Program-made: the position numbers and the translations under genes
From: a virus
Length of the DNA: 64,000 nt
Direction: 5' to 3' (one strand)
Virus record (IMG/VR): IMGVR_UViG_3300029784_000200
Part shown: piece by piece, positions 1 through 64,000 of the stretch
How the letters are laid out: each line of letters begins with the position of its first letter
Position numbering within the stretch: position 1 is the stretch's first letter
The notes under the pieces: generated by a model
Databases searched by the model: none
What the model saw: the letters and a program-made list of their open reading frames with translations, nothing else
Told to the model about the DNA's origin: nothing

Positions 1-708
1 CGGGTAGTGATCGCTGTCATCGCCCTCAATTCCCTTTAAATCCGGGATTTGAGCTGGTGTTACTCCCTTGTCGGCAATTACTGCAGCTTCCGTATATTCC
101 AGATAATTCTTCAGCCATGGACATATTTCCGTGGTAAAATCCTTTCCGCGGTATAAGTCAAACATCGGTCCCTTTTCTTCCAGATCTTTTGGCGTTGGCA
201 AAAACCAGACGCGCACATCACATGCATCATCCACTAACTGCAGATAATCTTTATCTTTCGTTACGATACGGACCGTCATGTCGTTTTTATGGATATTTGC
301 CAGAGTGCCAGCCAGATCATCCGCTTCATACGTGTCACTGAGTAGCACTGGAATGCCCACATCCTGCAACAAATTCTGCATGGTCACAAACTGTTGCTTT
401 AGCGGCAGCGGAGTCGCCTCCCTCTGCGCTTTGTATTGCGCGAACATTCCGCGGCGGAACGTATTTCTCGTTTTATCAAAAGCCACAGCCAGATAATCCG
501 GGCGCCAGCCATCGATCAGTCCGTTCATCTGACGCACCATTCCATAAATCGCATTGGTGTAAGTTCCATCAGGTGCGTGCAGGATCTTATGAAAATACTT
601 TCCCTTTTCTTCTTCCGTTTTTGCAAACTTCACTTCATTTGGAAGCACGGCATAGTAAGCTGTACTAATCATAGCCGATCCATCAAGTATCAGTAATTTT
701 GGTCTCAT
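1..708 (-). CDS. 5'-3' exonuclease (Pol I N-terminal/FEN-like), partial; C-terminus runs off the window edge
   Basis: Minus-strand ORF with ATG at 706-708 preceded by GGAGAAAATTATC. N-terminus MRPKLLILDGSAMISTAYYA and an EADDLAGTLA motif are typical of the 5'-nuclease family. The + strand here only gives short ORFs. Confidence 0.75.
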   Translation of the reverse strand, partial: MRPKLLILDGSAMISTAYYAVLPNEVKFAKTEEEKGKYFHKILHAPDGTYTNAIYGMVRQMNGLIDGWRPDYLAVAFDKTRNTFRRGMFAQYKAQREATPLPLKQQFVTMQNLLQDVGIPVLLSDTYEADDLAGTLANIHKNDMTVRIVTKDKDYLQLVDDACDVRVWFLPTPKDLEEKGPMFDLYRGKDFTTEICPWLKNYLEYTEAAVIADKGVTPAQIPDLKGIEGDDSDHYP

Positions 709-745
709 GATAATTTTCTCCTTTGCTGTTAAACATAATCAGAAG

Positions 746-764
746 GGTGTTCCCCGGGAACACC
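746..764. promoter_or_regulatory. 19-bp perfect palindrome GGTGTTCCCCGGGAACACC (copy 1 of 7)
   Basis: Exact inverted repeat, intergenic, upstream of the exonuclease gene start. Confidence 0.6.
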
Positions 765-780
765 CCCATTGTTTTCTTAT

Positions 781-803
781 AAAAGCGTCTTGCAGACGTT
801 TTT
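781..803 (-). terminator. Rho-independent terminator hairpin (GCGTCTTGCAGACGC) for gene 802-1116
   Basis: Stem-loop with T-tract on the minus strand, immediately 3' of the stop at 802-804. Confidence 0.6.
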
Positions 804-1116
804 ACAATTTCTCCACGAAAATCCGATATCCGTGGTATGCATAGCCGTCAGCTTCACCGCATCCTTCTGCATCCAAAATCGATGCGACAAAATTCTCCAA
901 CTCATCATAATCAAATTGCAGATATTTTGCAAAACTCGCACTAATGAATCCGATCGCGCTGGAATGTTTTTTTCTCGCAAAGCACTCCATAGGAAAAATC
1001 TCATCTTCCGTCAGATGATCCAGGATTCGTCGAATATCCGTTTTCGTCATGCACGCGTTTTCTGCCACTTCCACCAGATACATATCCACTACCTTTTCTT
1101 TTCGTTCATTTTCCAT
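802..1116 (-). CDS. hypothetical protein (104 aa)
   Basis: ORF with RBS AAAGGAGTAAAAAATG; terminator hairpin downstream; upstream CATACTGAAAG element and palindrome. Confidence 0.5.
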   Translation of the reverse strand: MENERKEKVVDMYLVEVAENACMTKTDIRRILDHLTEDEIFPMECFARKKHSSAIGFISASFAKYLQFDYDELENFVASILDAEGCGEADGYAYHGYRIFVEKL

Positions 1117-1226
1117 TTTTTACTCCTTTCGCAATGCCTTATCAATAACAACACTTTCAGTATGGCTCGCTTAAGTGACGATCCCAGTCAGTTTTTACAC
1201 ATCGGTTGCTCCGAGGCAGATAAGGG

Positions 1227-1245
1227 GGTGTTCCCGGAGAACACC
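1227..1245. promoter_or_regulatory. near-palindrome GGTGTTCCCGGAGAACACC (copy 2 of 7, imperfect centre)
   Basis: Sequence match to the GGTGTTCCCCGGGAACACC family, about 55 nt upstream of the CATACTGA element of the minus-strand gene 802-1116. Confidence 0.5.
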
Positions 1246-1335
1246 CTAACCATCAAAAAATATATCTTTTTTACCATCCCTGCGTCTCCATACTGACACT
1301 GAATCAAATGAAAAAAGAAATGGAGGTAAGAAAAA

Positions 1336-1665
1336 ATGAAACAGAAAAAAATCAACAGCCAGTTACAGTCTTATGTAACTGAAAGATTACGCGAGTGCGG
1401 CATTGCGTACCAACTGGAAGAGTGCGGCGATTACAGCGTTATCACACTTAATGCGCCGTCAGCTCTCTGGGCGGAAATTGTGCAGGATGCAAAATATCAG
1501 CTTCAGGCAGAAAAAGGTCAGGATGATTCCTGTTATCTGCCGGTTGTATCGATCCGCACTTTCCGAAATAACAAGACTATGCGACATCTGCAGGATGTGT
1601 TCGCTACGCATTGTTTTTTTATCCGCGAAGAGCAGGCTGAAATTCTGCAGTATTTGTACGCATAA
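1336..1665 (+). CDS. hypothetical protein (109 aa)
   Basis: ORF with RBS AATGGAGGTAAGAAAAAATG. Confidence 0.5.
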   Translation: MKQKKINSQLQSYVTERLRECGIAYQLEECGDYSVITLNAPSALWAEIVQDAKYQLQAEKGQDDSCYLPVVSIRTFRNNKTMRHLQDVFATHCFFIREEQAEILQYLYA

Positions 1666-1696
1666 TCGCAAAGTAATAAGAGAGGAGATTGTCGAA

Positions 1697-2152
1697 ATGA
1701 CAAAGAAGATAATTACAGAAGAACAAGTGATCAATCACATCCGGACCCATATGGATATCTGGTGTAAAAGTTATGGAAGCCATGTGTTGGCAAAGCATGT
1801 CAATATCCCGGAAAAGACCCTGCTAAGCCGCATAGGCACAACGGAAAATAATCATTTTATTAAAAGCGTCTCGTCGTTTTATGACGAGACAGATGGGCAG
1901 CAGATCATGGATCTGCTTCAAAGAGCGTTGGAGAGTGAAGCGCAGTACATCGCGAAATGGTGTAATTACAGCAAACGCGCATGGCTCGGCTTGAATTTTT
2001 ACGGGTTGCCAGATGGTATTACCGCCAAAGCATGCCGATATGACGCACTCAACAAGGTCTTCCCGGTAAGCCGGTTTGTCATTTTCCTATCCAAGCGGGA
2101 ACAGTACCCGTTTTACTTGGAAAATGCATACCCGGTATTTGATCAAGATTAA
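1697..2152 (+). CDS. hypothetical protein (151 aa)
   Basis: In-frame ATG at 1697 after RBS AGAGGAGATTGTCGAAATG. The longer track ORF 1403-2152 overlaps the upstream gene. Confidence 0.5.
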   Translation: MTKKIITEEQVINHIRTHMDIWCKSYGSHVLAKHVNIPEKTLLSRIGTTENNHFIKSVSSFYDETDGQQIMDLLQRALESEAQYIAKWCNYSKRAWLGLNFYGLPDGITAKACRYDALNKVFPVSRFVIFLSKREQYPFYLENAYPVFDQD

Positions 2153-2170
2153 CCGCACAGACAAATATAA

Positions 2171-2204
2171 CAGAAGGCCGGAAATATTTCCGACCTTCTT
2201 TTTC
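2171..2204. terminator. bidirectional terminator hairpin
   Basis: GAAGGCCGG...CCGACCTTC stem followed by a T-tract, between convergent genes. Confidence 0.55.
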
Positions 2205-2356
2205 TTATGATTTTGTTTTGTGTTTCTGGCTCACAGCCCATTCTGCAAATCCCTCCGCTGTCTTATCAGCGTCCTTTTTATCTTTTGCTCCGTAGATCTC
2301 TAAATCCAGTTCCTCATAATCAAATGTATTATCAAAAGTCTCAGGCATACGCTTCA
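2205..2356 (-). CDS. small hypothetical protein (~50 aa, MKRMPETFDNTFDYEELDLEIYGAK...)
   Basis: Minus-strand ATG at 2354-2356 with strong RBS AAGGAGGGGTTCAT. Below the 60-aa track cutoff; the + ORF 2207-2449 has no RBS. Confidence 0.3.
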
Positions 2357-2504
2357 TATGAACCCCTCCTTGATGATTGTATTGCGATCGTTTTTCCTTC
2401 TAAAGATATTATACGAAATTTTTTGCAAAAATCCAACGTAAGAAAATAATTTTCCTATTTTTTGTCCCCAATGACGGGGAAAGACAAATTACGAAAAAGC
2501 GTCT

Positions 2505-4130
2505 TCAAGACGCTTTTTCTTCGGCATCCACATAGGACGCCATCATCATGCCCATTAACACGATCACGATTGCCTGTGTGATTGGAACGGAGATATTAAC
2601 GAAGGAAGCAGCAAAATACGCTAAAATCCCGACCGCGCATGCAGATGATATCCCGCTTTTACCAGAGTGCAACACTCGCGCGCAACACGAGAATACCCAG
2701 ATAAAGAGAGCGCAGCATCCAAGTAAACCGGCCGTAACCAGGTATTGCAAAAATTCATTATGTGGAGAGTCAAAGAACACCCCGGTGGACCGGATCATGT
2801 CTTCGTATCTGGTAGACCGCATCAGATTGCCAAATGTTTCCAGACCGGTTCCAAAACACTTTTGAAGCCAGCTCAAATGCCTGTATTCTTCCAAAGCCGC
2901 ACGCCAGATATAACCACGATGTGCGCCCCAGGCATCTGTCATGATAAAATACCGTCCAATCATCGGTACAGAACTAAAATCCCTGCCGACAAACGCCATG
3001 GCAATCAGTCCCGCACAGGCCAGCCCCAAGCAGATAATCAGGCAATAGAAAGTTCGAATGCATAAGGGTCCGTATTTCCATGAACCATCTTCATGCCGGC
3101 TTGCCATGTATATCAAAAACGTCAGGATAAGTAACATTGGAAGAGAATAATACACATGAAACTGACTAAGGTTTAGCAGAATACTGCCACTCACATCCAC
3201 CGGAAGATCCGGACACGCTGACAAGGAAAGCCCGGAGCAGGATAGCGCCACGATCACGCATTCCAGCAACATGCAATATGCCTGCAATCCGCCGGATGTA
3301 CGCCATGACCAATATGGCAAAACCAGGAACAACATCATAAGTCCCAATGCCGCATTATCCGATCTGCCATAAATCAATGCAAGCACGGAAACAAAAAAAA
3401 CGGCTGGGTACAGGATCCTGGAGCGCGTATTATGACAGAATCTTGTACCATCCGCGCCCTTACGCGGCATTGTCCCGATAAAAACAGTCATTCCGGCCGA
3501 TACACCTGCGACCAATAAAATGGCAGCGGTATAAGTATTGATGTTTCCGTAGGAAGAAGAAAACATGGTTTGCTGTTCCGGTTTTACACGGCCAAGCCAG
3601 CCGAAGATATCCATACCGAAAAAATCCGTAATTCCCCATACCGAAGAAATAACACCGCCCAATAAAAACAGATGGATCGGAACCAGATTCATGTGCCAAA
3701 ACCGGCTGATACAAAAATACGTAATCCCATACAGGATCCACATAAGAAGTCCCTGGTATCTGCCATCCGTCCCCAAAAAGACGGCTTTCACATTCCCCGA
3801 TAAAACCATTCCCACAGTGGCACTGCAAAGAAAGATCAGTAACAGCCAGTCCGTTTTCATCAGCCGGCATCTTTGCCGGATCACGCCGCGTTCCTCCCTT
3901 GGGATGTGGCATAAAAGCGTAAGCAGGAGTCCGGATAAATAAACGCCGGTCACGCACAGAAAGAAATTTCGCCGATCCCGTAGAATATGAAAGTAGCAAT
4001 TTGTACTGTAAAACGGGAATACCAGCAACATCAAAAATAAATACACCTGTGTGATCCGGTGCAGGCTGCGCAGATAAATGTCATGCGCCAGATCACGGTC
4101 CTGAAATAAAAAATTATTCAATGTCTTCAT
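2505..4130 (-). CDS. polytopic integral membrane protein (O-antigen ligase/polymerase-like, 541 aa)
   Basis: Many hydrophobic helices; RBS AAGGAGGTCATCATG; promoter box plus CATACTGA upstream at 4147-4202. Confidence 0.55.
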   Translation of the reverse strand: MKTLNNFLFQDRDLAHDIYLRSLHRITQVYLFLMLLVFPFYSTNCYFHILRDRRNFFLCVTGVYLSGLLLTLLCHIPREERGVIRQRCRLMKTDWLLLIFLCSATVGMVLSGNVKAVFLGTDGRYQGLLMWILYGITYFCISRFWHMNLVPIHLFLLGGVISSVWGITDFFGMDIFGWLGRVKPEQQTMFSSSYGNINTYTAAILLVAGVSAGMTVFIGTMPRKGADGTRFCHNTRSRILYPAVFFVSVLALIYGRSDNAALGLMMLFLVLPYWSWRTSGGLQAYCMLLECVIVALSCSGLSLSACPDLPVDVSGSILLNLSQFHVYYSLPMLLILTFLIYMASRHEDGSWKYGPLCIRTFYCLIICLGLACAGLIAMAFVGRDFSSVPMIGRYFIMTDAWGAHRGYIWRAALEEYRHLSWLQKCFGTGLETFGNLMRSTRYEDMIRSTGVFFDSPHNEFLQYLVTAGLLGCCALFIWVFSCCARVLHSGKSGISSACAVGILAYFAASFVNISVPITQAIVIVLMGMMMASYVDAEEKAS

Positions 4131-4146
4131 GATGACCTCCTTACTT

Positions 4147-4202
4147 TCAGTATGTCACATAGTATACGAGGTCACTTTTTGCGGATAACACTTTTTGGTC
4201 AA
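4147..4202 (-). promoter_or_regulatory. element promoter: box CCAAAAAGTGTTATCCGCAAAAA - N21 - CATACTGA (copy 1)
   Basis: Reverse complement of 4176-4198 is the 23-bp box; TCAGTATG at 4147-4154 is the reverse complement of CATACTGA. Confidence 0.6.
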
Positions 4203-4356
4203 AAGTACGCAAAATTTGCAATCCATCCTCTAATATAATTGCCAGATTTTTTTCTCCAGCGCCTAACGGTCGCCAGCTTGATTTTTATGTTATTTTGAAG
4301 TAACGGTATTTCCATACTGGAAGAGTAAAAGTAAGGAAAAGGAAAGGAGAAAAACG

Positions 4357-4665
4357 ATGAAAAATGATACGCTTATTAAGTGGGGGGATGAACAGTACAG
4401 CTACCCCAACCAGATCGGTGCGATCAAAAGATCGTACCGCTATCTGGTCGGGAGCGGAACCGGCCTGACCGGATTTATCAGGGAATTAGAAGCGATCCCT
4501 GATGTCCGGTATAAGCCTGGACCAAGGGCCAGCTGTGTGCTGTACCGTCCCGAGGCAGTGTTTGGCTTATTCCAGTCAAATGCTGCAACGGCAAATGTGC
4601 TCGCAGCGCGCCGCATCAGGAGTTTGGAAGAGTTAGTATTCCGAATGGAAAATTCGGAATGCTGA
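4357..4665 (+). CDS. hypothetical protein (102 aa)
   Basis: RBS GGAAAGGAGAAAAACGATG; CCATACTGG element about 40 nt upstream. Confidence 0.5.
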   Translation: MKNDTLIKWGDEQYSYPNQIGAIKRSYRYLVGSGTGLTGFIRELEAIPDVRYKPGPRASCVLYRPEAVFGLFQSNAATANVLAARRIRSLEELVFRMENSEC

Positions 4666-4688
4666 CCTTAACCCACCCCATTAAAAAC

Positions 4689-4782
4689 CGCAGGCAGATG
4701 GATAACTTGCTTCCATCTGCCCGCAAACAAAAAACATTTTTCATAACCGGCGGATAACTTGCTTCCGCCGGTTTTTTGTCGC
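4689..4782. terminator. pair of terminator hairpins sharing the loop GGATAACTTGCTTCC
   Basis: GCAGGCAGATGGATAACTTGCTTCCATCTGCCCGC and CCGGCGGATAACTTGCTTCCGCCGGTTTTTT, between convergent genes. Confidence 0.6.
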
Positions 4783-4793
4783 CTTTTTTAGGA

Positions 4794-6152
4794 TTATTCA
4801 CGTTCCGGCTCGTCCGCTTCGCGGTTTTCTGCCGCTTCGCCGGTATGAATCTCGTCCATCTGATACTTTTCATACAGATGCTCCATGCGAAGCTCGTAAG
4901 CCAGCGTATTTTCCTCAATACCATTTTCACGACATTCTTCTTTCAATGCTTCCAGTTCTCTCATGAACTGTTCGTTCAGTGCGATGGCATTCTCGGCGAT
5001 CGCACGCTGTTCCGCCTTTTTGTGTCTGCTGCTATATACAGATTCCAACCCGTTAAAGAACGTATCCATGTCACGGATACCGGAATGCTCCGGATCTACC
5101 GAGAATACGGACATCAGCGCTTCCTTAGACAGTCCGCAATCCCGTCCGAGGCTATACACCTGCATGATGCTTTCCATGTATTCCTTTTTGTAAGCCTTCT
5201 CCTCCAGCGCAGCAGCCTTCTCAATCTGTTTGGATGCCTTAATCTGCTCTGCGTTCACCCCCATGCTTAAAACATTGATCGCCTCCGTGATCACAGAAGG
5301 GTAAACCTCGCCATTAAATTCCGCATAGCCATTTTTAAAGGATTCAAATTCTTTTTTATTTGTTTCATCTGACGCCATTTTTCTGGAATGCTCAAAAAAG
5401 TCCGGATCGTTTAAGTAAACCTCTACGATTTTTCTCGCATTAGGAGCTGCGATCCCGTTTCCACGCAATAACTGATAGCAGTTTAAGAGGAGCGTATCGG
5501 CTTTCTCGGACACGCTGTGCAGGTTTTCTGTTTTCTTGCTGCGGATATCCGCATCGATCATACCGCGGTCCGTATTCAGCGCCTGGAAGGCCGAACCCGC
5601 TGCGGCCAAATTACCATGACTGATTTTTTCCAGATACGGAGTAATGCTGCGGCGGAATCCGTCACGATACGTAAAGACTTTATCCGTTCCCACCACGCCT
5701 GCGTTCTCCAGGCCTGTTCCTTCATCTTTTGCCGCCAGCTCCATATTTGCTGCTGTGCGCGCAAAAAGCGGCAACCCGTCATTGATATAATCTTCATAGT
5801 CGGATTCCACTTCATCTGCGAAGGTGCCGCAGTAATGTTCATCATAGTCTTCCGGTTCTACCCCATAATCCTCCTTCAGCCATTGCTTGAACGTCTTTTT
5901 TGCTGCCAGGTCAGGCACAGCAAACCCAGATGCGACGATCTCTGTTTCGTCCTGGTCAACCCATGACATTTCCCATTCGCCGGTCACCTGATTGCGCCGG
6001 TACAACGCCAGGTCATGGTTTACCTCCCAGCCGCTGCTTGCGACATATTCCCCTGTTTCATCATCATGTCCGAACCAGTATCCAGGCTGCAGTGTAAATC
6101 CGTGATAATCCGTATATGACGCAGCGCTGCGATTCTGTTTTAAAATAATCAT
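4794..6152 (-). CDS. hypothetical protein (452 aa, acidic, no recognisable domain)
   Basis: Long ORF with coding-like composition. Confidence 0.55.
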   Translation of the reverse strand: MIILKQNRSAASYTDYHGFTLQPGYWFGHDDETGEYVASSGWEVNHDLALYRRNQVTGEWEMSWVDQDETEIVASGFAVPDLAAKKTFKQWLKEDYGVEPEDYDEHYCGTFADEVESDYEDYINDGLPLFARTAANMELAAKDEGTGLENAGVVGTDKVFTYRDGFRRSITPYLEKISHGNLAAAGSAFQALNTDRGMIDADIRSKKTENLHSVSEKADTLLLNCYQLLRGNGIAAPNARKIVEVYLNDPDFFEHSRKMASDETNKKEFESFKNGYAEFNGEVYPSVITEAINVLSMGVNAEQIKASKQIEKAAALEEKAYKKEYMESIMQVYSLGRDCGLSKEALMSVFSVDPEHSGIRDMDTFFNGLESVYSSRHKKAEQRAIAENAIALNEQFMRELEALKEECRENGIEENTLAYELRMEHLYEKYQMDEIHTGEAAENREADEPERE

Positions 6153-6266
6153 AAATATCTCCCTTCCCGGCTACGCCGTGTGTATTTTCTTTTTTTGCAT
6201 GTCAATATCAGTATGTAATATTTTCCCGAACCTTACATCAGATTTTTGGCGAAATTTGCACGGATC

Positions 6267-6282
6267 AGTTTCACGTGAAACA
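6267..6282. promoter_or_regulatory. parS-like centromere site AGTTTCACGTGAAACA
   Basis: 15/16 match to the canonical ParB parS TGTTTCACGTGAAACA; perfect 14-bp palindrome; 180 bp upstream of parA. Confidence 0.6.
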
Positions 6283-6384
6283 AAACGGCAAATATAAAGA
6301 AGCATTTTATCAAACGATAAATTATGCACTTCCCGCAAGCCCGCATCGGCATACGCCATTGCTTCGGAAACCCTTTATATAAAT

Positions 6385-6399
6385 GCGTCTTCCAGACGG
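6385..6399. other. hairpin GCGTCTTCCAGACGG (third copy of the GCGTCTT..AGACG hairpin family)
   Basis: Same stem sequence as the terminators at 781-803 and 2495-2518. Confidence 0.4.
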
Positions 6400-6464
6400 T
6401 TTTACAGGAATTGCCGTTTACAAAACGATAAATACTTCTTATAATATATGGTACATAAAGAAAA

Positions 6465-7649
6465 ATGGAGGCAGTCATGAAGAAGCGTTTACCAACTGAC
6501 CACATTATTACGATCATCAACCAAAAAGGCGGGGTCGGGAAAACATCAAGCTGTACCCTGATGGCAACGCTGCTTGGATTAGCAGGTTACCAATGCCTTG
6601 TGATCGACAACGATTCCCAGGCAAATACCACGGCAACATTGTTGCCAGACATTGCGTCTGTCACTAAAAGCATTGTTGATATTTTTAGGATGAATACGCC
6701 AACAGCGGAAGAAGTAGCCGCCTGTATCTACCATACCCCATACCAGGGAGTTGATCTGATTCCATCCAGACCAGAACATCAAAGAACGGATGATTATTTA
6801 TATTCCCTCCTCGGACGTAAGGCGATCCACAAATTATTAAAACGGGCCATTAAACAAGTGGAAGAACACTATGATTACATTCTGATTGACACACATCCGG
6901 ATCTTGGCGGCTCTGTGCAGAATGCACTCTGCTGCAGTGATTACGTCTTGATTCCGGTAAAGCCGGACGGCTATTCTTACCAGGGCGTTACCCCCATTAT
7001 CAACCAGGTTCTGGATATCGCATCAGATGAAGATTTAAACCCCGATTTGGAACTGCTGGGTGTTTTTTTGACCTGTGCAGAGCCCAGAAATGCCGCGTAC
7101 CGCAAATTTTACTCCTATTACCAGAATACATTTGGGGACGATTTTATCCCCGTGAGCGTCCGTCTGGACCGCTCTGTATCTGCCGTATGCAATTTCTTAA
7201 TCCCACTACCATACCTGCTTGGATCATCCGATTACCAGGCTGGCGGTTCCTGGAAGGCAATCTACGACTATATCGAACTGATGAAATCTACGGAGATCAT
7301 AGGAGATGAAGACTATCTTGTATTGAGAGCGACCTTTGAGATTCTGGAACGGAATTTGGCGGTGCACATACCGTCCGGTGCATACGATAACCCGTACATA
7401 GCCCACATCACGCCGATATCAGGTTTAAGCGATACATGCGCCCCGTACGAAAATCACCCATACATGGAGTATTCAGCTATGCTGGATATCTTAAATCAGC
7501 AACAAGAATTACGTGACCGCATTCAGCAGTGCCTGCTCACCGCAGGTGACGCGACCAGAAACATTCGGTACTGCTCAGAAGACAGTGCGTTAAGCGAAAA
7601 ATACTCGTTTGTAAGGATCGCCGCTTTGAAACCGGCACAGGAGGTATAG
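6465..7649 (+). CDS. parA: ParA-family partition ATPase (394 aa, with C-terminal extension)
   Basis: Deviant Walker A NQKGGVGKTS; RBS AAATGGAGGCAGTCATG; followed 2 bp later by parB. Confidence 0.85.
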   Translation: MEAVMKKRLPTDHIITIINQKGGVGKTSSCTLMATLLGLAGYQCLVIDNDSQANTTATLLPDIASVTKSIVDIFRMNTPTAEEVAACIYHTPYQGVDLIPSRPEHQRTDDYLYSLLGRKAIHKLLKRAIKQVEEHYDYILIDTHPDLGGSVQNALCCSDYVLIPVKPDGYSYQGVTPIINQVLDIASDEDLNPDLELLGVFLTCAEPRNAAYRKFYSYYQNTFGDDFIPVSVRLDRSVSAVCNFLIPLPYLLGSSDYQAGGSWKAIYDYIELMKSTEIIGDEDYLVLRATFEILERNLAVHIPSGAYDNPYIAHITPISGLSDTCAPYENHPYMEYSAMLDILNQQQELRDRIQQCLLTAGDATRNIRYCSEDSALSEKYSFVRIAALKPAQEV

Positions 7650-7651
7650 AC

Positions 7652-8881
7652 ATGGGAAAAATCAAAAACCAGTTCAATATGGATCGATTAAACGCGGTAT
7701 CCGGAGGTGCGATGCCTTCTGCAAAGCAAGCGTTATCAGAAAAGAAACAACTTGATCAGAAGAATGCTTACGAAATCCTCAACATTCCGGTAGATCAGTT
7801 GCAGCCCATGTCTTATAACCGGGAAGTATACGAAGTTGATGACCTGGACTTTCTTGGCGCCACAATCAGCCAGTACGGCCTGGCCCAACCTTTAGTCGTC
7901 CAGCGCCAGCCAGGAACCGACAAATATAACATTGTTGCCGGTGAGCGTCGATACCAGAGCTATTTAAAAAGCAAGGCTGACGGCAAAGCTGCCGGACTAT
8001 ATCCAAACGGGCTTCCATGTCATGTATACCCGGAAAATATGAGTCCGGTGGATATTAAGATCATGCTCTTGATTACCAACGCAACTTCCAGGGCGCGTAC
8101 CGCTGAAACGCAGAGAAAAGAATTACAAGAACTGGTCTCTCTGTTTAACGAAGCAGAAGCATCCGGAACTACAATTGGATTTTCTTTAAAGGAGCTGGCT
8201 AAAAATCATTTAAAGATTGCGGAACGCCAATATCAGCGCTACATGAGTGCACTGCGCGTCATTCCGGAATTAAAGCAGTTTACGGATGCATCCGATGTTA
8301 TTTTAGCCGCTGCCATCGGTTCCAAGCCAGAAGACGTGCAAAGGGAAATTTATGCATACATGCAGGAACAACATTGTTCCATCGAAGATGCACATGAAGC
8401 GGTCAATGAAGAGTACGGAGCTTACAGGCAGCAATTACAGGCACTTCGCAAACAGGTCCGCACCCTGCAGCATGAAAAACAGCAATGGCTTAGCCAAAGC
8501 CGTGCGCAGGATGCCACGACTCCTGGTAAAGCGGAGGAAGCGAAATTAAATCTGGCGCGATCCACAGAGAAACTGGAGAAAACCAGGAAAGAGTTGGATA
8601 AGCTACAAGCTAATGCCGGTAGGATTGTTCGTTCTGGTATGCAAAAGAAGCTACACAAAAAGGAACCTTCACATACGTTAACGCAACCCACATCCGCCGC
8701 AGAAACCCAGAGCTGTCTTTCCGTTAAGGATGCCATCCGCCAGATGAATGCCGGACTTAATTCGGTTGGATTGCAGATGAAAGCTTGTGACGAAGAATCC
8801 GTAGAACAACTGAAACTAATCCGTGATCGACTTGATAAGATCATCAACGTTATTGAACCTCAAAATCAATCGATTTTTTAA
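7652..8881 (+). CDS. parB: ParB-family partition protein (409 aa, coiled-coil C-terminal half)
   Basis: ParB N-terminal domain with the IVAGERRYQS box; adjacent to parA. Confidence 0.8.
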   Translation: MGKIKNQFNMDRLNAVSGGAMPSAKQALSEKKQLDQKNAYEILNIPVDQLQPMSYNREVYEVDDLDFLGATISQYGLAQPLVVQRQPGTDKYNIVAGERRYQSYLKSKADGKAAGLYPNGLPCHVYPENMSPVDIKIMLLITNATSRARTAETQRKELQELVSLFNEAEASGTTIGFSLKELAKNHLKIAERQYQRYMSALRVIPELKQFTDASDVILAAAIGSKPEDVQREIYAYMQEQHCSIEDAHEAVNEEYGAYRQQLQALRKQVRTLQHEKQQWLSQSRAQDATTPGKAEEAKLNLARSTEKLEKTRKELDKLQANAGRIVRSGMQKKLHKKEPSHTLTQPTSAAETQSCLSVKDAIRQMNAGLNSVGLQMKACDEESVEQLKLIRDRLDKIINVIEPQNQSIF

Positions 8882-8898
8882 TAATTTTTACTTTGACA

Positions 8899-8925
8899 GA
8901 GCCTTGATTTTTCAGGGCTCTTTTT
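8899..8925 (+). terminator. Rho-independent terminator after parB
   Basis: GAGCCTTGATTTTTCAGGGCTC followed by TTTTT. Confidence 0.65.
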
Positions 8926-8939
8926 ATATACTCACGCAA

Positions 8940-9350
8940 AATAAGAGCGAAGCTTATTTCTTGAAAGAAATAAAAGAGATGAAAGACATAAAAGAAATCA
9001 AAGACATGGCAGAATGAGTTTCCGAAACCTTGATGCCACAAAGGCTCCGGGGAACGGCTATGCAGGAAATCTTCTCGGAAACGGATAAAAAAATCATGCA
9101 ACGCATAAAAAAATATTGGATTGCAGATAATAAAATGAAAACGTGGAAAAAAGAAATAAAATGCAGATTTTTTTCCAAGTTATCCACAGGCGTGCGATGC
9201 ACGATAGGGAGATAAATGGACAAAAAACAGCCAGCGCATCACTGAAAAATGGTAGGAGTAGGTACGATGTTTGAAAAAAATGTTATTTGAAGGGATTAAG
9301 CATGAAAAGAAAACACGAGAAAAGCCCGCGGTAAGAAGCGCGGGTGATAC
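8940..9350. promoter_or_regulatory. AT-rich region with short AAAGANATAAAAGA repeats and a perfect DnaA box TTATCCACA (9177-9185); candidate origin/DUE
   Basis: Low-GC noncoding tract between parB and the rep gene with an exact DnaA-box consensus. Small track ORFs here lack RBS. Confidence 0.35.
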
Positions 9351-9357
9351 GAAGGGA

Positions 9358-10443
9358 TTATGCAGTTGCGGTTTTCATCTGACACAGCTCCATGACGATT
9401 GTCCGGATCAGACCGCCAAGGGATTTCGCCTTATCAACAACAAAATGAACCGCATCAGACAGTTTATAATTTTGGTAGTACAAACGGAGCGCATCGATTA
9501 CAGTATCAATACCGAAATCCTGGGCGATGGTCAGACAATCATTTTTTACATCGCTCGTAAGATCTAAAAGAGGGAGCATCGTGGTCTGGTGCATTGGGTC
9601 GAGACAATCCCACAGATTGATATGATGCTGCCATAAATCACTGGCATTCCAGGTATGGATCATGTTATCTTGATAAATATCCGTATTGATATCACGAATG
9701 ATGTCATTGATTTCATCGATCTCATCAAAGATTGCCCGTTTTGCCTTAATACGAACCTGCTGTTTGATCTGTTTTGCGTCATAATTCTGCTGTAACTTAA
9801 TACAAATGGATTTTTTGAGATCCGGATTTACACGCTCGAATAAAGACCCGAAGCTTCCGTCCGCATCACAGGCTGCCTTGATGTCACATAATCTGCTGGA
9901 TACGGGAAAGCTCATAGCGATCTCATGAAGACCAATGCGCACACGATCAACAATTTTGGACGCACTAAAAGTCTGCTTGGTTGCAAAAACGATCATCGCG
10001 GTCAGTGAAGCACGTAAAACAGCGATGGCTTTAGCCCCCAATAAAACCTGCAGCAAGTCCCGATTGCAAACGAAATAGCCCTTGCCGCCTTCACCGCGAC
10101 GCTTATACATATCACCGATGTTTAAGATCTGCACGAAAACATATCCAGATTCCGGACGTCCGGTTACCTGAATGAAATCGCCCTGTTCCAGGATGTCAAG
10201 GGAGCGATATACAGTTTTTGTTGTGCAGGATAATTGTTCTGCCAGATCTTTGACAGATAAAAGATCCGTCAGGCCGGTATTAGAATTCGCATGAAACTGC
10301 AGAATCAGATAGAGATTTATCTGAGCGACCAAATATCGCTCATGCACATCTTCAGCTTTTTGGATCGTGCATTCTCTGCCGACAAGCTCAAGCCCGAGCA
10401 TTTTTGCTACTGCTGCATTCGATATATTAGCAAATGTCTTCAT
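9358..10443 (-). CDS. replication initiator, RepA_N-like winged-HTH protein (361 aa)
   Basis: N-terminal region YLILQFHANSNTGLTDLLSVKDLAEQLSCTTKTVYRSLDILEQGDFIQVTGRPESGYVFV resembles the RepA_N family of Firmicutes plasmid initiators. Adjacent to the iteron field. Confidence 0.5.
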   Translation of the reverse strand: MKTFANISNAAVAKMLGLELVGRECTIQKAEDVHERYLVAQINLYLILQFHANSNTGLTDLLSVKDLAEQLSCTTKTVYRSLDILEQGDFIQVTGRPESGYVFVQILNIGDMYKRRGEGGKGYFVCNRDLLQVLLGAKAIAVLRASLTAMIVFATKQTFSASKIVDRVRIGLHEIAMSFPVSSRLCDIKAACDADGSFGSLFERVNPDLKKSICIKLQQNYDAKQIKQQVRIKAKRAIFDEIDEINDIIRDINTDIYQDNMIHTWNASDLWQHHINLWDCLDPMHQTTMLPLLDLTSDVKNDCLTIAQDFGIDTVIDALRLYYQNYKLSDAVHFVVDKAKSLGGLIRTIVMELCQMKTATA

Positions 10444-10535
10444 GCGAATTCCTCCTTTCTTTTCAATGTATCAACAGTTTATCCCAACAAATTTGTTTTG
10501 TAAATACTGCCAAAAATCGACCGATTTTCCTCGAA

Positions 10536-12515
10536 TTGCTTTGAAAGTCCACATTTTTAGCGACAAAAATGTGGTTTTGTTCTGAAAGTCCATGTTTTTG
10601 GCGACAAATTTATCGTTTGAACGATCACCGCCCCCGCAATCGAATTTGAAAAAAAAATAATTTCGGCACATTTACGAACAAACCCCCAAAAAGCCAGTTT
10701 CTGATCTTAATCAATACCCGAATTGCGCTGAGAGTCCACATTTTTAGCGACAAAAATGGAAATTTATCGTTTAGATAGTCCGATCGGGATCATCGTCAGG
10801 AAGCACCCAATATCAGAAACAGGGCCAAACAATCGTTTTGTTCTAAAAGTCCACGTTTTTAGCGACAAAAATAGGGTTTTGTTCTGAAAGTCCACATTTT
10901 TAGCGACAAAAATAACTACAGAACGAACAGACGATCTACGAACAAACATTCGCCAAACAATCGTTTTGCTCTAAAAGTCCACATTTTTAGCGACAAAATA
11001 GGACGTACAGGCTTAAAATTTAGGCAGTATTGTGCAATATGTACAATACCATGTTTAATAACGGGTGATTATCACTAAACATCACGAATTATCGTCCTAA
11101 TCCGCGTTTCCTCATGCCAGTTGAGCCGTGACATCTGCCCACTCAATATGTGATTGATAGTTCCCGCCCTGAATTTTTACGGTGCTGAATTCTGGACGCA
11201 GTATGTCGTATGAGAAAAAACGCATTTTATAGAAGAGATTTTGTGTAACATCAAAGCGAAAGGACGCGAACATACATCTTCCGAATAGATGTGATATGCA
11301 CAACACAAATGCCAGCGGCAATTTACCTTGCAAATCAGGTTATAAATGTCCTATGCCATGTATAAACAGGCCAAAAACCATATCGCCGGATGTAGATTGT
11401 ATCAATCTGATCGAGGATGCTTCAAATTGCTCCAAAAGTCCATGTTTTTGGCGACAAAAATACAAGCAGAATTCGACCAGCCGCATTGGATGAACTACGA
11501 ACGCATCGACATCCCGATAATAAATTGCCCCAAAAGTCCACGTTTTTGGCGACAAAAACAGTTGTAAACGATAAAAAGCCATGAACTCCCGGAAAATCAA
11601 GGCAGACACAAGTCTGTACCACCGGCATTTACCAGAATTGCTCTAAAAGTCCATGTTTTCGGCGACAAAAATGAACGCAAACGATAAAAAAGCAAAAAGT
11701 CCTAGCAAATCCGCAGGAAAACGGGTCTGCGCCACTGGTGTTCACCGGAATTGCGCTAAAAGTCCACGTTTTTGGCGACAAAAATATAAGGGAAATTTCA
11801 CCAACCGCATTGGACGAACTATGGTACATCAGTATCCAGAGGGAAAATTGCTCCAAAAGTCCATGTTTTTGGCGACAAAAATGGACTCAAACGATAAAAA
11901 GACGGGAAGCCCCAGAAAATCCGGTCTGGCATAAGTCTGCACTACTGGTATTTACAGGAATTGCACTAAAAGTCCACGTTTTTAGCGACAAAAATATAAG
12001 GAAAATTTGAAAGATCAAATTCAATGGATTATGATATTTCGATATCTCAAGAAAAAATTGCTCCGAAAGTCCATGTTTTTAGCGACAAAAATGAGCGTAA
12101 ATGATAAAAACCAAGGAAATCCGAGCAAATCTGCACGGCACTTAGCTTGTAGAGCTGATGTTCATCGGAATTGCTCCAAAAGTCCGCATTTTCGGCGACA
12201 AAATTATAGGTGGAATTTAGCCACCCGTATCCGGCAGATTCCGATATTTCGACATCTGAAGAAAAAATTATTCCAAAAGTCCACGTTTTTAGCGACAAAA
12301 ATGGGCGCAAACAATAAAAAGACAGTAAGCCCTGCGAAATCCTGACAGGCGCAGGTCCGCACAACTGACATTTACCAGATTGCGCTAAAAGTCCACGTTT
12401 TTGGCGACAAAAATATAGTGGAAATTTGGCCAGTTATATTCAACGGATCGAGGTATGCCAAGAGCTCACAAAAAGAATTGCGCTAAAAGTCCACGTTTTT
12501 AGCGACAAAAAATGA
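10536..12515. repeat. iteron field: 17 copies of a ~35-bp unit AATTGCNCYAAAAGTCCAYGTTTTTRGCGACAAAAAT, partly organised as ~220-bp higher-order tandem units
   Basis: Copies at ~10541, 10571, 10721, 10841, 10871, 10961, 11421, 11521, 11631, 11751, 11841, 11951, 12051, 12171, 12271, 12381 and 12471. Contains the inverted core TTTTTGGCGACAAAAA. Confidence 0.85.
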
Positions 12516-12543
12516 ATTAAAACGATAATTATAGAGAAATAAG

Positions 12544-12593
12544 CCAAAAAGTGTTATCCGCAAAAAATGTGCCGATACACATCAGGCATACTG
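12544..12593 (+). promoter_or_regulatory. element promoter box - N19 - CATACTGT (copy 2)
   Basis: CCAAAAAGTGTTATCCGCAAAAA at 12544-12566 and CATACTG at 12587-12593. Confidence 0.55.
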
Positions 12594-12696
12594 TTAAATA
12601 TGAAGCCGCAACGTATGGTTCCGCCTTGACGGAGCCCGTCGGTTTCGTATAAAATAGCGACAGGATAATATAATAAGAGAAAGTGAGGAGTGAGGA

Positions 12697-14253
12697 GTGG
12701 AAGATAAATTCTTAACCGAAGGTATTTTAAACCAGTTTGTTAAGACGATCAGCGAAGATATCCCGATTCTGCTGGCAAGCTTGTGCAAGAATTATTTCTG
12801 CGTGGATGATGAAGTCACAAAAATCGTCGAAGATCATTTGCTGGAACGCATCTATCTGACAGACTCTACCTATTACGAAAAAATCAAAACGCCGGAGCAG
12901 AACGTCATGAAGGCGCTGGATAGAAAGCGGCGCTATCAATTAAAACGTCTGTTTGAGGATCTCGACTGTGATCAAGAAAAAGCACTAAATGGGAATCCGA
13001 CCGCAAGTCTTGGATCCCCATACAGCCAGTTTACCCTGATGATCATGTGTGATGCGACCGGTATGAGCATAGAGGAAAGCGTCGGAATCGTAGCATCCAA
13101 GATTGAGGCATTCCGCAAACTGGTCAGCGATCAGGATTACGGGAAAAAGTCACAAACACAAATAGAATTCCATGGCTTTTACGAATATCCATACTTTACT
13201 TTGTTGTCGGCCGACAATCGCCGGAGAGCTGAAAAGTTCCTACGTATCGACCTCGAAGAATTCATTCTGAGTTGTTCTACATCTCCAAAATATAACCAAT
13301 ATGTTTCTTATCCGGCGGACAGTGTTGGACGCGGTTTCTACGGTGAGATCGTACGTAGTAAAAAAGAAGATACGGAATACGAAGTCGTAACATCTCAGTA
13401 TCTGCGTGATACATTTTTCCCGGATGAGCAGGGTATCAACCACGTAAAAATCATTTCCAAAAAACCATGGGACTTGAAAGATATGGAGCTGTTCGGGTAT
13501 CTTTGTACAAAAGGCGTGAGCGAGCTTTTAAGGAGCGGCATCGGCGGAAAACCGACTCTGGAGGTCAGAGGCACAATCAGAGAACTCTGCAAAATCGTTT
13601 CCCCGGAAGCAAAGTCTTACGGGCAGAAATCATACACCTTAGTCCAGGCCCGCCTCGAAAACATGATCAATACAAAACTGGAAGCGATCACAGTTGACGG
13701 GAGACAAATCATCCAGCAGCTTTTTGACCGCGTCATTATAGATAACCCCGCACTTCAAAAAACGGCAGCCTCAAAGCATGAAAAGCAAGGTGGCTATTAT
13801 ACACTCCGGATCGCCTGGAGTTTAACGGAAGATATTTTATCCCACCGACTGTCTACGGTTATCAAGGCGCGAATCTCCGAATTAAAAAATCCGGTCAGTA
13901 TCATACTTTATGCGCCACTCAAAAAGGACCGCGCCGTAGATCTGTGCATGTATAATCGCGGTAGCCATGAATATGCCATCATTGATCTGATGCTCCTGTA
14001 TCGGCTTGATGCGAGACGTAAAGCGACCAGAATTGAAAAATTTTCAGAAGTTTTTGAAGAAATGAAATCAAAAAGACTTCTGATTAAAGATTACGCTGTG
14101 GTGAACTCCAAATTTGTTATTACATGGATGCCACTCAGCCCGGAGGAAAAAAATGATATCCGGGTTTTGCAAAAAGGATCGGATTCAATTATCGACGTAA
14201 CAGCAACTGAGTCGCCTGTTGAAGCGGAAAAGAAAAACAGGAAAATGACCTGA
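12697..14253 (+). CDS. hypothetical protein (518 aa); possible second replication/maintenance protein by position
   Basis: Long ORF directly downstream of the iteron field with RBS GAGGAGTGAGGAGTG; no recognisable motif. Confidence 0.5.
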   Translation: MEDKFLTEGILNQFVKTISEDIPILLASLCKNYFCVDDEVTKIVEDHLLERIYLTDSTYYEKIKTPEQNVMKALDRKRRYQLKRLFEDLDCDQEKALNGNPTASLGSPYSQFTLMIMCDATGMSIEESVGIVASKIEAFRKLVSDQDYGKKSQTQIEFHGFYEYPYFTLLSADNRRRAEKFLRIDLEEFILSCSTSPKYNQYVSYPADSVGRGFYGEIVRSKKEDTEYEVVTSQYLRDTFFPDEQGINHVKIISKKPWDLKDMELFGYLCTKGVSELLRSGIGGKPTLEVRGTIRELCKIVSPEAKSYGQKSYTLVQARLENMINTKLEAITVDGRQIIQQLFDRVIIDNPALQKTAASKHEKQGGYYTLRIAWSLTEDILSHRLSTVIKARISELKNPVSIILYAPLKKDRAVDLCMYNRGSHEYAIIDLMLLYRLDARRKATRIEKFSEVFEEMKSKRLLIKDYAVVNSKFVITWMPLSPEEKNDIRVLQKGSDSIIDVTATESPVEAEKKNRKMT

Positions 14254-14254
14254 A

Positions 14255-14290
14255 AGGAGACCGGAGCTAATTAAGCTCCGGTCTTTTTTT
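14255..14290 (+). terminator. Rho-independent terminator
   Basis: GAGACCGGAGCTAATTAAGCTCCGGTC followed by TTTTTTT. Confidence 0.65.
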
Positions 14291-14293
14291 GTG

Positions 14294-14347
14294 CCAAAAA
14301 GTGTTATCCGCAAAACCAGACAGTTTCGCAAAACTGATACATACTGA
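14294..14347 (+). promoter_or_regulatory. element promoter box - N23 - CATACTGA (copy 3)
   Basis: CCAAAAAGTGTTATCCGCAAAA at 14294-14315 and CATACTGA at 14340-14347. Confidence 0.55.
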
Positions 14348-14373
14348 AAAAAAATGAGAGGGAGGTTACTCAC

Positions 14374-15348
14374 ATGCCATTGTTCTTCTTACCGCGAAAA
14401 AAAAGAATAACGGATCACACTGAAAATCCATTAAAGAACTCTGGAGATGATATCATGTGCAAAGAACTGTTTGTGCGGGATACTCTTGCAATGTATACCG
14501 TGCGGTTTCTGCCGGAGCAGCCGGCAAATTATAAACCGTGCGGAGATAACCCGGAAGCCGGATTAAAAGTATTGTCCGGAGTATTTCTTGGCTCATGCAT
14601 GGCATCCGATGGCATGGCTAAGAAAAGTTGGGAACAGAAGCGTGCGGCAAAATGCAATGCCAGTAGTGTCCACGCACTTGCTGTCTGGATGGCGCTAAAA
14701 GAACTGAAACGAAAAAATGCGCCAGTTGATGTATTGCCTGATATCTGCAGTCAGACCATAAAAAAATGCGTCAAAAAATATAACGTTCCCTGCGATAATG
14801 TATTTGGATTTGACAGTGCGCTGGCAGTCGGTGGATGTATAGCCGGGGCGTTTTCTGACGACCCAAAAGAAGTGATCCGGATGGCTTCTATGAGTTCTTA
14901 TCATCCATCCTGGCATCCGGAGGGCATGCGCGGCAGCATTGTTTCGGCTGTGTGCGTGTGGATGGCGCTCCATCAAGCCACAATCGAAGAAATTACACAA
15001 TATGCCTGTAATCATTACGGAAAAGACACTGCACCGGTGGAATACTGTTTTTCACATGGCCGCATTACCGTCGACATGACTATGGATGATCTGCTTGGGA
15101 CTCCATCCTATCAGCTTACGGATAACAGTTGCATCATTGTTGTTCCGGAAGCGCTGTTTAACCTAATCCATTCTGACCGGTTCACATCCGCAATCCGCAC
15201 TGCCCAGACCTATCCGTGTGATAAACAAAGCGTACCGTCATTAACGGGAGCGTTAGCCGGAGCGCTGTACAATGGTGTTCCCGGGGAACTCCTTAAAAAA
15301 TATAAAGATCATTTTCCGGTCGAATTGCGAGCCAGACTCACGTCATAA
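14374..15348 (+). CDS. ADP-ribosylglycohydrolase (ARH/DraG)-like protein (324 aa)
   Basis: C-terminal TGALAGALYNGVPGEL resembles the conserved GAIAGAxYG motif of the ARH family. The N-terminal match is weak. RBS GAGGGAGGTTACTCACATG. Confidence 0.4.
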   Translation: MPLFFLPRKKRITDHTENPLKNSGDDIMCKELFVRDTLAMYTVRFLPEQPANYKPCGDNPEAGLKVLSGVFLGSCMASDGMAKKSWEQKRAAKCNASSVHALAVWMALKELKRKNAPVDVLPDICSQTIKKCVKKYNVPCDNVFGFDSALAVGGCIAGAFSDDPKEVIRMASMSSYHPSWHPEGMRGSIVSAVCVWMALHQATIEEITQYACNHYGKDTAPVEYCFSHGRITVDMTMDDLLGTPSYQLTDNSCIIVVPEALFNLIHSDRFTSAIRTAQTYPCDKQSVPSLTGALAGALYNGVPGELLKKYKDHFPVELRARLTS

Positions 15349-15358
15349 CAAAAAATAC

Positions 15359-15387
15359 GACTCCGGCATAATGCTGCCGGAGTCATA
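15359..15387. terminator. bidirectional terminator hairpin
   Basis: CGACTCCGGCATAATGCTGCCGGAGTC between convergent genes. Confidence 0.55.
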
Positions 15388-15389
15388 AG

Positions 15390-15556
15390 TCAGCAGAAAA
15401 TCTGCATTTTAACCATTTCGAAAAGCCAGGTGGAAAAAATAGTCCCCTGGTTTTTCTGTTCTTCAGAAACTTTCATTTGGAACATGCGGTAAGCTTTTCG
15501 CATGCTGATTCGTTCTGGTCTCCCGTTTTCGTAATAACAGAATCCGTTTCTCATTT
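15390..15556 (-). CDS. small hypothetical protein (~54 aa), translationally coupled (ATGA overlap) to the upstream gene
   Basis: Minus-strand ATG at 15554-15556 overlaps the TGA stop of gene 15551-16255; RBS GGGAAGGAGTCAGACGAAATG. Confidence 0.3.
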
Positions 15557-16255
15557 CGTCTGACTCCTTCCCGTTCGCATAGTGCCTGCCTGCGCTTCCT
15601 GTTTAGTTAACCATTCCTGCTTTTTTAAGTAGACCGCCCGCAGTTTATCGCAAATCTGTATTTTGTTTTCCAGACTGCGTCGCATTTTCTGATAAGCGGA
15701 ATCATCGAACCGATCACCCAGGTAGTCATAAACCATTGCAGCATACGGAGCCAGTCTGTTGCCGCATGCACGGTATAGTTTCTGGTACTTCCGGGTCATT
15801 TCCTCTGCTCTTGCGATAATCAAAGAACAATAAAGCTGTGGGTCTTGCTCATACAGTCCACAAAAGCTGACTATCTTTTCCCCATCTGGCGTATCGATCT
15901 GCATGCCAGCGTTCGTAACTGCTAATGCGTCTGCTTCTTCTTGGCTCAGCCATACTGCGGATTTTTTTGTTGTTTCCCCGATTGGTGTTGGTACAATTCC
16001 ATAAAACTTCAAGATTCCGGCGCAGGCTTCCTCATAGTTTAAGGAATTCTGAATCCGGAATAGTTCTACTTTGTTTGCCGACAGTCCGCAGCTCCAGCAT
16101 TTCCAATATTCCCCATCCCTGGAAGTCATGCCGGAACCATTTTTACCGGAACCGGATCCACAGTTGGGACAGATATAGCTTTTTCTGTTTCTCGCCAACG
16201 GTAAAAATCCGGGTTCCAGATACCGGATCGCTGTCATATCATATTTTGTCATCAC
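15551..16255 (-). CDS. zinc-ribbon protein (234 aa; CPNCGSG...CWSCG, primase-type CHC2-like Zn finger)
   Basis: Cys4 motif near the N-terminus; CCATACTGT element about 45 nt upstream (reverse complement at 16286). Confidence 0.5.
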   Translation of the reverse strand: MMTKYDMTAIRYLEPGFLPLARNRKSYICPNCGSGSGKNGSGMTSRDGEYWKCWSCGLSANKVELFRIQNSLNYEEACAGILKFYGIVPTPIGETTKKSAVWLSQEEADALAVTNAGMQIDTPDGEKIVSFCGLYEQDPQLYCSLIIARAEEMTRKYQKLYRACGNRLAPYAAMVYDYLGDRFDDSAYQKMRRSLENKIQICDKLRAVYLKKQEWLTKQEAQAGTMRTGRSQTK

Positions 16256-16365
16256 ACATTTTCTCCTTTCGCAATTTCTTATCGTTTTGCCTACAGTATG
16301 GATTCCGGTACCGCAAATTTCAAGCCAAAAAATTCAGGGCTAAAAACCCAGTAAAACAATTTCCG

Positions 16366-16487
16366 AAGTCTATATTACGTATTAGAGTGTCGCAAATTTT
16401 TTATACATGGACGAGAACCTCGGTAAAATAATGATTGTAGGGGGGGTGTACAAAAAATGGAAGTTTATATTACGTATTAGAGTGTCG
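16366..16487. repeat. direct repeat of 25 bp TATATTACGTATTAGAGTGTCGCAA (2 copies, 97 bp apart)
   Basis: Exact copies at 16366-16390 and 16463-16487 inside the 1.4-kb noncoding tract. Confidence 0.7.
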
Positions 16488-17242
16488 CAAGTGCTTTGCG
16501 GAATTTTTAAATGAGGTGAAAAAAGAGGGTTAAAAATCGGAAAAAGCTTTTTCGCTCTCTCCGATTTTCGTAGGTAGCGGATGAGATTTCAGTTTGTGAA
16601 GGAAACAATCTGGATAACAGAAACATAAAAAATGAAAAAATAGAGAAGTCAAAGACGCGAGGATAAATCCATTTTCTTTTATCGCGTTCTTAGGTAGCGG
16701 CAGATGCTTTCGCTTGGACGTGAGCCTGTAAAACAGTGTCCGCATAAGAAACCGTCCTACGCCCCCCTGCCTTCATTTCCACCGTAAAATCCTGGAAATC
16801 CAATAAAATCCCGATAAAAATCACGAAAATTAAATGATCGTACCGCCTGACGTTCAGTTGAAAACTCCTTATTCCATAAGGATCCGGCAGAAAATGCAGA
16901 AAAAAATCCAGAAAGGAATGCTGGAACACATTCTATCCATCAGAGTGATAGAGAAAAGACGTTCAGACGTACCTTTGAAGCTCCGCCGACGCAAATTCCC
17001 GTCCTTCGGCGCTGGAAAGATAGTCGATTCAGGCGTCAGGGAGAGTAGTGCGGTTATACGTCCCCCTGTATTTTCCTCTTTCCATCCATTTTCCGCTGCC
17101 GTTTAACGATATCCGCGTATCGAAATCATGGAAAAGAGTACGTATTTCGGACTTTTCCGTAGGAAAACACCACGAATACCCATAGATCTGCAAAAGAGAA
17201 GAAAAAAGATGCAGAAAAAAGAAAAGAAAGCCCCAGCCTGAT

Positions 17243-17478
17243 ATCCTTGCGGATAAGAGATAGTGGCACCCTTAAGGGTGACGCAAAAAGACGTCCTCCG
17301 GTACTCCTTGCGGATAAGAGATAGTGGCACCCTTAAGGGTGACGCAAAAAGACGTCCTCCGGTACTCCTTGCGGATAAGAGATAGTGGCACCCTTAAGGG
17401 TGACGCAAAAAGACGTCCTCCGGTACTCCTTGCGGATAAGAGATAGTGGCACCCTTAAGGGTGACGCAAAAAGACGTC
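17243..17478. repeat. four tandem, near-perfect 61-bp repeats, each with the 14-bp palindrome CACCCTTAAGGGTG
   Basis: Unit TCCTTGCGGATAAGAGATAGTGGCACCCTTAAGGGTGACGCAAAAAGACGTCCTCCGGTAC at 17243, 17304, 17365 and 17426 (last copy diverges at its 3' end). 61 bp is not a multiple of 3. Confidence 0.9.
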
Positions 17479-17600
17479 TTTCCGTACCGCTCACAAATAT
17501 CCTCCATATCTTCTGCAAAACAAAAAATAGAAAGGTCACACATACTGAAAGCGTTTTCCCGGAAATACCGCAGGACGTATCTTTAAAAACGGCCCGCCCA

Positions 17601-17619
17601 GGTGTTCCCGGGGAACACC
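17601..17619. promoter_or_regulatory. 19-bp palindrome GGTGTTCCCGGGGAACACC (copy 3 of 7)
   Basis: About 45 nt upstream of RBS/start at 17652-17664. Confidence 0.55.
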
Positions 17620-17663
17620 CATATAAGAGAAAAACATTGACGCATCAAAAGAACGGAGGACTT

Positions 17664-18608
17664 GCCTTGGAAGAAAAACAGAAGACGAAGTCTGGAACCC
17701 GCATCCGGAATTTTTCCCGCCGGATCCGGAATGCAGCTTCGGATCTGATCGCCGGGATCAAGAAAGGCCAGCAGGAAACCAAATCGGAATATGGAACAAA
17801 ACAGGAAATAGGAAAAGAAGAAAGAAAAGAGCAAATGGAGCAGCTCCAGATGCGTACGGCAGCAGGCGTAATTTCACTCCTCTGCTTCTGCTGCCTTCCG
17901 GTCATCGCTGCGGAGACCATGCAGCCGGAAGGAGAAACAAAGACAGCCACCGCGTCGGAGGCGACTGCATCGGAAGCCGATACATTTGAGCTGGAAGGAA
18001 GGACGAGAAACGTCAGGACACAGTTCCCCGTCACGGACGGATTCCATAAAAACCGCGCCGGGAAATGGAACTACTACAAAAACGGTATGATCGTGAAAAA
18101 TACCTGGGAACAGGAAGACGGAATCTGGTATTACCTGGACGCGTCCGGACGTATGGCGTCGGACTGCTGGCAGCAGGTGAACGGAACCTGGTATTATTTT
18201 GATCCGTCCGGCGCCCTGCATGATGGATGGCTATTATACCATGACGAATGGTACTACATGACAGATGCCGGCATGATGACCGGATACGCAGACATCCCGG
18301 GTGGAGAAGATTCGGACAGCTTTTACTTTTACGAGGATGGACGGCTTGCCGTGAATGCGGCGACGCCGGACGGACGGGCCGCTGATTCGGACGGATACCT
18401 CATGCCGCCGGACGGAACCCTGCCGTCTTTTTTCTGGGACGCATCCGGGGATCCGTCCGTAGGGACGCTCTCCGGCCTCACGATCGCCGGAATGCCGGCC
18501 GAGTTCTATATGCTCTCCATCGCCGGGGAAACGTCCGGTGGACAGATCATCATGGGGGACCGTGGACGCCATACGGGATCTGCCAGTTTGATTACCGGTA
18601 CGATCTGA
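17664..18608 (+). CDS. secreted/anchored cell-wall-binding repeat protein (choline-binding/CW_binding_1-type WYY repeats)
   Basis: TTG start at 17664 six nt after GGAGGA (alternative ATG at 17835). Hydrophobic segment AAGVISLLCFCCLPVIAA; repeats GKWNYYKNG, DGIWYYLDASG, NGTWYYFDPSG, DEWYYMTDAG. Confidence 0.5.
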   Translation, partial: ALEEKQKTKSGTRIRNFSRRIRNAASDLIAGIKKGQQETKSEYGTKQEIGKEERKEQMEQLQMRTAAGVISLLCFCCLPVIAAETMQPEGETKTATASEATASEADTFELEGRTRNVRTQFPVTDGFHKNRAGKWNYYKNGMIVKNTWEQEDGIWYYLDASGRMASDCWQQVNGTWYYFDPSGALHDGWLLYHDEWYYMTDAGMMTGYADIPGGEDSDSFYFYEDGRLAVNAATPDGRAADSDGYLMPPDGTLPSFFWDASGDPSVGTLSGLTIAGMPAEFYMLSIAGETSGGQIIMGDRGRHTGSASLITGTI

Positions 18609-18739
18609 CGGATTTTATCCGGTACGCTTACGGAAAGCACCCGGGACTCTGGGCGGAATTATCCGCTTACTTAAATGTCGCGGACGGTGATGAAACGCTT
18701 GTCGGGAACACGGCCCTCCGGGACGCGTTCTACGCTGCC

Positions 18740-19417
18740 ATGGCCCGCTCTTACGAAGCCGCCATCACCGACCAGTTGGAATATATGCGTGCGAGATACT
18801 GGGACGCATTCCGGACACGCATGGACGAAGCCGGTTATCATCTGTCTACGCGTCATATCGCGGTACAGGCAGCATTCTTTTCGGTCAATGTAAACTGCGG
18901 GGTACAAACGGATCTGTACCTTTCCGAGATCCGTCCGGACCTGACAGACGCGGAAATGATCTGCAGGCTCTATACACTCCGGAATACTGTCCTTGCGGAA
19001 CAGAATGTCGGGCGTCACAAAAAAGGAACGACCGCGAGATACCGTCAGTACGAACCGCAGATGGCGCTGGACCTGCTGCACGGATACGTCACGATCGACA
19101 GCAAAAAGGCATACGGTGGCGGAGTTTCCTGGTGCGGTAACATTTTCGCAAACGGCATCATTTCAACCGCAGCGACAGAGGGCACCAGCACGGAATGGCT
19201 GGCACTGCAGGCGAAAGAAACTCCCGCGGAGGAGACGGATCCCATGCCGGAAACAGCGACCGCATCAGAAGCATTGACCGGACTGGAACAGGGTTCCGAA
19301 ACCGACCAGGCGGAAGACCCAAAAACCGAGCAGAAACCAGACTGCGGCCAGACGCTAACCGATGAGCGGGAAGGAAAGGAAGGACCGGCCATCGACAATG
19401 ACCAATCCAGTACTTGA
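18740..19417 (+). pseudogene. C-terminal domain ORF in the -1 frame, open from 18386 with no start codon or RBS; probable frameshifted continuation of 17664-18608
   Basis: Frame 2 is open from the stop at 18383 through 19417 with no ATG/GTG/TTG before 18740 and no RBS at 18740. The upstream in-frame peptide ...QFDYRYDLTDFIRYAYGKHPGLWAEL... is protein-like. Confidence 0.35.
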
Positions 19418-19502
19418 TCTTTAAGAATTTGTCATGCCGCCATTCTCTCCGTCTACATACTGAACATGAAACAATTTAAGAAAAGGAAAGGAGAAAGAAA
19501 AA

Positions 19503-20456
19503 ATGACAGAAAGACAGATCGAGGACATGTGCAGGAGGCGGTACCAGAATTTTGAGGCGGTGATCCTGCCATGGAGCAAAGATGGACAGGGGCCGGATGG
19601 TGCGGTATCATGCACGGACAACGGGATCCTGGGATTGGAATGGAAGAACCGGGATGGAAGCGGTACCTATCAGAGCCGATATATCATCGATTTGGAGAAG
19701 GGAAACATCATCATTACCGGGGACTGCGGAAACGCCATTGCCTGTTTTTCGAACCAACTGAAGGTGGAACAGTTAAGCGGACTGGTCTCCAATATCGGCT
19801 ACTTTGCGGAAAAGATCCGGTGCGGAGAAGGCATGTTCACTTATGAACCGGAAGACATCGAAGCGGATCTTCAGTTTGCGGAAGAATGCTGGAGAAAGAA
19901 GCATCACGAAAACTGGAGTGATACGATTACGGATTCCGTGAAAAGACTCCGTATATGGTTTTCCGAAAATGAAGTCGCAGGCACGGATTATCCGAAAGAG
20001 ATATGCGACATCTTAGAGGAAATGGAGCCAAACTGGCGCCATGCCGTATACCTGAGGTTTGGCAAACGGTTATCTGCCAGAGTCTACATGTGGCAGATCG
20101 GACTTCAGATGGCACTGGAACAGATCTCACTCAAGGCATTCGACGGTATCAGCAAGAATACGGCTGATCATCTGGCCGCGTTCTGCATGGCAGCCTTAAA
20201 CCCCATGCGCTGGAACGGAAAGGGCAATAACCTCTCTTTTGATCAAACCAGGTGGATGCACAGACTGGGTAATGACCACATACTGCTCGTAAGGCTTGGA
20301 CAGAACATCAACCAAGACTGGTATTTCCGCGTTGCCCTGCTACGAGACGAAGAGCTGGTAAAAGAACAGTTCTGTTGGACAGTCGCATCTGTAGAAGAAC
20401 TTTCAGAAACAATCGCAAATGTCATGCAGGCCGCAATGGAAAATGCGGCACAGTAA
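19503..20456 (+). CDS. hypothetical protein (317 aa)
   Basis: RBS GGAAAGGAGAAAGAAAAAATG; CATACTGA element at 19446. Confidence 0.55.
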   Translation: MTERQIEDMCRRRYQNFEAVILPWSKDGQGPDGAVSCTDNGILGLEWKNRDGSGTYQSRYIIDLEKGNIIITGDCGNAIACFSNQLKVEQLSGLVSNIGYFAEKIRCGEGMFTYEPEDIEADLQFAEECWRKKHHENWSDTITDSVKRLRIWFSENEVAGTDYPKEICDILEEMEPNWRHAVYLRFGKRLSARVYMWQIGLQMALEQISLKAFDGISKNTADHLAAFCMAALNPMRWNGKGNNLSFDQTRWMHRLGNDHILLVRLGQNINQDWYFRVALLRDEELVKEQFCWTVASVEELSETIANVMQAAMENAAQ

Positions 20457-20553
20457 GGTTTGTGTCCGTAACAGGTATCAGAACAAAGAGGAGCGACAAA
20501 ACCCGGGCAGATGACTCCGGGGCACTCCTCTCTCATCTACAAAAAAACAATCA

Positions 20554-20584
20554 GAAGGACGTTGTGATGTGTCCTTCTTTTTTT
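20554..20584 (+). terminator. Rho-independent terminator
   Basis: GAAGGACGTTGTGATGTGTCCTTC followed by TTTTTTT. Confidence 0.65.
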
Positions 20585-20647
20585 GACCAAAAAGTGTTAT
20601 CCGCAAAAACAGGAACCCTGCACATGATACATACTGAAGATATCATA
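20583..20647 (+). promoter_or_regulatory. element promoter TTGACC-box - N20 - CATACTGA (copy 4)
   Basis: CCAAAAAGTGTTATCCGCAAAAA at 20587-20609 and CATACTGA at 20640-20647. Confidence 0.6.
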
Positions 20648-20660
20648 CCGAAAGGAGGAC

Positions 20661-21989
20661 GTGCCGGATTACCGGTACAAACAAACCATGGAAAACAACA
20701 CTATCATTCACGCGGGGGACCGGTTCACGAAGAACGCAGCCACAAAAATGGAAGGCAAAAAAGCAACAGCAGACAATCTGCTCTCCCTGATCACCAAACC
20801 AGGAACACACTTAGACTCATCCAGACTGCTGTCGCTTGAGCGGGCTATGGATACACTCGCATACCAGGAATTCAGTGCCGTATTAAGAAACCGGATCGCG
20901 CAGCAGATCTTTACCACTGCGGAAACCACGGCAAAAGCTATGCATATGGATTTAAGTAACTGGAAACTGACAGAGGATAGCCTGGATGACTTTTTAAACG
21001 ATGATGCATGGGAATCATTTGATGCAGACGATGAACGGGTACACTTGTGGGACGGTCCGTACCTCCAGTTTATCAAAAAGGCAAAATCGGCTACATACGC
21101 CTTAACGGTCTGCGTGACTTCCATCCAGCTGGATTCCGATAAATGGACTCCGGAACAGATCATGTTTTACGTACCGGAGGACGGGGAGACGGATCCGCTC
21201 AGTGAGATGATCACACTGACAAAAGAATGCATCAAGATCGATAAGGACAACAACCGGTGGTTTTACGATATAGATACCAACGTATGGGCACCATGCCCGG
21301 AGGTCAAACTGGACGAAGAGATCGAAGATTCCCCATGCATGCGCCTGGAAGACCGAGAGCTTCCGGAGGATCTGAAAAACATAATCTTAGGTGAACCGGT
21401 AAATGGGGAATATGACCAGGAATCCCTGCGGATGTACGCCAGTCTGTACGATATGACGGCTCCATACATGCAGTGTGACGAGATCGAATTAAAAGAGAAA
21501 AGCATTCCGGTCCTTGTCCCGGCAGACTGGAAAAACTGCGGCTATGCCGTATCCATGGAACACGGTGATGCCGTACTCTGCCAGTACTTAGACTCCGCAA
21601 CCGCGATCCCGGTAGACCAGAGCGAATTTAGCAAGGACGAATTAAAAACCGTCATGGACCATGAAAGACCGGAACAGACCGACGATCTGTATCTCAGGGA
21701 GATCGCGAGGACGAAAGACGCCGGACAGATGGCCGCATGGCTCAAATGCCTGGCCGACCGTTTTCTTCCGTTTGCAATCTATCTGGTACCATTATCAGAC
21801 CGCACCTATGTGATCGCGGAAAGCGTGGCAGATCTCTTAAAAGACCCGAAGATCATGTATTTCGATGACGCAGCCCAGCAGGATCCGCTCACAAAAGAAG
21901 AAGAACAGGCATTAAAGGATGCATATTGCGGATTCATGCGTGCTCTTGCCTGCAGCCGGATCGATACACTGCACCTGATAAACAAATAA
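20661..21989 (+). CDS. hypothetical protein (442 aa, acidic)
   Basis: Track ORF with GTG start at 20661 just after AAAGGAGG; an alternative ATG lies at 20688. Confidence 0.5.
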   Translation: MPDYRYKQTMENNTIIHAGDRFTKNAATKMEGKKATADNLLSLITKPGTHLDSSRLLSLERAMDTLAYQEFSAVLRNRIAQQIFTTAETTAKAMHMDLSNWKLTEDSLDDFLNDDAWESFDADDERVHLWDGPYLQFIKKAKSATYALTVCVTSIQLDSDKWTPEQIMFYVPEDGETDPLSEMITLTKECIKIDKDNNRWFYDIDTNVWAPCPEVKLDEEIEDSPCMRLEDRELPEDLKNIILGEPVNGEYDQESLRMYASLYDMTAPYMQCDEIELKEKSIPVLVPADWKNCGYAVSMEHGDAVLCQYLDSATAIPVDQSEFSKDELKTVMDHERPEQTDDLYLREIARTKDAGQMAAWLKCLADRFLPFAIYLVPLSDRTYVIAESVADLLKDPKIMYFDDAAQQDPLTKEEEQALKDAYCGFMRALACSRIDTLHLINK

Positions 21990-22007
21990 GAAAACAACAG
22001 ATACATC

Positions 22008-22040
22008 CAGACAGACAGTCATCACGGCTGTCTGTTTTTT
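22008..22040 (+). terminator. Rho-independent terminator
   Basis: CAGACAGACAGTCATCACGGCTGTCTG followed by TTTTTT. Confidence 0.65.
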
Positions 22041-22175
22041 ATTAAAAAGTAATAAAATAACTATATAAAATATAAAAGTAATCAAACACTTGACAGAAGT
22101 AATAATATACACTAAAATAACAGTAGAGACAAAAAGTAACGTAAAAAGTAATCGAATACAAAAGGGAGGAACCAT

Positions 22176-23438
22176 ATGATCAAACAATGGTACAGTACAA
22201 CTGCCGCAGAATTTGCATCCATGACGGATGTGACAGATGAGGAGATCCGCGAGGCATCCCGCGGAGAAGTAAGCAAAATGACCGCAGAAGGGGAAGACAC
22301 CGGAGATTTCACTGCTACCTTACAGGATGAAAGAATCTTCGGTATGATCCCCGGGGACCATCCGGACCGCATGGGACACATCGAACTGACAGAGCCGGTC
22401 GTAAACATCCAGTATACCAGAGGGCGTAAAGCGACCCTTCCGGCAAAGCTCCACATGAGCTTACGTGATCTGGAATCCGTGATCTACGGAAGCTGCTTTA
22501 TCCTGACCGGGGAAGACCGGACAGGCGGAACCAGGACATATACGGATAAAGAGGCTGCTGCATGGAAAGAGAAGCATCCGGACACAGACCAGATCTTTCA
22601 GACGGAAACCGAAGCGATCGCAACACTCCTTGCTGAACAGGGATTAAGCGAGGCACCGTACATCCTGCACTGCATCCCGGTCATGCCGGCGTGCATGCGT
22701 TACATGGGATGCCCAGGGGAAGGCGGGAAACCAGCATTCATCCCGCTTGCGATAAACCGCTTATACGAGAGGGTCGTTTCCCAGTCCGGACGGATCCGCA
22801 GGCTTTTAGCCTTAAATATCCCATTCCCGCAGATCATCCGCATCAATGAGCACCGCATGCTTCAAGAAGCAGTCGACTGCCTGGTGAGCAACGGGCTGCG
22901 TGCCTTTCCGAAGACATACCGCGCGTATCCGATCAGTTCCCTGGACGAACTTTCCAACATGATCATGAACCCGGCGCCGGAAAAGGTTGCCGACTTATCC
23001 GGGCTTCTGACACTTCCGGTAGAAAGGGAAAAATTAACCGAGCGGTGGCGTGCCTATGAAAAAAGCCTGGACTGGGAAGAACCAGATGAAGACCAGGAAA
23101 ATGGACCGGATACGGAAGCCGAGGCAGAAGCAGAAGCTAAAATAAAAGAAGCGTCTGACCGCGTCCTGGAACTGATGGAGCCGGTAGTCACTTGGTTACT
23201 CAAAAACGTATTTGCGTCCTACCAGGCAGACCCGGAAAAGCTTCGCTGGCTGACCGACCAGGCAGTCCTTGGCTCCGTCTCCTGTTTTATGGAGAACGAA
23301 GAGGCGGATGAAGAAGAAAAGAACGAACAGAAAGAAAGCAAAGATGATTCGGATGACTGTGAATTCCTGTTTACAATCGCGAAACCGGTTTACGAAATTC
23401 TCCGTATCTATTTCAACAAACAGTACATCTGGTCATAA
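22176..23438 (+). CDS. RNA polymerase beta-prime N-terminal (clamp/clamp-helices) homolog, 420 aa, without zinc ribbon or catalytic domain
   Basis: Collinear similarity to bacterial beta-prime residues ~60-350. [29 protein letters not shown] aligns with [40 protein letters not shown]...[47 protein letters not shown] aligns with ILTVLPVLPPDLRP...[45 protein letters not shown]. No NADFDGD motif. Confidence 0.6.
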   Translation: [420 protein letters not shown]

Positions 23439-23448
23439 GGAGGAACCT

Positions 23449-24654
23449 ATGGGAGATTTAAAAAAAGAGGCCCGCGAGGGAACAGATCCGCACGGCGGGC
23501 AGGAGTTTAAAGAGTTCCGCAGGCTGCTGCGGGAGGGCATCGGGATCCGCACACAGCGCGAATTTGCCCGGGTATCCGGGATCAGCTACACGCATTTAAA
23601 CCGCTTGTTAAACCAGGAAGTGATCGCAAGACCGTCAAAGAACACATTAAAAACCATGGCAGAGCACATGCCGACGGTAGCCTTAAAGGATCTCTTGGTA
23701 TCCTGTGGATACGAAACGGAGGACATCCATACGACGGCTGCCAAACTGGTCCGGGACTTTAAGGAATTCTTCTTAAAAGACGGCCAGGAATACCATCTGG
23801 TGTGCGAAACCATTGAACGGTTATGTGAAGCCTTCGACATGCTCTACCGTCCGGAACATACAGACGCGTTATCTTTCTATTTCGGACCGGAAATGCCGTG
23901 CGACAGCACGGTTTACCAGCAGGCGGAACATTCCATGCAGATAGGCTTAACATGGGGAGATGCAGACTACGTGTGCCGCAACACCTTTATCGTCTATTAT
24001 GCGAAGACCACCGCAGGCAAACTCTTAATCATGGGGATGGACGTCAAACGGGCGTTAGACGGGACGGAGACGCAGATCACACCAAGGGAAACCGCCAAAA
24101 AGAAAACGGCCGATACGGCACACCGCCTGTTACAGTACCTGCTTGGCGGGGAAGCGTATGAAACGGTCAGCATCGGGCCGGGACTGCCGTATAAAGAGAC
24201 ACCGCCGGGCTTCGTGGACTTTTTATCAAACCACCGCAGCACCTTCTGTACGAACCCGGAACGCATTCAGTTATGGAAGCGCGTCGTAGCCGATGGTGAG
24301 GATCCGAACCAGGTCTTTAATACCTTTACGGATCACGGCGGTGGAGCTGGAACCGGCGCGGTCATCGCGACCATTATGACGGAAGAATTAAAAAACGAAC
24401 CTTACATGAAGGACCGTGAATTTTTATATATGGAACCATGCGAAGCACTGCCGGAGGAAAGCCGTGACGCATTCATCATGACGGAAAATGCATATGGCTC
24501 AGATGACTGTCCCAAGGAGATCCGGATCCGGCTGTACTTTTACGCAAAAGAGCTTGGTATCCAGAAATTTGGCCTCTGCTACTACCGCCACGTGACTTAC
24601 CGGGATACCAGGAACTGGTATGATACAGACCGATACGGGGAATATCTGCGATAA
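23449..24654 (+). CDS. XRE-type HTH domain protein with a large C-terminal domain (402 aa)
   Basis: ATG at 23449 after AAGGAGGAACCT; HTH EFKEFRRLLREGIGIRTQREFARVSGISYTHLNRLL. Confidence 0.55.
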   Translation: MGDLKKEAREGTDPHGGQEFKEFRRLLREGIGIRTQREFARVSGISYTHLNRLLNQEVIARPSKNTLKTMAEHMPTVALKDLLVSCGYETEDIHTTAAKLVRDFKEFFLKDGQEYHLVCETIERLCEAFDMLYRPEHTDALSFYFGPEMPCDSTVYQQAEHSMQIGLTWGDADYVCRNTFIVYYAKTTAGKLLIMGMDVKRALDGTETQITPRETAKKKTADTAHRLLQYLLGGEAYETVSIGPGLPYKETPPGFVDFLSNHRSTFCTNPERIQLWKRVVADGEDPNQVFNTFTDHGGGAGTGAVIATIMTEELKNEPYMKDREFLYMEPCEALPEESRDAFIMTENAYGSDDCPKEIRIRLYFYAKELGIQKFGLCYYRHVTYRDTRNWYDTDRYGEYLR

Positions 24655-24882
24655 GAAATGTATTCATCTCCAACCAGCGTAGCAGCCATTCCCATGGGCG
24701 GGGGCGCTCCCAGGCGGAGATGCTCCGACAATAGCAGGAACATTCCTACTACAACAGGACTCACAAAAAAAAAGAAAAAACGGTGGAGCCATCCGATATC
24801 CGGAATGCATCAGCCCGGGGCGCGAAAGCGTACCCGGGTTTTTGATGTGATATGCGAATTACCAAAATGGTGACGACTAAGA

Positions 24883-24901
24883 GGTGTTCCCCGGGAACAC
24901 C
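24883..24901. promoter_or_regulatory. 19-bp palindrome GGTGTTCCCCGGGAACACC (copy 4 of 7)
   Basis: About 45 nt upstream of the CATACTGA element at 24946. Confidence 0.55.
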
Positions 24902-25000
24902 CGCCAAAAGCCAGTAAGAAAAAACGGCAGGATCCGATCCGGACCATCCACATACTGATACCGAACGATCATCATAAAAAGGAATGAAAGGAGAACAGAA

Positions 25001-26659
25001 ATGACAAAAGAAAAAGACACAGACAAGAAACCGGATAAGACGGCAGTGTGGCTTGGGATCGTTAAAAGAATCGCGGAATGCCGCAAACAGCACATGACGT
25101 GGAACCAGATTGCGGAAGCAACCGGCATGACTGCTGCATCTGCACAGTCCAACTGGTACCGCAGGAAACATCTGCTGGAAGAAGGACTGGAAGAAAATCT
25201 CCAGGAAACGCCGGAGGGCGAAAAACCAGAGGAAACGGACGCACCGGAAATCCCGGTGACGGCGGATCCGCGCGAACCGGAAATCCAGAAAGTACATGCG
25301 GCGACAGAAAGCGTCATGCCGGAAACACCGGATGATCAGGAAAAAGAACCGTCGGACGGACAGGCCGTTTCGCAGGAAGGCCGTGAGAGCGGCCAGAAAA
25401 CAGCCATGACAAAAGGAACACGTCTTCCGGATGTTTTTCGGGTGTCCTTCTGGTTTACCGGATGGAAAGGCAGGACTCCGGGAGATATTCTCTTGGAAGC
25501 TGAAAAAAACGGTACCCTGGATCAAAGCATCCAGGCTATGGAGGACATCCTGGTATTCATGAAGGAAAACCGCAGATTCTATCCACGAAACGATACCATG
25601 ATCCCGGTGGTGACGCAGGCCATTGACCTTGCAAAACGCGGAGAACTGGAGCAATTTCGCATGGAAACACTCAGGCCACGCCCATCCACAGACCCGTCCA
25701 CACATGAAATGCACATGACAGCCGAAATGAATTTGGCAGACCTCCTCTGGACTTGCAACTCACGTAAAACCGATCCAGAACCGGAACCGGAATTAAAACC
25801 GGTACAGAAAGAAAGTCAGGTAATGGAGCCGGTCATGGAAGTCTGGGAGAAACCGGATACCGCTATTCAGGATGACGGACCGGATGATGCATGGGTCAGG
25901 TCGACAGATGTGCAGGAAGAAAAAGCGGAAACAGAAAATACCCACCCGGATCAGTATATAGTCCGTCTGTTAAAAGACGTGATCCGCTACCGGACGCATT
26001 ATCTGGTGGATACGGAAAACTTCGGGACTCCGATCATCGAACGGCTGGTCACGGGATTAAAGGATACGGAAATGATCCATCTGTTTTATACGGACAATTC
26101 CCCAGCACTTACGTACCGTATCATGGAGAAACTGTTACAAAGACCGGACCAGATCCAGCTGGAAAGCTGCATCGCCGGAACGGCAAATGCCATGGATTTT
26201 CAGCTGATCAGCGCACTCGGATGCTTATTATCCGCATGTGACCCGGGAAAGAATGATTTTAAGATCATTTCGGATGACCGTGGCTATGATGCAACCGTTG
26301 CCTTCTGGACCAAGCGCGGGATGCCGGTAACAAGGATCCCGTCCTGTAGCGTCGCATCATCAAAGACGCCGGCGCAGGCAAAGAGAAAACGGGAAACAGA
26401 CGTCATTTCGACCACTTTTCAGGAAAGGGACATAAAAGAACAGGAACGCTGGGTACAGATCATGTCATGCCATTACGGCAACTTCTGTAAAAAGCATCAC
26501 GCGACAGCTACGACACCGACGGTCAACTCCCGAATCTTGCTGCTACACTCAGACTTTCGAACAGAGGATTTTGCAAAAGACGCGGCCGGATTCTTGCTGA
26601 AAGTACCCAGAGAAGAAATCTTGAAAGCCAGACAGGATGTTTATTCAAAATTCCGATAA
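25001..26659 (+). CDS. HTH (sigma-region-4/LuxR-like) + acidic linker + C-terminal NYN/LabA-like domain protein (552 aa)
   Basis: N-terminal MTWNQIAEATGMTAASAQSNWYRR; C-terminal YLVDTENFG...CIAGTANAMDFQLISALGCLL...FKIISDDRGYDATVAFWTKRGMPV resembles the NYN domain. Confidence 0.5.
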   Translation: MTKEKDTDKKPDKTAVWLGIVKRIAECRKQHMTWNQIAEATGMTAASAQSNWYRRKHLLEEGLEENLQETPEGEKPEETDAPEIPVTADPREPEIQKVHAATESVMPETPDDQEKEPSDGQAVSQEGRESGQKTAMTKGTRLPDVFRVSFWFTGWKGRTPGDILLEAEKNGTLDQSIQAMEDILVFMKENRRFYPRNDTMIPVVTQAIDLAKRGELEQFRMETLRPRPSTDPSTHEMHMTAEMNLADLLWTCNSRKTDPEPEPELKPVQKESQVMEPVMEVWEKPDTAIQDDGPDDAWVRSTDVQEEKAETENTHPDQYIVRLLKDVIRYRTHYLVDTENFGTPIIERLVTGLKDTEMIHLFYTDNSPALTYRIMEKLLQRPDQIQLESCIAGTANAMDFQLISALGCLLSACDPGKNDFKIISDDRGYDATVAFWTKRGMPVTRIPSCSVASSKTPAQAKRKRETDVISTTFQERDIKEQERWVQIMSCHYGNFCKKHHATATTPTVNSRILLLHSDFRTEDFAKDAAGFLLKVPREEILKARQDVYSKFR

Positions 26660-26821
26660 GAAACGAAAAAGAAAAAGAGGGAAAATATGACACAGACAAT
26701 CACATTATCAAAAAGAAATGGATCTGATCAACAACCTGCTGAATCTCACAGGGAGTGAAATTTACTGCAGGGATTTGTATTTAGGGTTTAGTCTAAACTG
26801 AACTTTAACGGAGGTATAAAA

Positions 26822-27073
26822 ATGGCTTATGGCTATAAGAATTTATCAAAAGCACAAGAAGATGCAATACGAATTATGAAAGCACATGACAATACTTTGG
26901 TAAAAAGAGACGGATTTTGGACGTACGAAAATTGTGAATTTCATGAATGTCGTAATGGAAACGATTTGTTGAAAATTCCAATTTATAGTTGTCGATTGAC
27001 AACATTAAGAGTGCTTGCACGAAGAAATGTGATTACTCTTGATGAAGATAAAGGTATTTGTAAATTAAACTGA
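26822..27073 (+). CDS. hypothetical small protein (83 aa) in a low-GC island
   Basis: RBS AACGGAGGTATAAAAATG; the surrounding ~400 bp is markedly AT-rich. Confidence 0.4.
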   Translation: MAYGYKNLSKAQEDAIRIMKAHDNTLVKRDGFWTYENCEFHECRNGNDLLKIPIYSCRLTTLRVLARRNVITLDEDKGICKLN

Positions 27074-27195
27074 AAATTATACGTATGCAAGTGAACCGGA
27101 AGAAGAGTCCGTGCAAACTGCCGGACAGATCCTGGCATGATCGTGACCATCCGGAATCACAATCATCATATTTATGCAAAAACAAAGGAGAAAAA

Positions 27196-29271
27196 ATGGA
27201 GATCAGAAAATTAGCAGAAGAAAATAAGGATGTACAGGCATTTTTAACCAGAACATTGAAGATCGCGGCGGCGCAGTATTACAATACCGGGACTTCCGCA
27301 ATGACGGATTATGAATTTGACCGGCAGCTCGCGCGCTTAAAAGACCTGGAAGCAGAACACGGCTTTGCGTATGAAGGAAGCCCGACCATCGCAGTCGGAG
27401 CTCCGGTCGTGGTTTCGGAATTAAAAAAGGTAAGGCATAAACAGGAAGCCTTATCCCTCGATAAAGTAAAATACGCAGAACGCGAGACCCTCACAGACTG
27501 GCTTGGCAACAAACAGGGAATCCTCTCCTGGAAAATGGACGGTCTGACCGTTGTTGTGACCTATGACCAGGGAAAGATGGTACAGGCCGTGACCCGAGGA
27601 AACGGAGTCGAAGGAAGCGACATCACGCACAATGCGAGATTTTTCAAAGGACTTCCGGAGACCATCCCGGACAAACGCCATATCGTGATCCGCGGAGAAG
27701 CAGTCATGACCTATGCAGAATTTGACCGCGTCAATGAGGAAAATGGCGGGATCTACGAAAATGCAAGAAACCTCGCATCTGCAACGATTCAGATGCTTGA
27801 CAGCCGGGAATCCAGGAAAAGGGAGATTAGTTTCTATGCCTTCCAGCTTGTGGAACCGGATGCGCAAGAGGAATCACTCCGCTATGAGGATATACGTTTC
27901 GGATTTTTACAGGCCCAGGGTATCCAGACCGTCGCTTTCTGCTTAACGGACGCAGACCAGATCCTTTCTGACATCGATAACTGGCAGAATGCACTTCCAT
28001 CAAACCCTTACCCGACAGACGGACTGGTCCTTTCCTACAATGACCAGGAATATGCCGAAGGACTTGGCAGTACCGGACATCACCCACGCGGAAGTATCGC
28101 CATGAAATGGACGGATGAAACGAAGGAAACGGTATTACAGGACGTAGAGTGGTCCGTTGGAAAGACGGGTATCATCACTCCGGTCGCCATCTTCGATCCA
28201 GTGCGTCTTGGTGCCGGTTCTACCGTAACCCGCGCTTCCATGCACAATTTATCCGTCATGGAGCATATTCCATCCGAAGACGAAGGCGCTGTCTCCACTC
28301 TGCAGATCGGCTCCAAGATCCAGGTCGGACTGGCAAACATGATCATCCCGCAGATTTATTTGCAGACAGCGGGCAATCTGGATCAGATGCGTCCGATCGA
28401 AGTGCCGGAACGATGCCCGGTATGTGGACAGCCGACCAGAATCGAGAACCGTAACGGAATACGCGTCCTGCACTGCGATAACGCGAACTGCCCGGCAAGG
28501 ACCAGGGGCATGCTTGTCAATGCGTTCAGCCGTTCCGGCTTAAACGTCAAAGGGCTCGGACCGTCCCAGATCGAAGACCTGCAGCAGGTGAAATTACTGG
28601 AACGCTACCCGGCAGAAGCGTATACCTTAAAAGCACGCACACAGGGAAAACTTCCGGAAACATTAGCTGCAAGAGACGGCTGGGGAGAAAAATCCTGGAA
28701 GAACCTTCTGGACGCCATTGATGCATCCAGAAAGACCACACTCCAGAGACTCCTCTTTGCTCTCGGGATCCCGCTCCTTGGAAATGACTTATCAAAGAAA
28801 CTTTCCGCACATTGGAGCGGAGACTTGGAACAGTTCCTGGCATATTATGAGAATCCATCGTATGAGGAGCTGGTGAACCTGGACGGCATCGGAGATGTTA
28901 AGGCGCGTTCTGTCTATGACTGGTGCCGGTTTATGAAAACAGATGCCGTAAAGAACCTGATGTTCCACATCCTGGTGGAAGAGCTGGAAATCGAAAAACC
29001 GGAACAGAACACAGACCAGTCCTTAAAGGGCCTGACCTTTGTGATCACCGGAAGCGTCCACATCTACAAAAACCGCGACGAGTTCAAAGCATCCGTCGAG
29101 GCGCGTGGAGGAAAGGTAGCAGGTTCTGTATCAGCAAAAACCTCCTATCTGGTTGAAAATGCACCGGAAGACGGCAGCACGGCAAAGATGAGCACCAAGA
29201 GTAAAAAGGCCCATGAACTCGGGATTGAAGTGCTGACGGAAGATGCATTTGTAGAGAAATTCGGAAAATAA
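27196..29271 (+). CDS. ligA: NAD-dependent DNA ligase LigA
   Basis: ATG at 27196 after AAAGGAGAAAAA. Adenylation motif SWKMDGLTVVVTY; Zn finger CPVCGQPTRIENRNGIRVLHCDNANCPAR; C-terminal BRCT-like domain. Confidence 0.9.
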   Translation: MEIRKLAEENKDVQAFLTRTLKIAAAQYYNTGTSAMTDYEFDRQLARLKDLEAEHGFAYEGSPTIAVGAPVVVSELKKVRHKQEALSLDKVKYAERETLTDWLGNKQGILSWKMDGLTVVVTYDQGKMVQAVTRGNGVEGSDITHNARFFKGLPETIPDKRHIVIRGEAVMTYAEFDRVNEENGGIYENARNLASATIQMLDSRESRKREISFYAFQLVEPDAQEESLRYEDIRFGFLQAQGIQTVAFCLTDADQILSDIDNWQNALPSNPYPTDGLVLSYNDQEYAEGLGSTGHHPRGSIAMKWTDETKETVLQDVEWSVGKTGIITPVAIFDPVRLGAGSTVTRASMHNLSVMEHIPSEDEGAVSTLQIGSKIQVGLANMIIPQIYLQTAGNLDQMRPIEVPERCPVCGQPTRIENRNGIRVLHCDNANCPARTRGMLVNAFSRSGLNVKGLGPSQIEDLQQVKLLERYPAEAYTLKARTQGKLPETLAARDGWGEKSWKNLLDAIDASRKTTLQRLLFALGIPLLGNDLSKKLSAHWSGDLEQFLAYYENPSYEELVNLDGIGDVKARSVYDWCRFMKTDAVKNLMFHILVEELEIEKPEQNTDQSLKGLTFVITGSVHIYKNRDEFKASVEARGGKVAGSVSAKTSYLVENAPEDGSTAKMSTKSKKAHELGIEVLTEDAFVEKFGK

Positions 29272-29327
29272 TCGAATATACGAACTGGTAACCGCGCATT
29301 AGCCCCAGACGAAAATAACAAAACAAT

Positions 29328-29368
29328 GGACCCTTCACTCCACATGATGGAGCGGGGTCCATTTTTTT
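29328..29368. terminator. terminator hairpin after ligA
   Basis: GGACCCTTCACTCCACATGATGGAGCGGGGTCC followed by TTTTTTT. Confidence 0.6.
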
Positions 29369-29641
29369 GTAAAAATCATATAATCTCAATCACAAGACAT
29401 GGCCCTATATTTTCTCCTTGTCCACATATACGGCCGTAAATATTCTGGATCTCCCTATCCATGACCTCATCTTCGATTTCCCCATCAAGACCATAAATAT
29501 CACCACCATATACATGGATTTTTTTGCCCTCAATGATACGCACAACACTGATTCGTCCTAAGACCCCAACACCCTGTGATAATAATTCTCGCAATGTCAT
29601 AGCATACGCCTCCTTAACCACACATCTCAACAACACAACGT

Positions 29642-29712
29642 CTAACACGGCCCAGCCGGTGGCGGAGCTGCGCCGGCTAATCAATCACGGCTCTCGCCGG
29701 TCCCTCCATCAC
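29642..29712 (-). mobile_element. IS200/IS605-end-like 70-nt segment at the tnpB 3' end, repeated upstream of iscB
   Basis: Reverse complement GTGATGGAGGGACCGGCGAGAGCCGTGATTGATTAGCCGGCGCAGCTCCGCCACCGGCTGGGCCGTGTTAG is about 95% identical to 52913-52982. Contains an imperfect hairpin AGCCGGC...GCCGGCT. Confidence 0.6.
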
Positions 29713-30277
29713 GAAGCGTGGATAAGGTATTTGTGCTTCTATGGGCCAGTTCCGGGACTTTTGCCGTAACGGCCTGCCCCACCGTTGCCGGCAGGGTCTT
29801 TAAGTGCTCACGGATAAAATACCGGGCGCCGATGTTATAGGAAGCATTCAGGTCGCAGTTATACTGCTTCCCGGATGCGAACCTGCATAAACTGTAACTC
29901 GGAAGGTCTGCTTCCTTTCCCCTGGATACCTTTCCGGAACCGTCAAAGGCAAGCTTTGACGTATTCCAGGCACATACCCTGGCAACCCGGATCAGATTCC
30001 GGTGGGCCTTCTCCATGACCATAGACTGGACGTACTTTGCCTTCCAGAGGTGGAGGCGCATCTTCCTGCTTCCCCGTTTCTTTCCGGTAAGGTCCAGACG
30101 CTCCATGACAATGCAGTCTACGTCATATCTGACTGCCATATCCACGATGAACTGCGCGGTCTTTACCACGATGTCATCGTTAATACCTTTTGCCTGTGCC
30201 CACAGTCTCGGAGTACGTCCGGCACAGAGTTTCTGTGCATGTTTGATCTTGACAGAATATGTCATACTTAATTCCAT
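29681..30277 (-). CDS. tnpB: TnpB (IS605 OrfB) C-terminal fragment: RuvC-II / degenerate Zn finger / RuvC-III only; lacks the N-terminal half
   Basis: DCIVMERLDLTG (RuvC-II-like), CAWNTSKLAFDGSG, NCDLNASYNIGARYF (RuvC-III-like). 198 aa versus ~400 expected. Own ATG at 30277 driven by an element promoter box. Confidence 0.55.
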   Translation of the reverse strand: MELSMTYSVKIKHAQKLCAGRTPRLWAQAKGINDDIVVKTAQFIVDMAVRYDVDCIVMERLDLTGKKRGSRKMRLHLWKAKYVQSMVMEKAHRNLIRVARVCAWNTSKLAFDGSGKVSRGKEADLPSYSLCRFASGKQYNCDLNASYNIGARYFIREHLKTLPATVGQAVTAKVPELAHRSTNTLSTLRDGGTGESRD

Positions 30278-30309
30278 GCCGCAGCCTTATTTCCGAAAAT
30301 GTTACGCCA

Positions 30310-30359
30310 TCAGTATGGAGTATTTTTTTAGAGATATTTTTGCGGATAACACTTTCTGG
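30310..30359 (-). promoter_or_regulatory. element promoter box - N19 - CATACTGA (copy 5), upstream of the tnpB fragment
   Basis: Reverse complement of 30337-30359 is CCAGAAAGTGTTATCCGCAAAAA; TCAGTATGG at 30310-30318. Confidence 0.55.
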
Positions 30360-30464
30360 CTAAAAAACAGGCAGAAATAAAATCTGCCCGTCCTTCCTAA
30401 TGTTTTCGAATCTGGCCGATTCATCCAGCTGCCTGCGGAGGCGGGAAAATCATCGAATGTAACG

Positions 30465-31043
30465 CTAAAAATTATCCTCTTTTCTGGTAACAGCTAAGTC
30501 TTTAATGCACCAATATTTTTTGACATCCTCAATCATTGCTTCTGTTAGCTCATTTTCTTTCAGTTTTAACACCTCGCATAACGTATTGGCTGTGATGATA
30601 ATTCCGCATTTTGTATGCGATAGTTGCCAGAATGTAACGACATTGTTGTCGCTGTTGCTCCACGCCCCGTCATCATAAAGGACTGTTGCATTTTCATCAT
30701 CGCCAATGTATCCGTAATCACAACCATGGATTAAGGCATCTACAAATTCCAAAGATGGATTGCCGCTTGTTGTTCTCAAATAATATTTCCCGCCCTGTTC
30801 CACGGGAAAGCATTGTCCGTTACTTTTTTCCGCATAATCTCCCAGTGTTGGAAAATTCGCTTTATACGTTGATATAGAAACAGATCCGTTGCATATAATG
30901 CATGTTCCCTTTTTGTCTGACATAAGGTTGAGAGCCTCATATGATTTACCAGACCCATACTCACCGATGATGATAATTTTGTTCTTAGGACGTTGATCCT
31001 TCTTTTGTTTGCCTTGTTCCGTTTTTCTTTTCCACAATCTCAT
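30465..31043 (-). CDS. small P-loop NTPase (192 aa) in a low-GC island
   Basis: Walker A GEYGSGKS; RBS AAGGAGAACAAGACATG; terminator hairpin GGCAGAAATAAAATCTGCC just downstream on the minus strand. Confidence 0.5.
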   Translation of the reverse strand: MRLWKRKTEQGKQKKDQRPKNKIIIIGEYGSGKSYEALNLMSDKKGTCIICNGSVSISTYKANFPTLGDYAEKSNGQCFPVEQGGKYYLRTTSGNPSLEFVDALIHGCDYGYIGDDENATVLYDDGAWSNSDNNVVTFWQLSHTKCGIIITANTLCEVLKLKENELTEAMIEDVKKYWCIKDLAVTRKEDNF

Positions 31044-31135
31044 GTCTTGTTCTCCTTCGTTCTCTTTTAGGGCTGCCGTTTACAGCAGCTTACACAACCA
31101 AATGATTCCGTGCATCCGCCCTTCTCATTTTTAGG

Positions 31136-31154
31136 GGTGTTCCCGGGGAACACC
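31136..31154. promoter_or_regulatory. 19-bp palindrome GGTGTTCCCGGGGAACACC (copy 5 of 7)
   Basis: About 90 nt upstream of the ATPase start at 31043, between convergent/divergent genes. Confidence 0.55.
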
Positions 31155-31163
31155 CAAATTTTC

Positions 31164-33461
31164 TCATATCGTTTCTTTCTTTTTCGGAACCTGTCGGAAC
31201 ACAAAATCCGTAGCCTCCGTTTTTTCCGCAGACAAGCAGACCTGTTTTGCGTCAGGGAACTCCACAGCATCCCGGATTTCAGATGGCATATTCCTTACCA
31301 TCATCAAAAAAGAAATAGCAAGGCTTGCCTGGCGCCTAGTCAGAGTCTCGATGCGGAAATCCATGAAAATTCCAATCTGGCGTTCCAAACTTGTGAGCAT
31401 GGATAACTGCGCATCCGTGAAGGACTGTCCTTTGCCAATCTGTACGGAAAACGGCACGCGAAGCTCGGATGCTTCCATGGCTTTTCTGAAAGCTGCCTGC
31501 TTTGCTTCTTCCATTTCCCAGATACTTTCACATACGGCTGCATACCGCGCTCGGACGGTATCCATAAACAGTCGGAACGCAGATTCATCAGCAGGACCGC
31601 AAAATGCTTCCTGTTCGTTCAGCAATCCCTCCACGGTATTCACTGCAGCAATTGCTTTTTTAGTCTGCTTCCCGCTGGAAGCCTGTACAAATGCTTCTGA
31701 CATCTTTCGTGCTTTCTTATACCGCATGGCCAAATCAATCAGAGTGGACGCATCTAACTTATTTAAGACGGACTTATCAGTTACCAGAATTCCCTGTTGT
31801 TTTAAGGTAAACTGTAATTTGCCACGTTGTGCGGATGTGGCGTCCATTCGTTTCCACGACTGCTGTGCACTCCGGCTCCAGCAATAATGATAAAAATCAG
31901 GCTGGATGAAGCAGTACATACGGATCAGCTCCAGCGCATCCGAAAGAGGCAGATGCCCGGAAACGGTCTGGGTGGATGCGTGCCCAGCACCAGGAACGGC
32001 CGGGAACCAAACACGGACCTGATCTAATACATCCGGCTCCGACATCCAGATTTCCTGCTCCCAGTCCGGTCGGAACCGATAGCGTTTGGATTCGTCCGCA
32101 AATACCTCCGCCACAAGATCCCCAAAATCCACGCCGCAGGCGGCGCTCCTTTTCTCGGAGAGCTCATGGCAGGCTGCCGTGCAGGCTTCGATTGTACGAT
32201 CATGTTCTACACCAAAGACCGTCTCACAGTCAGAAAGGAACAGATCCACATTCCGGCTTAAAAGCTCTACTCTGGCGGAACGCTCCGCATACATGCTGCT
32301 GAGCGCATCACAGAACTCTAAAAGATCCACATCATCCGTAAGCTCTGCACGTTTGGATGGAGGAAGCGCGGACGGATCGATCCCAAACAGGGTCGGGGCT
32401 GTGCATAACGAGCGACCATAACTGCTCCCGGTATCCGGAATGATGTCGAGGACCAGGCAGTATTCCTTAGTAGGATATAATCTGGTTCCGCGTCCAACCA
32501 TCTGCTGGTACAACGTATTTCTGCAGGTCGGCCGTAGGTTCATAACAGCATCGCAGACCGGAAGATCCGTGCCCTCGGTTAAGACCATGCAGTTGATAAT
32601 GCAGCGAACGGTTCCGTCCTGAAAATCAGACAGGATTTTTGCACGCTCCTCATCCGGGGTATCCCCGAATACAGCCTGCACCTGTTCCTGCTCATCTTCC
32701 GGGAGCATTTTCCGGATTGTCTCTAAAAGAACGCGGCTGATCCGTTTCGTCACACAGTAGATCAGGGTATGCCTCCCGGTGCTATGGCATTTTTCCAGAT
32801 AAGCACGGGCAGCAGTCGGGATGACGGTCACATCCTCACCAAGAAACAGCTTTTCGATTTGGGATGCGCTATAATCCCCGTTCGTCTTTTCAATATGATC
32901 CAGGGAATAGGCAGCCCGGATCTCCTCACAGCGGATGCGTGAAAGATACTGATGGGCAATGCCCCACCGGATGTCACGGGAAAAGATGATATCATCAAAC
33001 ACGCAGGACAATCCGACATTATCTCCACGCTTCGGTGTTGCTGTAAATCCGAGGATACGTTTTGCACCGGTAAAATAATCCAGGATCTTCCGGTACGTCG
33101 GCGCTGCGGCATGATGGGCCTCGTCCACAATGATCGTCTCGAATGCGTCCGGGGAGAACCGGGTAAGCCTGGAATCCTGGGAAAGAGACTGGACGCTGGC
33201 GGATACCACTTCCTCATCCGTGGCATGTTCCTCCGCTTTTTCGACACCAAAGCGGACCTTCCCTCCATAATATTTTTCCGGCTGGCGGACCAGCTCATCC
33301 CGGTGGGATAAGATAAGGACCCGCCCAACGCCGGTAAGATGCGTAAAAACTACGGTCTTCCCAAGACCGGTAGCCAGAGCGATAAGATGGCGCCCCGGGC
33401 CTGCATCCAGGATCGCCTGGATGCATTCGGTCTGGTAAGGACGCTCGGTGAAAGTAGCCAT
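31164..33461 (-). CDS. superfamily-2 DEAH-box helicase (type III restriction res-subunit-like) with a long C-terminal extension
   Basis: Start MATFTERPYQ at 33461 after AAGGAGGAATCTT. Motif I LATGLGKT; motif II IIVDEAHHAAA. Confidence 0.8.
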   Translation of the reverse strand: MATFTERPYQTECIQAILDAGPGRHLIALATGLGKTVVFTHLTGVGRVLILSHRDELVRQPEKYYGGKVRFGVEKAEEHATDEEVVSASVQSLSQDSRLTRFSPDAFETIIVDEAHHAAAPTYRKILDYFTGAKRILGFTATPKRGDNVGLSCVFDDIIFSRDIRWGIAHQYLSRIRCEEIRAAYSLDHIEKTNGDYSASQIEKLFLGEDVTVIPTAARAYLEKCHSTGRHTLIYCVTKRISRVLLETIRKMLPEDEQEQVQAVFGDTPDEERAKILSDFQDGTVRCIINCMVLTEGTDLPVCDAVMNLRPTCRNTLYQQMVGRGTRLYPTKEYCLVLDIIPDTGSSYGRSLCTAPTLFGIDPSALPPSKRAELTDDVDLLEFCDALSSMYAERSARVELLSRNVDLFLSDCETVFGVEHDRTIEACTAACHELSEKRSAACGVDFGDLVAEVFADESKRYRFRPDWEQEIWMSEPDVLDQVRVWFPAVPGAGHASTQTVSGHLPLSDALELIRMYCFIQPDFYHYCWSRSAQQSWKRMDATSAQRGKLQFTLKQQGILVTDKSVLNKLDASTLIDLAMRYKKARKMSEAFVQASSGKQTKKAIAAVNTVEGLLNEQEAFCGPADESAFRLFMDTVRARYAAVCESIWEMEEAKQAAFRKAMEASELRVPFSVQIGKGQSFTDAQLSMLTSLERQIGIFMDFRIETLTRRQASLAISFLMMVRNMPSEIRDAVEFPDAKQVCLSAEKTEATDFVFRQVPKKKETI

Positions 33462-33484
33462 AAGATTCCTCCTTTGTGTAAGTT

Positions 33485-33536
33485 CATAATACTTCCAGTA
33501 TGTCAAAGTTGCAACCAGGACATTTTTGCGGATAAC
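33485..33536 (-). promoter_or_regulatory. element promoter box - N20 - CATACTGG (copy 6), helicase promoter
   Basis: Reverse complement of 33514-33536 is CCAAAAAGTGTTATCCGCAAAAA; CCAGTATG at 33485-33492. Confidence 0.55.
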
Positions 33537-33651
33537 ACTTTTTGGCAAAAATCAGCAAAGCGTTCTGATTATGCTATCAGCTTTTCTTGTCCGCAGATAC
33601 ATACTGAAAGTGTTATAAAAATATAAGACATTGAGAAATGGAGGAAAATTG

Positions 33652-34311
33652 ATGAGCAAAAAGTGTTTTCGGGACCAAAAAGAATCAACAAAACTGATTG
33701 AATTTTGTGTGACGCGAACTCAGAAAAACAAACAGGGAAATGCTGCTGTTTTGTCAGAGGAAGAACGGTATTGCGTATATGGGACCTATTTCTGGGATGA
33801 CGCGCCAGGAGTCGGGGCCGAACTGTTTCAATATCCGGAATTTGAGGATTTGCAGGCAACCCAAGTGGTGAACGGAAAAGAAATTCCGTATGCCCCGGCA
33901 GGATTGGCGTGGAATCATAAATTCCAGGTAGATGACATGATAAACAGTGCGCTCGCAGCGGCGATCTGGGGCGCGACAGAAAGCGTATACCGGACATTAT
34001 TTCTGCATAAGGGACTGCAGGAATTTATAGATGGTTTCCGTTCAGAAGAAAACTGCGTACTGTCGGCATCCGGGCTGAAGATTTATAAATATATTTTATC
34101 GAGCGACCTGTCCATGCAGTATCAGCTGGATCTTGTGACCGATCAATATATTTATTATTCCAATGAAAACCTGGTGTATGCATTCAGTACGTCTGACCAC
34201 AATCTGCTGTCCGATAACGAATACGCGGATATCGGCTATTGGAATTCGGTTGATGCCGTTAAAAACGGCACAGAAAAGTTGTTATGGGGTGAGCTCCCGG
34301 AAAATAATTAA
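33652..34311 (+). CDS. hypothetical protein (219 aa)
   Basis: ATG at 33652 after AAATGGAGGAAAATTG; CATACTGA at 33597. Confidence 0.5.
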   Translation: MSKKCFRDQKESTKLIEFCVTRTQKNKQGNAAVLSEEERYCVYGTYFWDDAPGVGAELFQYPEFEDLQATQVVNGKEIPYAPAGLAWNHKFQVDDMINSALAAAIWGATESVYRTLFLHKGLQEFIDGFRSEENCVLSASGLKIYKYILSSDLSMQYQLDLVTDQYIYYSNENLVYAFSTSDHNLLSDNEYADIGYWNSVDAVKNGTEKLLWGELPENN

Positions 34312-34497
34312 AAATCTCAGCGAAGGCAGGAACACATCCTGCCTTTTTGTTTTGTCGAAAAATGTGGTTCATGGAGAATGCCGAAGAGGAACTCCTGGCA
34401 GACGGAACTGTGGGTTTTATCCGGAAAACAGGCAGAAATAGAGGACGCCGATTGGCATACTGACGTTGTAACAAAAAAGGATTAGGAATAGGAGGAA

Positions 34498-34908
34498 ATG
34501 AAAATGCAGGAATTTACAAACATGGAACTGAAAAACATGGTGATCGAAGACGTAACTGGATGCAGTGAGCATGCAAAAGGACGCGTTGGCCGGATCTTAC
34601 AGGCCATACGGCTCCAGGATGGCGAGGCGTTTATGATGTATCCAAAACGAACAGATGGGAAACAGCTGTTTTTTCATCTGACAGACGTGAAAGCCAGAAA
34701 AAAATGGTTTTCCAGCAAGGTGGTGATCACCAGCAGTACGGGGACCTATACCGTCCGACCGGCATCCGCACAGGAGCTGCAGTCCGTAGCAAGACAGGAA
34801 TACGCAAAGGTAATCAGCGCGTTAGAACGTGTATACGGACCGGACATCCATTACATGGCACCGGAACAGGTCTTTGCGCTGGCTGGACAGTTAAGCATCG
34901 AACAGTGA
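34498..34908 (+). CDS. hypothetical protein (136 aa)
   Basis: RBS GGAATAGGAGGAAATG. Confidence 0.5.
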   Translation: MKMQEFTNMELKNMVIEDVTGCSEHAKGRVGRILQAIRLQDGEAFMMYPKRTDGKQLFFHLTDVKARKKWFSSKVVITSSTGTYTVRPASAQELQSVARQEYAKVISALERVYGPDIHYMAPEQVFALAGQLSIEQ

Positions 34909-34922
34909 GGAGGAAGAATGCT

Positions 34923-35138
34923 GTGATCAAAATCATGGACGAGTGCTGTGACTGCGCAAACGGAGCGTATCCCTGTCTGGGAGAAAGCTGCGAAAAACGC
35001 CACGTGAAGCACCTGATCTGCGACCAGTGCAATGCAGACGCGGAGACATTATATGACGTAGAAGGGAAACAGCTTTGCAAGAGCTGTTTGGAAGCACAGT
35101 TTGGAACGGTAGAAGTTCCTGTTTTGACGATTAATTAA
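34923..35138 (+). CDS. small Cys-rich (zinc-ribbon) protein, ~71 aa
   Basis: GTG at 34923 nine nt after GAGGAGG. ...MDECCDCANGAYPCLGESCEKRHVKHLICDQCNADAETLYDVEGKQLCKSCL. The track ORF 34704-35138 extends upstream into the previous gene. Confidence 0.4.
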   Translation: MIKIMDECCDCANGAYPCLGESCEKRHVKHLICDQCNADAETLYDVEGKQLCKSCLEAQFGTVEVPVLTIN

Positions 35139-35174
35139 AAGGAGTAATATGATAGCACAGAAGGAGAAAAGCAC

Positions 35175-35792
35175 ATGGAAAATATCAAAGGAGATGCTTC
35201 ACCACGATATTTTGTGGAGCGTGCCTATACCCCAGCAACGGCTGATAAAGGCGGGACGGACTATTGTTACATCGGTCGCGCCACTGCGGCAATGGAAAAG
35301 GCGGATGACACTGACGAAGTAAGTCAGGACAAGGTTTACCGGTTTCACATCTATGATTCTTTGGAAGAGGCGGTTTGCAACGCGGGTGTACCGATTAGAC
35401 AGATTGGATTCATTGATCCGTCAGAAGAGGAGTATGCAGTGTTTAAGAAAATGCTCGAAGAGGATATCAATGGTGGTAATGAATCTGTTGAAGATTTATT
35501 ACCCGAGGAGTACACTGGTCGGTATTATGTTGAGAAGGCATTTATCCCGGCAGGTGCGGTAACACCGGAAACCAACTACTGTCGTATTGGTCGGGCTACA
35601 GTTGATATGGAAGAACATGATGGGGATAACTTTGTAGGTCATGACGATATGTATAAGTTCCATCTTTATAATTCCATAAAAGAGGCAATTCAGCATGCCG
35701 CATACCCGGAAGACATGATCGAGTTTGTTGATTTGCTTCCTGAAGAAATGGAAGAGGCCCACCGGCTTGTTCAGTTCATAATTGCTGATTAG
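35175..35792 (+). CDS. hypothetical protein with two tandem ~80-aa internal repeats
   Basis: RYFVERAYTPATADKGGTDYCYIGRATAAMEKADD...YRFHIYDSLEEAV is paralleled by RYYVEKAFIPAGAVTPETNYCRIGRATVDMEEHDG...YKFHLYNSIKEAI. Confidence 0.5.
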   Translation: MENIKGDASPRYFVERAYTPATADKGGTDYCYIGRATAAMEKADDTDEVSQDKVYRFHIYDSLEEAVCNAGVPIRQIGFIDPSEEEYAVFKKMLEEDINGGNESVEDLLPEEYTGRYYVEKAFIPAGAVTPETNYCRIGRATVDMEEHDGDNFVGHDDMYKFHLYNSIKEAIQHAAYPEDMIEFVDLLPEEMEEAHRLVQFIIAD

Positions 35793-36063
35793 AATGGTAA
35801 ATAATATGCAGGAAGTTGGAAATTACGTAAAAGTAATCAGTAAGACAATATCAGGTGGAAGAAGCAAGGAGTTAATACCAATCGGAACGATCTGCAGGAT
35901 CAAAGAAGTGTGCCGGGAAGATGACGACACACCGTATTACGGGATTACTCCGATTGACAAAGAAGATGTCCCGTTTTATTATCCGGAAAAAGAACTGGAA
36001 AAGGGACAGATTGTGTGGGTGCCGGATGTACCTTATAAGAACGCAACACAGAAAGGAAGATGA
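35782..36063 (+). CDS. hypothetical small protein (93 aa)
   Basis: Overlaps the previous gene by 11 nt; weak RBS; alternative starts at 35794 and 35806. Confidence 0.4.
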   Translation: MLIRMVNNMQEVGNYVKVISKTISGGRSKELIPIGTICRIKEVCREDDDTPYYGITPIDKEDVPFYYPEKELEKGQIVWVPDVPYKNATQKGR

Positions 36064-36102
36064 GAGACGGATACAAGAGAAGAATTTGTAGGAAAATTTG
36101 AG

Positions 36103-36531
36103 TTGGGAAACAAGGTAGACATTACGGATCCCTGTTATAACAAAGGTACGCGGTGCCGGATGACAACGGACTGCAAACCGGGAACCTGGTATGGTTATGT
36201 AACCATCAGCGATGAGGGAGAATGGGGAGACCGCGTTGCCATGCTGTGCATTTACCTGGAGGATCATAAAGACGTAGATATGGTTTTGGAACTGATCGGC
36301 AATATCGGCGTGGACGCCGGAATGGCCGGATTCTTCCGCGACAAACCGGATTACACGGACGAGGAATGGTATCAGTTCTGCAGTCAGTTCGATCATCGCA
36401 AGCGCTATACCGGGCTGGACTACGGCGTAGTATCGGAGTCTGGCTACGGGGACGGCGGTTACGATGTGTATGCAAATGCAGACCGTTCCGCATTCATGAT
36501 CGAGTTTTTATACGACGACGAAGAAGAATAA
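36103..36531 (+). CDS. hypothetical protein (142 aa)
   Basis: ORF with coding-like composition. Confidence 0.45.
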   Translation: MGNKVDITDPCYNKGTRCRMTTDCKPGTWYGYVTISDEGEWGDRVAMLCIYLEDHKDVDMVLELIGNIGVDAGMAGFFRDKPDYTDEEWYQFCSQFDHRKRYTGLDYGVVSESGYGDGGYDVYANADRSAFMIEFLYDDEEE

Positions 36532-36535
36532 GTAG

Positions 36536-36554
36536 GGTGTTCCCCGGGAACACC
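36536..36554. promoter_or_regulatory. 19-bp palindrome GGTGTTCCCCGGGAACACC (copy 6 of 7)
   Basis: Immediately after the stop of 36103-36531, about 90 nt upstream of CCATACTGT at 36645. Confidence 0.55.
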
Positions 36555-36582
36555 ACTGTAAGGAACAAAAAGCAACCTAACA

Positions 36583-36608
36583 GGCAGCAGATTCGCTGCC
36601 TGTTTTTT
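36583..36608 (+). terminator. Rho-independent terminator
   Basis: GGCAGCAGATTCGCTGCC followed by TGTTTTTT. Confidence 0.65.
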
Positions 36609-36693
36609 GCGCGAAAAAAGCTGCTTTTTCAAAAAGCTCTATCCCCATACTGTAACCGAAAACAAAGAACAGAAGGAAAGGAGTCTTAACAAA

Positions 36694-37257
36694 ATGAGTG
36701 AAAAAAGGCAAACGGAAAGTTCCAACAAGGAGGCACAGGTAGCGCCGATGTTGGAACTGGATGAAGCCATGCGCGAAATGTTTGGTATTACACGCATGGA
36801 AGAACTCTGGGGATTAAAAGCGCCGGCCCTGTATTTAAAGGTTGGTACCGGTGACATTTACACCGATACGGGAGCCTGCTGCCTGCCGTACGCCAAAACG
36901 TTCACCGGACTGCGGGACATTGCAAAACGCTATGGATTTGCCTACCGACCAGGAAACGCAAAATGCGGCATATGCAGTACCCAGGCGGAATACCTCCTTG
37001 CAAGGACGGTATTCGGTGCATGGGTCCCATGGTTCGGGATCCGTAAGTCCGGTGAGTTTGTAGCTTGCGGGGATACTGGGACACTTGAGATCCGGTTATC
37101 CATCACGAGGCCGGAACTTACCGGGAATATCCTTGCAGAGTTTATGGAAGAGGTTCGCAAACTGGCCAGGGAGTGCGGTGTCATCATTGACGCACAGACC
37201 CTGATCGCACAGGCGGATTTTTGGGAAGGAGCTAAAACACAAGTACATAGCGACTGA
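36694..37257 (+). CDS. hypothetical protein (187 aa)
   Basis: ATG at 36694 after AAAGGAGTCTTAACAAA. Confidence 0.5.
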   Translation: MSEKRQTESSNKEAQVAPMLELDEAMREMFGITRMEELWGLKAPALYLKVGTGDIYTDTGACCLPYAKTFTGLRDIAKRYGFAYRPGNAKCGICSTQAEYLLARTVFGAWVPWFGIRKSGEFVACGDTGTLEIRLSITRPELTGNILAEFMEEVRKLARECGVIIDAQTLIAQADFWEGAKTQVHSD

Positions 37258-37294
37258 AATCCAGCCGCACAGCTAACCGCAGGAAGGGACTACA

Positions 37295-37864
37295 ATGACA
37301 AATGACATAATGGTGAGAGAAACAGCAAAACTGCTTTCCTGGCTGCGTGCGTGGGATGAACAGACATACCAGCACAGTCTGCGTACCGCAGGGTACGCAT
37401 TCCAGATTGCCAGCCAGATGCATATGGCGTGGCAGGACCGCAGGGATCTTCTGGTCGCCGCCACACTCCATGACATCGGAAAACGGACCATCCCGCAAAG
37501 GGTCTTACGAAAGTCAGGAAAACTGACAGATGAGGAATACAGGCTCATCCGCGAACACGCGGAAGCCGGCTCCCGCATCTTACGGGCCCACGGATTCCCG
37601 GAGAAAATCTGTGATGCGGTCCGCGATCACCATGAACAGCCGGACGGCAATGGGTACCGCGGATGCGCACAACCGGCCAGGTACGCGGATATCATCCGCG
37701 TGGCAGATTGTCTGGACGTGATGTTCTCCGGCCGCAGTTACCAAAAGCCGAAGACCAGGGAACAGGTTGAGGAAGATTTAAAGAAAAACGCCGGAAAAAG
37801 CATGGCAAAGCCCGCTGTAGACGCGGCGCTCCGTACCTATTTTGTATCGGCTGCCCGAGCATAA
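37295..37864 (+). CDS. HD-GYP-type HD-domain phosphohydrolase (189 aa)
   Basis: LHDIGK and DHHEQPDGNGYR motifs. Confidence 0.55.
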   Translation: MTNDIMVRETAKLLSWLRAWDEQTYQHSLRTAGYAFQIASQMHMAWQDRRDLLVAATLHDIGKRTIPQRVLRKSGKLTDEEYRLIREHAEAGSRILRAHGFPEKICDAVRDHHEQPDGNGYRGCAQPARYADIIRVADCLDVMFSGRSYQKPKTREQVEEDLKKNAGKSMAKPAVDAALRTYFVSAARA

Positions 37865-37875
37865 GCGAAAAACCG

Positions 37876-37905
37876 AAAAAGACCGCCACCCGCGGTCTTT
37901 TTTTT
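37876..37905 (+). terminator. Rho-independent terminator
   Basis: AAAAAGACCGCCACCCGCGGTC followed by TTTTTTTT. Confidence 0.65.
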
Positions 37906-37909
37906 GTGA

Positions 37910-37961
37910 CCAAAAAGTGTTATCCGCAAAAAACAGATTTAGAAAACATTCTACATACTGA
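37910..37961 (+). promoter_or_regulatory. element promoter box - N21 - CATACTGA (copy 7)
   Basis: Box at 37910-37932; CATACTGA at 37954-37961. Confidence 0.6.
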
Positions 37962-37988
37962 TAACAGCCTAAAAAAGGAGGGATCCTC

Positions 37989-38687
37989 ATGGACCAACAT
38001 CAGACAAAACAGACAAAAGGATTTGATCAGGAGGCTTTTGCGTCCATCTTAAACCGGATCATCAAAAAACGCGGGATCAGGAAGCAGGACTTTGCGATAG
38101 AAGCGGGGATCCGGAATACGAGCCTTTCCAGATACCTGACCGGAAAATTATTGCAGCCGCCGCATTTCAACAACCTGGAACGGATCGCGGCAGCATCCGG
38201 CGATCCGGAGCATATTTTCCCGGAACTCCTGGACGCGACCGGCTATACATTAAAAGATTACGAAGATTATAAGAAACGAAGCGAGCAGAAACTGGAGGCC
38301 AGAAGAGACGTGGAGGACGCGGTTTGGGATACCTGCGGCAAGCTTCTCCATATGAAAGAACAGGATTTAAAGCAGGCATTCGGATGCACGAGCGTCCGGG
38401 CGGTCATGCAGAAATACCGTTACCAGGAAGCCGTCAGCATCCTGTATAACAATTACGCGAATTCCCGCATCGGACTGGTCGCCAGAGGCGAAACCCCGGA
38501 TGGAAACAGCAGATGGGGCGTGACCACATCCTGGAAGGACGGAATCTACCAGATTCTCATGGAAGACGGAAGAACAATCGGGATCCCGGAAGATAAGATC
38601 GGCTGGCATCCAAAAGAGCTGGATCTGCGGTCAGTCGGCCTCACGGAGATTGCGGAAGCCCTGCGAAAGATCAACGGGACTACCTGA
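37989..38687 (+). CDS. XRE-type HTH protein with C-terminal domain (232 aa)
   Basis: ILNRIIKKRGIRKQDFAIEAGIRNTSLSRYLTGK; RBS AAAAAAGGAGGGATCCTCATG. Confidence 0.55.
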   Translation: MDQHQTKQTKGFDQEAFASILNRIIKKRGIRKQDFAIEAGIRNTSLSRYLTGKLLQPPHFNNLERIAAASGDPEHIFPELLDATGYTLKDYEDYKKRSEQKLEARRDVEDAVWDTCGKLLHMKEQDLKQAFGCTSVRAVMQKYRYQEAVSILYNNYANSRIGLVARGETPDGNSRWGVTTSWKDGIYQILMEDGRTIGIPEDKIGWHPKELDLRSVGLTEIAEALRKINGTT

Positions 38688-38770
38688 TTTTGTCTCCTTT
38701 TCATGCCATACGCATCCACATACTGAAACCGAATCAGAAAATGGACGTACAAAAGAAAAGGAGAGAAAAG

Positions 38771-39331
38771 ATGGAAAAAACAAGATATTTTTTAGACATG
38801 GACGGGACTCTGGCAGAATGGCAGGTCGGCAAGGAAGCGGAACTGTTGTCAAAAGGGTATTTCAGGAACTTAAAACCGACGTTCTTTTTACAGCCATTCC
38901 GGGAATTTGCTAAAACGCACGCAGACCGATGTTATATCTTAAGCCACTGCCTAACGGACGGTTACGCGGCGGAGGATAAGACCGGGTGGTTGAACGAGCA
39001 TTTCCCGGAGATACCGGTCACACAGAGATTCCTGATCCCGTGCGGGGTCAGCAAGGCGGATTTCGTGATGGACCTGTTCCATTTGGACCGGATCCCGAAA
39101 AGCTGGATCCTGTTCGATGATTACTCCAGGAACCTGCATGCCTGGGACGACGCCGGCGGGACAGGATTAAAATGTTACAACGGGATCAATGGCAGCCACG
39201 GGACCTGGAAGAAGGACGGGGTCATGTGGAGCGAAGACTTAAGGATTTATTTACACGGGGTCATGTGGAACGAAGACTTAAGGGTTTATTTACACGAAAA
39301 GACAGACAAGGAGGAGCACGCACGATGTTAA
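38771..39331 (+). CDS. HAD-superfamily 5'(3')-deoxyribonucleotidase-like protein
   Basis: ATG at 38771 after AAAGGAGAGAAAAG; DxDGT motif FLDMDGTLA. Contains a 39-bp in-frame tandem duplication (GVMWSEDLRIYLH / GVMWNEDLRVYLH at ~39220-39297). Confidence 0.55.
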   Translation: MEKTRYFLDMDGTLAEWQVGKEAELLSKGYFRNLKPTFFLQPFREFAKTHADRCYILSHCLTDGYAAEDKTGWLNEHFPEIPVTQRFLIPCGVSKADFVMDLFHLDRIPKSWILFDDYSRNLHAWDDAGGTGLKCYNGINGSHGTWKKDGVMWSEDLRIYLHGVMWNEDLRVYLHEKTDKEEHARC

Positions 39332-39486
39332 CGACAGCAGTATTGGAGCAGTACGCAAGGGAATGCGCGGAAAAAGACAGGATCCGCGCAAAAGAAGTAG
39401 CACAGGATGTCCTCAGCCGCAGGATTCGGATGGAACGCCACGGCATGGATGTCAGAGCAAAGAGCATCAGGAGGGTATACGCATGA
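39325..39486 (+). CDS. small hypothetical protein (~53 aa), ATGA-type overlap with the upstream gene
   Basis: ATG at 39325 ten nt after AAGGAGG. The track ORF 39172-39486 is the same frame extended upstream. Confidence 0.35.
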   Translation: MLTTAVLEQYARECAEKDRIRAKEVAQDVLSRRIRMERHGMDVRAKSIRRVYA

Positions 39487-39878
39487 GAATAGGCAGTGTA
39501 GACTTCATCATCATGGAAGTAGTTATTGTCCTCATTTCCTGCATCCTGGCTAAACTGTTCATGGATGTGGCGGCACTGGTGCAGCTGCACATGCAGTATG
39601 AAGAACCGGACCGCGAGGAAACAATAAGCACGCCCGGTATCACGATCAATTTAAAAGATGCCGCTTCCAGGCACATATACCGGATCAAATGGATCACGGG
39701 AAAGATACCGGAGCACCAATTTGACGTGGGGGACCACGTGGAAGTACTGAAAAATGCAGGCGGACATCTGATCATCCGGCATTTTGCAAAGGGCGAAGTA
39801 CATACACTCGCGATCGGCAGCGGTTATGCGGACCGGCTCCGAGTCGAGGTGGATGATCATGCATATGAGACTGAATAA
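39483..39878 (+). CDS. small membrane-anchored protein (131 aa)
   Basis: ATG at 39483 overlapping the previous stop (ATGA); hydrophobic N-terminus FIIMEVVIVLISCILAKLF. Confidence 0.45.
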   Translation: MRIGSVDFIIMEVVIVLISCILAKLFMDVAALVQLHMQYEEPDREETISTPGITINLKDAASRHIYRIKWITGKIPEHQFDVGDHVEVLKNAGGHLIIRHFAKGEVHTLAIGSGYADRLRVEVDDHAYETE

Positions 39879-39983
39879 GACGGAATAAGGGACCAGGCGG
39901 ATGCCGGGTTCCTTATTTTTTGCCGCCAAAAGGAGATTTTTTGCGACATACTGAAAACAGGAACAAAGAAAATCAAAAATGAG

Positions 39984-41378
39984 GTGGAGCGTATGATCAA
40001 AAATTACCTTCTTGATACGAATATCCTGCTGCAGAACCCGCAGAGCCTGTTCGGGTTCGAGGACAACAACGTTTATCTGTGCGGGACGACCATGCAGGAA
40101 CTGGATAGCAAAAAGACGGCGCCAGGCGAGCTCGGTTACAATGCAAGGGAATGCTGCCGCATCCTGGACGGGCTGCGTGAGACGGGAGACTTAACGAAAG
40201 GCGTTGTGCTCCATACGGCAGCCGAGCCGAAAAAGTGCGGCAAGCTTTACGTGGAACCGGACGGCGTGGATCAGGGGCTGCTCCCGAAAGGGTTCAAGAT
40301 TGACGTACCGGATAACCGGATCATCAGCACCTGCCTGTATTTAAACCAGGAAAAACTGCGCGAAAAGCCGATCGTCCTGGTCACGAACGACATTTCCATG
40401 CGTGTCAATGCGAGCATCTGCGGGCTTCACGTGGAAGGGTACCGCAATGACCAGATCGCGGAGACTGATTATACCGGACAGACGGATATCACAGTCCCAT
40501 CCAGCCTGATCGACCAGCTGTACGCGGAAAAGAGCATCCTGTTTACGCCGGAAGAATACGGACTGACAGGAATTTATGAAAACCACTTCATTACCCTGCA
40601 CGGTGGAAAAAACCAGTCCGCCCTCACGATCCATAAGGACGGGAAACTTTTCCTGCTGCCGCCGCAGCCCCCGTTATTTGGCGGTATCCGCCCGTTAAAT
40701 GCCATGCAGCATTATGCGTTATACGCACTCCTTGCCCCGGCGGAAGAGATCCCGTTAGTCGTGCTCGTTGGGCCTGCCGGAACCGCAAAAACCTTCCTTG
40801 CCATGGCGGCCGGATTATCCAAGACCTATCTCGGACAGGGATGCCGGGACGGGGAATACCGGAAGATCCTAATCAGTAAGCCGAATTCCGGCAACCGCGC
40901 GGAACCGGGCTTTGGATACCTTCCGGGCGACCTGGAAGATAAGATGGCTCCGCTTATCGCATCCTATACGGACACCCTGGAAGCAGTACTCGGGGGCTCC
41001 AACGGGGAGAAGGAAGAACCGTCCCAGGTATCGGCGCAGATCGAGGACATGTTTGAATCCGGCGTGATCGAGCTCTGCCCACTAAACTACATCCGCGGCC
41101 GTTCCATCGCAGGCAGCTATATCATCTGCGATGAGGCGCAGAACGCGACAAAGGGGCTCATCCGCGACGTCATCACGCGTGCCGGAACCGGCTCCAAGGT
41201 CGTGGTGCTCGGTGATGAAAAGCAGGTGGACGCCCCGACACTGGACAGCCGCAATAACGGCCTCATCTACTGTGCGGAGCATATGAAGGGATCCGCGCTC
41301 AGCGTGGTCTTACGTTTCGGCGAAAAACAGTGTGTCAGAAGTGCCCTCGCGGAAGCGGCCATCCAGCTCATGAAGTAA
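39984..41378 (+). CDS. phoH: PhoH2-type protein (N-terminal PIN domain + PhoH-like P-loop ATPase)
   Basis: N-terminal LLDTNILL (PIN-like); Walker A LVGPAGTAKT; CATACTGA at 39944; RBS GAGGTGGAGCGTATG. Confidence 0.8.
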   Translation: MERMIKNYLLDTNILLQNPQSLFGFEDNNVYLCGTTMQELDSKKTAPGELGYNARECCRILDGLRETGDLTKGVVLHTAAEPKKCGKLYVEPDGVDQGLLPKGFKIDVPDNRIISTCLYLNQEKLREKPIVLVTNDISMRVNASICGLHVEGYRNDQIAETDYTGQTDITVPSSLIDQLYAEKSILFTPEEYGLTGIYENHFITLHGGKNQSALTIHKDGKLFLLPPQPPLFGGIRPLNAMQHYALYALLAPAEEIPLVVLVGPAGTAKTFLAMAAGLSKTYLGQGCRDGEYRKILISKPNSGNRAEPGFGYLPGDLEDKMAPLIASYTDTLEAVLGGSNGEKEEPSQVSAQIEDMFESGVIELCPLNYIRGRSIAGSYIICDEAQNATKGLIRDVITRAGTGSKVVVLGDEKQVDAPTLDSRNNGLIYCAEHMKGSALSVVLRFGEKQCVRSALAEAAIQLMK

Positions 41379-41441
41379 CGGAGGACGATGATCCGGCACC
41401 CCGTTTTCCAAAATGGGGTGCCTTTTTATGGCCAAATATAA

Positions 41442-41492
41442 CCAAAAAGTGTTATCCGCAAAAAGCACAGGGCAAAATCCAATACATACTGC
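41442..41492 (+). promoter_or_regulatory. element promoter box - N20 - CATACTGC (copy 8), topB promoter
   Basis: Box at 41442-41464; CATACTG at 41485-41491. Confidence 0.55.
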
Positions 41493-41504
41493 ACATGACG
41501 GAAC

Positions 41505-43856
41505 ATGCAAAAGAAAAGAGAAAGAAAGGAAAGAACACAAGTGGGGAAATCATTATTCATCGCGGAGAAGCCGTCCGTGGCAATGGAATTTGCCAAGGCG
41601 CTTGACATGAAACCCGGGGAAAAGAAGAACGGATACCTGGAAGATGAACGCTACATCGTAACATGGTGTGTTGGACATCTGGTCACCTTATCCTACCCGG
41701 ATAAATATGACGAGAGATTAAAGAAATGGGAGCTGGAAACGCTGCCGTTCATCCCGAAGGAATATAAATATGAAGTGATTCCGGAGGTAGCAGCCCAGTA
41801 TAAAGTGGTAAAGACCCTCTTAAACCGGAAAGACGTGGACCGGATCTATTATTCCGGGGACTCTGCGCGCGAAGGAGAGTACATCCAGCGCCTCGTCCGT
41901 CAGATGGCGGGACATAATAAGGAAGCAAAAGAGTTCCGCGTCTGGATCGACTCCCAGACCAGGGAAGAGATCCGAAACGGTATCAAGAATGCCCATGAAC
42001 TGGCTTATTACGACAAATTATCGGATTCCGCCTATGCACGGGCGATCGAGGACTACCTGGTCGGCATTGACTTTTCCAGGGTCTTATCCATCAAATACGC
42101 AAATATGGTCTCCGGCGCGGCAGGGATCCGTTATACGCCGATTGCGGTCGGACGCGTCATGTCCTGTGTCCTTGGCATGATCGTGGAACGGGAACGCCAG
42201 ATCCGGAGTACGACCGTTATCCCATATTACGGGATCCGGTTAAACCTTTCCGATACGGTAAGCGCAGACTGGAAGATCCGGGACGGGTCCGCGTATGCAG
42301 CAGATCCGGACCGCTATAATGACGCCGGTCTCTTAAAAAAGGAAAAGACGGAAGCACTGATCAAGGATTTAAGCGCAAACGGCACCACCAGGTTTATAAA
42401 AAGGGAGAAAAAACAGGAGTCCAAGGCGGCGCCCCTGCTCTTTAACCTCGCCGAGCTCCAGGCGGAATGCACCAAACAGTTTCACATCAGCCCAGCAGAC
42501 ACCTTAAAGATCGCGCAGACCTTATACGAGGGAAAGCTAACCACATACCCGAGAACAGATGCCAGGGTCCTGACCACGGCGATCTGCAAAGTCTTCGATA
42601 AAAATATCCGCGGCCTCCAGAGCGTGGAGGAAGTGGCGGCATTTTCAAAGGAAGTACTGGACCAGGGCATGCAGGAGCCGCTCCGGCAAAAGACGACCAA
42701 ATACGTGGATGACTCCAAGGTATCTGACCATTATGCGATCATACCGACCGGTGAAGGATTTGAGACGTTAAAGAAACTTTCCCAGCTGGAAAAGGACGTT
42801 TATCTGCTGATCTGCAGACGTTTCTTAAGCATCTTTTATCCGCCCGCTGTTTACGACAAGCTGTCCTTTACCTGTAAGACGGCCAAGGAAGAATTTGACG
42901 GTTCCTACACAGCTGTTGCAAAGGAAGGATACTTAAAGGTAGCCGGAAGGAAAGATGACAAGGACGCAGCAGTTGCAATCACGGCGGTCATGAACATGCC
43001 GGAAGAAGTCTCACCGGTCACGTTCGACTTAAAAGAAGGAAAAAGCAAACCGCCAAAACGCTATACGACCGGTTCCATGATCCTTGCGATGGAAAATGCC
43101 GGAAAACTCATCGAGGATGAAGCACTCCGGGAACAAATTAAGGGATCCGGCATCGGTACGTCAGCAACCAGGGCGGAAACGATCTCAAAACTGGAGCGAC
43201 TGCAGTATATTGCCGTCAATAAAAAAACACAGACGATTACACCGGATAAACTCGGCGAGATGGTGTATGATGTCCTCCGCTTAAGTGTTCCGACCATCTT
43301 AAAACCGGACTATACGGCATCCTGGGAAACAGGCCTTCAGGGGATCGCGGATGGAAAATACACCAAACAGATCTATCTGGACAAGATCTATGCCTACATC
43401 GCAAAAAATACAGAAAATATGAAGGCGGAAAACCATGCGGAAGAGATCACAAAGAATATTCAGACCTTAAAAAAGGTATATCCGGACATCGGAAAAGCGC
43501 AGCCGGCAGATGCATCCGGCGCGGGTAATACTGCAGCCGGTACCTGCCCGGTATGCGGGAAACCATTAAGGATCAGCGAAAAGAGTATTTACTGCAGTGG
43601 GTACCAGGACGGATGTAAATTTACGATCTGGCGGGAGATCAGCGGCAAGAAATTGACCGATAAGCAGCTGGAGTCTTTAGCGAAGGGCATCAAAAAGAAT
43701 GGATCCGGCGGATACCAGTCCGCGCCGTCCGCGAAGATCTCCGGATTCAAGTCCAAAAAGGGGACGTCCTTTGACGCAAAACTGCAGGTAACCGGGATCG
43801 TAAACGGAAAGGTAGAAATTAAATTCGTGTTTGAGAATGCGCCGAAAAAGCCATAA
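41505..43856 (+). CDS. topB: DNA topoisomerase III (type IA) with C-terminal zinc ribbons
   Basis: KSLFIAEKPSVA / YIVTWCVGHLV (TOPRIM); C-terminal CPVCGKPLRISEKSIYCSGYQDGCKFTIW. The true start may be the GTG at 41541. Confidence 0.85.
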   Translation: MQKKRERKERTQVGKSLFIAEKPSVAMEFAKALDMKPGEKKNGYLEDERYIVTWCVGHLVTLSYPDKYDERLKKWELETLPFIPKEYKYEVIPEVAAQYKVVKTLLNRKDVDRIYYSGDSAREGEYIQRLVRQMAGHNKEAKEFRVWIDSQTREEIRNGIKNAHELAYYDKLSDSAYARAIEDYLVGIDFSRVLSIKYANMVSGAAGIRYTPIAVGRVMSCVLGMIVERERQIRSTTVIPYYGIRLNLSDTVSADWKIRDGSAYAADPDRYNDAGLLKKEKTEALIKDLSANGTTRFIKREKKQESKAAPLLFNLAELQAECTKQFHISPADTLKIAQTLYEGKLTTYPRTDARVLTTAICKVFDKNIRGLQSVEEVAAFSKEVLDQGMQEPLRQKTTKYVDDSKVSDHYAIIPTGEGFETLKKLSQLEKDVYLLICRRFLSIFYPPAVYDKLSFTCKTAKEEFDGSYTAVAKEGYLKVAGRKDDKDAAVAITAVMNMPEEVSPVTFDLKEGKSKPPKRYTTGSMILAMENAGKLIEDEALREQIKGSGIGTSATRAETISKLERLQYIAVNKKTQTITPDKLGEMVYDVLRLSVPTILKPDYTASWETGLQGIADGKYTKQIYLDKIYAYIAKNTENMKAENHAEEITKNIQTLKKVYPDIGKAQPADASGAGNTAAGTCPVCGKPLRISEKSIYCSGYQDGCKFTIWREISGKKLTDKQLESLAKGIKKNGSGGYQSAPSAKISGFKSKKGTSFDAKLQVTGIVNGKVEIKFVFENAPKKP

Positions 43857-43932
43857 GCGGTACGAAAATGCGATGGCATCTTGGAATGTTCCGCAAGAAG
43901 GTCAAAAGACACGTATCATTCCTGACCAATAT

Positions 43933-43986
43933 TGACCAAAAAGCGTTATCCGCAAAAATACAACTGTCTAAAATGATACATACTGG
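43933..43986 (+). promoter_or_regulatory. CRISPR leader promoter: TTGACC-box (CCAAAAAGCGTTATCCGCAAAAA) - N20 - CATACTGG (copy 9)
   Basis: Box at 43937-43959; CATACTGG at 43979-43986; 75 nt upstream of the first repeat. Confidence 0.6.
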
Positions 43987-44059
43987 TTCTGTTACGGAAG
44001 TCCAAGACTAAGGGAAGCAACGGCTTGCTAAGCATGGAAATCTCTATGAGGGATTTAGT

Positions 44060-44393
44060 ATTTGCCCCGTACACACGGGGATGAACCCAGGTTGTAGGAT
44101 CGGTGAGTGTCTTGGGATTCATTTGCCCCGTATACGCGGGGATGAACCCACACAACCATTTTTGCCACAAATCGGCGCAACATCTGCCCCGTATACACGG
44201 GGATGGGCCCAGAAAATCTCAGTCGCCACTTACGAAAATCGGATTTGTCCCGTATACGCGGGGATGAACCTACATTTCAATGTATGGATAAGACAGCCTT
44301 AGGATCTGCCCCCGTATACGCGGGGGATGAACCCTTGTTTCGCAGAGCAAATACGGGAACTCAGCCATCTGCCCCGTACACACGGGGATGAAT
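44060..44393 (+). CRISPR. CRISPR array 1a: 6 repeats of ~28 nt (ATYTGCCCCGTAYACRCGGGGATGAACC), ~33-nt spacers; type I-E-like repeat
   Basis: Repeats at 44060, 44121, 44183, 44242, 44305 and 44366. Palindromic CCCCG..CGGGG stem and ATGAACC 3' handle, as in I-E repeats. Confidence 0.9.
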
Positions 44394-44503
44394 CTATCCC
44401 ATACTGCCTACGCGATCATCAGTAGGAATCAACCATGCATGCACAGGGGCAGGCTCGCCGCAACGCTACAAACCTACAATATATCATTTCGGACCAATAT
44501 TGG

Positions 44504-44554
44504 CCAAAAAGCGTTATCCGCAAAAATACAACTGTCTAAAATGATACATACTGG
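44504..44554 (+). promoter_or_regulatory. duplicated leader promoter (copy 10)
   Basis: Box at 44504-44526; CATACTGG at 44547-44554. Confidence 0.55.
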
Positions 44555-44622
44555 TTCTGTTGCGGAAGTCCAAGACAAAAAAACGGCTTGCTAACCACAG
44601 GAATCTCCTTGAGGGATTTAGT

Positions 44623-45077
44623 ATCTGCCCTGTATACACGGGGATGAACCTAACCTCATGTGCAGCTTGCTATATTTTTCCAAATCTGCCCCGTATGCAC
44701 GGGGCTGAGCCATTCCCGGATGGTTTTGTAGTAGGTGTTGATGCATTCGAGCCCCGTACATGCGGGGATGAACCATCGTGCTCGGGGATGCAGGGCTTTT
44801 CCAACGGGTCTGCCCCGTATGCACGGGGATGAACCTATTAAAAATGAGCCAGTAATGCGGGAAGTGCCATTTGCTCCGTACACACGGGGATGAACCAGAG
44901 AGTAGTCAAGAGAATAATCAAATCTATATTCTTCCCGTACACACGGGGATGAATCATGGAGACGCAAATCTACAATGAGAGATCCCGGGTCTACCCCGTA
45001 TACACGGGGATGAGCCTATCACTTCGACATTATTCGCGCCACAACACAAATCCACTCCGTATGCACGAGAATGAGTT
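44623..45077 (+). CRISPR. CRISPR array 1b: 8 repeats (last two degenerate)
   Basis: Same repeat family. Spacer ATTCCCGGATGGTTTTGTAGTAGGTGTTGATGCATTCGAG at ~44713 is nearly duplicated in array 1c. Confidence 0.9.
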
Positions 45078-45121
45078 CGCTACGCCGCAATTGCCAAAAT
45101 ATGTATCATTTCTGACCAATA

Positions 45122-45175
45122 TTGACCAAAAAGTGTTATCCGCAAAAATGCGACTATCTAAAATGGTACATACTG
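45122..45175 (+). promoter_or_regulatory. duplicated leader promoter (copy 11)
   Basis: Box at 45126-45148; CATACTGG at 45168-45175. Confidence 0.55.
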
Positions 45176-45249
45176 GTTTTGTTGCGAAAGTCCAAGACGA
45201 AGGGAAGCAATGACTTGCCAAGCATGGAAATTTCCATGAGAGATTTAGT

Positions 45250-45524
45250 ATTTGCCCCATGCACACGGGGATGAACCTAAGCATAAGTGGCACCCTTGAT
45301 AAGGATATGGCATCCGCCCCGTATACACGGGGATGAACCGGCTTTTCACAATTATTGAGATGTTACACGAGGATCTACCCCGTATACACGGGGATGAGCC
45401 ATTCCCGGATGGTTTTGTAGTAGGTATTGACGCATTCGCCCCCGTATACACGGGGATGAACCTTGTGTGTAAGGGTTGCGAGAAAAGAATTATCGGATCT
45501 GCCCCGTATATACGGGGACGAGTT
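45250..45524 (+). CRISPR. CRISPR array 1c: 5 repeats (terminal repeat degenerate)
   Basis: Same repeat family; shares a spacer with 1b. Confidence 0.9.
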
Positions 45525-45572
45525 CGTTGCACCGCAATTGTCAAAAAATATGTTTCAATTCTGGATTAACAT

Positions 45573-45626
45573 TGACCAAAAAGTGTTATCCGCAAAAATA
45601 CATCTCAAAGAAATAATACATACTGA
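45573..45626 (+). promoter_or_regulatory. duplicated leader promoter (copy 12), also the probable cas operon promoter
   Basis: Box at 45577-45599; CATACTGA at 45619-45626. Confidence 0.55.
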
Positions 45627-45699
45627 CCTTGTCGTAGAGATCCAAGATGATAGGAATCAACGATGCGTCAGCCATAGAAAATTCTTTGAGGAATTTAGT

Positions 45700-45788
45700 A
45701 TCCGCCCCGTGCGTACGGGGATGAACCTGATCGGACGCTTCGGATCGGTCTCACGTAAAAATCCGCCCCGTGCGTACGGGGATGCCCC
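45700..45788 (+). CRISPR. CRISPR array 1d: 2 repeats, directly upstream of cas8e
   Basis: ATCCGCCCCGTGCGTACGGGGATGAACC at 45700 and ATCCGCCCCGTGCGTACGGGGATGCCCC at 45761. Confidence 0.8.
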
Positions 45789-45871
45789 CATAGAAGCACA
45801 AGGATGACAGTTAATAACAGTCTTTTCCATGTACATGGGGAATCAATTATAACAAAAGAAAGGAAAAAATC

Positions 45872-48256
45872 ATGCAGAAACAATTTTGTCTGGTAACAGA
45901 ACCGTGGATCAAAGTGATCGATCTGCAGGGCGAAGTAAAGGAACTCAGCTTAAAGAACGCCTTCGCGCAGGCACATGAAATCCGCTGCCTGGCAGGGGAG
46001 CTGCCGAACCAGGACTTTGCTGTCCTGCGATTTCTGTTAGCCATATTACAGACGGTAATGTACCGGTATGAACCGGACGGCACTGAGAAACTACTGACCG
46101 AACCGGAAGACGCGCTCAGACGGTGGAAAACAGTATGGGAAGATAAGAAATTGCCGGAAACAGTTGTAGACAAATACCTGGAGGAGTGGAAGGAACGCTT
46201 CTACTTATTCCACCCGGACCATCCGTTTTATCAGGTTCCGGGAATCGAAGGAATGGGTACCTCCATCTCACCCGGCAGGATGATCGCGGCAGTCGGGGAA
46301 AGCGACAATAAGGCAAGGATCTTCGGTACATACTCTACCCGCGGAAAGAACGGGATTACGGATGCAGAACTTACCAGATGGATTTTACATTTCCAGGCAT
46401 ATGATACAAAATCCACCAAGATCATAAGAGGCCCCGTTGACCCGGAAAGAGGGAAACTGCATCCAAGGATCGCATGGTGCGGAAATCTCGGCGCCGTATA
46501 CCTGGAAGGCGACAACCTGTTTGAAACGCTGATGTTAAATCTGGTACTGCTTCGCACGGATATTACAGAAGATACCTGCTTTGCCAAACCGAAACCATCA
46601 TGGGAGAGGGACGTATTAAAACCCATTGAGGATAACATCCGAACAGATATCGATAACCAGGCGGAACTGTTATCCATGCCGTGCCGCTGGCTTTTCGTCA
46701 GCCGGCAACAGGATACCTTTTCAGCATCCTCTGTCGTTGGTGAAAACCTCGATCCAAAAAACGCCTTCCTGGAGCAGATGACCTTATGGAGGCCTGTTTA
46801 CGTGAAGGCCAAGGAAGGGGCTGTCACGGATGGGTTCATTCCAAGCCTTTCTGATTACACCAGGGAGAGCATCCCGGACCGGACCGATTTTGGACGCGGT
46901 ATGTGGAACCGGTTCAGCGCCATCACATCGGAACAGGAAGATGCGAGAAAACCCGGCATTATCCTCTGGATGCAGAAGCTGACCGACCGCGGCATCCTCT
47001 CTGAAGAAAAGGCAGTGGCCTTAAAAGGGATCGACACGGTATACCACAAACAGCAGGGAAGCATGGTCATGGACGTAAAGGGAAGCTCCATTGACATGAG
47101 GCTGCTGTTTTTAGGAACGCGCGGCAAGGTATGGAGAGAGATGTTAGACCGCGTCATCCGGCTGACCAACCAGGTGGCGGAAATCTATGCAACCTTTTAT
47201 ATGGAGACATGCAGCGCAATCGGACATTCCTATAACGGCAATACCTTCGGAACCAGATCGGAAGGGGCCGAAATGTTCTATGGAGCTGTGGATGCGCCAT
47301 TAAGGAAATGGCTTTCCGAAATCAACGACCGCGTGACAACACCGGATGAACCGGAAATCACCCCGGAAATGTTTGAAAGAAAATGGGAAGCAGTTGCGTT
47401 CCGCACTCTGGACCGCTGCGCGAAAGAGCGGATCCGCTCCTGTGGCATGGCAGGGATCCGGATCATAGAGTCCGAGACGGCAACATCCGGATATACAGGG
47501 CTTGCATCATGTTACGATAAGCTCTGGTTTACCATAAGAAAGGTCACGGATCATGCACTGGATGAGATCTACTGGAATATGGATCCGCACTCCGACCGCG
47601 CGGATGAGGTGTGTGATTACGTAAGGGAAAAGATCCTTCGGTATCGGAGGACTGCGGATGATCCTAAGACGGTACGGGAACTGGCGCTGCTGCGCAGGAG
47701 CGTTGGACAGGATCCGGAAAACGCATCCAAAATTGCGCAGACTGTTTTACAGGACTTTGAGGAAACCTACCGCGCGGCAACCGGATACACGCGTGCAGAA
47801 CGCGCGGTCTTTGCGGCACTTACCTTATATGCAAGAAGTTTCAAGGATAAAAACGAGGACGGACACACGGAGGAAGCCTCTTTCGGATGCGCCGTAAGAC
47901 TTGCCGCCACGGACAAAGAAACCGGAAAAGAGGACGCAGACTGCTTAAAGCAGATCGTCCGGTACATGAACCGCATCCTCTCGGCGGATTACCTGCAGAC
48001 GCTGGTGCACCATGCGGACAGCCTGTTTCGGGTACAGAAAGGCCGGATGCCAGGATTCGATTACGGCTGGTTTGCAAAGGATCTATTCCTCTGGCAGATC
48101 CGGGAATACAATCCGTCCGTAAAGCTTGCATGGTCTGCGGATTTTCTCCGCAGAAGGAAAACGGCAAAGCTGGATGCAGGAATGCAGGAACAGGAAGAAA
48201 CCGGACCGGATCCGGGTACCAAGAAAACCAAAAAGGCAAGAAAAACAAAAAAATAA
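45872..48256 (+). CDS. cas8e-cas11: Cas8e (Cse1/CasA) fused in-frame to Cas11 (Cse2/CasB) - large+small subunit fusion, 794 aa
   Basis: N-terminal LVTEPWIKV and FYLFHPDHPFYQ parallel CasA LIDNWIPV and FYLNHAEHPFMQ. The C-terminal ~190 aa (…LKQIVRYMNRILSADYLQTLVHHADSLF…DYGWFAKDLFLWQ…VKLAWSADF) parallel the CasB helical pattern (…LDWPLMARMLTWWGK…LLEDF). Confidence 0.75.
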   Translation: MQKQFCLVTEPWIKVIDLQGEVKELSLKNAFAQAHEIRCLAGELPNQDFAVLRFLLAILQTVMYRYEPDGTEKLLTEPEDALRRWKTVWEDKKLPETVVDKYLEEWKERFYLFHPDHPFYQVPGIEGMGTSISPGRMIAAVGESDNKARIFGTYSTRGKNGITDAELTRWILHFQAYDTKSTKIIRGPVDPERGKLHPRIAWCGNLGAVYLEGDNLFETLMLNLVLLRTDITEDTCFAKPKPSWERDVLKPIEDNIRTDIDNQAELLSMPCRWLFVSRQQDTFSASSVVGENLDPKNAFLEQMTLWRPVYVKAKEGAVTDGFIPSLSDYTRESIPDRTDFGRGMWNRFSAITSEQEDARKPGIILWMQKLTDRGILSEEKAVALKGIDTVYHKQQGSMVMDVKGSSIDMRLLFLGTRGKVWREMLDRVIRLTNQVAEIYATFYMETCSAIGHSYNGNTFGTRSEGAEMFYGAVDAPLRKWLSEINDRVTTPDEPEITPEMFERKWEAVAFRTLDRCAKERIRSCGMAGIRIIESETATSGYTGLASCYDKLWFTIRKVTDHALDEIYWNMDPHSDRADEVCDYVREKILRYRRTADDPKTVRELALLRRSVGQDPENASKIAQTVLQDFEETYRAATGYTRAERAVFAALTLYARSFKDKNEDGHTEEASFGCAVRLAATDKETGKEDADCLKQIVRYMNRILSADYLQTLVHHADSLFRVQKGRMPGFDYGWFAKDLFLWQIREYNPSVKLAWSADFLRRRKTAKLDAGMQEQEETGPDPGTKKTKKARKTKK

Positions 48257-48289
48257 ACACCACTATTTTATAAGAAAAGGAGAAAAATT

Positions 48290-49525
48290 ATGAATACCAA
48301 AGGACTTTTTATGGCTGTACATGTCATCCAGAGCTACCCGAGCAACAATTTAAACAGAGGAGAAGACGGATCACCGAAAAGCTGCATTTTCGGCGGCGTC
48401 AGAAGAAGCCGCGTCTCCAGTCAGTGCATCAAGCGTAACGCACGCTTAGCCATGTACGACGTCATTTCTGAAAATGATGAAAACGGCATGGGTATCCGCA
48501 CAAAGACCATGCCGGCCATCATCGCAGCGTTTCTGGAAAAATGGGCCGAGTCAGCGGAAAATGTAACATGGACAGACGATGAGATGGAGAAACAGAAATA
48601 CCATGAAGCGGCAAAAGAATTCGACATCCGTGACGTATCCCATGCCCTGACCGCGGTCGGCATGCAGATTGACGCGAAAAAGAACCATACCTTAAAAAGT
48701 GTTTACTGTACGAACGTGAAGCAGTGTGTGGCATTTGCAAAAACGATGCTGGAGATCGGAAGCAAGCGTGCAGGAGAAGATAAGGACGGTAACTTAAAGT
48801 TAAATCCGTACGATACAAAAACAGAACTTCCGGCCCTGGACGACGCATTGGATTCCTCGATTTCCCTGGACATCATGATGTTCGGAAGAATGCAGGCAGG
48901 AAGACCCATCCATAACGTGGAAGCCTGCATCCAGGTAGGACATGAGTTCTCTACGCATCGCGCGGAAGAAGAATTTGACTACTTCACTGCCGTGGATGAT
49001 GCAAAAGACATGTTAAAGGAGCAGGGCTCCGCGCATCTGGATACCCAGGAGTTCACCTCCGCAACCATGTACCGTTACAGCAGTGTGGATCTTGGCGCCA
49101 TGTACCAGGCCATGAAGAACAACGGTTCCGATATGGGCCTGGCCATGTTAGCAAAGGAGTGGGTACGTGCTTTTGCATTGGCAGCGCCGACCGGAAAACA
49201 GAATTCCTTCGCAGCGACCACCCTGCCGGTCTACGTTTTTGTAGAGTTCCGCAATGACGCACCGGTAAGCTTTGCGAACGCTTTTGAAAAAGCGGTAGAA
49301 GCCGGAACAGACGGATATGAGGGCGCATCCGTAAAAGCGTTCGAGGAACGTGTCAGACGCTCTGATGCAATCGGATGGCTTCATGCACCGGTCGCAAGAT
49401 TTTTAGTTAGCGAACAGGCATCTTCCCTGCAGGACTGCACCCAGCCGAACTTCAATGCTTTGCTGGACCATGTCGAGGAAACCGTAAAAGATGCGGTATC
49501 CGGTATGGAAAAGGAGCGTTCATGA
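48290..49525 (+). CDS. cas7e: Cas7e (Cse4/CasC) Cascade backbone subunit
   Basis: FGGVRRSRVSSQCIKR, FDYFTAVDD...EQGSAHLDTQEFTSATMYRY and ANAFEKAVEAG are collinear with E. coli CasC; RBS AAAGGAGAAAAATTATG. Confidence 0.9.
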   Translation: MNTKGLFMAVHVIQSYPSNNLNRGEDGSPKSCIFGGVRRSRVSSQCIKRNARLAMYDVISENDENGMGIRTKTMPAIIAAFLEKWAESAENVTWTDDEMEKQKYHEAAKEFDIRDVSHALTAVGMQIDAKKNHTLKSVYCTNVKQCVAFAKTMLEIGSKRAGEDKDGNLKLNPYDTKTELPALDDALDSSISLDIMMFGRMQAGRPIHNVEACIQVGHEFSTHRAEEEFDYFTAVDDAKDMLKEQGSAHLDTQEFTSATMYRYSSVDLGAMYQAMKNNGSDMGLAMLAKEWVRAFALAAPTGKQNSFAATTLPVYVFVEFRNDAPVSFANAFEKAVEAGTDGYEGASVKAFEERVRRSDAIGWLHAPVARFLVSEQASSLQDCTQPNFNALLDHVEETVKDAVSGMEKERS

Positions 49526-50262
49526 GTACCCTGTTATTCCGTCTCGCCGCGCCGATGCAGGCGTGGGGGACGGAACCGAGGTTCGACAAATGGCTCCGTA
49601 CGGGCATGGAGCCAAGTAAAAGCGGAGTGATCGGCATGGTTGCTTCCGCCATGGGGATCGACCGGACGGACGATGAAGCACTCCAAAACCTGGTAAAACG
49701 CTTACGGTTCGGCGTCTGCGTGGACCGGGAGGGAACCGTCATTACGGACTATCATGCGACCCGCGTGGTCCCATATCCGGAATGCAGCTACAGGGATCTT
49801 TTTTCCGACAATATCGTGATACGCGGAAAGAAGATCCCGGACACGGCCATTTCCAAATATGACTATAAAAAGTATTACTTATCCGATGCGGCGTTCACCG
49901 TTGGACTGGAGTGCAAGGATGACTCTCTGTTACATACCATCCTGGAAGCACTGCGGCACCCAAAACGAATGCTGTACCTTGGACGGAAATCCTGTCCACT
50001 TATGGAAGAACTGGATGGTGTCATTGTAAAGAAAGCCGTGCTGCCGGCATTAAAGGAACACGCCGAAGCCAAGGCAGATGGACGGTACCATACCTGCAGG
50101 ATCATCTATGACGCGGAAAAGGGAGAACGCGGGACACTGGTAAACGATGAGCCGGTTTCATTCAATGCCCATAAAAAAGTCTGGGCTCCCCGCATGGCAG
50201 CAGAGACCATGGTGGAGATATTCCCACAGTCCGAACAGCACGACCCATTTGCATTTGTATAA
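49522..50262 (+). CDS. cas5e: Cas5e (CasD)
   Basis: MSTLLFRLAAPMQAWGTEPRF and YLGRKSCPL parallel CasD LAGPMQAWGQPTFEG and YLGRRSCPL; ATGA overlap with cas7e. Confidence 0.9.
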   Translation: MSTLLFRLAAPMQAWGTEPRFDKWLRTGMEPSKSGVIGMVASAMGIDRTDDEALQNLVKRLRFGVCVDREGTVITDYHATRVVPYPECSYRDLFSDNIVIRGKKIPDTAISKYDYKKYYLSDAAFTVGLECKDDSLLHTILEALRHPKRMLYLGRKSCPLMEELDGVIVKKAVLPALKEHAEAKADGRYHTCRIIYDAEKGERGTLVNDEPVSFNAHKKVWAPRMAAETMVEIFPQSEQHDPFAFV

Positions 50263-50265
50263 GGA

Positions 50266-50290
50266 GCCCCGTAGATACGGGGAGAAAGAA
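50266..50290 (+). other. solo CRISPR-repeat-like hairpin between cas5e and cas6e (GCCCCGTAGATACGGGGAGAAAG)
   Basis: Same CCCCG...CGGGG stem as the array repeats, with 6-nt loop and A-rich 3' side. Confidence 0.45.
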
Positions 50291-50297
50291 GGAACGT

Positions 50298-50936
50298 ATG
50301 TATTACTTAACCAGGATCGAACTGGATCCGTATAAAAAACTAACACAGCTGGCTTTAAAAAACGCCAACATGATCCATGGAACCATTGAAAAGGTCTTTG
50401 GAAACGAAGCGGAACGGAAGCTCTGGCGTATCGACAGCCTGCGTGGCAGACGGTATCTGATGATCGTCAGCCGGACGCTGCCGGATTTTACACCGTTACT
50501 TGCACAGTTTGCGCCGGACGGCGCCAAGAGCCAGTCAAAATCTTATGACGCCTTTCTGGAAAGCATCAAAGACGGAAGCCAGTGGAACTTTAAGCTTTGC
50601 GGGGTACCGCTCGTGTGCAGGAAGACAGAAAGCAGCCCGAACGGGAAGCGGTTCCCGCTCTTGAAGCCGGAGGAACAGATGGAGTGGCTTATAAAGAAGG
50701 GAAATCTCCACGGATTCACGGTAAATCCGGAACACATCCGGATCACGGATACCGGCCCGTCCAAGCTTTCAAAAGGCGCAGGAGAAGACCATTACGAATT
50801 CCGAATCCGGAAAGTAATATTTGACGGTATCCTGACCGTGACGGACCCGGAAAAATTCCGGGATGCCATGGTAAACGGAATCGGCAAGGAGCGGGCATTC
50901 GGAGGTGGTATGATCACGGTGGTACCGCGCCCGTAG
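50298..50936 (+). CDS. cas6e: Cas6e (CasE) pre-crRNA endoribonuclease
   Basis: MYYLTRIELDPYKK...HGTIEKVFG and C-terminal GIGKERAFGGGMITVVP parallel CasE (…GIGPAKSMGCGLLSLAPL). Confidence 0.85.
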   Translation: MYYLTRIELDPYKKLTQLALKNANMIHGTIEKVFGNEAERKLWRIDSLRGRRYLMIVSRTLPDFTPLLAQFAPDGAKSQSKSYDAFLESIKDGSQWNFKLCGVPLVCRKTESSPNGKRFPLLKPEEQMEWLIKKGNLHGFTVNPEHIRITDTGPSKLSKGAGEDHYEFRIRKVIFDGILTVTDPEKFRDAMVNGIGKERAFGGGMITVVPRP

Positions 50937-51031
50937 CAGCAGCGGGGCGTTGATATCAAAGGTGCGGCCGGTATTCCAACAGGCCGCACGCGTAACCGAA
51001 AATAAGGAAAATACACAAAAAAAGAGGGATC

Positions 51032-52384
51032 ATGAGAAAGTTCAGCAAAAAACAGTTTGCCGTGCTGGCCATAGCCGGCGCATGTGCGGTCATCGCAGCC
51101 GCAGGCGGTATATTCTGCCATCAGGTGAAGACGAAAGCCGACGAAGCACTGGCTATGGCGCAGACAGTCGACAAAACCGAAGTCAAAGAGATGAAAAATG
51201 ACAATATCACAGAAAAGACATCGGTACAATTAAGGGATCACTGGACGGTGGCCGCCTTTGGCCTGGATTCCAGGGATCCTGAAAACTTAAAAAGCGGAAA
51301 CTCAGACGTAATCATCCTGATGGATATGGATGGGAAGACCGGATCAGTCAAACTGGTCAGCGTGTACCGGGATACCTGCATGGACATCGGGAAAGGAACT
51401 TTAAGGAAAGCTAATGCCGCATATGCGAACGGCGGCCCGAAGCAGGCAGTCCGGATGTTAAACGAGAACCTGGATATGGAGATCGATGATTACATTGCGG
51501 CCACCTGGAAGAGTGTGGCAGACGCGGTCAATATCTTGGGCGGTGTGGACCTGGAAGTCACAAAAAACGAATTCCGCTACATCAATGCTTTCATCACCGA
51601 GACGGTAAAATCCACCGGGATCGGTTCCCACCAGCTAAAAACCACCGGGATGCAGCATCTTGACGGGGTGCAGGCCGTTGCATACTGCAGGCTGAGGCTT
51701 ATGGACAGTGACTTTAAGCGCACCGAGCGGCAGCAGAAGGTCTTAAGACTGGTACTGGAGAAGGCCAAGAAAGCGGATATGGCAACTCTGAATAACCTGA
51801 TGGTCACGATTTTACCGCAGACAGCCACCTCCATCGAGACAGATGATCTGTTTGCCGTCATGAAAAACATCCTGAAACTGCATATTACGGAAACACATGG
51901 GTTCCCGTCCGAATATGTATGCGAAAAATCCGGAGGCGCGGATTATGTTTTTCCGGACGATCTGGAAAGAAACGTAAAAGAACTGCACGAATTCTTATAT
52001 AATACGGAAGATTATAATCCGTCCGGATATGTCTTGCGGACATCGGAAGCCATCGAGGAAAAGAAAAACAGAGGCAAGAAAAAAGAGACAAGGCAGGAAG
52101 AAGAGAAGCAGGCAGAACAAGCGCAGGATCAATCGGAAACCACGCAGACAGAAACGGAAAACGGAATTCCGGAAATGGAAACAGAGTCGGAAACGGAGCC
52201 TTTTTTAGAGACGATTCCGGAAACGGAGCAGAAGGGATCAAATGGATACGGACCTGGCTTTGAGACGGTACCGGAAATGGATGAAGTCATAATGGAATCG
52301 CAAGCGGAAATGCAATTACAACCGGAGCCGGAACCCCAAACGAAAGTTCCGGCAAAACCGCAGGTGATAGGCCCGGGTGCTTAA
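51032..52384 (+). CDS. LytR-CpsA-Psr (LCP) family protein with N-terminal TM anchor and E/Q/T-rich C-terminal tail
   Basis: DVIILMDMDGKTGSVKLVSVYRDT...ANAAYANGGPKQAVRMLNENLDMEIDDYIAATW, typical of LCP domains. Confidence 0.7.
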   Translation: MRKFSKKQFAVLAIAGACAVIAAAGGIFCHQVKTKADEALAMAQTVDKTEVKEMKNDNITEKTSVQLRDHWTVAAFGLDSRDPENLKSGNSDVIILMDMDGKTGSVKLVSVYRDTCMDIGKGTLRKANAAYANGGPKQAVRMLNENLDMEIDDYIAATWKSVADAVNILGGVDLEVTKNEFRYINAFITETVKSTGIGSHQLKTTGMQHLDGVQAVAYCRLRLMDSDFKRTERQQKVLRLVLEKAKKADMATLNNLMVTILPQTATSIETDDLFAVMKNILKLHITETHGFPSEYVCEKSGGADYVFPDDLERNVKELHEFLYNTEDYNPSGYVLRTSEAIEEKKNRGKKKETRQEEEKQAEQAQDQSETTQTETENGIPEMETESETEPFLETIPETEQKGSNGYGPGFETVPEMDEVIMESQAEMQLQPEPEPQTKVPAKPQVIGPGA

Positions 52385-52437
52385 CCAAGCCATTGCTTAC
52401 AAAAAATTGCAAAAACACAAAAAACGCGGAAAATGAC

Positions 52438-52487
52438 CAAAAAGTGTTATCCGCAAAAATACGCTTTATAAAGATGCGACATACTGA
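52438..52487 (+). promoter_or_regulatory. element promoter box - N20 - CATACTGA (copy 13), upstream of hup/iscB
   Basis: Box at 52438-52460; CATACTGA at 52480-52487. Confidence 0.55.
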
Positions 52488-52581
52488 AGGTGTTAGGCTG
52501 TTGGGGAGCCATCTCCCCTTCTTCCGGGCCGGCAACAGACCAGCCCGGGAAATATAAAACCCATAAAGGAGAAAAACAAAC

Positions 52582-52866
52582 ATGAACAGACAGGAGTTAG
52601 TAAACGCAATCGCAGCAAACAGTGGGATCAGCAAAAAAGACATCGACGAAGTTTTAAAAAACTTTGTGACCGTTGTCATGGATGACGTAGCCGCAGGAAA
52701 CAAAGTGCAGCTGATCGGTTTTGGTACCTTTGAAAGCACAACCAGAGCTGCACGCGAGATGCGTAACCCGAGAACCGGTGAAGTGAGCATGTATCCGGAG
52801 TCCCGTAACGCCAAATTCAAACCGTCCAAAGTATTCAAGGACAAGGTCAATAACTCACGACTGTAG
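52582..52866 (+). CDS. hup: HU/IHF-family DNA-binding protein
   Basis: MNRQELVNAIAANSGISKKDIDEVL...RNPRTGE...SKVFKD, canonical HU fold sequence. Confidence 0.85.
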   Translation: MNRQELVNAIAANSGISKKDIDEVLKNFVTVVMDDVAAGNKVQLIGFGTFESTTRAAREMRNPRTGEVSMYPESRNAKFKPSKVFKDKVNNSRL

Positions 52867-52899
52867 TCGCAAGCTTGAAGCGATTATGTTTTCATTACC

Positions 52900-53206
52900 G
52901 TTTCAAGTTTTGTGATGGAGGGACCGGCGAGAGCCGTGATTGATTAGCCGGCACAGTCCCGCCACCGGCTGGGCCGTGTTAGGCGTTATGCAGGAAATTA
53001 GGCACTCCGGGGTGCTCCACAAGCCCCGGACCCTGCGGCATCCGGTTAAACATCCCTGAGAGTACGGGGAAGTGCCGGATGTGTTCAAACCCTGCAGAAC
53101 ATCGGCGATGTGGACCACCGTCCTTCGGGGCGAGAAGCCGTACGGGCGAAGCTCTGCTTTGCCGGTACGGGAATGCGTAAGCATAGCAAAGAAAAGGAGG
53201 CACCAT
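52900..53206 (+). ncRNA. candidate omegaRNA scaffold of IscB (GC-rich structured region immediately 5' of iscB; includes IS-end-like segment 52913-52982)
   Basis: About 300 nt, noncoding, GC-rich with multiple hairpins (e.g. GGCACTCCGGGGTGCTCC and CCGTCCTTCGGGGCG). IscB omegaRNAs are encoded upstream of and overlapping the iscB 5' end. The ORF track start at 53072 has no RBS, whereas 53207 has AAGGAGG. Confidence 0.4.
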
Positions 53207-54553
53207 ATGGTAGCCGTATTAAGTAAGACCGGCATCCGTCTGATGCCGACATCCAGTTACCGGGCAAGGAAACTCCTTGCCAAAAAGAAAGCAGTCATCT
53301 GCGGGTACCGCCCGTTTACCATCCGTCTCACAGAACGTGAGACCGGGGACGTACAGCCGGTGGAACTTGCAGTTGATACAGGATACTTCCATGTGGGGAA
53401 CAGCTTAAAAACAGCGAAGCACGAATTAGCTGCCGTTGAGATCCGTGCCCTAATGGACGAGAAGCGAAGATATGACGACCGGCGCCAGTACCGCAGGATG
53501 CGGCGCTCAAGGCTCCGCTACCGTGCCCCGCGGTTTGATAACCGCAGGCGGCCGGAGGGATGGCTCGCGCCGTCCATCCAGGGACGCATGGAACAGAACC
53601 TGGCATTTTTAAGACGGATCCTATCCGTCGTGCCGGTCACCCGTATCGTTATGGAGATGGGACAGTTTGATACCCAGGTATTAAAAGCCGTGGAGGAGGG
53701 AAGGCCCCTTCCGGAAGGAACGGATTACCAGCAGGGAGAGCGTTACGGGATTGCCACCTTACGGGAGGCAGTCTTTACCCGTGACAATTACACCTGCCAG
53801 TGCTGCCAAAAGACGGTCTGTGATGGCGCGATCCTTCATGTCCACCACATCGTATACCGGAGCCAGGGAGGGACCGACCGGATGGGGAACCTGATCACGG
53901 TCTGTGAGAAATGCCATACCCCGAAGAACCATAAACCGGGAGGAAAGCTGTACAAATGGAAACCGACGGTCAAAAGCTTCAAGGGGGCAACGTTCATGAC
54001 TGCCGTCCGGTGGATCGTGTACCGGTCCGTGAAGAAGTCTTTCCCGGATGTGGATGTAAGAATCACATACGGGGCAAAAACAAAGCTGCAGCGACGAGCA
54101 ATGGATATCACCAAGAGTCATGTCAATGACGCTTATGTCATGGGAGACTTCCATCCGAAGCACCGGGCCCGTCCGGTCATCCTGCAGAAGAAACGGCGGA
54201 ATAATCGGATCCTGGAAAAGTTCTATGATGCAAAATACATAGACACCCGGGATGGAAGTAAAAAGACCGGACAGCAGCTCTTTAACGGACGTACGAACCG
54301 GAACCATAACACGGATACGGAAAACCTGCGGCTATACCGTGGGATGAAATTATCAAAAGGCAGACGGGCAATCCGTACCACAAGGTACAGGATTCAGCCT
54401 CATGATATCCTTGTATATCAGGGACAGGAAATGGAAGCGTCCGGCTGCCATAACAAAGGAACCAGAGTCATGACGACTGCAAAGAAATCCCTTCCAATTG
54501 GAAAAGTCCGCGTCAGACGGTATTCCGGAGGGTATTATGCGGTCGCAGAATAA
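53207..54553 (+). CDS. iscB: IscB (OMEGA RNA-guided nuclease; PLMP - RuvC-I - Arg-rich bridge helix - HNH - RuvC-III), 448 aa
   Basis: N-terminal GIRLMPT (PLMP motif); LAVDTGYFHVG (RuvC-I-like); RRQYRRMRRSRLRYRAPRFDNRRR (bridge helix); HNH CQCCQK...HVHHIVYRSQGGTD...NLITVCEKCH; size typical of IscB. Confidence 0.75.
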   Translation: MVAVLSKTGIRLMPTSSYRARKLLAKKKAVICGYRPFTIRLTERETGDVQPVELAVDTGYFHVGNSLKTAKHELAAVEIRALMDEKRRYDDRRQYRRMRRSRLRYRAPRFDNRRRPEGWLAPSIQGRMEQNLAFLRRILSVVPVTRIVMEMGQFDTQVLKAVEEGRPLPEGTDYQQGERYGIATLREAVFTRDNYTCQCCQKTVCDGAILHVHHIVYRSQGGTDRMGNLITVCEKCHTPKNHKPGGKLYKWKPTVKSFKGATFMTAVRWIVYRSVKKSFPDVDVRITYGAKTKLQRRAMDITKSHVNDAYVMGDFHPKHRARPVILQKKRRNNRILEKFYDAKYIDTRDGSKKTGQQLFNGRTNRNHNTDTENLRLYRGMKLSKGRRAIRTTRYRIQPHDILVYQGQEMEASGCHNKGTRVMTTAKKSLPIGKVRVRRYSGGYYAVAE

Positions 54554-54619
54554 GAAGAAAGGAGAAGCGGGGATCGGAACCACCGGAAGAAAGAGGAATA
54601 TACTCATTAACACTCTCTG

Positions 54620-54665
54620 TATTCCGGTGCGATTTCTCTCACGACTAAAGTCGCGAGTATCCTCG
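54620..54665 (+). other. nested stem-loop 3' of iscB (GGTGCGATTTCTCTCACGACTAAAGTCGCGAGTATCCTCGCACC)
   Basis: Long-range GGTGCGA/TCGCACC stem enclosing an inner CTCACGAC/GTCGCGAG hairpin; possible IS end or terminator. Confidence 0.4.
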
Positions 54666-54859
54666 CACCGAATCATGAAGGCGTAATCCGAAGAATCGGA
54701 CGCAGCTAAAATTTGCACAAATGCAAAATGTACAAAATTAGACGATCCAGGGTTAATCTCGGGATTGCCTGATTCGAAACCAGCCCACAAAAGCAAACGT
54801 GTACCGGAAGTCCTGACACGCGTTTGCAGTGTCAGGATCCGGTGCGGAAAGGAATTGTT

Positions 54860-56443
54860 ATGTTAGCAAAAATCATTCTTATCCCGATCCTTCTCGTGGT
54901 GTTCTTCGCATTTTCCTTCTTATGCTACAAGAAGGCACCTCCGACCATGGCAATCATTGTCACCGGCTTCGGACTTTCCAAGCCAAAGGTCGTAATCGGC
55001 CGCGGCGTATTCGTGATTCCGATCATCCAGCGCGCGGACCGGCTGAACATGCGGCTGTTAAAGGTCGATGTTAAGACTCCGGACAATGGTGTTAAAAACC
55101 AGGAAGGTGTATCCCTTTGGTTGGATTCTGTCGTAACCGTTCAGGTCTTTTCCGAGAACTCCACGGTCAGCGAGACAGAGATTGCGGATGCAAAATGCCA
55201 GAATTTCAAGGATTACATCTGGCACCGTCAGCAGGCTGCAATCAGTAATTTCCTTGGTATGTCCGAGGAAGATATTGCCGTAAAGATCAACGATGTCTTA
55301 CAGGGAAACCTGCGTGAGATCGTATCGGAAATGACAATTGCGGACATCTTAACAAACCGGAAACAGATGGCGTTAAGCGTTCTGGAAAACGCGAGACCAG
55401 ACCTTGCTAAAATGGGTCTTGAGATCGTAACATTCAACGTCCAGGACATCAAAGACGCCAGAGACCAGCAGGGCCACGACCATGGCGTCATCGAAGCAAT
55501 CGGTGTCCAGCAGGAAGAGATCGTAAAACGACAGGCGGAAATCGCAAGAGCAGAAGCCGCAAGGGATATCGCAATCGCAAAAGCGGATGCAGACCGAATC
55601 GCTAACGAAAAACAGGTAGAAGCCCAGACAGCAATCGCCCGCAGGAATAATGAATACATCCTGGAAAAGGCAAGACTGAAAGCAGAAGCAGATAAGGCAC
55701 AGGCGGATGCAAATGCAGCCGGACAGATCCAGGATAACCTCCGTGCCAAAGAGATCCGTGAAGCAGAAGTCGAAGCGGAGATCGCAAAACAGACGAAGAT
55801 GGTTGAACTGGCAGCCCAGGAGGCAGAAGTGCAGCAGCGCAAGCTGGATGCAGAAGTGCGTAAGCAGGCGGATGCGGAACTGTATAAGAGAAAACAGGAA
55901 GCAGAAGCGAAAAAGTATGAAGCGGAAAAAGCTGCTGAGGCGGAGAAATTCAAGAGACAGCAGGAAGCAGAAGGTATCAAAATGGTCGGTGAAGCGGAAG
56001 CGGAAGCGATCCGTCAGAAGGGTCTTGCGGAAGCGGAAGCCATGAAAGAAAAGGCGGAAGCATATAAGCTTTATAACAGCGCGGCTATGGCGGAAATGCT
56101 CATTAAGGTACTCCCGGATGTGGCAAAGAACGTGGCTCAGCCATTATCCTCCATCGGAAAGGTATCCATTTTTGGCGGAGATGCCTCCGGCGTGACCGGT
56201 ATTACCGGTAACGTTCCGGTTATCATGGCCCAAACCTTCCAGACCATCAAGGAAGCAACCGGAATCGACATGAGTGAGATCGTCCGCGCGGACAGCCTGA
56301 CTGCGAAGACAGACAGAAACATCAAGATCGAAGGCCTTCCGACAGGAAAGGCTCCGAAGCAGAAGCCTGAGGCACCGGTACAGCCAAAGGCAGAAGAAGC
56401 GCCGACACAGTCCAAGAGACCGGAAATGTTCGAAAAGCAGTAA
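54860..56443 (+). CDS. SPFH/band-7 (flotillin/YqiK-like) membrane protein with long EA-rich coiled coil
   Basis: ATG at 54860 after AAAGGAATTGTT; N-terminal TM ILIPILLVVFFAFSFL; the SPFH core is followed by AEA/KAE repeats. Confidence 0.7.
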   Translation: MLAKIILIPILLVVFFAFSFLCYKKAPPTMAIIVTGFGLSKPKVVIGRGVFVIPIIQRADRLNMRLLKVDVKTPDNGVKNQEGVSLWLDSVVTVQVFSENSTVSETEIADAKCQNFKDYIWHRQQAAISNFLGMSEEDIAVKINDVLQGNLREIVSEMTIADILTNRKQMALSVLENARPDLAKMGLEIVTFNVQDIKDARDQQGHDHGVIEAIGVQQEEIVKRQAEIARAEAARDIAIAKADADRIANEKQVEAQTAIARRNNEYILEKARLKAEADKAQADANAAGQIQDNLRAKEIREAEVEAEIAKQTKMVELAAQEAEVQQRKLDAEVRKQADAELYKRKQEAEAKKYEAEKAAEAEKFKRQQEAEGIKMVGEAEAEAIRQKGLAEAEAMKEKAEAYKLYNSAAMAEMLIKVLPDVAKNVAQPLSSIGKVSIFGGDASGVTGITGNVPVIMAQTFQTIKEATGIDMSEIVRADSLTAKTDRNIKIEGLPTGKAPKQKPEAPVQPKAEEAPTQSKRPEMFEKQ

Positions 56444-56478
56444 CTAAGAAACAAAAATCCTAATTGCAAACCATCACA

Positions 56479-56509
56479 AAAATCCCGGATGAATCCATCC
56501 GGGATTTTT
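56479..56509 (+). terminator. Rho-independent terminator
   Basis: AAAATCCCGGATGAATCCATCCGGGATTTTT. Confidence 0.65.
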
Positions 56510-56702
56510 GTATGCAGACCCCGCAAAAGCGAGGAGGAAAAGAATGGATGATAACGTCAATCCATTCCCGTGGATAAAAGAAAATATAGTCAGCAGCTCC
56601 GCCGGAGGTTCATCCCTGCACAGGCAGGGCGTATGTGTCGTATCACAGGAGACTACTGCCAAAATCTACCCATGCGCGAACGGACATTGCGACAGGTGCG
56701 GA

Positions 56703-57392
56703 TCATCCGCAGTCAGAAGATACCAGTATTTTTCCGTGCTTCTGCAGTTCCTCTACACGTCCAAGCGGGAGCATTTTTTTGACGGAGATCTCATAAGCTA
56801 CCCGCACGTCGTACCGTCCGTCCGCCTGAGCTTTTACATACTGCCGGCTCTGGGCCCGTCCGGTCAGCTCTACGCAATCACCAGGCTTTAGACCCGCATA
56901 CCGTTCTGCGTCTTCCTGCCAGCAGATACAGGGAATGTAGTCGGAGTGGTAGTCATCCGGAGCACTCCGGTTCACTGCCAGTAAAAAATCCGTGATCTTA
57001 CGGCCAGACGGAGTCCGCCGGAATGCGGAGGGGCGGCAGACCGTCCCGACCAGATGAATATAATTGGTATCCGGCCCGAAAACATCCACGTGGCCGGGAT
57101 ATTCGTCACAGAACTTCATGGATGTGGCGAATACAAACAGCTCCAGCCGGCGCTTCAGACCGTCAAAGCGGTTTCTGGAACGAAATTCACCAACAAAAGA
57201 AACTTCACGACCGGTGCAGTCGCGCGTTTCTCCGTCCAGTACCGAGGCGGGGACTACTACCTGTAGGGTATCAAAAATACCGGAATTGCGCATGACGGAT
57301 ACATAAGTCACATAGCATGTACCGCCATCTTCACGCTCTTCCAGATAAAACGGATCGCGGATGACGCCGCGTAATCGAACTGTGTTAGTCAT
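56703..57392 (-). CDS. tandem OB-fold single-stranded-DNA-binding (SSB)-like protein, 230 aa
   Basis: Start MTNTVRLRGV at 57392 after AGAAAAGAGGAAAATT; GRKITDFLLAVNR...DYIPCICWQEDAERYAGLKPGDCVELTGR matches the SSB OB-fold pattern. No acidic tail. Confidence 0.6.
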   Translation of the reverse strand: MTNTVRLRGVIRDPFYLEEREDGGTCYVTYVSVMRNSGIFDTLQVVVPASVLDGETRDCTGREVSFVGEFRSRNRFDGLKRRLELFVFATSMKFCDEYPGHVDVFGPDTNYIHLVGTVCRPSAFRRTPSGRKITDFLLAVNRSAPDDYHSDYIPCICWQEDAERYAGLKPGDCVELTGRAQSRQYVKAQADGRYDVRVAYEISVKKMLPLGRVEELQKHGKILVSSDCG

Positions 57393-57484
57393 AATTTTCC
57401 TCTTTTCTTTCGTGATTAGATTATTTGTAGTTACAAATGACCGGTTACAGTCATTTTTAGCGGGATATAACCGCGCCCTTAACC

Positions 57485-57874
57485 GGGCATCCCCGTACAT
57501 ACGGGGCTAACTAATATGAGCGAGCCAACATGGTATGTCGGGGTGCATCCCCGCGTATACGGGGCAGATTGGCAAAAATTTTCCAGTCCACTCGATAATC
57601 ATCGGTGCATCCCCGTGCGCACGGGGCAGATAACAGATTTCTTACGAGGCACACTTCCTGTCTTGGCTCATCCCCGTGTATACGGGGCAGATTTTTGTCG
57701 ATACCGATAGGCCCTGAACGATGTGGATTCATCCCCGCGCGCGGGGGCAGATTCAATTCCCGGATCATGAGTCATGCCACCATTCGGTTCATCCCCGTGC
57801 ATACGGGGCAGATGCAATTTTGCTTTCACCTAACTGCTGTACGTACGGCTCATCCCCGTACATACGGGGCGGAT
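57485..57874 (-). CRISPR. CRISPR array 2: 7 repeats of the same I-E-like family, inverted relative to array 1
   Basis: Plus-strand GGCTCATCCCCGTACATACGGGGCAGAT is the reverse complement of ATCTGCCCCGTATGTACGGGGATGAGCC. Repeats at ~57485, 57542, 57603, 57664, 57725, 57786 and 57847. Confidence 0.9.
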
Positions 57875-57946
57875 ACTAAATCCTCAAAAAAGTCCTCTGG
57901 GTCGATGGATAAGCGGTTTCTTTTGTCCCGGCTTCCTACGATAAAA

Positions 57947-57998
57947 TCAGTATGTATCATTTCTTTTAGATATATTTTTGCGGATAACACTTTTTGGT
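57947..57998 (-). promoter_or_regulatory. leader promoter of array 2: element box - N20 - CATACTGA (copy 14)
   Basis: Reverse complement of 57976-57998 is the 23-bp box; TCAGTATG at 57947-57954; leader end GAGGATTTAGTAT matches the array 1 leaders. Confidence 0.6.
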
Positions 57999-58084
57999 CA
58001 AAAAACAGACGGATACAAAATCCTTCTGCTATTCAGAAAATATCCTCATCCGGACAATGCATCCGGCTATTCACACAAAAACAG

Positions 58085-58103
58085 GGTGTTACCGGGGAAC
58101 ACC
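58085..58103. promoter_or_regulatory. near-palindrome GGTGTTACCGGGGAACACC (copy 7 of 7)
   Basis: About 60 nt upstream of CCATACTGA at 58150. Confidence 0.5.
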
Positions 58104-58209
58104 CTTATTTTAACGTCCAAAACAAAAAAAACTGGATACCAGCCAGCTGTCTAAAATCCATACTGATACCGTAATCATACATATCATAAGGAATAGGAGG
58201 AAAGAAAAA

Positions 58210-59535
58210 ATGGAAGAAACAAAAAAAGGAACACCTGAAGTCTTGGATACTGAGCGGATGCCGGAGCCGGAAGCGATCCCACGGGATTATGTGGAGATGA
58301 CATTCGTAAAGGAAACTGCGACCGGAAGGGGAAGAAACGAGATCTTCATCATGGAGAACTTGAAGGATGGCACCATGAAGGTTACACAGGGACGAGTCGG
58401 AATCACAATTGGCCGCTATAAGCCAAAATCCGTAATCCATCCATATTCGGACTGGGACTGGATCTACCGGTCACGCATTGCCAGGGGATACATGGCGACG
58501 AAAACGGTGAAAATGGACCGAATCGAAGTTACCAAAGGCTCAGGAAACGAGCAGGCGGATTATAAACCGATCGAAAACCCGGACGTATCCATGTTCGTCG
58601 AAAACCTGCTGCGGTATGCAAAGTATACCTTTGAAGCATCCTACACGATCCGCGTCGATAACATTTCCGACGAAATGATCAAACTGGGAGAAAAGATCTT
58701 AAAAGAACTTTCAACCGGATATGGGGAGATGAGCGTACCGGAGTTCAACAATAAGCTGAAACTTTTGTACGCAGTGATCCCGAGACGTATGGATAACTTA
58801 TCCAAGCATCTGGCGAAGCACAAACAGGATTTTGCGGCGATCGTGATCGAAGAGCAGGACCTGTTCGACATCATGGTTTCCCAGGTACGCGGTGCGACAC
58901 TGGAAAAACATGCGGAAACGACGATCCTGGAAGCAAACGGCGTGGAAGTGCGCCCGGTCACAGAGGAAGAGGAAGCGTACTTAAAAGGTCTTTTAAAAGG
59001 AAGCGCATCCAAATACCAGAAAGCGTACCGGGTCATCAATCATGAAACGGAAAAGGCATTTGATGAATTCGCTAACCGGGAAGGCTTAAGTGACGGAAAA
59101 GAGAACGGCATCTGCCATCTTTTCCACGGAACCAAACATGCCAACGTCTGGTCAATCCTAACGACCGGCTTAAAGAACCGTCCGCCAAAGGATGTGGTGA
59201 CCACTGGAAAGGCGTACGGAATTGGAACCTATTTTGCTCCGGACGCAATCAAATCCCTTGGATATACGTCGAGGGCGGGCTCCAAATGGGCAAACGGGGA
59301 CCAGGCATACGGACTTATGTTTATCTGCAAGGTGGCGACCGGAAAACCAGATCAATATTACAACGGACATTTGGGATGTGATTCATCTTTAAATTTCGGG
59401 AAACTGCAGACGATCCAACCGGGAGCATTGTGTACCTGGGCGGAATGCCGGTATTCCGGGTTTATGATGGATGAAGTCATCGTCTACCAGGATGAACAGT
59501 CAACCGTGGAATATATTCTGCAGATCGGTATGTAA
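58210..59535 (+). CDS. WGR-domain + PARP-like ADP-ribosyltransferase catalytic domain protein (441 aa)
   Basis: N-terminal ...TATGRGRNEIFIMENLKDGTMKVTQGRVG (WGR-like). C-terminal HLFHGTKHANVWSILTTGL...GKAYGIGTYFAPDAIKSLGY...MMDEVIVYQDEQ parallels the PARP H-G-[ST] / Y / E catalytic signature. Confidence 0.65.
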   Translation: MEETKKGTPEVLDTERMPEPEAIPRDYVEMTFVKETATGRGRNEIFIMENLKDGTMKVTQGRVGITIGRYKPKSVIHPYSDWDWIYRSRIARGYMATKTVKMDRIEVTKGSGNEQADYKPIENPDVSMFVENLLRYAKYTFEASYTIRVDNISDEMIKLGEKILKELSTGYGEMSVPEFNNKLKLLYAVIPRRMDNLSKHLAKHKQDFAAIVIEEQDLFDIMVSQVRGATLEKHAETTILEANGVEVRPVTEEEEAYLKGLLKGSASKYQKAYRVINHETEKAFDEFANREGLSDGKENGICHLFHGTKHANVWSILTTGLKNRPPKDVVTTGKAYGIGTYFAPDAIKSLGYTSRAGSKWANGDQAYGLMFICKVATGKPDQYYNGHLGCDSSLNFGKLQTIQPGALCTWAECRYSGFMMDEVIVYQDEQSTVEYILQIGM

Positions 59536-59549
59536 AAAAGGAGAGAGAT

Positions 59550-62396
59550 ATGGAAACCAAAGAGAAAAGAAACACGGAAGAAATGATATGGAAAACGACG
59601 GATGATACCGCGTCCGCATATCTGGTGCATAAGAAAAGTTCCGAGTTCCGCGGTGCGGAGCGCTGCTCCACGTTACGGCGTTATGACGGACTCAGCAAGC
59701 TCCTGGATACGGTCAAAGAGTCCAATTTTGATGAAGCGATCCTTGCGAAGGATATCATGAAAGGCTATCTGACCGGAAAGTATCAGATCAAGGATTTCAG
59801 GGGACTCATCGACGAGGGACTGGACGATGACCAGATGATGCTCGGGGAACAGCGCGATGGCAAAGCGAAGCGCTTATACTCGATCCTGGAACGTGCGGCC
59901 CTGGCGGAAAAACGGCATGCTTCCCTGGTCAAACGCGCAAAAGTCTATGCCGGACGCTATGAAGTGACCGTAACACCAGATGTACTGTTCCGGACCGCGC
60001 ACAGTGTGGAGCTGGTGTTATACCGCGTCGGAAAGCCGACCGTGACCCAGAACGGCAAAAAACAGGATGCATCCGTAAACAACTGTCTGGAACTGTATTT
60101 CCTGCTGAAATATGCCAGGAGGTTCGTCCCGGATGGGAAAGCCATGGACGTGAAAGCTTCCTATTATTTTTTAAGGAAGAAAACCGATAAGGCGACGGAA
60201 CTGGCGAATGAAGACTTCTTTGAAACAAAAGGCGGAAACATCGTCACCCTGACGGAAGAAAACTACATCGGAGGAACGACTGCGCCAGGAGAGCTGGACG
60301 AGCAGTTCCTTACGCAGTTAGATGAATTCACACAGGGTACAGACGCCTGCACGGAGGAAGCCTGCAAGTACTGTAAGATGCACTCCCAGTGTTACTGGCA
60401 GAAAACTCCGGAAAAATACGAAAAGAAAACCCTGTCCGGAAAACAGGGCGTGATCGTCCCGTCGGATGAACAGCAGGCGGTCATCGATTGCAGGTCCGGC
60501 TACTGCAAGGTTAATGCGGGAGCGGGTACCGGAAAGACAGAGTGTATGACGGAACGCGGAGCAAGGATGTTCGCGGAAGGTACGGACCCGCACAAAATGC
60601 TGTTCATCACCTTTACGGAGGCAGGCGCAACGGAAATGAAGGAGCGTTTGGTAAAGAAGACAGCTGCGAGGGGCCTTGCTATCACAGAAGCGGACATCAT
60701 GGCCATGACGTTCAATGCTTTTGATTACCAGATTATCAAGGAAAATTATGAGGAACTGGGGTTTGAGACGATGCCGAAGGTCGTGGGGCGTGTCAAAAGC
60801 GCCGCGATCTTAACGAGGCTGATGGATGAAAAGCCCGTGAGTGGGCTGGACTACTTAAACTACACAATGGACGGCGGTGCCTTAAGCTGTGCGCAGAAGA
60901 TTATGGAAATCATTAAAACGGAAAAGCTGGACCCTGACGAACAGGGAGCGCCATACCTGCTCGAAGCGGCCATCGCGGATACGGGACTTGCGAAATACCT
61001 GGAACACGTCTCCATGCAGGATCTTTTGGAACTCTACAAAGAGTACGATGCGGAGTTAAAAAAGGACAACCTGATCCAGTTTGCCGACCAGGAACCGCTT
61101 GCGGATAAATTCCTGGATGCGCATCCGGATTATTTGGAGGAGCGTTACGGATTCGCGCACATCATCGTGGATGAGTTCCAGGATTCCAATGACGGGCAGC
61201 TCGACAAGATCAACCGGCTGCGCAACTGTAAAAGCTGCAAGAGCCTGATGGTAGTCGGAGATGACGCGCAGGCGATCTACTCATTCCGACACACTTCTCC
61301 GGAAAACATGATCCATTTCTTTGAAAAGCTGAATGTGACCGGAACGGAGCTGTTCTTAACGCAGAACCGCAGGAGCAGGCAGGAGATCATCGAACTGTCA
61401 AACGCACTGATCGACTTAAACACAGAAAAGGTTGATAAGACCATGCAGTCCACCAGAGGAGCCGGCGGCCGGACAGAAGTAAAGGGATTTTTCAAAAAGG
61501 CAGTCGAATACGAATGGATCGCGACGCAGATCGGGGAATTGATCGATAGCGGCGTTCAGCCGGAGTCAATTGCGTTCATCGCTTATACCCGCGCGGAGAT
61601 CACGGATATGAGTGCGGTGCTTTCCAGGCACGGGATTCCATGGGTCATGAAAAACCCGCTGCTATTAAAAGATAACAGCCGCGTGAACGCCGCCATGTCA
61701 CTGGCTATGGCATTCTATGACCCGGACGCGACCAAATCCTACTTTGATTACCTGGTTGCCAGGTATGACGGGGACCTGTTAAATCAGATGAATGATGAAA
61801 CGCTGACCGAGCAGGTGGACCAGATGCGGGAGGATTTCCTGGCAATGGAAGATCTGCCGTTTACAGCTCAGCGCGCGAAGTTCCACGAATATCTGGACGC
61901 GATCCGGGGAGAGGATGAGGTTTACGCTTACTTCCTGGAACAGCTTTATGATAACGAAGATCTTCAGAGTGAACTGGAATATGTCATGGAGTTTAAGCGG
62001 TTCGGAGATAAAGAAGAAAAAAAGATGGAACAGAGTTACGAAGGCGTTGTCCTGACCACTGCGCATTCTTCCAAGGGACTGGAATGGGAATATGTATTCA
62101 ACAGTATTTCCAAATACGATTCCGAGTGGCTGCACAGTAGCGGAAAGAAAGCGAAGGAAAGACTCGAAGAAACGAGACGTCTCCTCTTTGTGTCCATGAC
62201 CCGCGCTAGGGATGAACTGACCGTCACGGGCCAGTATATCGCATTCGGCACGAAAGAAACCGGTTATACCAACAACCAGTTCTTAGAGGAAGTCCATAAA
62301 CTCCTCGGTGTAACGTATGATCCGGTGGATCATGAAGCAGAAAAAAAGAAAGCAGAAAAGGAAAAGAAAGGAAAAAAGGCAGCGCCAGCTGCGTAA
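59550..62396 (+). CDS. UvrD/PcrA-family SF1 helicase with ~300-aa N-terminal Cys-cluster domain (948 aa)
   Basis: Motif I NAGAGTGKTE; motif II IIVDEFQDSND; motif III VVGDDAQAIYSFR; C-terminal TAHSSKGLEWEYVF...FVSMTRARDEL. N-terminal DACTEEACKYCKMHSQC. Confidence 0.8.
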   Translation: METKEKRNTEEMIWKTTDDTASAYLVHKKSSEFRGAERCSTLRRYDGLSKLLDTVKESNFDEAILAKDIMKGYLTGKYQIKDFRGLIDEGLDDDQMMLGEQRDGKAKRLYSILERAALAEKRHASLVKRAKVYAGRYEVTVTPDVLFRTAHSVELVLYRVGKPTVTQNGKKQDASVNNCLELYFLLKYARRFVPDGKAMDVKASYYFLRKKTDKATELANEDFFETKGGNIVTLTEENYIGGTTAPGELDEQFLTQLDEFTQGTDACTEEACKYCKMHSQCYWQKTPEKYEKKTLSGKQGVIVPSDEQQAVIDCRSGYCKVNAGAGTGKTECMTERGARMFAEGTDPHKMLFITFTEAGATEMKERLVKKTAARGLAITEADIMAMTFNAFDYQIIKENYEELGFETMPKVVGRVKSAAILTRLMDEKPVSGLDYLNYTMDGGALSCAQKIMEIIKTEKLDPDEQGAPYLLEAAIADTGLAKYLEHVSMQDLLELYKEYDAELKKDNLIQFADQEPLADKFLDAHPDYLEERYGFAHIIVDEFQDSNDGQLDKINRLRNCKSCKSLMVVGDDAQAIYSFRHTSPENMIHFFEKLNVTGTELFLTQNRRSRQEIIELSNALIDLNTEKVDKTMQSTRGAGGRTEVKGFFKKAVEYEWIATQIGELIDSGVQPESIAFIAYTRAEITDMSAVLSRHGIPWVMKNPLLLKDNSRVNAAMSLAMAFYDPDATKSYFDYLVARYDGDLLNQMNDETLTEQVDQMREDFLAMEDLPFTAQRAKFHEYLDAIRGEDEVYAYFLEQLYDNEDLQSELEYVMEFKRFGDKEEKKMEQSYEGVVLTTAHSSKGLEWEYVFNSISKYDSEWLHSSGKKAKERLEETRRLLFVSMTRARDELTVTGQYIAFGTKETGYTNNQFLEEVHKLLGVTYDPVDHEAEKKKAEKEKKGKKAAPAA

Positions 62397-62408
62397 TACT
62401 TCTGACTA

Positions 62409-62446
62409 AAAACAAGACCCGGGCCAAGCGTCCGGGTCTTTTTCTG
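62409..62446 (+). terminator. Rho-independent terminator
   Basis: AAGACCCGGGCCAAGCGTCCGGGTCTT followed by TTTCT. Confidence 0.6.
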
Positions 62447-62448
62447 AC

Positions 62449-62471
62449 CAAAAAGTGTTATCCGCAAAAAA
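62449..62471 (+). promoter_or_regulatory. element promoter box (copy 15); CCATACTGA lies farther downstream at 62565
   Basis: CCAAAAAGTGTTATCCGCAAAAA exact; atypically long box-to-CATACTGA spacing. Confidence 0.45.
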
Positions 62472-62641
62472 ACATGATACGACTGCTGCCCCATCTGGTC
62501 GCACAAAAAGAATATCCGTTTTGCAGACGGCGAAAATACAACGTTTTAACGCGACTCTATCGCCATACTGAGCATAGCATGAGATGAAAGGAATTGAGAA
62601 ACATCGAAATGCAAAAAAAAGAACAAAGGAGAAAAAAAACT

Positions 62642-63679
62642 ATGAAGATTGAGAGAACAAAAAAAGGCACTGAGATCGTGAGCAAGCTGGATGGCAAGAA
62701 CTACCGTGTTACAGCAGTGCTCTGTGATGAAGCAGGAAAGGTGACCGAAGCCACAGCTGCAGAAATGATCGAGAACGAGGGCGAAGAAGTGGAATTATCC
62801 ACAGAACATATCGTCCAGATCACGGAGGCAAATGCTCTGGCATTCCGCATCACAAAAGACGCGAAGCCGGAAACCGTTGTGACAGGTTTTTCTGTCATTG
62901 ACGGAAACCTGTACCAGGACGGGCGCCAGATTGAGCAGGGCCAGTTAAAGGTCTTATCCGTACTGTCTTCCCATATCGGGGCAGTGTTACTGGCAGTAGA
63001 AAGCGGAGATAATGTGGCACTCATGACTTATGAGCCGGACCGCGATTATTTCCGTAAGATTTTCGTGGATCTCAGTGAAGTTCCGGAAGTCCTGAAGGTG
63101 TCCGGGGAGACCTGTCTGATGGCGATCGAGCACACCAAGGAGGTCGAGGCAGAAAAAGATGGTCAGAAGGAGAAAAAGACTGTCTTTGCCGGAACCACTC
63201 TGATCCTGTATCAGAACGGTAACCACAGCGCCACAGTTCACGAGACCAGCGCAAAGTACGGTCTTACAGAGGCGTTGTATACGGAAAGCCCGTTCGGACT
63301 GGACGCATGGTTCCCGTGCGATGCAGTCGCAGGGGAAGATGCGGATCCGGTTGCATATAAAGTGCGTCGCTGGACTCGCTTCGCGTTATATGATGCGATC
63401 ACCTGCAAGGACTTCGTAGAAATGAACGGAGCACTGCATGCCACATGGTCTCATGCGTACAAGTGTTACGTACTGCATAACGATGACCGTTTGTACGTAG
63501 ATGGCACTGGTTTAGACATCAAGAGCCCGCTTGTTGAGAAGATCGGGGATAAGATCCTGATTGACGTAAACAAAAAAGAGGGAGTATACCGTCTGACCTT
63601 CAGCGACAGCGACTACCAGTTCGTAACCATGGTCAGCAGAAAGACGGCTGACCGCGGCCTGATCGTTACCATCGAGTAA
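62642..63679 (+). CDS. hypothetical protein (345 aa)
   Basis: ATG at 62642 ten nt after AAAGGAGAAAAAAAACT. The track start at 62594 is a TTG with a weaker RBS. Confidence 0.5.
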   Translation: MKIERTKKGTEIVSKLDGKNYRVTAVLCDEAGKVTEATAAEMIENEGEEVELSTEHIVQITEANALAFRITKDAKPETVVTGFSVIDGNLYQDGRQIEQGQLKVLSVLSSHIGAVLLAVESGDNVALMTYEPDRDYFRKIFVDLSEVPEVLKVSGETCLMAIEHTKEVEAEKDGQKEKKTVFAGTTLILYQNGNHSATVHETSAKYGLTEALYTESPFGLDAWFPCDAVAGEDADPVAYKVRRWTRFALYDAITCKDFVEMNGALHATWSHAYKCYVLHNDDRLYVDGTGLDIKSPLVEKIGDKILIDVNKKEGVYRLTFSDSDYQFVTMVSRKTADRGLIVTIE

Positions 63680-64000
63680 GCGATACGACTGTAACCGCAA
63701 AAACAACACCCAAGGGGCTGTCGCACTAGCAAATATTTTTTGCTGGGCGGCAGCCCTGCTTTATGCCCAAATGGGGGCGAAATCGGTTGTGATTTCGCCC
63801 CTGTCCCTTATAAACACAGTTCATTCCCAGACATCCCTTTCGGCATGCCTGATTTCAAACTGTTTTGTTTTCAACCATTAAAATCTATGCTGTCTTTAAT
63901 GAAAAAAGATGACTCCCCGTTCTTCCGGTCTGAATCTTGCAATGAAGCTTATTGATATTTCGTCCCATCGCCAAAAGGATGCTCTCTGCCAGTGCATTTG

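What the first reader, a model, noticed from the sequence alone, without database searches (positions are those of the whole stretch)
746..58103. Seven copies of a 19-bp perfect palindrome GGTGTTCCCCGGGAACACC in promoter-proximal intergenic positions
Exact or near-exact copies at 746, 1227, 17601, 24883, 31136, 36536 and 58085. All are intergenic, typically 45-100 nt upstream of a CATACTGA element. A 19-20-bp perfect inverted repeat is the signature of a dimeric regulator's operator, or a recombination/REP-like element. This set of genes seems complementary to the set carrying the 23-bp box, suggesting two regulons on one element.
Basis: seen in the sequence. Interest (0 to 1): 0.55.

Follow-up and report, generated by a model that had tools for sequence, protein, structure and literature searches.

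The report
Dispersed parS-like sites for a second ParB
The repeated 19-bp palindrome is most likely the docking site (a parS-like centromere sequence) of a previously undescribed ParB partition protein carried by a family of very large plasmid-like elements of gut Clostridia. It is a new member of a well-known kind of system, not a new kind of regulator or a selfish repeat.

Summary
The palindrome is real. GGTGTTCCC-N-GGGAACACC occurs 8 times in the window, not 7 (15274 was missed). Five copies are perfect and three have one arm mismatch; nothing else scores closer than 5 mismatches, and 0.02 matches are expected by chance.

It is not a host-wide REP. 596 Gb of reference genomes gave 36 hits, mostly chance or coding for a transposase motif. 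It is specific to a family of large human and mouse gut Clostridia elements.

Its best-supported identity is the binding site of a second ParB, "ParB-2". ParB-2 has a ParB/Noc-like CTPase domain and HTH, and its gene lies about 8.6 kb beyond the window's right end in the closest relatives. In every relative examined except one decayed integrated copy, one to three copies lie just upstream of parA-2. The human-type and L169 elements have a further copy between parB-2 and jetA.

More distant ParB-2 relatives carry matching variants: TGTTCAC-S-GTGAACA and TGTTCGC-S-GCGAACA. One is a small contig (4.9 kb held) carrying parA, parB and a Rep_3 gene, whose only two copies abut parA. The sequence is a hybrid of parS (TGTTTCAC-GTGAAACA) and the Noc site (TATTTCCC-GGGAAATA).

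Placement near promoters suggests an added KorB-like regulatory role, which is unproven.

The parts
746..764 (.). Palindrome copy 1 (perfect, centre C). It lies between the stop of a 104-aa ORF (802-1116, -) and the start (708, -) of a 5'-3' exonuclease gene. No CATACTG element lies between them.
   Evidence: the arms are identical in 9 orthologous loci whose flanks are 85-100% identical, and the centre is flipped to G in 3 of them
1227..1245 (.). Palindrome copy 2 (one arm mismatch, GGTGTTCCCGGAGAACACC). It lies between divergent CATACTG promoters at 1164 (-) and 1289 (+).
   Evidence: the same mismatched version is kept in all 7 orthologous loci
15274..15292 (.). It lies inside the 3' end of the ADP-ribosylglycohydrolase ORF 14374-15348, where it encodes GVPGEL.
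   Evidence: conserved with the same mismatch in L056:3328
17601..17619 (.). Palindrome copy 4 (perfect, centre G). It lies 53 nt downstream of the CATACTG at 17541, upstream of a gene for a choline-binding-repeat protein.
   Evidence: arms identical and centre flipped to C in 4 orthologs
24883..24901 (.). Palindrome copy 5 (perfect, centre C). It follows a hairpin plus T-run terminator-like sequence that I read by eye at about 24810-24845. It lies 49 nt upstream of the CATACTG at 24951, the promoter of the PIN-domain protein gene 25001-26659.
   Evidence: arms identical and centre flipped in 4 orthologs
31136..31154 (.). Palindrome copy 6 (perfect, centre G). It begins 9 nt after the stop of the minus-strand helicase gene 31164-33548 and lies 92 nt upstream of the next minus-strand gene (30465-31043). 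No CATACTG is nearby.
36536..36554 (.). Palindrome copy 7 (perfect, centre C). It begins 4 nt after the stop of ORF 36103-36531. A terminator-like hairpin (about 36579-36604) with a T-run on the + strand follows, and then the CATACTG at 36646.
   Evidence: the hairpin appears as its minus-strand reading, and the plus-strand T-run is read from the sequence
58085..58103 (.). Palindrome copy 8 (one mismatch, GGTGTTACC arm). It lies 55 nt upstream of the CATACTG at 58159 (PARP-like gene 58210-59535) and 130 nt from the divergent class-A promoter at 57954 (-).
6267..6282 (.). Canonical parS-like site AGTTTCACGTGAAACA (15 of 16 matches to TGTTTCACGTGAAACA), 183 nt upstream of parA-1. It is probably the site of a different ParB: the window's ParB-1 or the host ParB. 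It therefore argues that the 19-mer belongs to another protein.
   Evidence: conserved in L087 and L122
6465..8881 (+). parA-1 (6465-7649) and parB-1 (7652-8881), the partition operon inside the window. ParB-1 is not detectably similar to the ParB-2 proteins that travel with the palindrome.

Best explanation
The palindrome, whose full consensus is roughly ARG-GGTGTTCCC-S-GGGAACACC-CYT, is the specific DNA site on which dimers of a second ParB-family protein (ParB-2) nucleate. It is a parS-type site.

ParB-2 is about 366-385 aa. It has a ParB/Noc-type CTPase N-domain with a GxRRxRA box, an HTH DNA-binding domain and a helical C-terminal region. It is encoded with a Walker-type ParA-2 just outside the window: parA-2 starts 8.6 kb beyond the last shared base in the closest relatives.

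Inferred mechanism, by analogy with ParB, Noc and KorB: ParB-2 binds each palindrome as a dimer, probably closes into a CTP-dependent clamp, and spreads onto neighbouring DNA. ParA-2 then segregates the resulting complexes. The two copies in front of the parA-2 promoter would give autoregulation.

The other copies are scattered about every 7 kb in intergenic DNA, often 40-90 bp upstream of the element's CATACTG promoters. They provide extra loading points on a very large replicon. They may also let ParB-2 damp nearby promoters as KorB does on RK2, or load the JetABC condensin-like complex encoded right after parB-2.

Shown here: the site is real, conserved, element-specific, and linked to and co-varying with the ParB-2 clade. 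Inferred: binding, CTP clamp behaviour, partition, regulation.
For: (1) Sequence, not just structure, is conserved. Eight window copies have at most one mismatch and nothing lies between 2 and 4 mismatches. In orthologous sites of relatives the arms are 575/576 identical, against 90.7% for 200 nt of flanks.

(2) The same 19-mer occurs in mouse-gut elements whose ParA is only 31% identical to parA-1. There it sits in the rep/parA intergenic region.

(3) A distinct parAB-2 operon is flanked by the motif in almost every element that has it. Human: L062 1737, 1830, 4125; L148 3194, 3287, 5583; L089 4239, 4332, 1946; L127 4351, 4442; L173 9413, 9506. Mouse: L031 4951, 5238; L034 3940, 4113. Others: L167 8742, 8861; L168 8405, 8643, 8878; L169 8881, 11336.

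(4) The site co-varies with the protein. The P0039, P0042 and P0048 proteins go with TGTTCAC-S-GTGAACA. The P0046/P0047 clade goes with TGTTCGC-S-GCGAACA. P0041 goes with TGTTCCC-N-GGGAACA with other outer bases. P0023 and P0038 go with mixed half-sites.

(5) On a 4.9-kb contig that holds only parA, parB, a Rep_3 gene and one cut ORF (L172), the only two copies lie 38 and 76 nt upstream of parA. ParB is the only plausible binder there.

(6) CAC-type relatives keep one copy inside parB itself. From my own knowledge, one B. subtilis parS lies in spo0J.

(7) ParB-2 is a genuine ParB/Noc relative. Pfam finds ParB_N and HTH_ParB. phmmer to PDB gives Noc at E 2e-8 across the CTPase and HTH domains. 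The GxRRxRA box is present. An AlphaFold model (pLDDT 79) best matches Noc, ParB and KorB.

(8) The site is a hybrid of parS TGTTTCAC-GTGAAACA and NBS TATTTCCC-GGGAAATA (PMC7383237). The CCC/CAC variation falls at the very position that separates NBS from parS.

(9) Synteny places parAB-2 on the same element. L173 is 99.9% identical to window 62631-63716 and carries parA-2 8.6 kb further on. L089 shows the same at 95% identity.

(10) The site has no strand polarity: the centre is C 48% and G 48%.
Against: ParB-2 is not in the window. The window departs from its two closest relatives after 63716, so presence of parAB-2 on this exact molecule is inferred.

No binding data exist. ParB-2 lacks the canonical LG[KR]GL ParA-interaction motif. 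Its residues at the positions that read parS or NBS in ParB and Noc differ from both (my reading of the alignments), so specificity cannot be derived from the known code.

The odd centre, giving 15 bp between the outer TGTT...AACA instead of 16, differs from parS and NBS. The association could in principle reflect a regulator that always controls parAB-2 rather than ParB-2 itself.

One integrated relative (L160/L161) has ParB-2 but only a degenerate site; its parA is split, which suggests decay.

An identical 19-mer inside a 27-bp palindrome is conserved at one chromosomal locus of several Lachnospiraceae with no par genes in the 8 kb seen.
Confidence: 0.7

Rival explanations
1. The palindrome is the operator of a separate dimeric transcription factor. 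This could be one of the element's Cro/C1-type HTH proteins and would define a regulon of CATACTG promoters.
For: A palindrome with no strand polarity fits a dimer. Five of eight window copies lie within about 40-90 bp of a CATACTG promoter or just downstream of one. In relatives it often abuts the 23-bp promoter box. Small HTH_3 genes follow parB-2 in several distant relatives: L162, L164, L165, L166, L170 and L171.
Against: Distances to promoters are not fixed (35-130 nt). Three window copies have no promoter nearby. No HTH gene of the window has a homologue in the mouse loci that share the identical site. In the human-type elements and in the held part of the small Rep_3 contig L172, no HTH gene accompanies parAB-2, yet the sites are there. 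Near-total invariance of all 18 arm positions is unusual for a transcription-factor regulon but normal for parS and KorB sites.
Confidence: 0.12
2. The palindrome is the binding site of a host protein, such as a Lachnospiraceae regulator or nucleoid protein, which the elements exploit.
For: Identical 19-mers occur in elements whose proteins have diverged strongly. One conserved chromosomal copy, TAGAGGTGTTCCCSGGGAACACCTCTA, follows the malic-enzyme gene in several Lachnospiraceae genomes and metagenome contigs: L004, L007, L011, L015, L066 and L107.
Against: Site variants track the ParB-2 clade rather than any host signal. Copies cluster at parAB-2. Reference genomes carry at most one chromosomal copy, which could be coincidence or a single unrelated operator.
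Confidence: 0.07
3. The palindrome works as a nucleic-acid hairpin: a transcription terminator or insulator, an RNA stability or processing element, or a single-strand DNA signal.
For: It can form an 8-11 bp stem with a 3-nt loop. Single-strand DNA folding energy is -7.6 to -10.9 kcal/mol, z -3.6 to -5.1. Several copies lie 4-40 nt after a stop codon. The frequent C/G flips of the centre base between orthologs (14 of 32 comparisons) suggest the hairpin or cruciform does form now and then.
Against: The exact sequence is conserved across sites and across divergent elements, and no compensatory stem variants were seen. A structural signal would not need that. The flanks are T-rich 5' and A-rich 3', the reverse of an intrinsic terminator. 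The two copies the scan flags as terminator-like are on the strand opposite to the flanking genes. Two copies sit between divergent promoters, where no transcript is expected. Canonical terminators lie beside the copies at 24883 and 36536.
Confidence: 0.05
4. The palindrome is a REP- or MITE-like selfish repeat spread by a transposase.
For: It is short, multi-copy, intergenic and palindromic. IS200/IS605-type genes are present: IscB at 53072-54553 and a TnpB-like fragment at 29681-30277.
Against: No sequenced genome carries it at high copy; 596 Gb gave 36 hits. Unrelated hits are the coding sequence of the transposase motif VFPGNT. No conservation extends beyond about 25 bp and no target duplications are seen. 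Orthologous positions are stable across relatives of 85-99% identity. Copies are not next to the IS genes.
Confidence: 0.03

Closest known systems
Chromosomal ParB (Spo0J)-parS, consensus TGTTTCAC-GTGAAACA
   Same: The binder is a ParB-family protein with a CTPase N-domain and an HTH, paired with a ParA. The site is an invariant palindrome sharing the outer TGTT...AACA. Several near-identical copies are dispersed over tens of kb. Some relatives keep a copy inside parB itself.
   Different: The half-site is 7 bp plus a free centre base (15 bp core, 19-25 bp in all), not 8+8. The inner triplet is CCC rather than CAC. ParB-2 lacks the LG[KR]GL motif. Copies avoid coding DNA (7 of 8 intergenic). 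The carrier is a plasmid-like element that also has a canonical parS and another ParB.
Noc-NBS of Firmicutes, consensus TATTTCCC-GGGAAATA (PMC7383237)
   Same: Noc is the best sequence and fold match of ParB-2 in the PDB. The site shares the TTCCC...GGGAA core, including CCCGGG. There are many dispersed copies.
   Different: Noc has no ParA partner and, from the literature, acts through membrane binding. ParB-2 is always encoded next to a ParA. The outer bases are parS-like (TG, not TA) and the spacing is odd. The specificity residues Q173/K179/K184/R201 are not reproduced (my reading of the alignment).
KorB-OB of IncP plasmid RK2
   Same: KorB is a ParB-family CTP clamp that serves both partition (with IncC) and global gene silencing. 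It acts from 12 binding sites on RK2, reaching target promoters from distal sites (PMC11790492). From my own knowledge, the sites are odd-length palindromes with a central C/G and are scattered over the plasmid. KorB is among the fold matches.
   Different: There is no evidence yet that ParB-2 represses anything, and no KorA-like partner has been identified. The host is Gram-positive and the site sequence is unrelated. Several copies lie between co-directional genes with no promoter.
Dispersed centromere sites of phage-plasmid N15 (from my own knowledge, not checked here)
   Same: A few identical inverted-repeat centromere sites are scattered over a large extrachromosomal element, some in promoter regions where the partition protein affects expression.
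   Different: N15 uses a SopB-type protein with a different site, and has four copies only.

Membership tests
parS-type site of a ParABS partition system | A short, near-invariant palindromic DNA site present in one or several copies | tested here: met
   Eight copies have at most one mismatch and the next best has 5. Arms are 575/576 identical across orthologs.
parS-type site of a ParABS partition system | A cognate ParB with a CTPase-fold N-domain (GxRRxRA box) and an HTH DNA-binding domain | tested here: met
   ParB-2 of relatives has Pfam ParB_N and HTH_ParB, a PDB phmmer match to Noc at E 2e-8, a GARR[NT]RA box and fold matches to Noc, ParB and KorB. It is not encoded inside the window.
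parS-type site of a ParABS partition system | Site physically linked to a parA-parB operon | tested here: met
   One to three copies lie within about 300-400 nt upstream of parA-2 in L031, L034, L062, L089, L127, L148, L165, L166, L167, L168, L169, L172 and L173. In L171 the two copies lie about 0.9-1.2 kb upstream, flanking a metallophosphatase gene. In L170 the only copy is inside parB. A further copy lies between parB-2 and jetA in the human-type elements (L062, L089, L148) and in L169.
parS-type site of a ParABS partition system | Site sequence co-varies with the ParB lineage | tested here: met
   CCC, CAC and CGC inner triplets and differing outer bases follow the ParB-2 subclades. The CGC pair P0046/P0047 is 71% identical to each other and at most 42% identical to the rest.
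parS-type site of a ParABS partition system | N-terminal ParA-interaction motif (L/F/I)G(K/R)G(L/F/I), as defined in PMC12704722 | tested here: not met
   The motif is absent from all 29 ParB-2 homologues. A different conserved basic N-terminus (MRDxxSGRNxTLKKIANKQ) is present, and it is unstructured in the model.
parS-type site of a ParABS partition system | Direct, specific ParB binding and plasmid stabilisation | not testable with these tools
   Needs EMSA or BLI, ChIP-seq and plasmid-loss assays.
KorB-like global operator (partition protein doubling as repressor) | Multiple sites dispersed over the replicon at variable distance from promoters | tested here: met
   Eight copies lie in 64 kb and more lie outside. 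Five are 43-91 nt upstream or 53 nt downstream of CATACTG elements. The family-wide gap distribution is mostly 35-80 nt with a tail to about 135.
KorB-like global operator (partition protein doubling as repressor) | Transcriptional repression by the bound ParB, with a clamp-locking partner (KorA or TrbA) | not testable with these tools
   No expression data are available and no partner was sought.
REP element / RAYT system | Hundreds of copies spread over the host genome, with an associated Y1 transposase | tested here: not met
   596 Gb of genomes gave 36 hits and no Clostridial genome has more than 2. No Y1 transposase was found among the window ORFs scanned.
Intrinsic (Rho-independent) terminator | GC-rich hairpin followed by a U-run on the transcribed strand | tested here: not met
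   The 3' flank is A-rich and the 5' flank T-rich. Scan hits at 31135 and 36554 are on the non-transcribed strand.

The most novel reading that the evidence does not exclude
ParB-2 and its dispersed palindromes form a KorB-like integrated control system for giant gut-Clostridia plasmids. One CTP clamp would segregate the element with ParA-2, tune many CATACTG promoters from nearby loading sites, and load the plasmid's own JetABC (Wadjet-like, apparently without the JetD nuclease) as a private condensin. That would give a plasmid a chromosome-style ParB-SMC organising system.
Probability: 0.15. Interest if true: 0.75.

Novelty: new member of a known kind. Interest (0 to 1): 0.42.

Why it matters
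If confirmed, this defines a new ParB/parS specificity class. It is an odd-spaced hybrid of parS and the Noc site, with natural CCC, CAC and CGC variants.

That is useful for understanding how ParB-family proteins change DNA specificity. It could also supply orthogonal ParB/parS pairs for DNA labelling.

It also helps annotation. The elements are very large, abundant and unnamed in human gut metagenomes, with hundreds of near-identical copies of their ParB genes in public assemblies. They carry two partition systems, a Cascade without Cas3, IscB and a JetABC operon.

The promoter-proximal scatter of sites offers a testable Gram-positive counterpart to KorB-type long-range silencing.

Tried and rejected
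1. Megablast of 20 kb of the window against the phage and plasmid collections found nothing.

2. A viral-contig search with ParB-2 found no relative.

3. I first suspected the window's own ParB-1. I rejected it as the likely binder for three reasons. It is not alignable with the ParB-2 proteins that accompany the identical site in mouse elements. A canonical parS lies in front of parA-1. And ParB-1 homologues are absent from the distant relatives that carry site variants.

4. I checked whether the CCCGGG core marks a restriction-type signal. CCCGGG is not depleted elsewhere: 21 sites against about 13 expected.

5. I tried to read ParB-2 specificity from the four ParB/Noc specificity residues of PMC7383237. 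The equivalent residues are different, so no prediction was possible.

6. Small ORFs flanking site 1227 and other palindrome-adjacent ORFs gave no DNA-binding Pfam hits.

7. The high-GC genome and metagenome hits looked at first like a repeat in an Actinomycetota MAG. They are copies of an IS transposase gene encoding VFPGNT.

8. Full-text search for the motif in 8 million papers returned nothing. A search for plasmid ParB-JetABC links found nothing specific.

Full report
**Observation.**
A search for GGTGTTCCCCGGGAACACC with up to 3 mismatches finds eight places in the window: 746, 1227, 15274, 17601, 24883, 31136, 36536 and 58085. Shuffled sequence gives 0.02 matches. Ignoring the centre base, five copies are perfect and three have one arm mismatch. 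The next best 19-mer in 64 kb has five mismatches. The family is therefore sharply bounded, with no degenerate members.

The motif is 9+1+9; the centre is C in three copies and G in five. The other seven are intergenic when genes are read from promoters, ribosome-binding sites and long ORFs.

Four copies lie 43-91 nt upstream of a CATACTG element: 1227 (which serves two divergent promoters), 24883, 36536 and 58085. The copy at 17601 lies 53 nt downstream of one. The copies at 746, 31136 and 15274 have none nearby.

**What the window is.**
Coding is purine-rich with Firmicute-type ribosome-binding sites. Genes include:
- parA (6465-7649), parB (7652-8881) and an HTH Rep-like gene (9358-10443, -) beside 210-nt repeats;
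- an NAD-dependent ligase, a topoisomerase, and UvrD- and DEAD-type helicases;
- a type I-E Cascade without Cas3, IscB with its HEARO RNA, and PARP- and ARH-like enzymes.

Most genes are preceded by CATACTG(A). About half of these promoters also carry a 23-bp box, CCAAAAAGTGTTATCCGCAAAAA, 20 nt upstream. Nothing similar is present in the phage or plasmid collections.

Metagenome contigs 85-99% identical to the window are common in human gut samples. Cluster members of its ParB genes lie on contigs of up to 220-383 kb. The window is thus part of a very large, unnamed, plasmid-like element of gut Clostridia.

**Is it a genome-wide repeat?**
No. An exact scan of one genome for each of 185,579 species (596 Gb) gave 36 stretches.
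- The high-GC hits that I inspected, including seven in one Actinomycetota MAG, lie in coding sequence. Most are copies of a transposase gene in which the 19-mer encodes VFPGNT.
- Four hits are one orthologous chromosomal locus, downstream of a malic-enzyme gene in Lachnospiraceae.
- Four are mouse-gut element contigs: L019, L031, L034 and L037.

About 100 of its 120 loci belong to the same element family and fall into about 23 distinct site contexts.

**Properties of the site.**
- Across about 90 non-redundant contexts the palindrome extends weakly to ARG-GGTGTTCCC-S-GGGAACACC-CYT.
- The centre is C 48%, G 48% and occasionally A or T, so the site has no polarity.
- The 5' flank is T-rich and the 3' flank A-rich, the opposite of a terminator.
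- Between orthologous sites the 18 arm positions are 575/576 identical, while 200 nt of flank are 90.7% identical. This includes the seven orthologs of the imperfect 1227 copy, which were not selected by the search.
- The centre base differs in 14 of 32 comparisons, nearly always C to G or back. That is what loop inversion of a hairpin or cruciform would produce, and it shows the centre is unconstrained.

Conservation of exact sequence rather than mere pairing, at all sites and in very divergent elements, calls for a sequence-specific protein.

**Link to a second partition system.**
The mouse contigs L031 and L034 share with the window only a ParA (31% identity) and, in L031, a Rep-like protein. 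Their ParB (385 aa, ParB_N plus HTH_ParB) cannot be aligned with the window's ParB-1. Both contigs have two palindromes just upstream of parA.

The window has a canonical parS, AGTTTCACGTGAAACA, 183 nt upstream of its own parA. This site is conserved in relatives.

Searching all fetched loci with the mouse proteins revealed a second operon, parAB-2 (ParA 62% and ParB 57% identical to the mouse proteins). It is in the human-gut loci L062, L089, L127 and L148 and in L173. In each of these loci two palindromes about 93 nt apart sit in front of the parA-2 promoter. Where the held sequence extends past parB-2 (L062, L089, L148), a third sits between parB-2 and the next gene.

L173 carries a protein identical to window 62633-63679 and is 99.9% identical to window 62631-63716. 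Its parA-2 lies 8.6 kb further on. L089 shows the same arrangement at 95% identity. The window departs from both relatives after 63716, so the exact distance in this molecule is unknown.

**Co-variation.**
A protein search with ParB-2 found 49 homologues. I fetched contexts for eleven of them.
- Homologues at 57-73% identity carry the same site in front of parA-2. L167 has two copies, L169 has one in front plus one after parB-2, and L168 has three with mixed CCC/CAC halves.
- P0039 (L162) has seven copies of TGTTCAC-S-GTGAACA in 21.6 kb.
- P0042 (L170) has that variant once, inside parB.
- P0048 (L172) sits on a 4.9-kb contig that holds only parA, parB, a Rep_3 gene and one cut ORF. It has exactly two copies, 38 and 76 nt upstream of parA.
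- P0046 and P0047, 71% identical to each other, both have TGTTCGC-S-GCGAACA.
- P0041 (L164) has four copies of TGTTCCC-N-GGGAACA with different outer bases.
- P0038 (L165) has two asymmetric copies in front of parA.
- L162, L164 and L170 each keep one copy inside parB, where it encodes VHGEQ.
- An integrated, decaying copy (L160/L161) with a split parA has only one degenerate site.

The recognition-helix region differs between the subclades.

**The protein.**
ParB-2 matches Noc, Spo0J/ParB and KorB chains by sequence across the CTPase domain and the HTH; the best is Noc at E 2e-8. It keeps a GxRRxRA box but lacks the LG[KR]GL ParA-binding motif. An AlphaFold model (pLDDT 79) best matches Noc, ParB and KorB structures.

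The site itself reads as a hybrid of parS TGTTTCAC-GTGAAACA and the Noc site TATTTCCC-GGGAAATA (PMC7383237). It has parS-like outer TG, an NBS-like inner CCC, one T fewer per half and a free centre base. The CCC/CAC difference among relatives falls at the position that separates NBS from parS.

**Interpretation.**
The best-supported reading is that the palindrome is the parS-type site of ParB-2 (confidence about 0.7). Binding, CTP-clamp behaviour and partition are inferred from family membership.

The scatter of sites is about one per 7 kb, in intergenic DNA and often just upstream of promoters or directly abutting the 23-bp box. This recalls KorB and its 12 binding sites on RK2, which serve both partition and long-range silencing (PMC11790492). 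That added role is plausible but untested.

In many relatives parAB-2 is followed directly by jetA, jetB and jetC, with no recognisable jetD. This raises the possibility that ParB-2 also loads an element-encoded condensin.

**Rivals.**
- A separate HTH regulator, a host factor, an RNA or DNA hairpin and a REP-like repeat each explain part of the picture.
- None explains the clustering at parAB-2, the co-variation with the ParB-2 lineage, or the L172 case.
- The terminator idea is contradicted by the flank composition, by strand and by copies between divergent promoters.

**Novelty.**
No paper in the searchable library contains the motif. This is a new member, with a new specificity class, of the known ParB/parS kind. 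It is of moderate interest, and more so if the KorB-like or condensin-loading roles prove true.

Noticed in passing
window 6267-6282: A canonical chromosomal-type parS (AGTTTCACGTGAAACA, 15 of 16 matches) lies 183 nt upstream of parA-1 and is conserved in relatives L087 and L122. The element therefore seems to carry two partition systems with different sites. Only the N-domain of ParB-1 resembles known ParBs, so the host ParB might use this site instead.
   Followed up: partly
window 43900-45870 and about 57800-57954 (-): There are four small type I-E CRISPR arrays with a 61-nt period and repeat about CTGCCCCGTATACACGGGGATGAACC. Each sits behind its own 23-bp-box/CATACTG promoter and a roughly 100-nt conserved leader. 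A fifth such promoter plus leader lies on the minus strand at 57954.
   Followed up: partly
window 45872-50936: A type I-E Cascade operon is present: Cse1-Cse2 fusion of 794 aa, Cas7, Cas5 and Cas6e. The window has no cas3, cas1 or cas2. This may be a nuclease-free, plasmid-borne Cascade.
   Followed up: no
window 52846-54553: A HEARO (IscB guide) RNA at 52846-53118 passes the Rfam gathering score (103 bits). It is followed by an IscB gene (RRXRR plus HNH, 53072-54553). A TnpB-like fragment lies at 29681-30277.
   Followed up: no
whole window, e.g. 4154(-), 14340, 20630, 33502(-), 37954, 41485, 52480: The element has its own promoter grammar. A conserved CATACTG(A) lies about 20-60 nt before the ribosome-binding site of most genes. 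At about 13 promoters a 23-bp box, CCAAAAAGTGTTATCCGCAAAAA, lies exactly 20 nt upstream. There is no sigma-70-like -35 element. The box shares GTGTT..CCG with the palindrome half-site; I do not know whether that means anything.
   Followed up: partly
window 22176-23438: A 420-aa protein resembles only the N-terminal part of the bacterial RNA polymerase beta' subunit (Pfam RNA_pol_Rpb1_1; about 30% identity to beta' residues). It is not a full polymerase subunit, and could be a decoy or a factor that modifies transcription.
   Followed up: partly
window 11636-12528 and 17244-17478: A 210-nt tandem repeat (4.2 copies, 72% matches) lies beside the Rep-like HTH gene 9358-10443 and may be iterons or an origin. 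A perfect 61-nt repeat (3.9 copies) lies just upstream of the promoter and palindrome at 17541-17619.
   Followed up: no
L148:5675-7865; L165, L167, L168, L169 downstream of parB-2: parAB-2 is followed directly by jetA, jetB and jetC (Wadjet type I models, E down to 0). No recognisable jetD lies in the next genes. This would be a plasmid-encoded SMC-like complex next to a ParB.
   Followed up: partly
L004:3352, L007:1514, L011:2485, L015:1679, L066:4432, L107:1951: The same 19-mer sits inside a 27-bp palindrome, TAGAGGTGTTCCCSGGGAACACCTCTA. It is conserved at one chromosomal locus, just after a malic-enzyme gene, in several Lachnospiraceae, with no par genes in the 8 kb held. L015 has a second hairpin reusing the GGGAACACC arm. 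This is unexplained.
   Followed up: partly
L005, L016, L027-L029, L033, L035, L020, L023, L135: The unrelated high-GC hits to the 19-mer that I inspected are almost all coding sequence. Most are copies of an IS transposase gene in which it encodes the motif VFPGNT. This accounts for the seven hits in one Actinomycetota MAG.
   Followed up: yes
orthologs of window 746, 17601, 24883, 31136: The centre base of the palindrome flips between C and G in 14 of 32 ortholog comparisons, while the arms never change. This is far above the roughly 9% divergence of the flanks and looks like hairpin or cruciform-mediated loop inversion.
   Followed up: partly
L162:10903, L164:11356, L170:3651: In the CAC-type relatives one copy of the site lies inside the parB gene itself, in the linker region, where it encodes VHGEQ. 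From my own knowledge, this echoes the parS inside B. subtilis spo0J.
   Followed up: yes
window 63717-64000: The window stops matching its two closest relatives (L173 at 99.9%, L089 at 95%) exactly at 63716, just after the stop of ORF 62633-63679. This may be an insertion or a variable region that runs off the window.
   Followed up: partly

What the first reader, a model, noticed from the sequence alone, without database searches (positions are those of the whole stretch)
43921..50936. Cas3-/Cas1-/Cas2-less type I-E Cascade operon with a Cas8e-Cas11 fusion ORF on a plasmid/phage-like element
Repeat structure (CCCCG-loop-CGGGG stem, ATGAACC handle, 28-29-nt repeat and 32-33-nt spacers) and the gene order cas8e, cas7e, cas5e, cas6e are classic type I-E. 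Two things are unusual. First, the large and small subunits are one 794-aa ORF, whereas in canonical I-E cse1 and cse2 are separate genes. Second, no cas3, cas1 or cas2 occurs anywhere in the 64 kb. The flanks are topoisomerase III on one side and LCP/hup/iscB on the other. The element also carries parAB, a rep gene and iterons, so this is an extrachromosomal-element-borne, interference-nuclease-less Cascade. It could act by CRISPRi-like silencing of competing elements, or borrow a host Cas3 in trans. The two mechanisms predict different spacer targets (promoters/origins versus anywhere).
Basis: partly seen in the sequence, partly recalled or inferred. Interest (0 to 1): 0.85.

Follow-up and report, generated by a model that had tools for sequence, protein, structure and literature searches.

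The report
Cas3-less type I-E Cascade on megaplasmid
A large plasmid-like element from human gut bacteria carries a stripped-down CRISPR system that has the DNA-recognition complex and its guide arrays but no cutting enzyme and no spacer-acquisition genes nearby, and its guides point at sibling copies of the same element and at a phage-like element, so it most likely serves competition between mobile elements.

Summary
ORF 45872-48256 is one 794-aa protein with a Cse1/Cas8e fold (about aa 1-560) joined by a short disordered linker to a Cse2/Cas11 fold (aa 575-762). It is followed by cas7e, cas5e and cas6e. No cas1, cas2 or cas3 lies in the 64 kb, in 8 kb further left, or within 10 kb in relatives. 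The whole replicon (at least 213 kb) could not be checked.

New findings:
- There is no single array. Four tandem leader+mini-array units sit upstream and a fifth on the minus strand at 57.5 kb, 25 spacers in all.
- Every leader carries an element-wide promoter-like motif.
- All four cas genes are under strong purifying selection (dN/dS 0.05-0.09).
- Close strains share trailer spacers and differ at the leader ends, so spacers are still being acquired.
- Four protospacers were found, all with a 5'-AA PAM. Three are in sibling elements, near a primase-like gene of the replication module or in an integrase gene. One is in an unrelated ~48-kb phage-like contig.
- The Cas8e-Cas11 fusion also occurs in a complete chromosomal I-E locus with cas3, so it is not tied to Cas3 loss.

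Best reading: a selected, minimal I-E Cascade used for inter-element competition. Binding-only interference is favoured, and host Cas3 acting in trans is not excluded. It is a new variant of a known kind.

The parts
43906..44059 (+). Leader 1, carrying the element-wide promoter-like motif (GTTATCCGCAAAAAT at 43945)
   Evidence: 182-nt repeat family D1; motif scan
44060..44455 (+). Mini-array 1: 6 repeats plus a degenerate terminal repeat, spacers S1.1-S1.6
44474..44622 (+). Leader 2
44623..45077 (+). Mini-array 2: 8 repeats (the last degenerate), spacers S2.1-S2.7
45096..45249 (+). Leader 3
45250..45524 (+). Mini-array 3: 5 repeats, spacers S3.1-S3.4. S3.3 is a diverged copy of S2.2
45546..45699 (+). 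Leader 4. It is probably also the promoter of the cas operon, since array 4 ends 22 nt before the cas8e ATG
   Evidence: Co-transcription is inferred
45700..45849 (+). Mini-array 4: 2 repeats plus a degenerate third, spacers S4.1-S4.2
45872..48256 (+). cas8e-cas11 fusion gene (794 aa): Cse1 fold about aa 1-560, disordered linker 564-568, Cse2 fold 575-762, basic disordered tail 763-794
48290..49525 (+). cas7e (411 aa)
   Evidence: Pfam Cas_CT1975 E 4e-88; TIGR01869
49522..50262 (+). cas5e (246 aa), with no HNH insertion
   Evidence: TIGR01868 E 6e-42, covering aa 2-225
50266..50281 (+). Repeat-like hairpin CCCCGTAGATACGGGG directly upstream of the cas6e Shine-Dalgarno sequence. It is a vestige of an intra-operon array and a likely Cas6e binding or processing site
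   Evidence: Its stem matches the stem of each element's own CRISPR repeat in L001, L002 and L004
50298..50936 (+). cas6e (212 aa). A His aligns with the catalytic His of T. thermophilus Cse3
57481..57874 (-). Mini-array 5: 7 repeats, spacers S5.1-S5.6. It lies outside the finding's coordinates
57875..58030 (-). Leader 5, with the same promoter-like motif (57974-57988)
16561..16593 (-). The element's own, diverged copy of the site targeted by spacer S1.3. It has 8 mismatches, including seed positions 1-4, so it is not self-targeted
17244..17478 (+). Perfect 61-nt x 3.9 tandem repeat with the palindrome CACCCTTAAGGGTG. The homologous repeats in siblings match positions 1-20 of spacer S3.1

Best explanation
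This is a functional, minimal type I-E-derived surveillance module carried by a plasmid-like element of at least 213 kb from human gut Bacillota.

Proposed steps:
1. Five short CRISPR arrays are each transcribed from their own leader. Every leader carries the element's general promoter-like motif.
2. Cas6e cuts the transcripts at the repeat hairpins into 61-nt crRNAs.
3. The crRNAs assemble with Cas7e, Cas5e and a single Cas8e-Cas11 fusion protein into a Cascade.
4. This Cascade recognises double-stranded DNA next to a 5'-AA PAM.
5. Because no Cas3 or other nuclease belongs to the module, the committed mechanism is binding-only (CRISPRi-like) interference. A stable R-loop on a competitor's DNA blocks its transcription or replication. 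The recovered targets are sibling variants of the same element, at and around the primase-like gene next to the replication and partition module, and an integrative phage-like element. The outcome would be exclusion of competitors from the host cell.
6. New spacers are added at the leader ends by an adaptation complex supplied in trans, most likely a host type I-E Cas1-Cas2.

Shown: gene identities, the fusion, selection, array structure, polarised turnover, the targets and the PAM.
Inferred: crRNA processing, complex assembly, binding-only outcome, and the source of Cas1-Cas2.
For: Identity: all four genes pass curated I-E cut-offs. The fusion is confirmed by fold.

Function under selection: dN/dS is 0.05-0.09 for all four genes against a 95%-identical sibling. 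The identical protein is indexed in 38 blocks of the public assembly collection, and the contigs shown come from several metagenome studies. Cas6e keeps a His aligned with the catalytic His of T. thermophilus Cse3.

No nuclease partner:
- No cas3 in the 64 kb, in 8 kb further left, or within 10 kb in relatives L001 and L002.
- None on the 10.6-kb and 13-kb contigs that carry the module in other contexts, L004 and L146.
- No gene neighbour is conserved across these contexts.
- No HNH or PD-(D/E)xK domain in any subunit.

Targets:
- S1.3 matches 33/33 in 12 contigs that are 82-98% identical siblings of this element. The carrier's own site is diverged in the seed.
- Positions 1-20 of S3.1 match the siblings' 61-nt repeats.
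- Spacers from two close strains hit sibling integrase and primase-like genes, at 31/33 and 29/33.
- S1.2 matches 33/33 in a phage-like IMG/VR contig that shares no other sequence with the element.
- All four full protospacers are preceded by AA.

Adaptation is active: L161 shares trailer spacers but has different leader-end spacers, with R1 identical to R2. L143 has one extra leader-end spacer compared with L144, and its R1 and R2 share a private variant. Chromosomal I-E arrays in two metagenome loci that hold its closest unfused and fused relatives have the same 28-nt repeat and 33-nt spacer geometry.

Precedent:
- Cascade without Cas3 silences genes efficiently (PMC4288158).
- Cas11 is dispensable for silencing (PMC12235044).
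- Plasmid type IV-A3 and V-M systems exclude rivals without cutting, and IV-A3 borrows host I-E adaptation (PMC11656645).
Against: - Only 64 kb of an element of at least 213 kb was inspected, so a cas3 or cas1-cas2 elsewhere on the replicon is not excluded. Some variants carry a small I-C-like Cas7 fragment.
- Ongoing adaptation implies a host with Cas1-Cas2, and in I-E systems these usually come with Cas3. Degradative interference in trans is therefore quite possible.
- Three of the targets cluster within about 1.3 kb. That could reflect primed adaptation, which in I-E needs Cas3. The sibling DNA available is also biased to that region, because it was fetched around the S1.3 hit.
- Only 2 of the 25 window spacers have exact targets, and a third matches only over its first 20 positions.
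- Nothing shows expression, crRNA processing or DNA binding.
Confidence: 0.45

Rival explanations
1. Borrowed nuclease. The element supplies Cascade and guides. Target destruction is carried out by a Cas3 provided in trans, either by the host's chromosomal type I-E system or by a locus elsewhere on the element. The system would then be a true degradative, and possibly priming-competent, I-E system with split ownership.
For: - Leader-polarised acquisition shows that adaptation proteins reach these arrays.
- Complete I-E loci with cas3, cas1 and cas2-dnaQ and the same 28/33-nt array geometry occur on chromosome-type metagenome contigs (housekeeping-gene flanks) that hold its closest relatives.
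- The Cas8e part is a full-length Cse1 fold.
- Protospacers occur inside coding regions as well as non-coding DNA.
- Three protospacers cluster within about 1.3 kb, as priming would give.
Against: - The closest unfused, chromosomal-type Cas8e proteins are only 33-38% identical. Cas3 recruitment depends on a specific Cas8e surface (established for E. coli and T. fusca), so cross-compatibility is doubtful.
- A clade spanning 39-100% identity has kept the Cas3-less state in at least three different genomic contexts.
- The arrays are short, with degenerate repeats, unlike the 37-48 perfect repeats of chromosomal systems. This points to rare adaptation.
Confidence: 0.3
2. Another effector. The Cascade recruits a non-Cas3 protein of the element, as DinG serves type IV-A. 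Candidates are the adjacent PIN-PhoH2 ATPase, topoisomerase III, the UvrD-like helicase, or the stand-alone HD protein (37295-37864) together with the SF2 helicase (31164-33548).
For: - PhoH2-TopoIII-[arrays]-cas and SSB-[array]-PARP-UvrD synteny is kept in elements whose Cas8e is only 57-59% identical.
- The HD protein gives sub-threshold hits to Cas3 HD models, E 1e-3 to 9e-6.
Against: - The HD protein scores far better as an HDIG/HD-GYP-type domain (E 1e-14 to 1e-21), and the helicase resembles RadD and type I restriction helicases.
- Similar short HD and helicase genes in gut megaplasmids were read as a MOBH-like relaxase pair (PMC12934698).
- In L004 and L146 the same cas module has entirely different neighbours. 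The synteny is therefore probably backbone conservation.
Confidence: 0.12
3. Non-defence role, or decay. The locus could be a decaying remnant. Alternatively it could serve something other than targeting rivals: self-regulation of element genes, RNA-guided transposition, or a decoy that soaks up host Cas proteins.
For: - The repeats are degenerate and the arrays short.
- No nuclease or adaptation genes are present.
- Most spacers (22 of 25) have no match at all.
- A repeat-like hairpin inside the operon hints at RNA-level regulation.
Against: - dN/dS of 0.05-0.09 and intact ORFs across a clade of 39-100% identity argue against decay.
- No spacer matches the element itself, apart from a seed-mismatched homologue.
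- No Tn7-like tnsA, tnsB, tnsC or tniQ genes lie next to the module.
- The exact targets lie in rival elements and have a consistent PAM.
Confidence: 0.08

Closest known systems
Canonical type I-E CRISPR-Cas (E. coli K-12, T. fusca, S. thermophilus CRISPR4; chromosomal loci L162 and L148 fetched here)
   Same: - Cas8e, Cas11, Cas7e, Cas5e and Cas6e families, in the same order.
- 28-nt hairpin repeat, 33-nt spacers, 61-nt period.
- 5'-AA PAM, as reported for S. thermophilus I-E (from my own knowledge).
- Leader-end spacer addition.
   Different: - No cas3, cas1 or cas2 in the neighbourhood.
- Cas8e and Cas11 are one polypeptide, so one Cas11 domain per complex is encoded instead of the usual two.
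- Five mini-arrays, each with its own leader, instead of one long array.
- A repeat-like hairpin or mini-array between cas5e and cas6e.
- Carried by a megaplasmid-like element.
Type IV-A3 plasmid CRISPR-Cas (and type V-M Cas12m)
   Same: - Borne on large plasmids.
- No nuclease and no adaptation module.
- Spacers aimed at rival plasmids.
- Spacers acquired through a host I-E Cas1-Cas2 in trans.
- Interference without cutting (PMC11656645; 10.1101/2023.06.23.546257).
   Different: - The proteins here are I-E families, not Csf.
- No DinG helicase partner.
- The lifestyle would be convergent, not a family relationship.
I-E2 (Cas5-HNH) and I-E3 (Cas11-PD-(D/E)xK) variants
   Same: - I-E-derived.
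- I-E2 usually lacks Cas3 and sometimes has cas8 fused to cas11 (PMC10910872, PMC12669027).
   Different: - Cas5e here is 246 aa with no HNH domain.
- The fusion protein has no nuclease domain.
- Solved Cas5-HNH Cascade large subunits are more distant structural matches (TM 0.49-0.57) than classical Cse1 (0.61-0.79).
Cas3-less type I Cascades of CRISPR-associated transposons (I-F3, I-B, I-E5)
   Same: A minimal Cascade plus short arrays on a mobile element, with loss of the interference nuclease.
   Different: - No Tn7-like or other transposase module next to the genes.
- Targets are rival elements rather than attachment sites.
Chromosomal type I-E loci with a fused Cas8e-Cas11 (P0018/P0137 clade, L148)
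   Same: The same domain fusion in one ORF of 746 aa.
   Different: - Only 30% identical.
- Sits in a complete cas3...cas1-cas2 locus with a long, perfect array.
- Fused and unfused forms coexist within one 90% cluster, so it is an independent and recent fusion.

Membership tests
Type I-E CRISPR-Cas | Cas8e (Cse1) large subunit | tested here: met
   PF09481 E 6e-72; TIGR02547 at 105 bits against a cut-off of 70; fold TM 0.76 to T. fusca Cse1
Type I-E CRISPR-Cas | Cas11e (Cse2) small subunit | tested here: met
   Present as the C-terminal domain of the same ORF: PF09485 E 2e-16; TIGR02548 at 60 bits against a cut-off of 28.5; fold TM 0.71 to T. fusca CasB. No separate cas11 gene. An internal Met at the junction is not conserved
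Type I-E CRISPR-Cas | Cas7e, Cas5e and Cas6e | tested here: met
   TIGR01869, TIGR01868 and TIGR01907 all score above their cut-offs. Cas6e keeps a His aligned with the catalytic His of T. thermophilus Cse3
Type I-E CRISPR-Cas | I-E type repeat (28-29 nt with a stable hairpin), 32-33-nt spacers, AA-type 5' PAM | tested here: met
   PAM AA in 4 of 4 protospacers
Type I-E CRISPR-Cas | Cas3 (HD nuclease plus SF2 helicase), the signature protein of type I | tested here: not met
   Absent from the 64-kb window, from 8 kb further left, and from within 10 kb in relatives. The rest of the replicon of at least 213 kb is not testable with these tools
Type I-E CRISPR-Cas | Cas1-Cas2 adaptation module | tested here: not met
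   Same searches as for Cas3; tblastn with Cas1 and Cas2 of L148 gave nothing. Array turnover shows that adaptation nevertheless happens
I-E2 (Cas5-HNH) variant | HNH nuclease domain fused to Cas5e | tested here: not met
   Cas5e is 246 aa and is covered over aa 2-225 by the Cas5e model, with no HNH hit
I-E3 variant | PD-(D/E)xK (VRR-NUC) nuclease fused to Cas11 | tested here: not met
   No such Pfam hit. The model shows only Cse1 and Cse2 folds plus a disordered basic tail
Type IV-A CRISPR-Cas | Csf1, Csf2 and Csf3 effector proteins and a DinG helicase | tested here: not met
   All subunits score as I-E. Only Cas6e gives weak secondary hits to type IV Cas6 models (E 2e-9 against 1e-44 for I-E). 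No DinG was found
CRISPR-associated transposons | Adjacent Tn7-like or Mu-like transposition genes (tnsA/B/C, tniQ) | tested here: not met
   None in the window or in the relatives' flanks. IscB is a separate insertion that is absent from L001 and L002
'Hodor' conjugative megaplasmids of the human gut (PMC12934698) | [quoted passage not shown] | tested here: inconclusive
   Fits: human gut source; related contigs of 213 kb (this element), 212 kb (a syntenic relative) and 357 kb (one carrying the S1.3 target); ParA and ParB; a short HD protein and a helicase; a VirD4-like gene in L001; a non-coding region of more than 2 kb beside an HTH gene. Not seen: Rep_3 by Pfam, sortases or a sec module in the window. 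The paper names a I-C system, not I-E. Its sequences and supplements are not held

The most novel reading that the evidence does not exclude
A type I-E Cascade has converged on the type IV lifestyle. It acts as a natural, nuclease-free CRISPRi device that enforces exclusion between sibling gut megaplasmids. It does this by sitting on the rival's replication-control region (the 5' end of the primase-like gene, its upstream non-coding DNA and the tandem repeats). Its guides are refreshed by parasitising the host's I-E adaptation machinery. Its own expression is wired into the element's private promoter system, and a repeat-derived hairpin gives Cas6e feedback on the cas6e gene.
Probability: 0.35. 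Interest if true: 0.75.

Novelty: new variant of a known kind. Interest (0 to 1): 0.62.

Why it matters
[quoted passage not shown] That would show that loss of the nuclease is repeatedly favoured on large mobile elements.
- It offers a compact, naturally optimised four-gene Cascade with a single-chain large and small subunit. This is attractive for CRISPRi, base editing or recruitment tools.
- The element is common in human gut metagenomes. Its guide content therefore records conflicts between megaplasmid lineages and phage-like elements in the gut, and could help to link such elements to each other and to their hosts.

Tried and rejected
- Megablast of the locus against PLSDB plasmids and INPHARED phages found no match.
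- tblastn of the fusion against plasmids gave only hits of 29% identity or less, mostly Streptomyces Cas8e, none covering 80% of the query. Against phages it gave one unannotated human faecal contig at 31%.
- Concatenated spacers searched against phages (25 spacers) and plasmids (48 spacers, including relatives') found no match.
- Viral-contig scans found nothing for S1.1, S2.2/S3.3, S2.1, S5.1, S1.5 and S1.6.
- The genome-collection scan with the repeat core was too unspecific.
- Internal translation of a separate Cas11, as in I-B, I-C and I-D: a Met sits at the domain junction (aa 570). It has no convincing Shine-Dalgarno sequence and is replaced by I, L or V in 5 of 10 clade members, so this idea was dropped.
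- A split Cas3 made of the HD protein plus the SF2 helicase was rejected on profile scores.
- The missing S1.1 in L009 was first read as evidence for acquisition. Repeat variants make a deletion more likely. The acquisition argument rests on L161 and on L143 versus L144 instead.
- A phage identity for the element: no structural or packaging gene was found with Pfam or PHROGs. One sibling contig is nevertheless listed in IMG/VR.
- A look-up of the right-edge protein, meant to extend the window, found no record.

Full report
**1. What is in the sequence**

Between the topoisomerase III gene (41505-43856) and cas8e there is no single array. There are four tandem units. Each unit has a ~150-nt leader, and the four leaders form one repeat family with 61-88% identity to the reference copy (which includes the first repeat). 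Each leader is followed by a short array of 2-8 repeats.

The repeat is 28 nt, consensus ATCTGCCCCGTATACACGGGGATGAACC. It has a 6-bp stem, a tetraloop and a 3' ATGAACC handle. Spacers are 33 nt (31-35). Many repeats carry substitutions, and the last repeat of each array is degenerate.

A fifth unit with the same leader lies on the minus strand at 57481-58030, between the SSB and PARP genes. It is outside the reported coordinates. I count 25 spacers, 19 of them inside the finding. S2.2 and S3.3 are diverged copies of one spacer, so at least part of the multi-unit layout arose by segmental duplication.

**2. The genes**

ORF 45872-48256 (794 aa) matches Cse1 over aa 7-505 and Cse2 over aa 588-760. 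Both matches are above the curated cut-offs. The next three ORFs are Cas7e, Cas5e and Cas6e.

An AlphaFold model was built on 45 homologues (pLDDT 82, pTM 0.76). It shows:
- a Cse1 fold up to about residue 560;
- a low-confidence linker at 564-568;
- an all-helical domain at 575-762;
- a disordered lysine-rich tail at 763-794.

Foldseek puts T. fusca, A. ferrooxidans, T. thermophilus and E. coli Cse1 first (TM to target 0.61-0.79). T. fusca and T. thermophilus CasB follow for the C-terminal part (0.71-0.74). No third domain appears. Cas5e has no HNH insertion. Cas6e keeps a His aligned with the catalytic His of T. thermophilus Cse3.

**3. Is the fusion real, and how common is it**

Twelve further 90%-identity clusters, at 29-95% identity, carry both Pfam domains in one protein. 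They align end to end, with conserved columns throughout the Cas11 part.

Against one representative per 50% cluster of 15 billion proteins, only about two fused clusters appear among the best 150 Cas8e relatives. The fusion is therefore rare.

It is not unique to Cas3-less loci. The 30%-identical P0018/P0137 clade is fused, yet it sits in a complete chromosomal cas3-cas8e11-cas7-cas5-cas6-cas1-cas2(DnaQ) locus with a long array. Its 90% cluster also holds unfused 539-aa and 199-aa versions.

A Met at the domain junction (aa 570) has no clear ribosome-binding site and is not conserved. I therefore found no support for a separately translated Cas11. Cas11 is reported to be dispensable for Cascade silencing in E. 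coli (PMC12235044), so a single Cas11 domain need not be a handicap.

**4. Missing genes**

Pfam, NCBIfam and PADLOC searches of essentially all ORFs of at least 120 aa found no Cas1, Cas2 or Cas3. tblastn with Cas3, Cas1 and Cas2 from the related complete locus found nothing either.

Two candidates were examined and set aside:
- A stand-alone HD protein (37295-37864) gives only sub-threshold Cas3-HD hits. It scores far better as an HDIG/HD-GYP-type domain.
- The SF2 helicase (31164-33548, minus strand) resembles RadD and type I restriction helicases.

The same module without cas3, cas1 or cas2 occurs in:
- syntenic elements whose Cas8e is 57-59% identical (L001 on a 212-kb contig, and L002);
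- two unrelated contexts, L004 (58%) and L146 (39%).

No accessory gene is shared across these contexts. The element is at least 213 kb. Absence from the whole replicon is therefore not shown.

**5. The carrier**

The window holds:
- ParA and ParB;
- 210-nt and 41-nt iteron-like repeats in a 2.2-kb non-coding stretch;
- a primase-like zinc-ribbon gene;
- NAD-dependent ligase, PhoH2, topoisomerase III, SSB, a UvrD-like helicase and HU;
- PARP and an ADP-ribosylglycohydrolase-family gene;
- a fragmentary RNA polymerase beta'-like ORF;
- no phage structural gene.

A relative carries a VirD4-type coupling protein next to the cas genes. A sigma-70-family gene lies just left of the window. The identical Cas8e-Cas11 protein is indexed in 38 blocks of the public assembly collection, and the contigs shown come from several metagenome studies.

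A 2026 preprint describes 211-389-kb conjugative 'Hodor' megaplasmids of gut Bacillota. They have ParAB, a short HD relaxase plus a helicase, and a CRISPR system that the authors call I-C (PMC12934698). This element may belong to that class or a related one. I could not test this.

**6. Expression signals**

A 15-nt core, GTTATCCGCAAAAAT, occurs 15 times in the window where 0.23 are expected. Each copy lies upstream of a gene or array and in the same orientation. It is part of a longer bipartite motif, (T)GACCAAAAAGTGTTATCCGCAAAAAT, then about 19 nt, then CATACTG.

All five CRISPR leaders have this motif. In the window, leader 4 with its two to three repeats sits directly in front of cas8e. 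The cas operon is therefore probably read from that leader (inference). In L002 the operon has its own copy of the motif. The arrays are thus wired into the element's own transcription programme.

**7. A repeat-derived hairpin inside the operon**

Between the cas5e stop and the cas6e ribosome-binding site lies CCCCGTAGATACGGGG. Its stem equals the stem of the CRISPR repeat.

- In L001 and L002 the hairpin at this position has the stem of those elements' own repeats: CCCCGC/GCGGGG in L001, and TCCTGC/GCAGGA in L002 (one base per arm from a CCCTGC/GCAGGG repeat variant there).
- In L004 and L146 the same position holds a mini-array of three and six repeats respectively.

The hairpin is thus a conserved, co-varying vestige of an intra-operon array. 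It is a plausible Cas6e binding or cleavage site that could set cas6e expression (inference).

**8. Selection and dynamics**

dN/dS against the 95%-identical sibling L143 is 0.05-0.09 for each of the four genes. Arrays are identical in most contigs that carry the identical protein. Polymorphism sits at the leader ends:
- The close strain L161 shares S1.2, S1.3, S1.5, S1.6, S3.3, S3.4 and S4.2.
- L161 has different leader-proximal spacers in three arrays, and its first two repeats are identical.
- L143 has one extra leader-proximal spacer compared with L144, flanked by two repeats that share a private variant.

Siblings at 87-95% protein identity share no spacers with the window. This is the signature of polarised acquisition by Cas1-Cas2. 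That machinery must therefore come from elsewhere.

Chromosomal I-E loci on chromosome-type metagenome contigs that hold its closest relatives have the same geometry of 28-nt repeat and 33-nt spacer. Their repeat is 20 of 28 identical to this one and 23 of 28 identical to that of L001 (by my own count). Their arrays hold 37-48 perfect repeats.

**9. Targets**

*S1.3.* It has 11 exact non-array matches in human gut metagenome contigs and one in IMG/VR. All are 82-98% identical siblings of this element's own 6-28-kb region. The site lies in the non-coding DNA upstream of the primase-like gene. The carrier's own copy (16561-16593, minus strand) differs at 8 of 33 positions, including the first four.

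*S3.1.* Positions 1-20 match the siblings' versions of the 61-nt tandem repeat about 700 nt away.

*Spacers from close strains.* A spacer of L161 matches the siblings' primase-like gene at 29 of 33. A spacer of L143/L144 matches a tyrosine-recombinase gene in siblings at 31 of 33. In both coding-region cases the spacer has the sense-strand sequence. The crRNA therefore cannot pair with the mRNA, and the target is DNA.

*S1.2.* It matches 33 of 33 and 32 of 33 in two ~48-kb IMG/VR contigs that share nothing else with the element. The site lies beside a large serine integrase gene. Nearby are genes for a repressor, a RecE-like exonuclease and an anti-restriction protein.

*PAM.* All four full protospacers are preceded by AA. 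The chance of that is roughly 1e-4 at about 30% A.

The remaining 22 window spacers have no match in the collections I could search.

**10. Interpretation**

The module is a selected, working I-E-derived Cascade that targets rival mobile elements. These are chiefly sibling variants of its own carrier. The role is therefore the inter-element competition known for plasmid type IV-A3 and V-M systems and for plasmid CRISPR systems in general (PMC11656645, PMC9071438).

For the effector step I favour binding-only interference, for three reasons:
- A clade spanning 39-100% identity keeps the four-gene, nuclease-free state in three contexts.
- No partner gene is conserved across those contexts.
- Cascade alone is an efficient silencer (PMC4288158).

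I hold this at 0.45. Active adaptation implies contact with a host I-E system that would also bring a Cas3. The rest of the replicon is also unseen.

The clustering of three targets within 1.3 kb near the replication module fits either explanation: selection for sites where mere binding hurts, or priming. The sibling DNA I hold is also biased to that region.

**11. Novelty**

Cas3-less I-E derivatives are known. I-E2 has Cas5-HNH and sometimes a cas8-cas11 fusion. I-E5 belongs to transposons. Each of these has another effector (PMC10910872, PMC12669027). Nuclease-free rivalry between plasmids is known for types IV-A and V-M.

In the papers searched I did not find a nuclease-free, adaptation-free I-E Cascade that combines:
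- a fused large and small subunit;
- several arrays, each with its own leader;
- an intra-operon repeat;
- sibling-directed spacers on a gut megaplasmid.

I rate it a new variant of a known kind.

Noticed in passing
window, 15 sites (e.g. 4175-4189(-), 12553, 14303, 20596, 30336(-), 33522(-), 37919, 41451, 52446, 62457) plus the five CRISPR leaders: An element-wide bipartite promoter- or operator-like motif: (T)GACCAAAAAGTGTTATCCGCAAAAAT, about 19 nt, then CATACTG. The 15-nt core occurs 15 times where 0.23 are expected by chance. Each copy lies upstream of a gene and in the same orientation. A sigma-70-family gene lies just left of the window (L151 15689-16720), and an RNA polymerase beta'-like fragment ORF is at 22176-23438. 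The element may run its own transcription programme.
   Followed up: partly
window 50266-50281; L001 14505-14544; L002 14317-14357; L004 6457-6673; L146 10229-10575: A CRISPR-repeat-like hairpin sits between cas5e and cas6e. In L004 and L146 the same position holds a full mini-array. The stem matches (L001) or nearly matches (L002) each element's own repeat, and the 3' arm runs into the cas6e ribosome-binding region. This suggests Cas6e-dependent processing or autoregulation.
   Followed up: partly
window 52846-54553: IscB (RRXRR + HNH; NF040563 E 2e-93) with its HEARO/omega RNA (Rfam RF02033, 103 bits). It is absent from the syntenic relatives L001 and L002, so it is a recent insertion next to the cas locus.
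   Followed up: partly
window 17244-17478, 11636-12528 and 10835-10914: A perfect 61-nt x 3.9 tandem repeat with the palindromic core CACCCTTAAGGGTG. Also 210-nt x 4.2 and 41-nt x 2 iteron-like repeats that share AAAAGTCCAYRTTTTTAGCGACAAAAAT, in a 2.2-kb non-coding region between an HTH gene (9358-10443, minus strand) and an ORF with no hits (12697-14253). This is probably the replication or partition control region.
   Followed up: partly
L004 3479-4461: In one relative a ~1-kb stretch separates cas8e-cas11 from cas7e. Its reverse-frame translations repeat an SSPxxRG-type motif, which suggests a different kind of repeat array. The DNA was not examined for repeats.
   Followed up: no
L156 and L157, 11956-20223: Variants with an identical cas operon replace the flotillin-SSB-array-5 region by other genes. 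These include an 80-aa fragment that hits Cas_Cas7 (PF05107, the family I recall as I-C DevR/Csd2) next to a transposase. This may relate to the 'type I-C system with degraded array' reported for Hodor megaplasmids.
   Followed up: no
window 29681-30277 (-): A 198-aa ORF with a weak Cas12f1-like/TnpB TNB-domain hit (E 2e-4). It is probably a TnpB remnant.
   Followed up: no
window 58210-59535 and 14374-15348: A PARP catalytic-domain protein lies beside array 5, and an ADP-ribosylglycohydrolase-family protein lies beside the putative rep region. Together they could form an ADP-ribosylation writer and eraser pair on the element.
   Followed up: no
L164 1670-1702 (IMGVR_UViG_3300029672_000178) and L165: The phage-like target of spacer S1.2 lies just past the 3' end of a large serine integrase gene, inside a 118-aa ORF with no hits. 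The ~48-kb element carries a repressor, a RecE-like exonuclease and an anti-restriction gene. Its relation to the prophages reported on gut megaplasmids is unknown.
   Followed up: partly
window 16255-17385 compared with L011-L021: The non-coding region that holds the S1.3 target is less conserved between siblings (82%) than the flanking genes (88-98%). This fits rapid divergence of a CRISPR-targeted control region.
   Followed up: no

What the first reader, a model, noticed from the sequence alone, without database searches (positions are those of the whole stretch)
43921..45800. Four tandem leader+array modules, each with its own copy of the element promoter, plus a fifth inverted array
Array 1 is not one array. 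The ~135-nt leader is repeated four times (43921, 44491, 45111, 45571), each followed by 6, 8, 5 and 2 repeats. The leader carries the CCAAAAAGYGTTATCCGCAAAAA box, CATACTGG and ...GAGGGATTTAGTAT. Terminal repeats of each sub-array are degenerate and followed by the same 30-nt junction (GTTCGYWRCRCCGCAATTGYCAAAA). One spacer (ATTCCCGGATGGTTTTGTAGTAGGTRTTGAYGCATTCG) is present in both 1b and 1c, showing duplication of whole leader-array blocks. Array 2 (57485-57874) has the same leader in inverted orientation. Multiple independently promoted crRNA units are atypical for I-E, which usually has one leader per array and needs Cas1-Cas2 for growth; none is present here.
Basis: seen in the sequence. 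Interest (0 to 1): 0.6.

Follow-up and report, generated by a model that had tools for sequence, protein, structure and literature searches.

The report
Multi-leader CRISPR arrays on gut plasmid
A large plasmid-like element from the human gut carries a CRISPR system without its cutting and spacer-capturing enzymes, whose guide arrays are split into five small units that each have a copy of the element's own promoter and whose guides match sibling plasmids, so it looks like a programmable weapon for plasmid-versus-plasmid competition.

Summary
Between topoisomerase III and the cas genes (43857-45871) lie four tandem leader+array modules, with 7, 8, 5 and 3 repeats counting degenerate terminal ones. 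A fifth array with the same leader lies inverted at 57484-57997. The 2015-nt block is identical in four independent metagenome assemblies, and multi-leader arrays occur in at least eight further contigs, so it is not an assembly artefact.

The cas genes encode a type I-E Cascade with fused Cse1-Cse2, Cas7e, Cas5e and Cas6e. No Cas3, Cas1 or Cas2 was found in the window or in about 0.8 Mb of related fragments.

Each leader has three parts: the element-wide promoter motif (a 23-nt box, 20 nt, then CATACTG; 15 copies in the window), an array-specific 75 nt, and a conserved leader-repeat junction.

Comparison with relatives shows conserved trailer-end spacers, unique leader-end spacers and identical leader-proximal repeats at several different leaders. 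This points to canonical spacer acquisition, presumably by Cas1-Cas2 supplied in trans.

Seventeen spacer families match sibling elements and 15 of these sites carry a 5'-AA PAM. None matches the phage or plasmid databases.

Best reading: a plasmid-competition system, probably acting by binding alone. It is a new variant of a known kind.

The parts
43857..43920 (+). Spacer between the topoisomerase III stop codon and leader 1a. It contains a remnant of the 'terminal repeat + junction' sequence seen before the other leaders.
   Evidence: Sequence comparison of the four pre-leader junctions.
43921..44059 (+). Leader 1a: box 43936-43958, CATACTG 43979-43985, leader-repeat junction ...GAGGGATTTAGT.
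44060..44455 (+). Array 1a: 7 repeats (the last degenerate) and 6 spacers. Spacer S3 (44210-44242) matches sibling elements 33/33. Spacer S6 matches a promoter region of another sibling 28/33.
44491..44622 (+). Leader 1b: box 44504-44526, CATACTG 44547-44553.
44623..45077 (+). Array 1b: 8 repeats (the last degenerate) and 7 spacers. Spacer S2 (44712-44746) is the family-wide spacer that is also in 1c.
45111..45249 (+). Leader 1c: box 45126-45148, CATACTG 45169-45175.
45250..45524 (+). Array 1c: 5 repeats (the last degenerate) and 4 spacers. S2 matches L085 32/33. S1 matches a variant of the 61-nt tandem repeat over 20/20 of its 5' part. S3 is a copy of 1b_S2.
45571..45699 (+). Leader 1d: box 45576-45598, CATACTG 45619-45625. 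It is a divergent leader type and the only box upstream of the cas operon.
45700..45847 (+). Array 1d: 2 repeats plus a degenerate third, and 2 spacers. It ends 24 nt before the cse1 ATG.
   Evidence: The same module is found in L022 and a variant of it in L114.
45872..48256 (+). Fused cse1-cse2 (cas8e-cas11e), 794 aa.
   Evidence: Pfam PF09481 5.9e-72 and PF09485 1.7e-16. NCBIfam. PADLOC Cas8e and Cas11e. The exact protein is found on 23 or more contigs.
48290..49525 (+). cas7e
49522..50262 (+). cas5e
50298..50936 (+). cas6e, the pre-crRNA endoribonuclease.
57875..57997 (-). Leader of array 2: box 57975-57997, CATACTG 57948-57954.
57484..57874 (-). Array 2: 7 repeats and 6 spacers. It lies between its promoter and ssb (true ATG at 57392), and there is no second box before ssb. 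The trailer spacers are shared with L070.
15879..17487 (.). The region of this element that siblings' spacers target, and whose homologues this element's own spacers target. L081's spacer matches 33/33 at 16809-16841 with an AA PAM. The element's own decayed copy of the 1a_S3 target is at 16561-16593 (25/33, with seed mismatches). The 61-nt tandem repeats at 17244-17487 each carry the palindrome CACCCTTAAGGGTG.

Best explanation
**What it is.** The locus is the guide-RNA store of a nuclease-free, adaptation-free type I-E Cascade with fused Cse1-Cse2, Cas7e, Cas5e and Cas6e. It is carried by a large plasmid-like element of the human gut that has ParA/ParB, a Rep-like gene and iterons; related contigs reach 180-365 kb.

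**The leaders.** The store is split into five short arrays. Each leader consists of the element's standard bipartite promoter motif (23-nt box, 20 nt, CATACT), about 75 nt of array-specific sequence, and a conserved leader-repeat junction (TTGAGGRATTTAGTAT). I propose that each leader does two jobs.
1. It starts transcription. With no terminators between modules, transcription is cumulative along the block and runs on into the cas operon, which has no promoter of its own here. In the same way array 2 runs into ssb. Cas6e then cuts the transcript at the repeat hairpins into 61-nt crRNAs.
2. It is a separate entry port where a type I-E Cas1-Cas2 supplied in trans, by the host or a co-resident element, inserts new spacers by duplicating the leader-proximal repeat.

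**What the guides do.** They direct Cascade to AAB-flanked sites in sibling plasmids of the same family. These sites are mostly in variable, non-coding or regulatory regions next to the replication genes. Without Cas3, binding most likely blocks transcription or replication, giving CRISPR-based exclusion of competitors as in plasmid type IV systems. The element's own copies of such sites carry seed mismatches.

**Shown versus inferred.**
- Shown: the anatomy, its conservation and reproducibility, the acquisition signature at several leaders, the PAM, and the identity of the targets.
- Inferred: promoter activity of each leader, the source of Cas1-Cas2, and binding-only interference.
For: **Anatomy and significance.**

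**Cascade genes and missing enzymes.**
- The genes are I-E by Pfam, NCBIfam and PADLOC.
- tblastn with chromosomal I-E Cas1, Cas2 and Cas3 found none of them in the window plus about 0.8 Mb of family fragments.
- The SF2 helicase is RadD-like. The HD protein is HDIG-type and scores 18.9 bits on the Cas3'' model, below its 43.45 cut-off.

**Reproducibility.**
- The array block is identical in 4 samples and shows a one-unit deletion in a fifth.
- Multi-leader arrays occur in L022, L028, L043, L081, L092, L106, L108 and L114.

**Leader conservation.** In 23 distinct leaders the box, CATACTG and the leader-repeat junction are nearly invariant, while the middle part falls into 3-4 sequence types.

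**Acquisition signature.**
- Trailer ends are conserved and leader ends are unique. W 1c reads [21. 0 7 2t] against L114 [.... 0 7 2t]. W array 2 reads [... 17-20] against L070 [. 17-20]. W 1d is the same as the last module of L022.
- Leader-proximal repeats are identical around unique spacers in L070, in L092 module 2 (4 identical repeats), in L043 module 3, in L114 modules 1 and 2, and in L081 module 3.

**PAM.** AA lies directly 5' of 15 of 17 protospacers against a background of 8.1% (P=5e-15), and the first spacer base is never A.

**Targets.**
- All 17 matched spacer families hit box-bearing sibling elements.
- 25 window spacers and 78 relatives' spacer families gave nothing in 2.3 Gb of phage and 7.3 Gb of plasmid records.

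**Self-avoidance.** The window's own copy of the 1a_S3 target matches 25/33, with four mismatches in the PAM-proximal seed.

**Promoter role.**
- All 15 boxes point at the next gene or array, and several directly follow terminator-like hairpins.
- There is no box between 1d and cse1 or between array 2 and ssb here, whereas L002, L003 and L004 have a box before cse1, and L002 and L003 have one before ssb.

**Repeat hairpin.** It is kept in 97.6% of cells across 91 repeat variants.

**Precedent.** Plasmid systems that lack adaptation modules and use host I-E Cas1-Cas2 in trans to fight other plasmids are described in PMC9071438, PMC7038947 and PMC11656645.
Against: - No transcript data are available, so promoter activity of any leader is inferred from position, orientation and conservation only.
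- The factor that reads the box is unknown. The box does not fit a sigma-A promoter in distant relatives.
- Only 64 kb of an element of at least 180 kb was seen. cas1, cas2 or cas3 could lie elsewhere on it, and the family fragments searched are a biased sample near boxes.
- The target search was biased too. The only family-rich database was the one built from box hits. Host genomes could not be searched, and IMG/VR was searched for only one spacer. About 80% of the spacers have no known target.
- In the window itself the leader-proximal repeats all differ, so this particular copy has not acquired spacers recently.
- The repeat population is very heterogeneous (91 variants in 129 repeats), which means acquisition is rare relative to mutation, or that recombination contributes much.
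- A selective advantage of several leaders over one is not demonstrated.
Confidence: 0.6

Rival explanations
1. The arrays and Cascade work as described, but having several leaders has no function of its own. The modules would be neutral by-products of unequal recombination between leader copies, or between array 1 and array 2 of sister plasmids, and only one promoter or entry site matters.
For: - Block rearrangements clearly occur. Spacers 3 and 0 are adjacent in L092 and L114 but separated by a leader block in the window and in L043, and spacer cl0 is duplicated in the window and in L114.
- The number of modules varies from 1 to 4 among relatives.
- More distant relatives have arrays with no leader box at all. 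L002 has an array directly after topoisomerase III and another directly after cas6e.
- Other fusion-clade lineages embed arrays inside the cas operon.
Against: - The box and CATACTG are exact in every leader copy, while the rest of the leader has diverged by up to 40%.
- Leader types A, B and D are old paralogues kept side by side in many contigs.
- Fresh acquisitions are seen at first, middle and last modules and at array 2, so several leaders are in use.
Confidence: 0.2
2. Interference is not binding-only. The plasmid's Cascade would recruit a Cas3 supplied in trans by a host type I-E system and so degrade the competitor DNA.
For: - The PAM and repeat architecture are I-E-like.
- Trans use of host adaptation proteins is already required by the data.
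- Chromosomal I-E systems with Cas3 are common in gut Clostridia (L133 and L134).
Against: - Cse1 is only 33-38% identical to the nearest chromosomal Cse1 proteins and is fused to Cse2.
- Every lineage of the fusion clade with enough flanking sequence (L002, L003, L135, L141) lacks cas3 nearby. This suggests long-term function without it.
- Protospacers concentrate in promoter and non-coding control regions, which fits silencing. It is also compatible with acquisition bias.
Confidence: 0.25
3. The element supplies its own split Cas3: the HD protein at 37295-37864 together with the SF2 helicase at 31164-33548.
For: - The HD protein has weak matches to Cas3 HD models (PADLOC 24 bits, E=9e-6; tblastn E=0.005).
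- It is syntenic in L002 and L003.
- The helicase has a faint 'possible alternative Cas3' hit of 17.5 bits.
Against: - The HD protein matches generic HD, HDIG and HD_5 models far better (E=1e-20) and is below the Cas3'' cut-off.
- The helicase is RadD/YejH-like (E=4.7e-42).
- The two genes are 4 kb apart on opposite strands and 8-14 kb from the cas operon.
Confidence: 0.05
4. The locus is a decaying relic: degenerate repeats and missing cas1, cas2 and cas3 would mean a dead system.
For: - The repeats are very heterogeneous (91 variants in 129 copies).
- Terminal repeats are degenerate.
- The adaptation and nuclease genes are missing.
Against: - All four Cascade ORFs are intact.
- The fusion protein's 90%-identity cluster holds 585 member sequences from public metagenome assemblies, and the window's exact protein was found on 23 or more contigs.
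- The hairpin stem is preserved in 97.6% of cells, with changes mostly to G-U.
- Relatives show recent acquisitions, and newly acquired spacers match siblings perfectly (L092 spacer 33/33).
Confidence: 0.05
5. The repeated leaders are an assembly artefact, from expanded or mis-joined repeats.
For: - Close relatives assembled from short reads break exactly at the box (L005 and L006 start at the leader).
- This shows that assemblers struggle at this locus.
Against: - The leader copies differ by 11-32%, so they can be told apart.
- The 2015-nt block is identical in four assemblies from different samples and pipelines.
- Multi-leader junctions such as '2t | leader | 15 6t' recur in L022, L114 and the window.
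Confidence: 0.02

Closest known systems
Canonical type I-E CRISPR-Cas (Escherichia coli K-12 type; chromosomal examples here are L133 and L134)
   Same: - Cas8e, Cas11e, Cas7e, Cas5e and Cas6e are all present.
- The repeats are 28/29 nt with a GC hairpin, the spacers 32/33 nt and the period 61 nt.
- The PAM lies 5' of the protospacer and is of the AAG type (here AA+T/C/G), with its last base carried into the array.
- Acquisition is at the leader end by repeat duplication.
   Different: - There is no cas3, cas1 or cas2.
- Cse1 and Cse2 are fused.
- Five short arrays each have their own leader, four of them in tandem.
- The leaders are built on an element-specific promoter.
- The arrays lie in the 5' untranslated part of the cas operon and of ssb.
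- The repeats are highly heterogeneous, whereas the chromosomal array of L133 has uniform repeats.
- The system is carried by a plasmid-like element and aimed at its siblings.
Plasmid-borne type IV-A3 systems (Pinilla-Redondo 2020, PMC7038947; Benz 2024, as cited in PMC11656645)
   Same: - They are encoded on large plasmids.
- They have no adaptation module and no target-cutting nuclease.
- Their spacers target other plasmids.
- They are reported to acquire spacers in trans with host I-E Cas1-Cas2.
- They act by crRNA-guided repression.
   Different: - The effector here is a true I-E Cascade, not Csf proteins, and there is no DinG helicase.
- PADLOC's best hits are I-E, with only weak type IV Cas6 hits.
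- The multi-leader layout is not described for type IV in the papers read.
Plasmid CRISPR-Cas loci in general (Pinilla-Redondo 2022, PMC9071438)
   Same: - I-E is among the common plasmid subtypes.
- Only 36% of plasmid systems have adaptation modules, and trans use of host machinery is proposed.
   Different: - This family is absent from PLSDB.
- That survey reports that most CRISPR-carrying plasmids have a single array (36% have more than one).
- The passages read do not mention tandem leaders.
[quoted passage not shown]
   Same: - They are very short arrays of one or two spacers carried by a mobile element.
- They are aimed at close relatives of that element, giving exclusion of competitors.
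   Different: - Those mini-arrays rely fully on the host effector.
- Here the element brings its own Cascade and Cas6e, and many modules are longer.
Cas3-less type I Cascades of CRISPR-associated transposons (I-F3, I-B and others; PMC11656645)
   Same: - A Cascade that has lost Cas3 and adaptation genes.
- It is kept by a mobile element for DNA binding only.
   Different: No TnsA, TnsB, TnsC or TniQ genes are in the window or next to the relatives' cas genes. The spacers match sibling elements rather than attachment sites.
Neisseria type II-C arrays with a promoter in every repeat (from my own knowledge, not checked here)
   Same: Several transcription starts inside one CRISPR block, so that guide expression does not depend on one distant promoter.
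   Different: There the promoter is embedded in each repeat and there is still one leader for acquisition. Here whole leaders, promoter plus integration site, are repeated.

Membership tests
Type I-E CRISPR-Cas | The Cascade subunits Cas8e (Cse1), Cas11e (Cse2), Cas7e, Cas5e and Cas6e | tested here: met
   Pfam, NCBIfam and PADLOC hits are all above the curated cut-offs. Cse1 and Cse2 lie in one 794-aa ORF.
Type I-E CRISPR-Cas | Cas3 helicase-nuclease, the signature protein of type I | tested here: not met
   No Cas3 model hit was found among the window ORFs. tblastn with two chromosomal I-E Cas3 proteins against the window plus about 0.8 Mb of family fragments gave only a weak HD hit (E=0.005). 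The rest of the element, which is at least 180 kb, was not seen.
Type I-E CRISPR-Cas | Cas1-Cas2 adaptation module next to the array | tested here: not met
   There were no Pfam or NCBIfam hits and no tblastn hit for Cas1. The only Cas2 query hit is to its fused DnaQ domain, in L055.
Type I-E CRISPR-Cas | 28/29-nt repeats with a conserved stem-loop, 32/33-nt spacers, and a 61-nt period | tested here: met
   The stem is paired in 97.6% of cells over 91 repeat variants.
Type I-E CRISPR-Cas | AAG-type PAM 5' of the protospacer | tested here: met
   AA precedes 15 of 17 protospacers (P=5e-15), and the next base is T, C or G.
Type I-E CRISPR-Cas | Cas6e-processed 61-nt crRNAs and R-loop formation by Cascade | not testable with these tools
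   This needs RNA sequencing and biochemistry.
Type IV CRISPR-Cas | Csf1/Csf2/Csf3 effector, with DinG in subtype IV-A | tested here: not met
   PADLOC assigns all four proteins to I-E. Only weak partial type IV Cas6 hits were seen (E=1.7e-9 against 1.4e-44 for Cas6e).
CRISPR-associated transposon (CAST) | Tn7-like tnsA/tnsB/tnsC/tniQ genes linked to the Cascade genes | tested here: not met
   None was found among the ORFs of the window or in the gene tables of L002, L003, L135 and L141.
CRISPR used in competition between mobile elements (a functional class) | Spacers match relatives of the carrier element rather than phages | tested here: met
   17 spacer families match box-bearing sibling elements, and none of about 100 families matches the phage or plasmid databases. 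The search space was biased.
CRISPR used in competition between mobile elements (a functional class) | The targeted competitor is excluded or silenced in vivo | not testable with these tools
   This needs competition experiments.
Large low-copy plasmid | Partition genes, a replication initiator with iterons, and no phage structural genes | tested here: met
   - ParA 6465-7649, ParB 7652-8881 and a Rep-like HTH gene 9358-10443 are present.
- The 10476-12566 region holds iteron-like repeats.
- A TraG-like coupling protein is present in relative L002.
- There are no PHROG structural hits.
- One relative is listed in IMG/VR as viral.

The most novel reading that the evidence does not exclude
A widespread family of giant human-gut plasmids runs a programmable incompatibility system.
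- A Cas3-free I-E Cascade is guided to the replication and control regions of sibling plasmids.
- Its guide store is deliberately split into several leader-array cassettes. These serve as parallel entry ports for a borrowed Cas1-Cas2 and as stacked promoters.
- crRNA output, Cascade synthesis and SSB synthesis are thereby all wired to the plasmid's own transcription signal, a 23-nt box read by an unidentified, possibly plasmid-encoded, factor.
Probability: 0.35. Interest if true: 0.75.

Novelty: new variant of a known kind. Interest (0 to 1): 0.6.

Why it matters
Plasmid-against-plasmid CRISPR warfare has so far been tied mainly to type IV and V-M systems. This locus suggests that a stripped-down type I-E Cascade has been recruited for the same purpose in a common but unnamed family of very large gut plasmids.

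Three questions become directly testable.
- Can a CRISPR locus use several leaders at once for spacer uptake?
- Does placing arrays in the 5' untranslated region of the cas operon couple guide and effector production?
- Can a Cas3-less I-E Cascade exclude replicons by binding alone?

The spacer-target pairs also give a ready map of which plasmid variants exclude which. They point to a short, hypervariable control region next to the replication genes as the battleground.

A compact, nuclease-free Cascade with a relaxed AAB PAM and a fused large-small subunit could also be of practical interest for gene silencing.

Tried and rejected
- **Public plasmid and phage records.** Megablast of the array and cas block found nothing. 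A sensitive blastn of the arrays gave only a chance-level I-E repeat hit in Proteus 'plasmid' records.
- **Collection scans with the fusion protein.** IMG/VR gave no relative. The genome collection gave only a canonical, unfused I-E in a Thermacetogenium MAG.
- **Self-targeting.** There is no good match to the window's own sequence. The only notable hit is 25/29 and turned out to be the decayed homologue of a real target in siblings.
- **Terminators between modules.** Only chance-level matches were found.
- **A sigma-A reading of the box** (TTGACC, 16 nt, AAAAAT). I rejected it because the TTGA is not conserved in distant relatives, whereas the box and CATACT are.
- **Covariation in the repeat stem.** It is too conserved to give a significant signal, with only 2 compensatory pairs.
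- **The family-wide spacer cl0.** There is no exact hit in IMG/VR and no hit in the phage or plasmid databases.
- **An internal start for a separate Cse2.** No in-frame start with a ribosome-binding site lies near the Cse2 domain.
- **Literature on duplicated or internal CRISPR leaders.** Nothing relevant was found in the searchable library.
- **Rfam on the target hot spot.** There is no credible RNA family.
- **One parsing artefact.** The apparent 'spacer' L108+_6 is just the next leader, and it was discarded.


Full report
**1. The observation**

Reading 43700-46100 and running the repeat finder shows a 182-nt unit present four times, at 43906, 44474, 45096 and 45546. Each copy is followed by CRISPR repeats with a 61-nt period. 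A Hamming scan with the 28-nt consensus ATCTGCCCCGTATACACGGGGATGAACC, followed by inspection of the two repeats that carry indels, gives this layout:

| Module | Coordinates | Repeats | Spacers |
|---|---|---|---|
| 1a | 44060-44455 | 7, last degenerate | 6 |
| 1b | 44623-45077 | 8, last degenerate | 7 |
| 1c | 45250-45524 | 5, last degenerate | 4 |
| 1d | 45700-45847 | 3, last degenerate | 2 |
| array 2 (minus strand) | 57874-57484 | 7 | 6 |

That makes 25 spacers, mostly 33 nt long.

- The 23-nt box CCAAAAAGYGTTATCCGCAAAAA is exact in all five leaders. It occurs 15 times in the window against none expected.
- CATACTG follows exactly 20 nt after the box in all five leaders.
- From box to first repeat, the leaders are 81-89% identical among 1a, 1b and 1c, and 68-76% identical to 1d and to array 2.
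- Downstream of CATACTG they remain 60-86% alike, whereas other promoters of the window give 44-52%. The leaders therefore share more than the generic promoter.
- The junction after the terminal repeats is shared by 1b and 1c, is diverged after 1a, and has a remnant before leader 1a.
- The shared spacer (1b_S2 = 1c_S3, 2 differences) is real.

**2. Not an artefact**

The window's exact Cse1-Cse2 protein is on at least 23 contigs.
- In four contigs from different samples the 2015 nt between topoisomerase III and cse1 are identical to the window.
- A fifth contig lacks exactly one 61-nt unit, the one holding spacer 1a_S1.
- A metagenome scan with the box brought in 120 human-gut fragments (805 kb with the loci fetched earlier). 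Eight of them hold arrays with two or three leaders and other spacer sets: L022, L028, L043, L081, L092, L106, L108 and L114.
- Junctions such as 'terminal repeat, junction, type-B leader, spacers 15 and 6' recur in the window, L022 and L114.

**3. Context**

- Downstream of module 1d, with only 24 nt and a ribosome-binding site in between, lies a 794-aa fusion of Cse1 and Cse2. It is followed by Cas7e, Cas5e and Cas6e.
- No ORF of the window matches Cas3, Cas1 or Cas2.
- tblastn with Cas1, Cas2 and Cas3 of two chromosomal I-E systems (L133, L134) finds nothing in the window or in the family fragments. The exceptions are a DnaQ-domain hit and a weak HD hit.
- The HD protein (37295-37864) is HDIG-type and scores below the Cas3'' cut-off. 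The helicase (31164-33548) is RadD-like.
- The element carries ParA/ParB, a Rep-like HTH gene, iteron-like repeats, NAD ligase, topoisomerase III, PhoH2, SSB, PARP-like and UvrD-like genes, and no phage structural genes.
- Relatives are syntenic and one has a TraG-like coupling protein.
- Cluster members sit on contigs of up to 365 kb.
- The family is absent from the plasmid and phage collections.

**4. The box is the element's promoter signal**

- All 15 copies point at the next gene or array. Several directly follow hairpin-plus-T-run terminators.
- The spacing from box to CATACT is 19-23 nt, with a mode of 20.
- Box and CATACT are unchanged in L002 and L003, whose Cse1-Cse2 is only 57-59% identical. 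The TTGA in front of the box is not conserved there, so a plain sigma-A reading is doubtful.
- In the window and its close relatives (L005, L006, L136-L140) there is no box between module 1d and cse1. In the window there is also none between array 2 and ssb (true ATG at 57392).
- L002, L003 and L004 do have a box before cse1, and L002 and L003 have one before ssb.
- No convincing terminators separate the modules.
- In this lineage the leader promoters are therefore the only candidates to drive the cas operon and ssb. Transcription should accumulate along the block. This is inference; no RNA data were available.

**5. How the arrays evolve**

Clustering the 148 array intervals parsed from all family arrays (spacers plus terminal junction sequences; 108 clusters) gives ordered maps.

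Trailer ends are conserved and leader ends are unique:
- W 1c reads [21 . 0 7 2t] against L114 module 2 [. . . . 0 7 2t].
- W 1d reads [15 6t], the same as L022, against L114 [. 6t].
- W array 2 reads [. . . 17 18 19 20t] against L070 [. 17 18 19 20t].
- W 1a reads [. . . . 3 16t] against L043 [. 3 16t].

At the sequence level, unique leader-proximal spacers are flanked by identical repeats in L070, in L092 module 2 (four identical repeats), in L043 module 3, in L114 modules 1 and 2, and in L081 module 3. This is the footprint of Cas1-Cas2 integration with duplication of the first repeat. It is seen at first, internal and last modules and at array 2.

Rearrangement also occurs.
- Spacers 3 and 0 are adjacent in L092 and L114. 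A terminal repeat, a leader and one or two spacers lie between them in the window and in L043.
- Spacer 0 is duplicated in the window and in L114.

The window's own leader-proximal repeats all differ, so this copy has not acquired spacers recently. Overall the repeats are very heterogeneous (91 variants among 129), with variation in the loop and handle positions. The stem stays paired in 97.6% of cells.

**6. What the spacers target**

- No window spacer matches the window itself.
- Neither the window arrays nor 78 further spacer families from relatives match 2.3 Gb of phage or 7.3 Gb of plasmid records.
- Against the family fragments, 17 spacer families have protospacers.
- Window examples are 1a_S3 at 33/33 in L009 and L078 (32/33 in L085), 1c_S2 at 32/33 in L085, 1b_S6 at 29/33 in L008 and L080, and 1a_S6 at 28/33 in L008.
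- The 1a_S6 target in L008 lies directly downstream of the box and spans the promoter's CATACTG.
- Relatives in turn hit the window: L081's spacer matches 33/33 at 16809-16841, and L052's matches 31/33 inside the topoisomerase III gene.
- Fifteen of the 17 protospacers are preceded by AA (background 8.1%, P=5e-15). The first base of the 33-nt unit is T, C or G and never A. This is an I-E-like AAB PAM whose last base is carried into the array.
- Nine protospacers fall in a 3.2-kb stretch of L085. That stretch comprises a variable ORF, 61-nt tandem repeats and about 1.3 kb of non-coding DNA directly upstream of the Rep-like gene. Its homologue in the window is 15.9-17.5 kb.
- The window's own copy of the 1a_S3 target matches only 25/33, with four mismatches at the PAM-proximal end, in a region that is otherwise 89% identical.
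- The targets are therefore siblings of the carrier, concentrated where siblings differ from self and where control elements lie.
- Caveat: the only family-rich search space was built from box hits, and host genomes could not be searched.

**7. Mechanism proposed**

- Each leader is a promoter plus an integration site.
- Transcripts run through the downstream modules into cas or ssb.
- Cas6e releases crRNAs.
- Cascade without Cas3 binds AAB-flanked sites in incoming or co-resident sibling plasmids and blocks their transcription or replication.
- New spacers come from a I-E Cas1-Cas2 acting in trans.

This parallels what has been reported for plasmid type IV-A3 systems (PMC7038947; Benz 2024 as cited in PMC11656645). 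It also fits the general lack of adaptation modules on plasmids (PMC9071438).

The main rivals are:
- multiple leaders as neutral recombination products;
- recruitment of a host Cas3;
- an element-encoded split Cas3;
- a relic system;
- an assembly artefact.

The first two remain open and the last three are unlikely, for the reasons given in the rival explanations.

**8. Wider clade**

Other lineages of the Cse1-Cse2 fusion, at 39-58% identity and without the box, also lack cas3, cas1 and cas2 on their contigs.
- They place small arrays inside or around the cas operon. In L135 one array lies between cse1-2 and cas7 and another after cas6. In L141 one lies between cas5 and cas6 and another upstream.
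- In L002 arrays follow topoisomerase III and cas6e directly, without a leader box.
- Operon-embedded, multiple short arrays thus seem to be a hallmark of this Cas3-less fusion clade. The tandem full leaders are the form this takes in the window's lineage.

**9. Verdict**

The locus is a new variant of a known kind: a type I-E derivative without nuclease and adaptation genes, on a mobile element, used against siblings. Its leader architecture is unusual, conserved and apparently functional. Interest is 0.6.

Noticed in passing
window 4176, 12544, 14294, 20587, 30337, 33523, 37910, 41442, 52437, 62448 (plus the five leaders): There is an element-wide bipartite promoter-like signal: a 23-nt invariant box, 19-23 nt, then CATACT. 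It sits in front of nearly every operon and is unchanged in relatives with only 57-59% protein identity. The factor that reads it is unknown. CATACT resembles the -10 of mother-cell sporulation sigma factors (from my own knowledge, untested).
   Followed up: partly
window 22176-23438 (+): A 420-aa ORF resembles only the N-terminal clamp part of RNA polymerase beta' (rpoC positions about 219-405; E=2e-23, far below the full-length cut-off). It might be a stand-alone fragment that interacts with sigma or the polymerase.
   Followed up: no
window 52846-54553 (+): An intact IscB RNA-guided nuclease gene (53072-54553) with its HEARO/omega RNA (52846-53118; Rfam RF02033, 103 bits) is inserted right after an HU-like gene (52582-52866). 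It is absent at this position in L002 and L003.
   Followed up: partly
window 16256-17487: This is a 1.1-kb non-coding region with four perfect 61-nt tandem repeats, each containing the palindrome CACCCTTAAGGGTG, and a 38-nt direct repeat at 16365 and 16460. It is the main CRISPR target hot spot of the family. In L085 it lies directly upstream of the Rep-like gene, so it may be an origin or a centromere-like site.
   Followed up: partly
window 10476-12566: A dense field of 36-38-nt iteron-like repeats (CTCCAAAAGTCCAYRTTTTTAGCGACAAAAAT) is organised in 210-nt units next to the Rep-like HTH gene (9358-10443, minus strand).
   Followed up: no
window 44712-44746 and 45401-45434; L043, L081, L092, L114: The duplicated spacer ATTCCCGGATGGTTTTGTAGTAGGTRTTGAYGC is conserved across the family. 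It is always followed by a repeat with an aberrant 5' end (TCGAG or TTCGC in place of ATCTG). No target was found, so it may have a special role.
   Followed up: partly
window 57392-57997 (-) and 45576-45872 (+): Both arrays that precede genes (array 2 before ssb, module 1d before cse1) sit between the only available promoter and the start codon. Cas6e cleavage at the last, degenerate repeat would therefore define the 5' end of these mRNAs, which could provide a feedback loop.
   Followed up: no
L135 3498-4321 and 7367-7882; L141 4903-5177 and 10229-10575: In other mobile elements that carry the Cse1-Cse2 fusion, arrays lie inside the cas operon (between cse1-2 and cas7, or between cas5 and cas6). 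These arrays also have heterogeneous repeats, and again no cas1, cas2 or cas3 is on the contig.
   Followed up: partly
window 29681-30277 (-), 58210-59535 (+), 14374-15348 (+): A short ORF has a weak Cas12f/TnpB-type zinc-ribbon match. There is also a PARP-like ADP-ribosyltransferase and an ADP-ribosylglycohydrolase. These may be defence or anti-defence cargo of the element.
   Followed up: no
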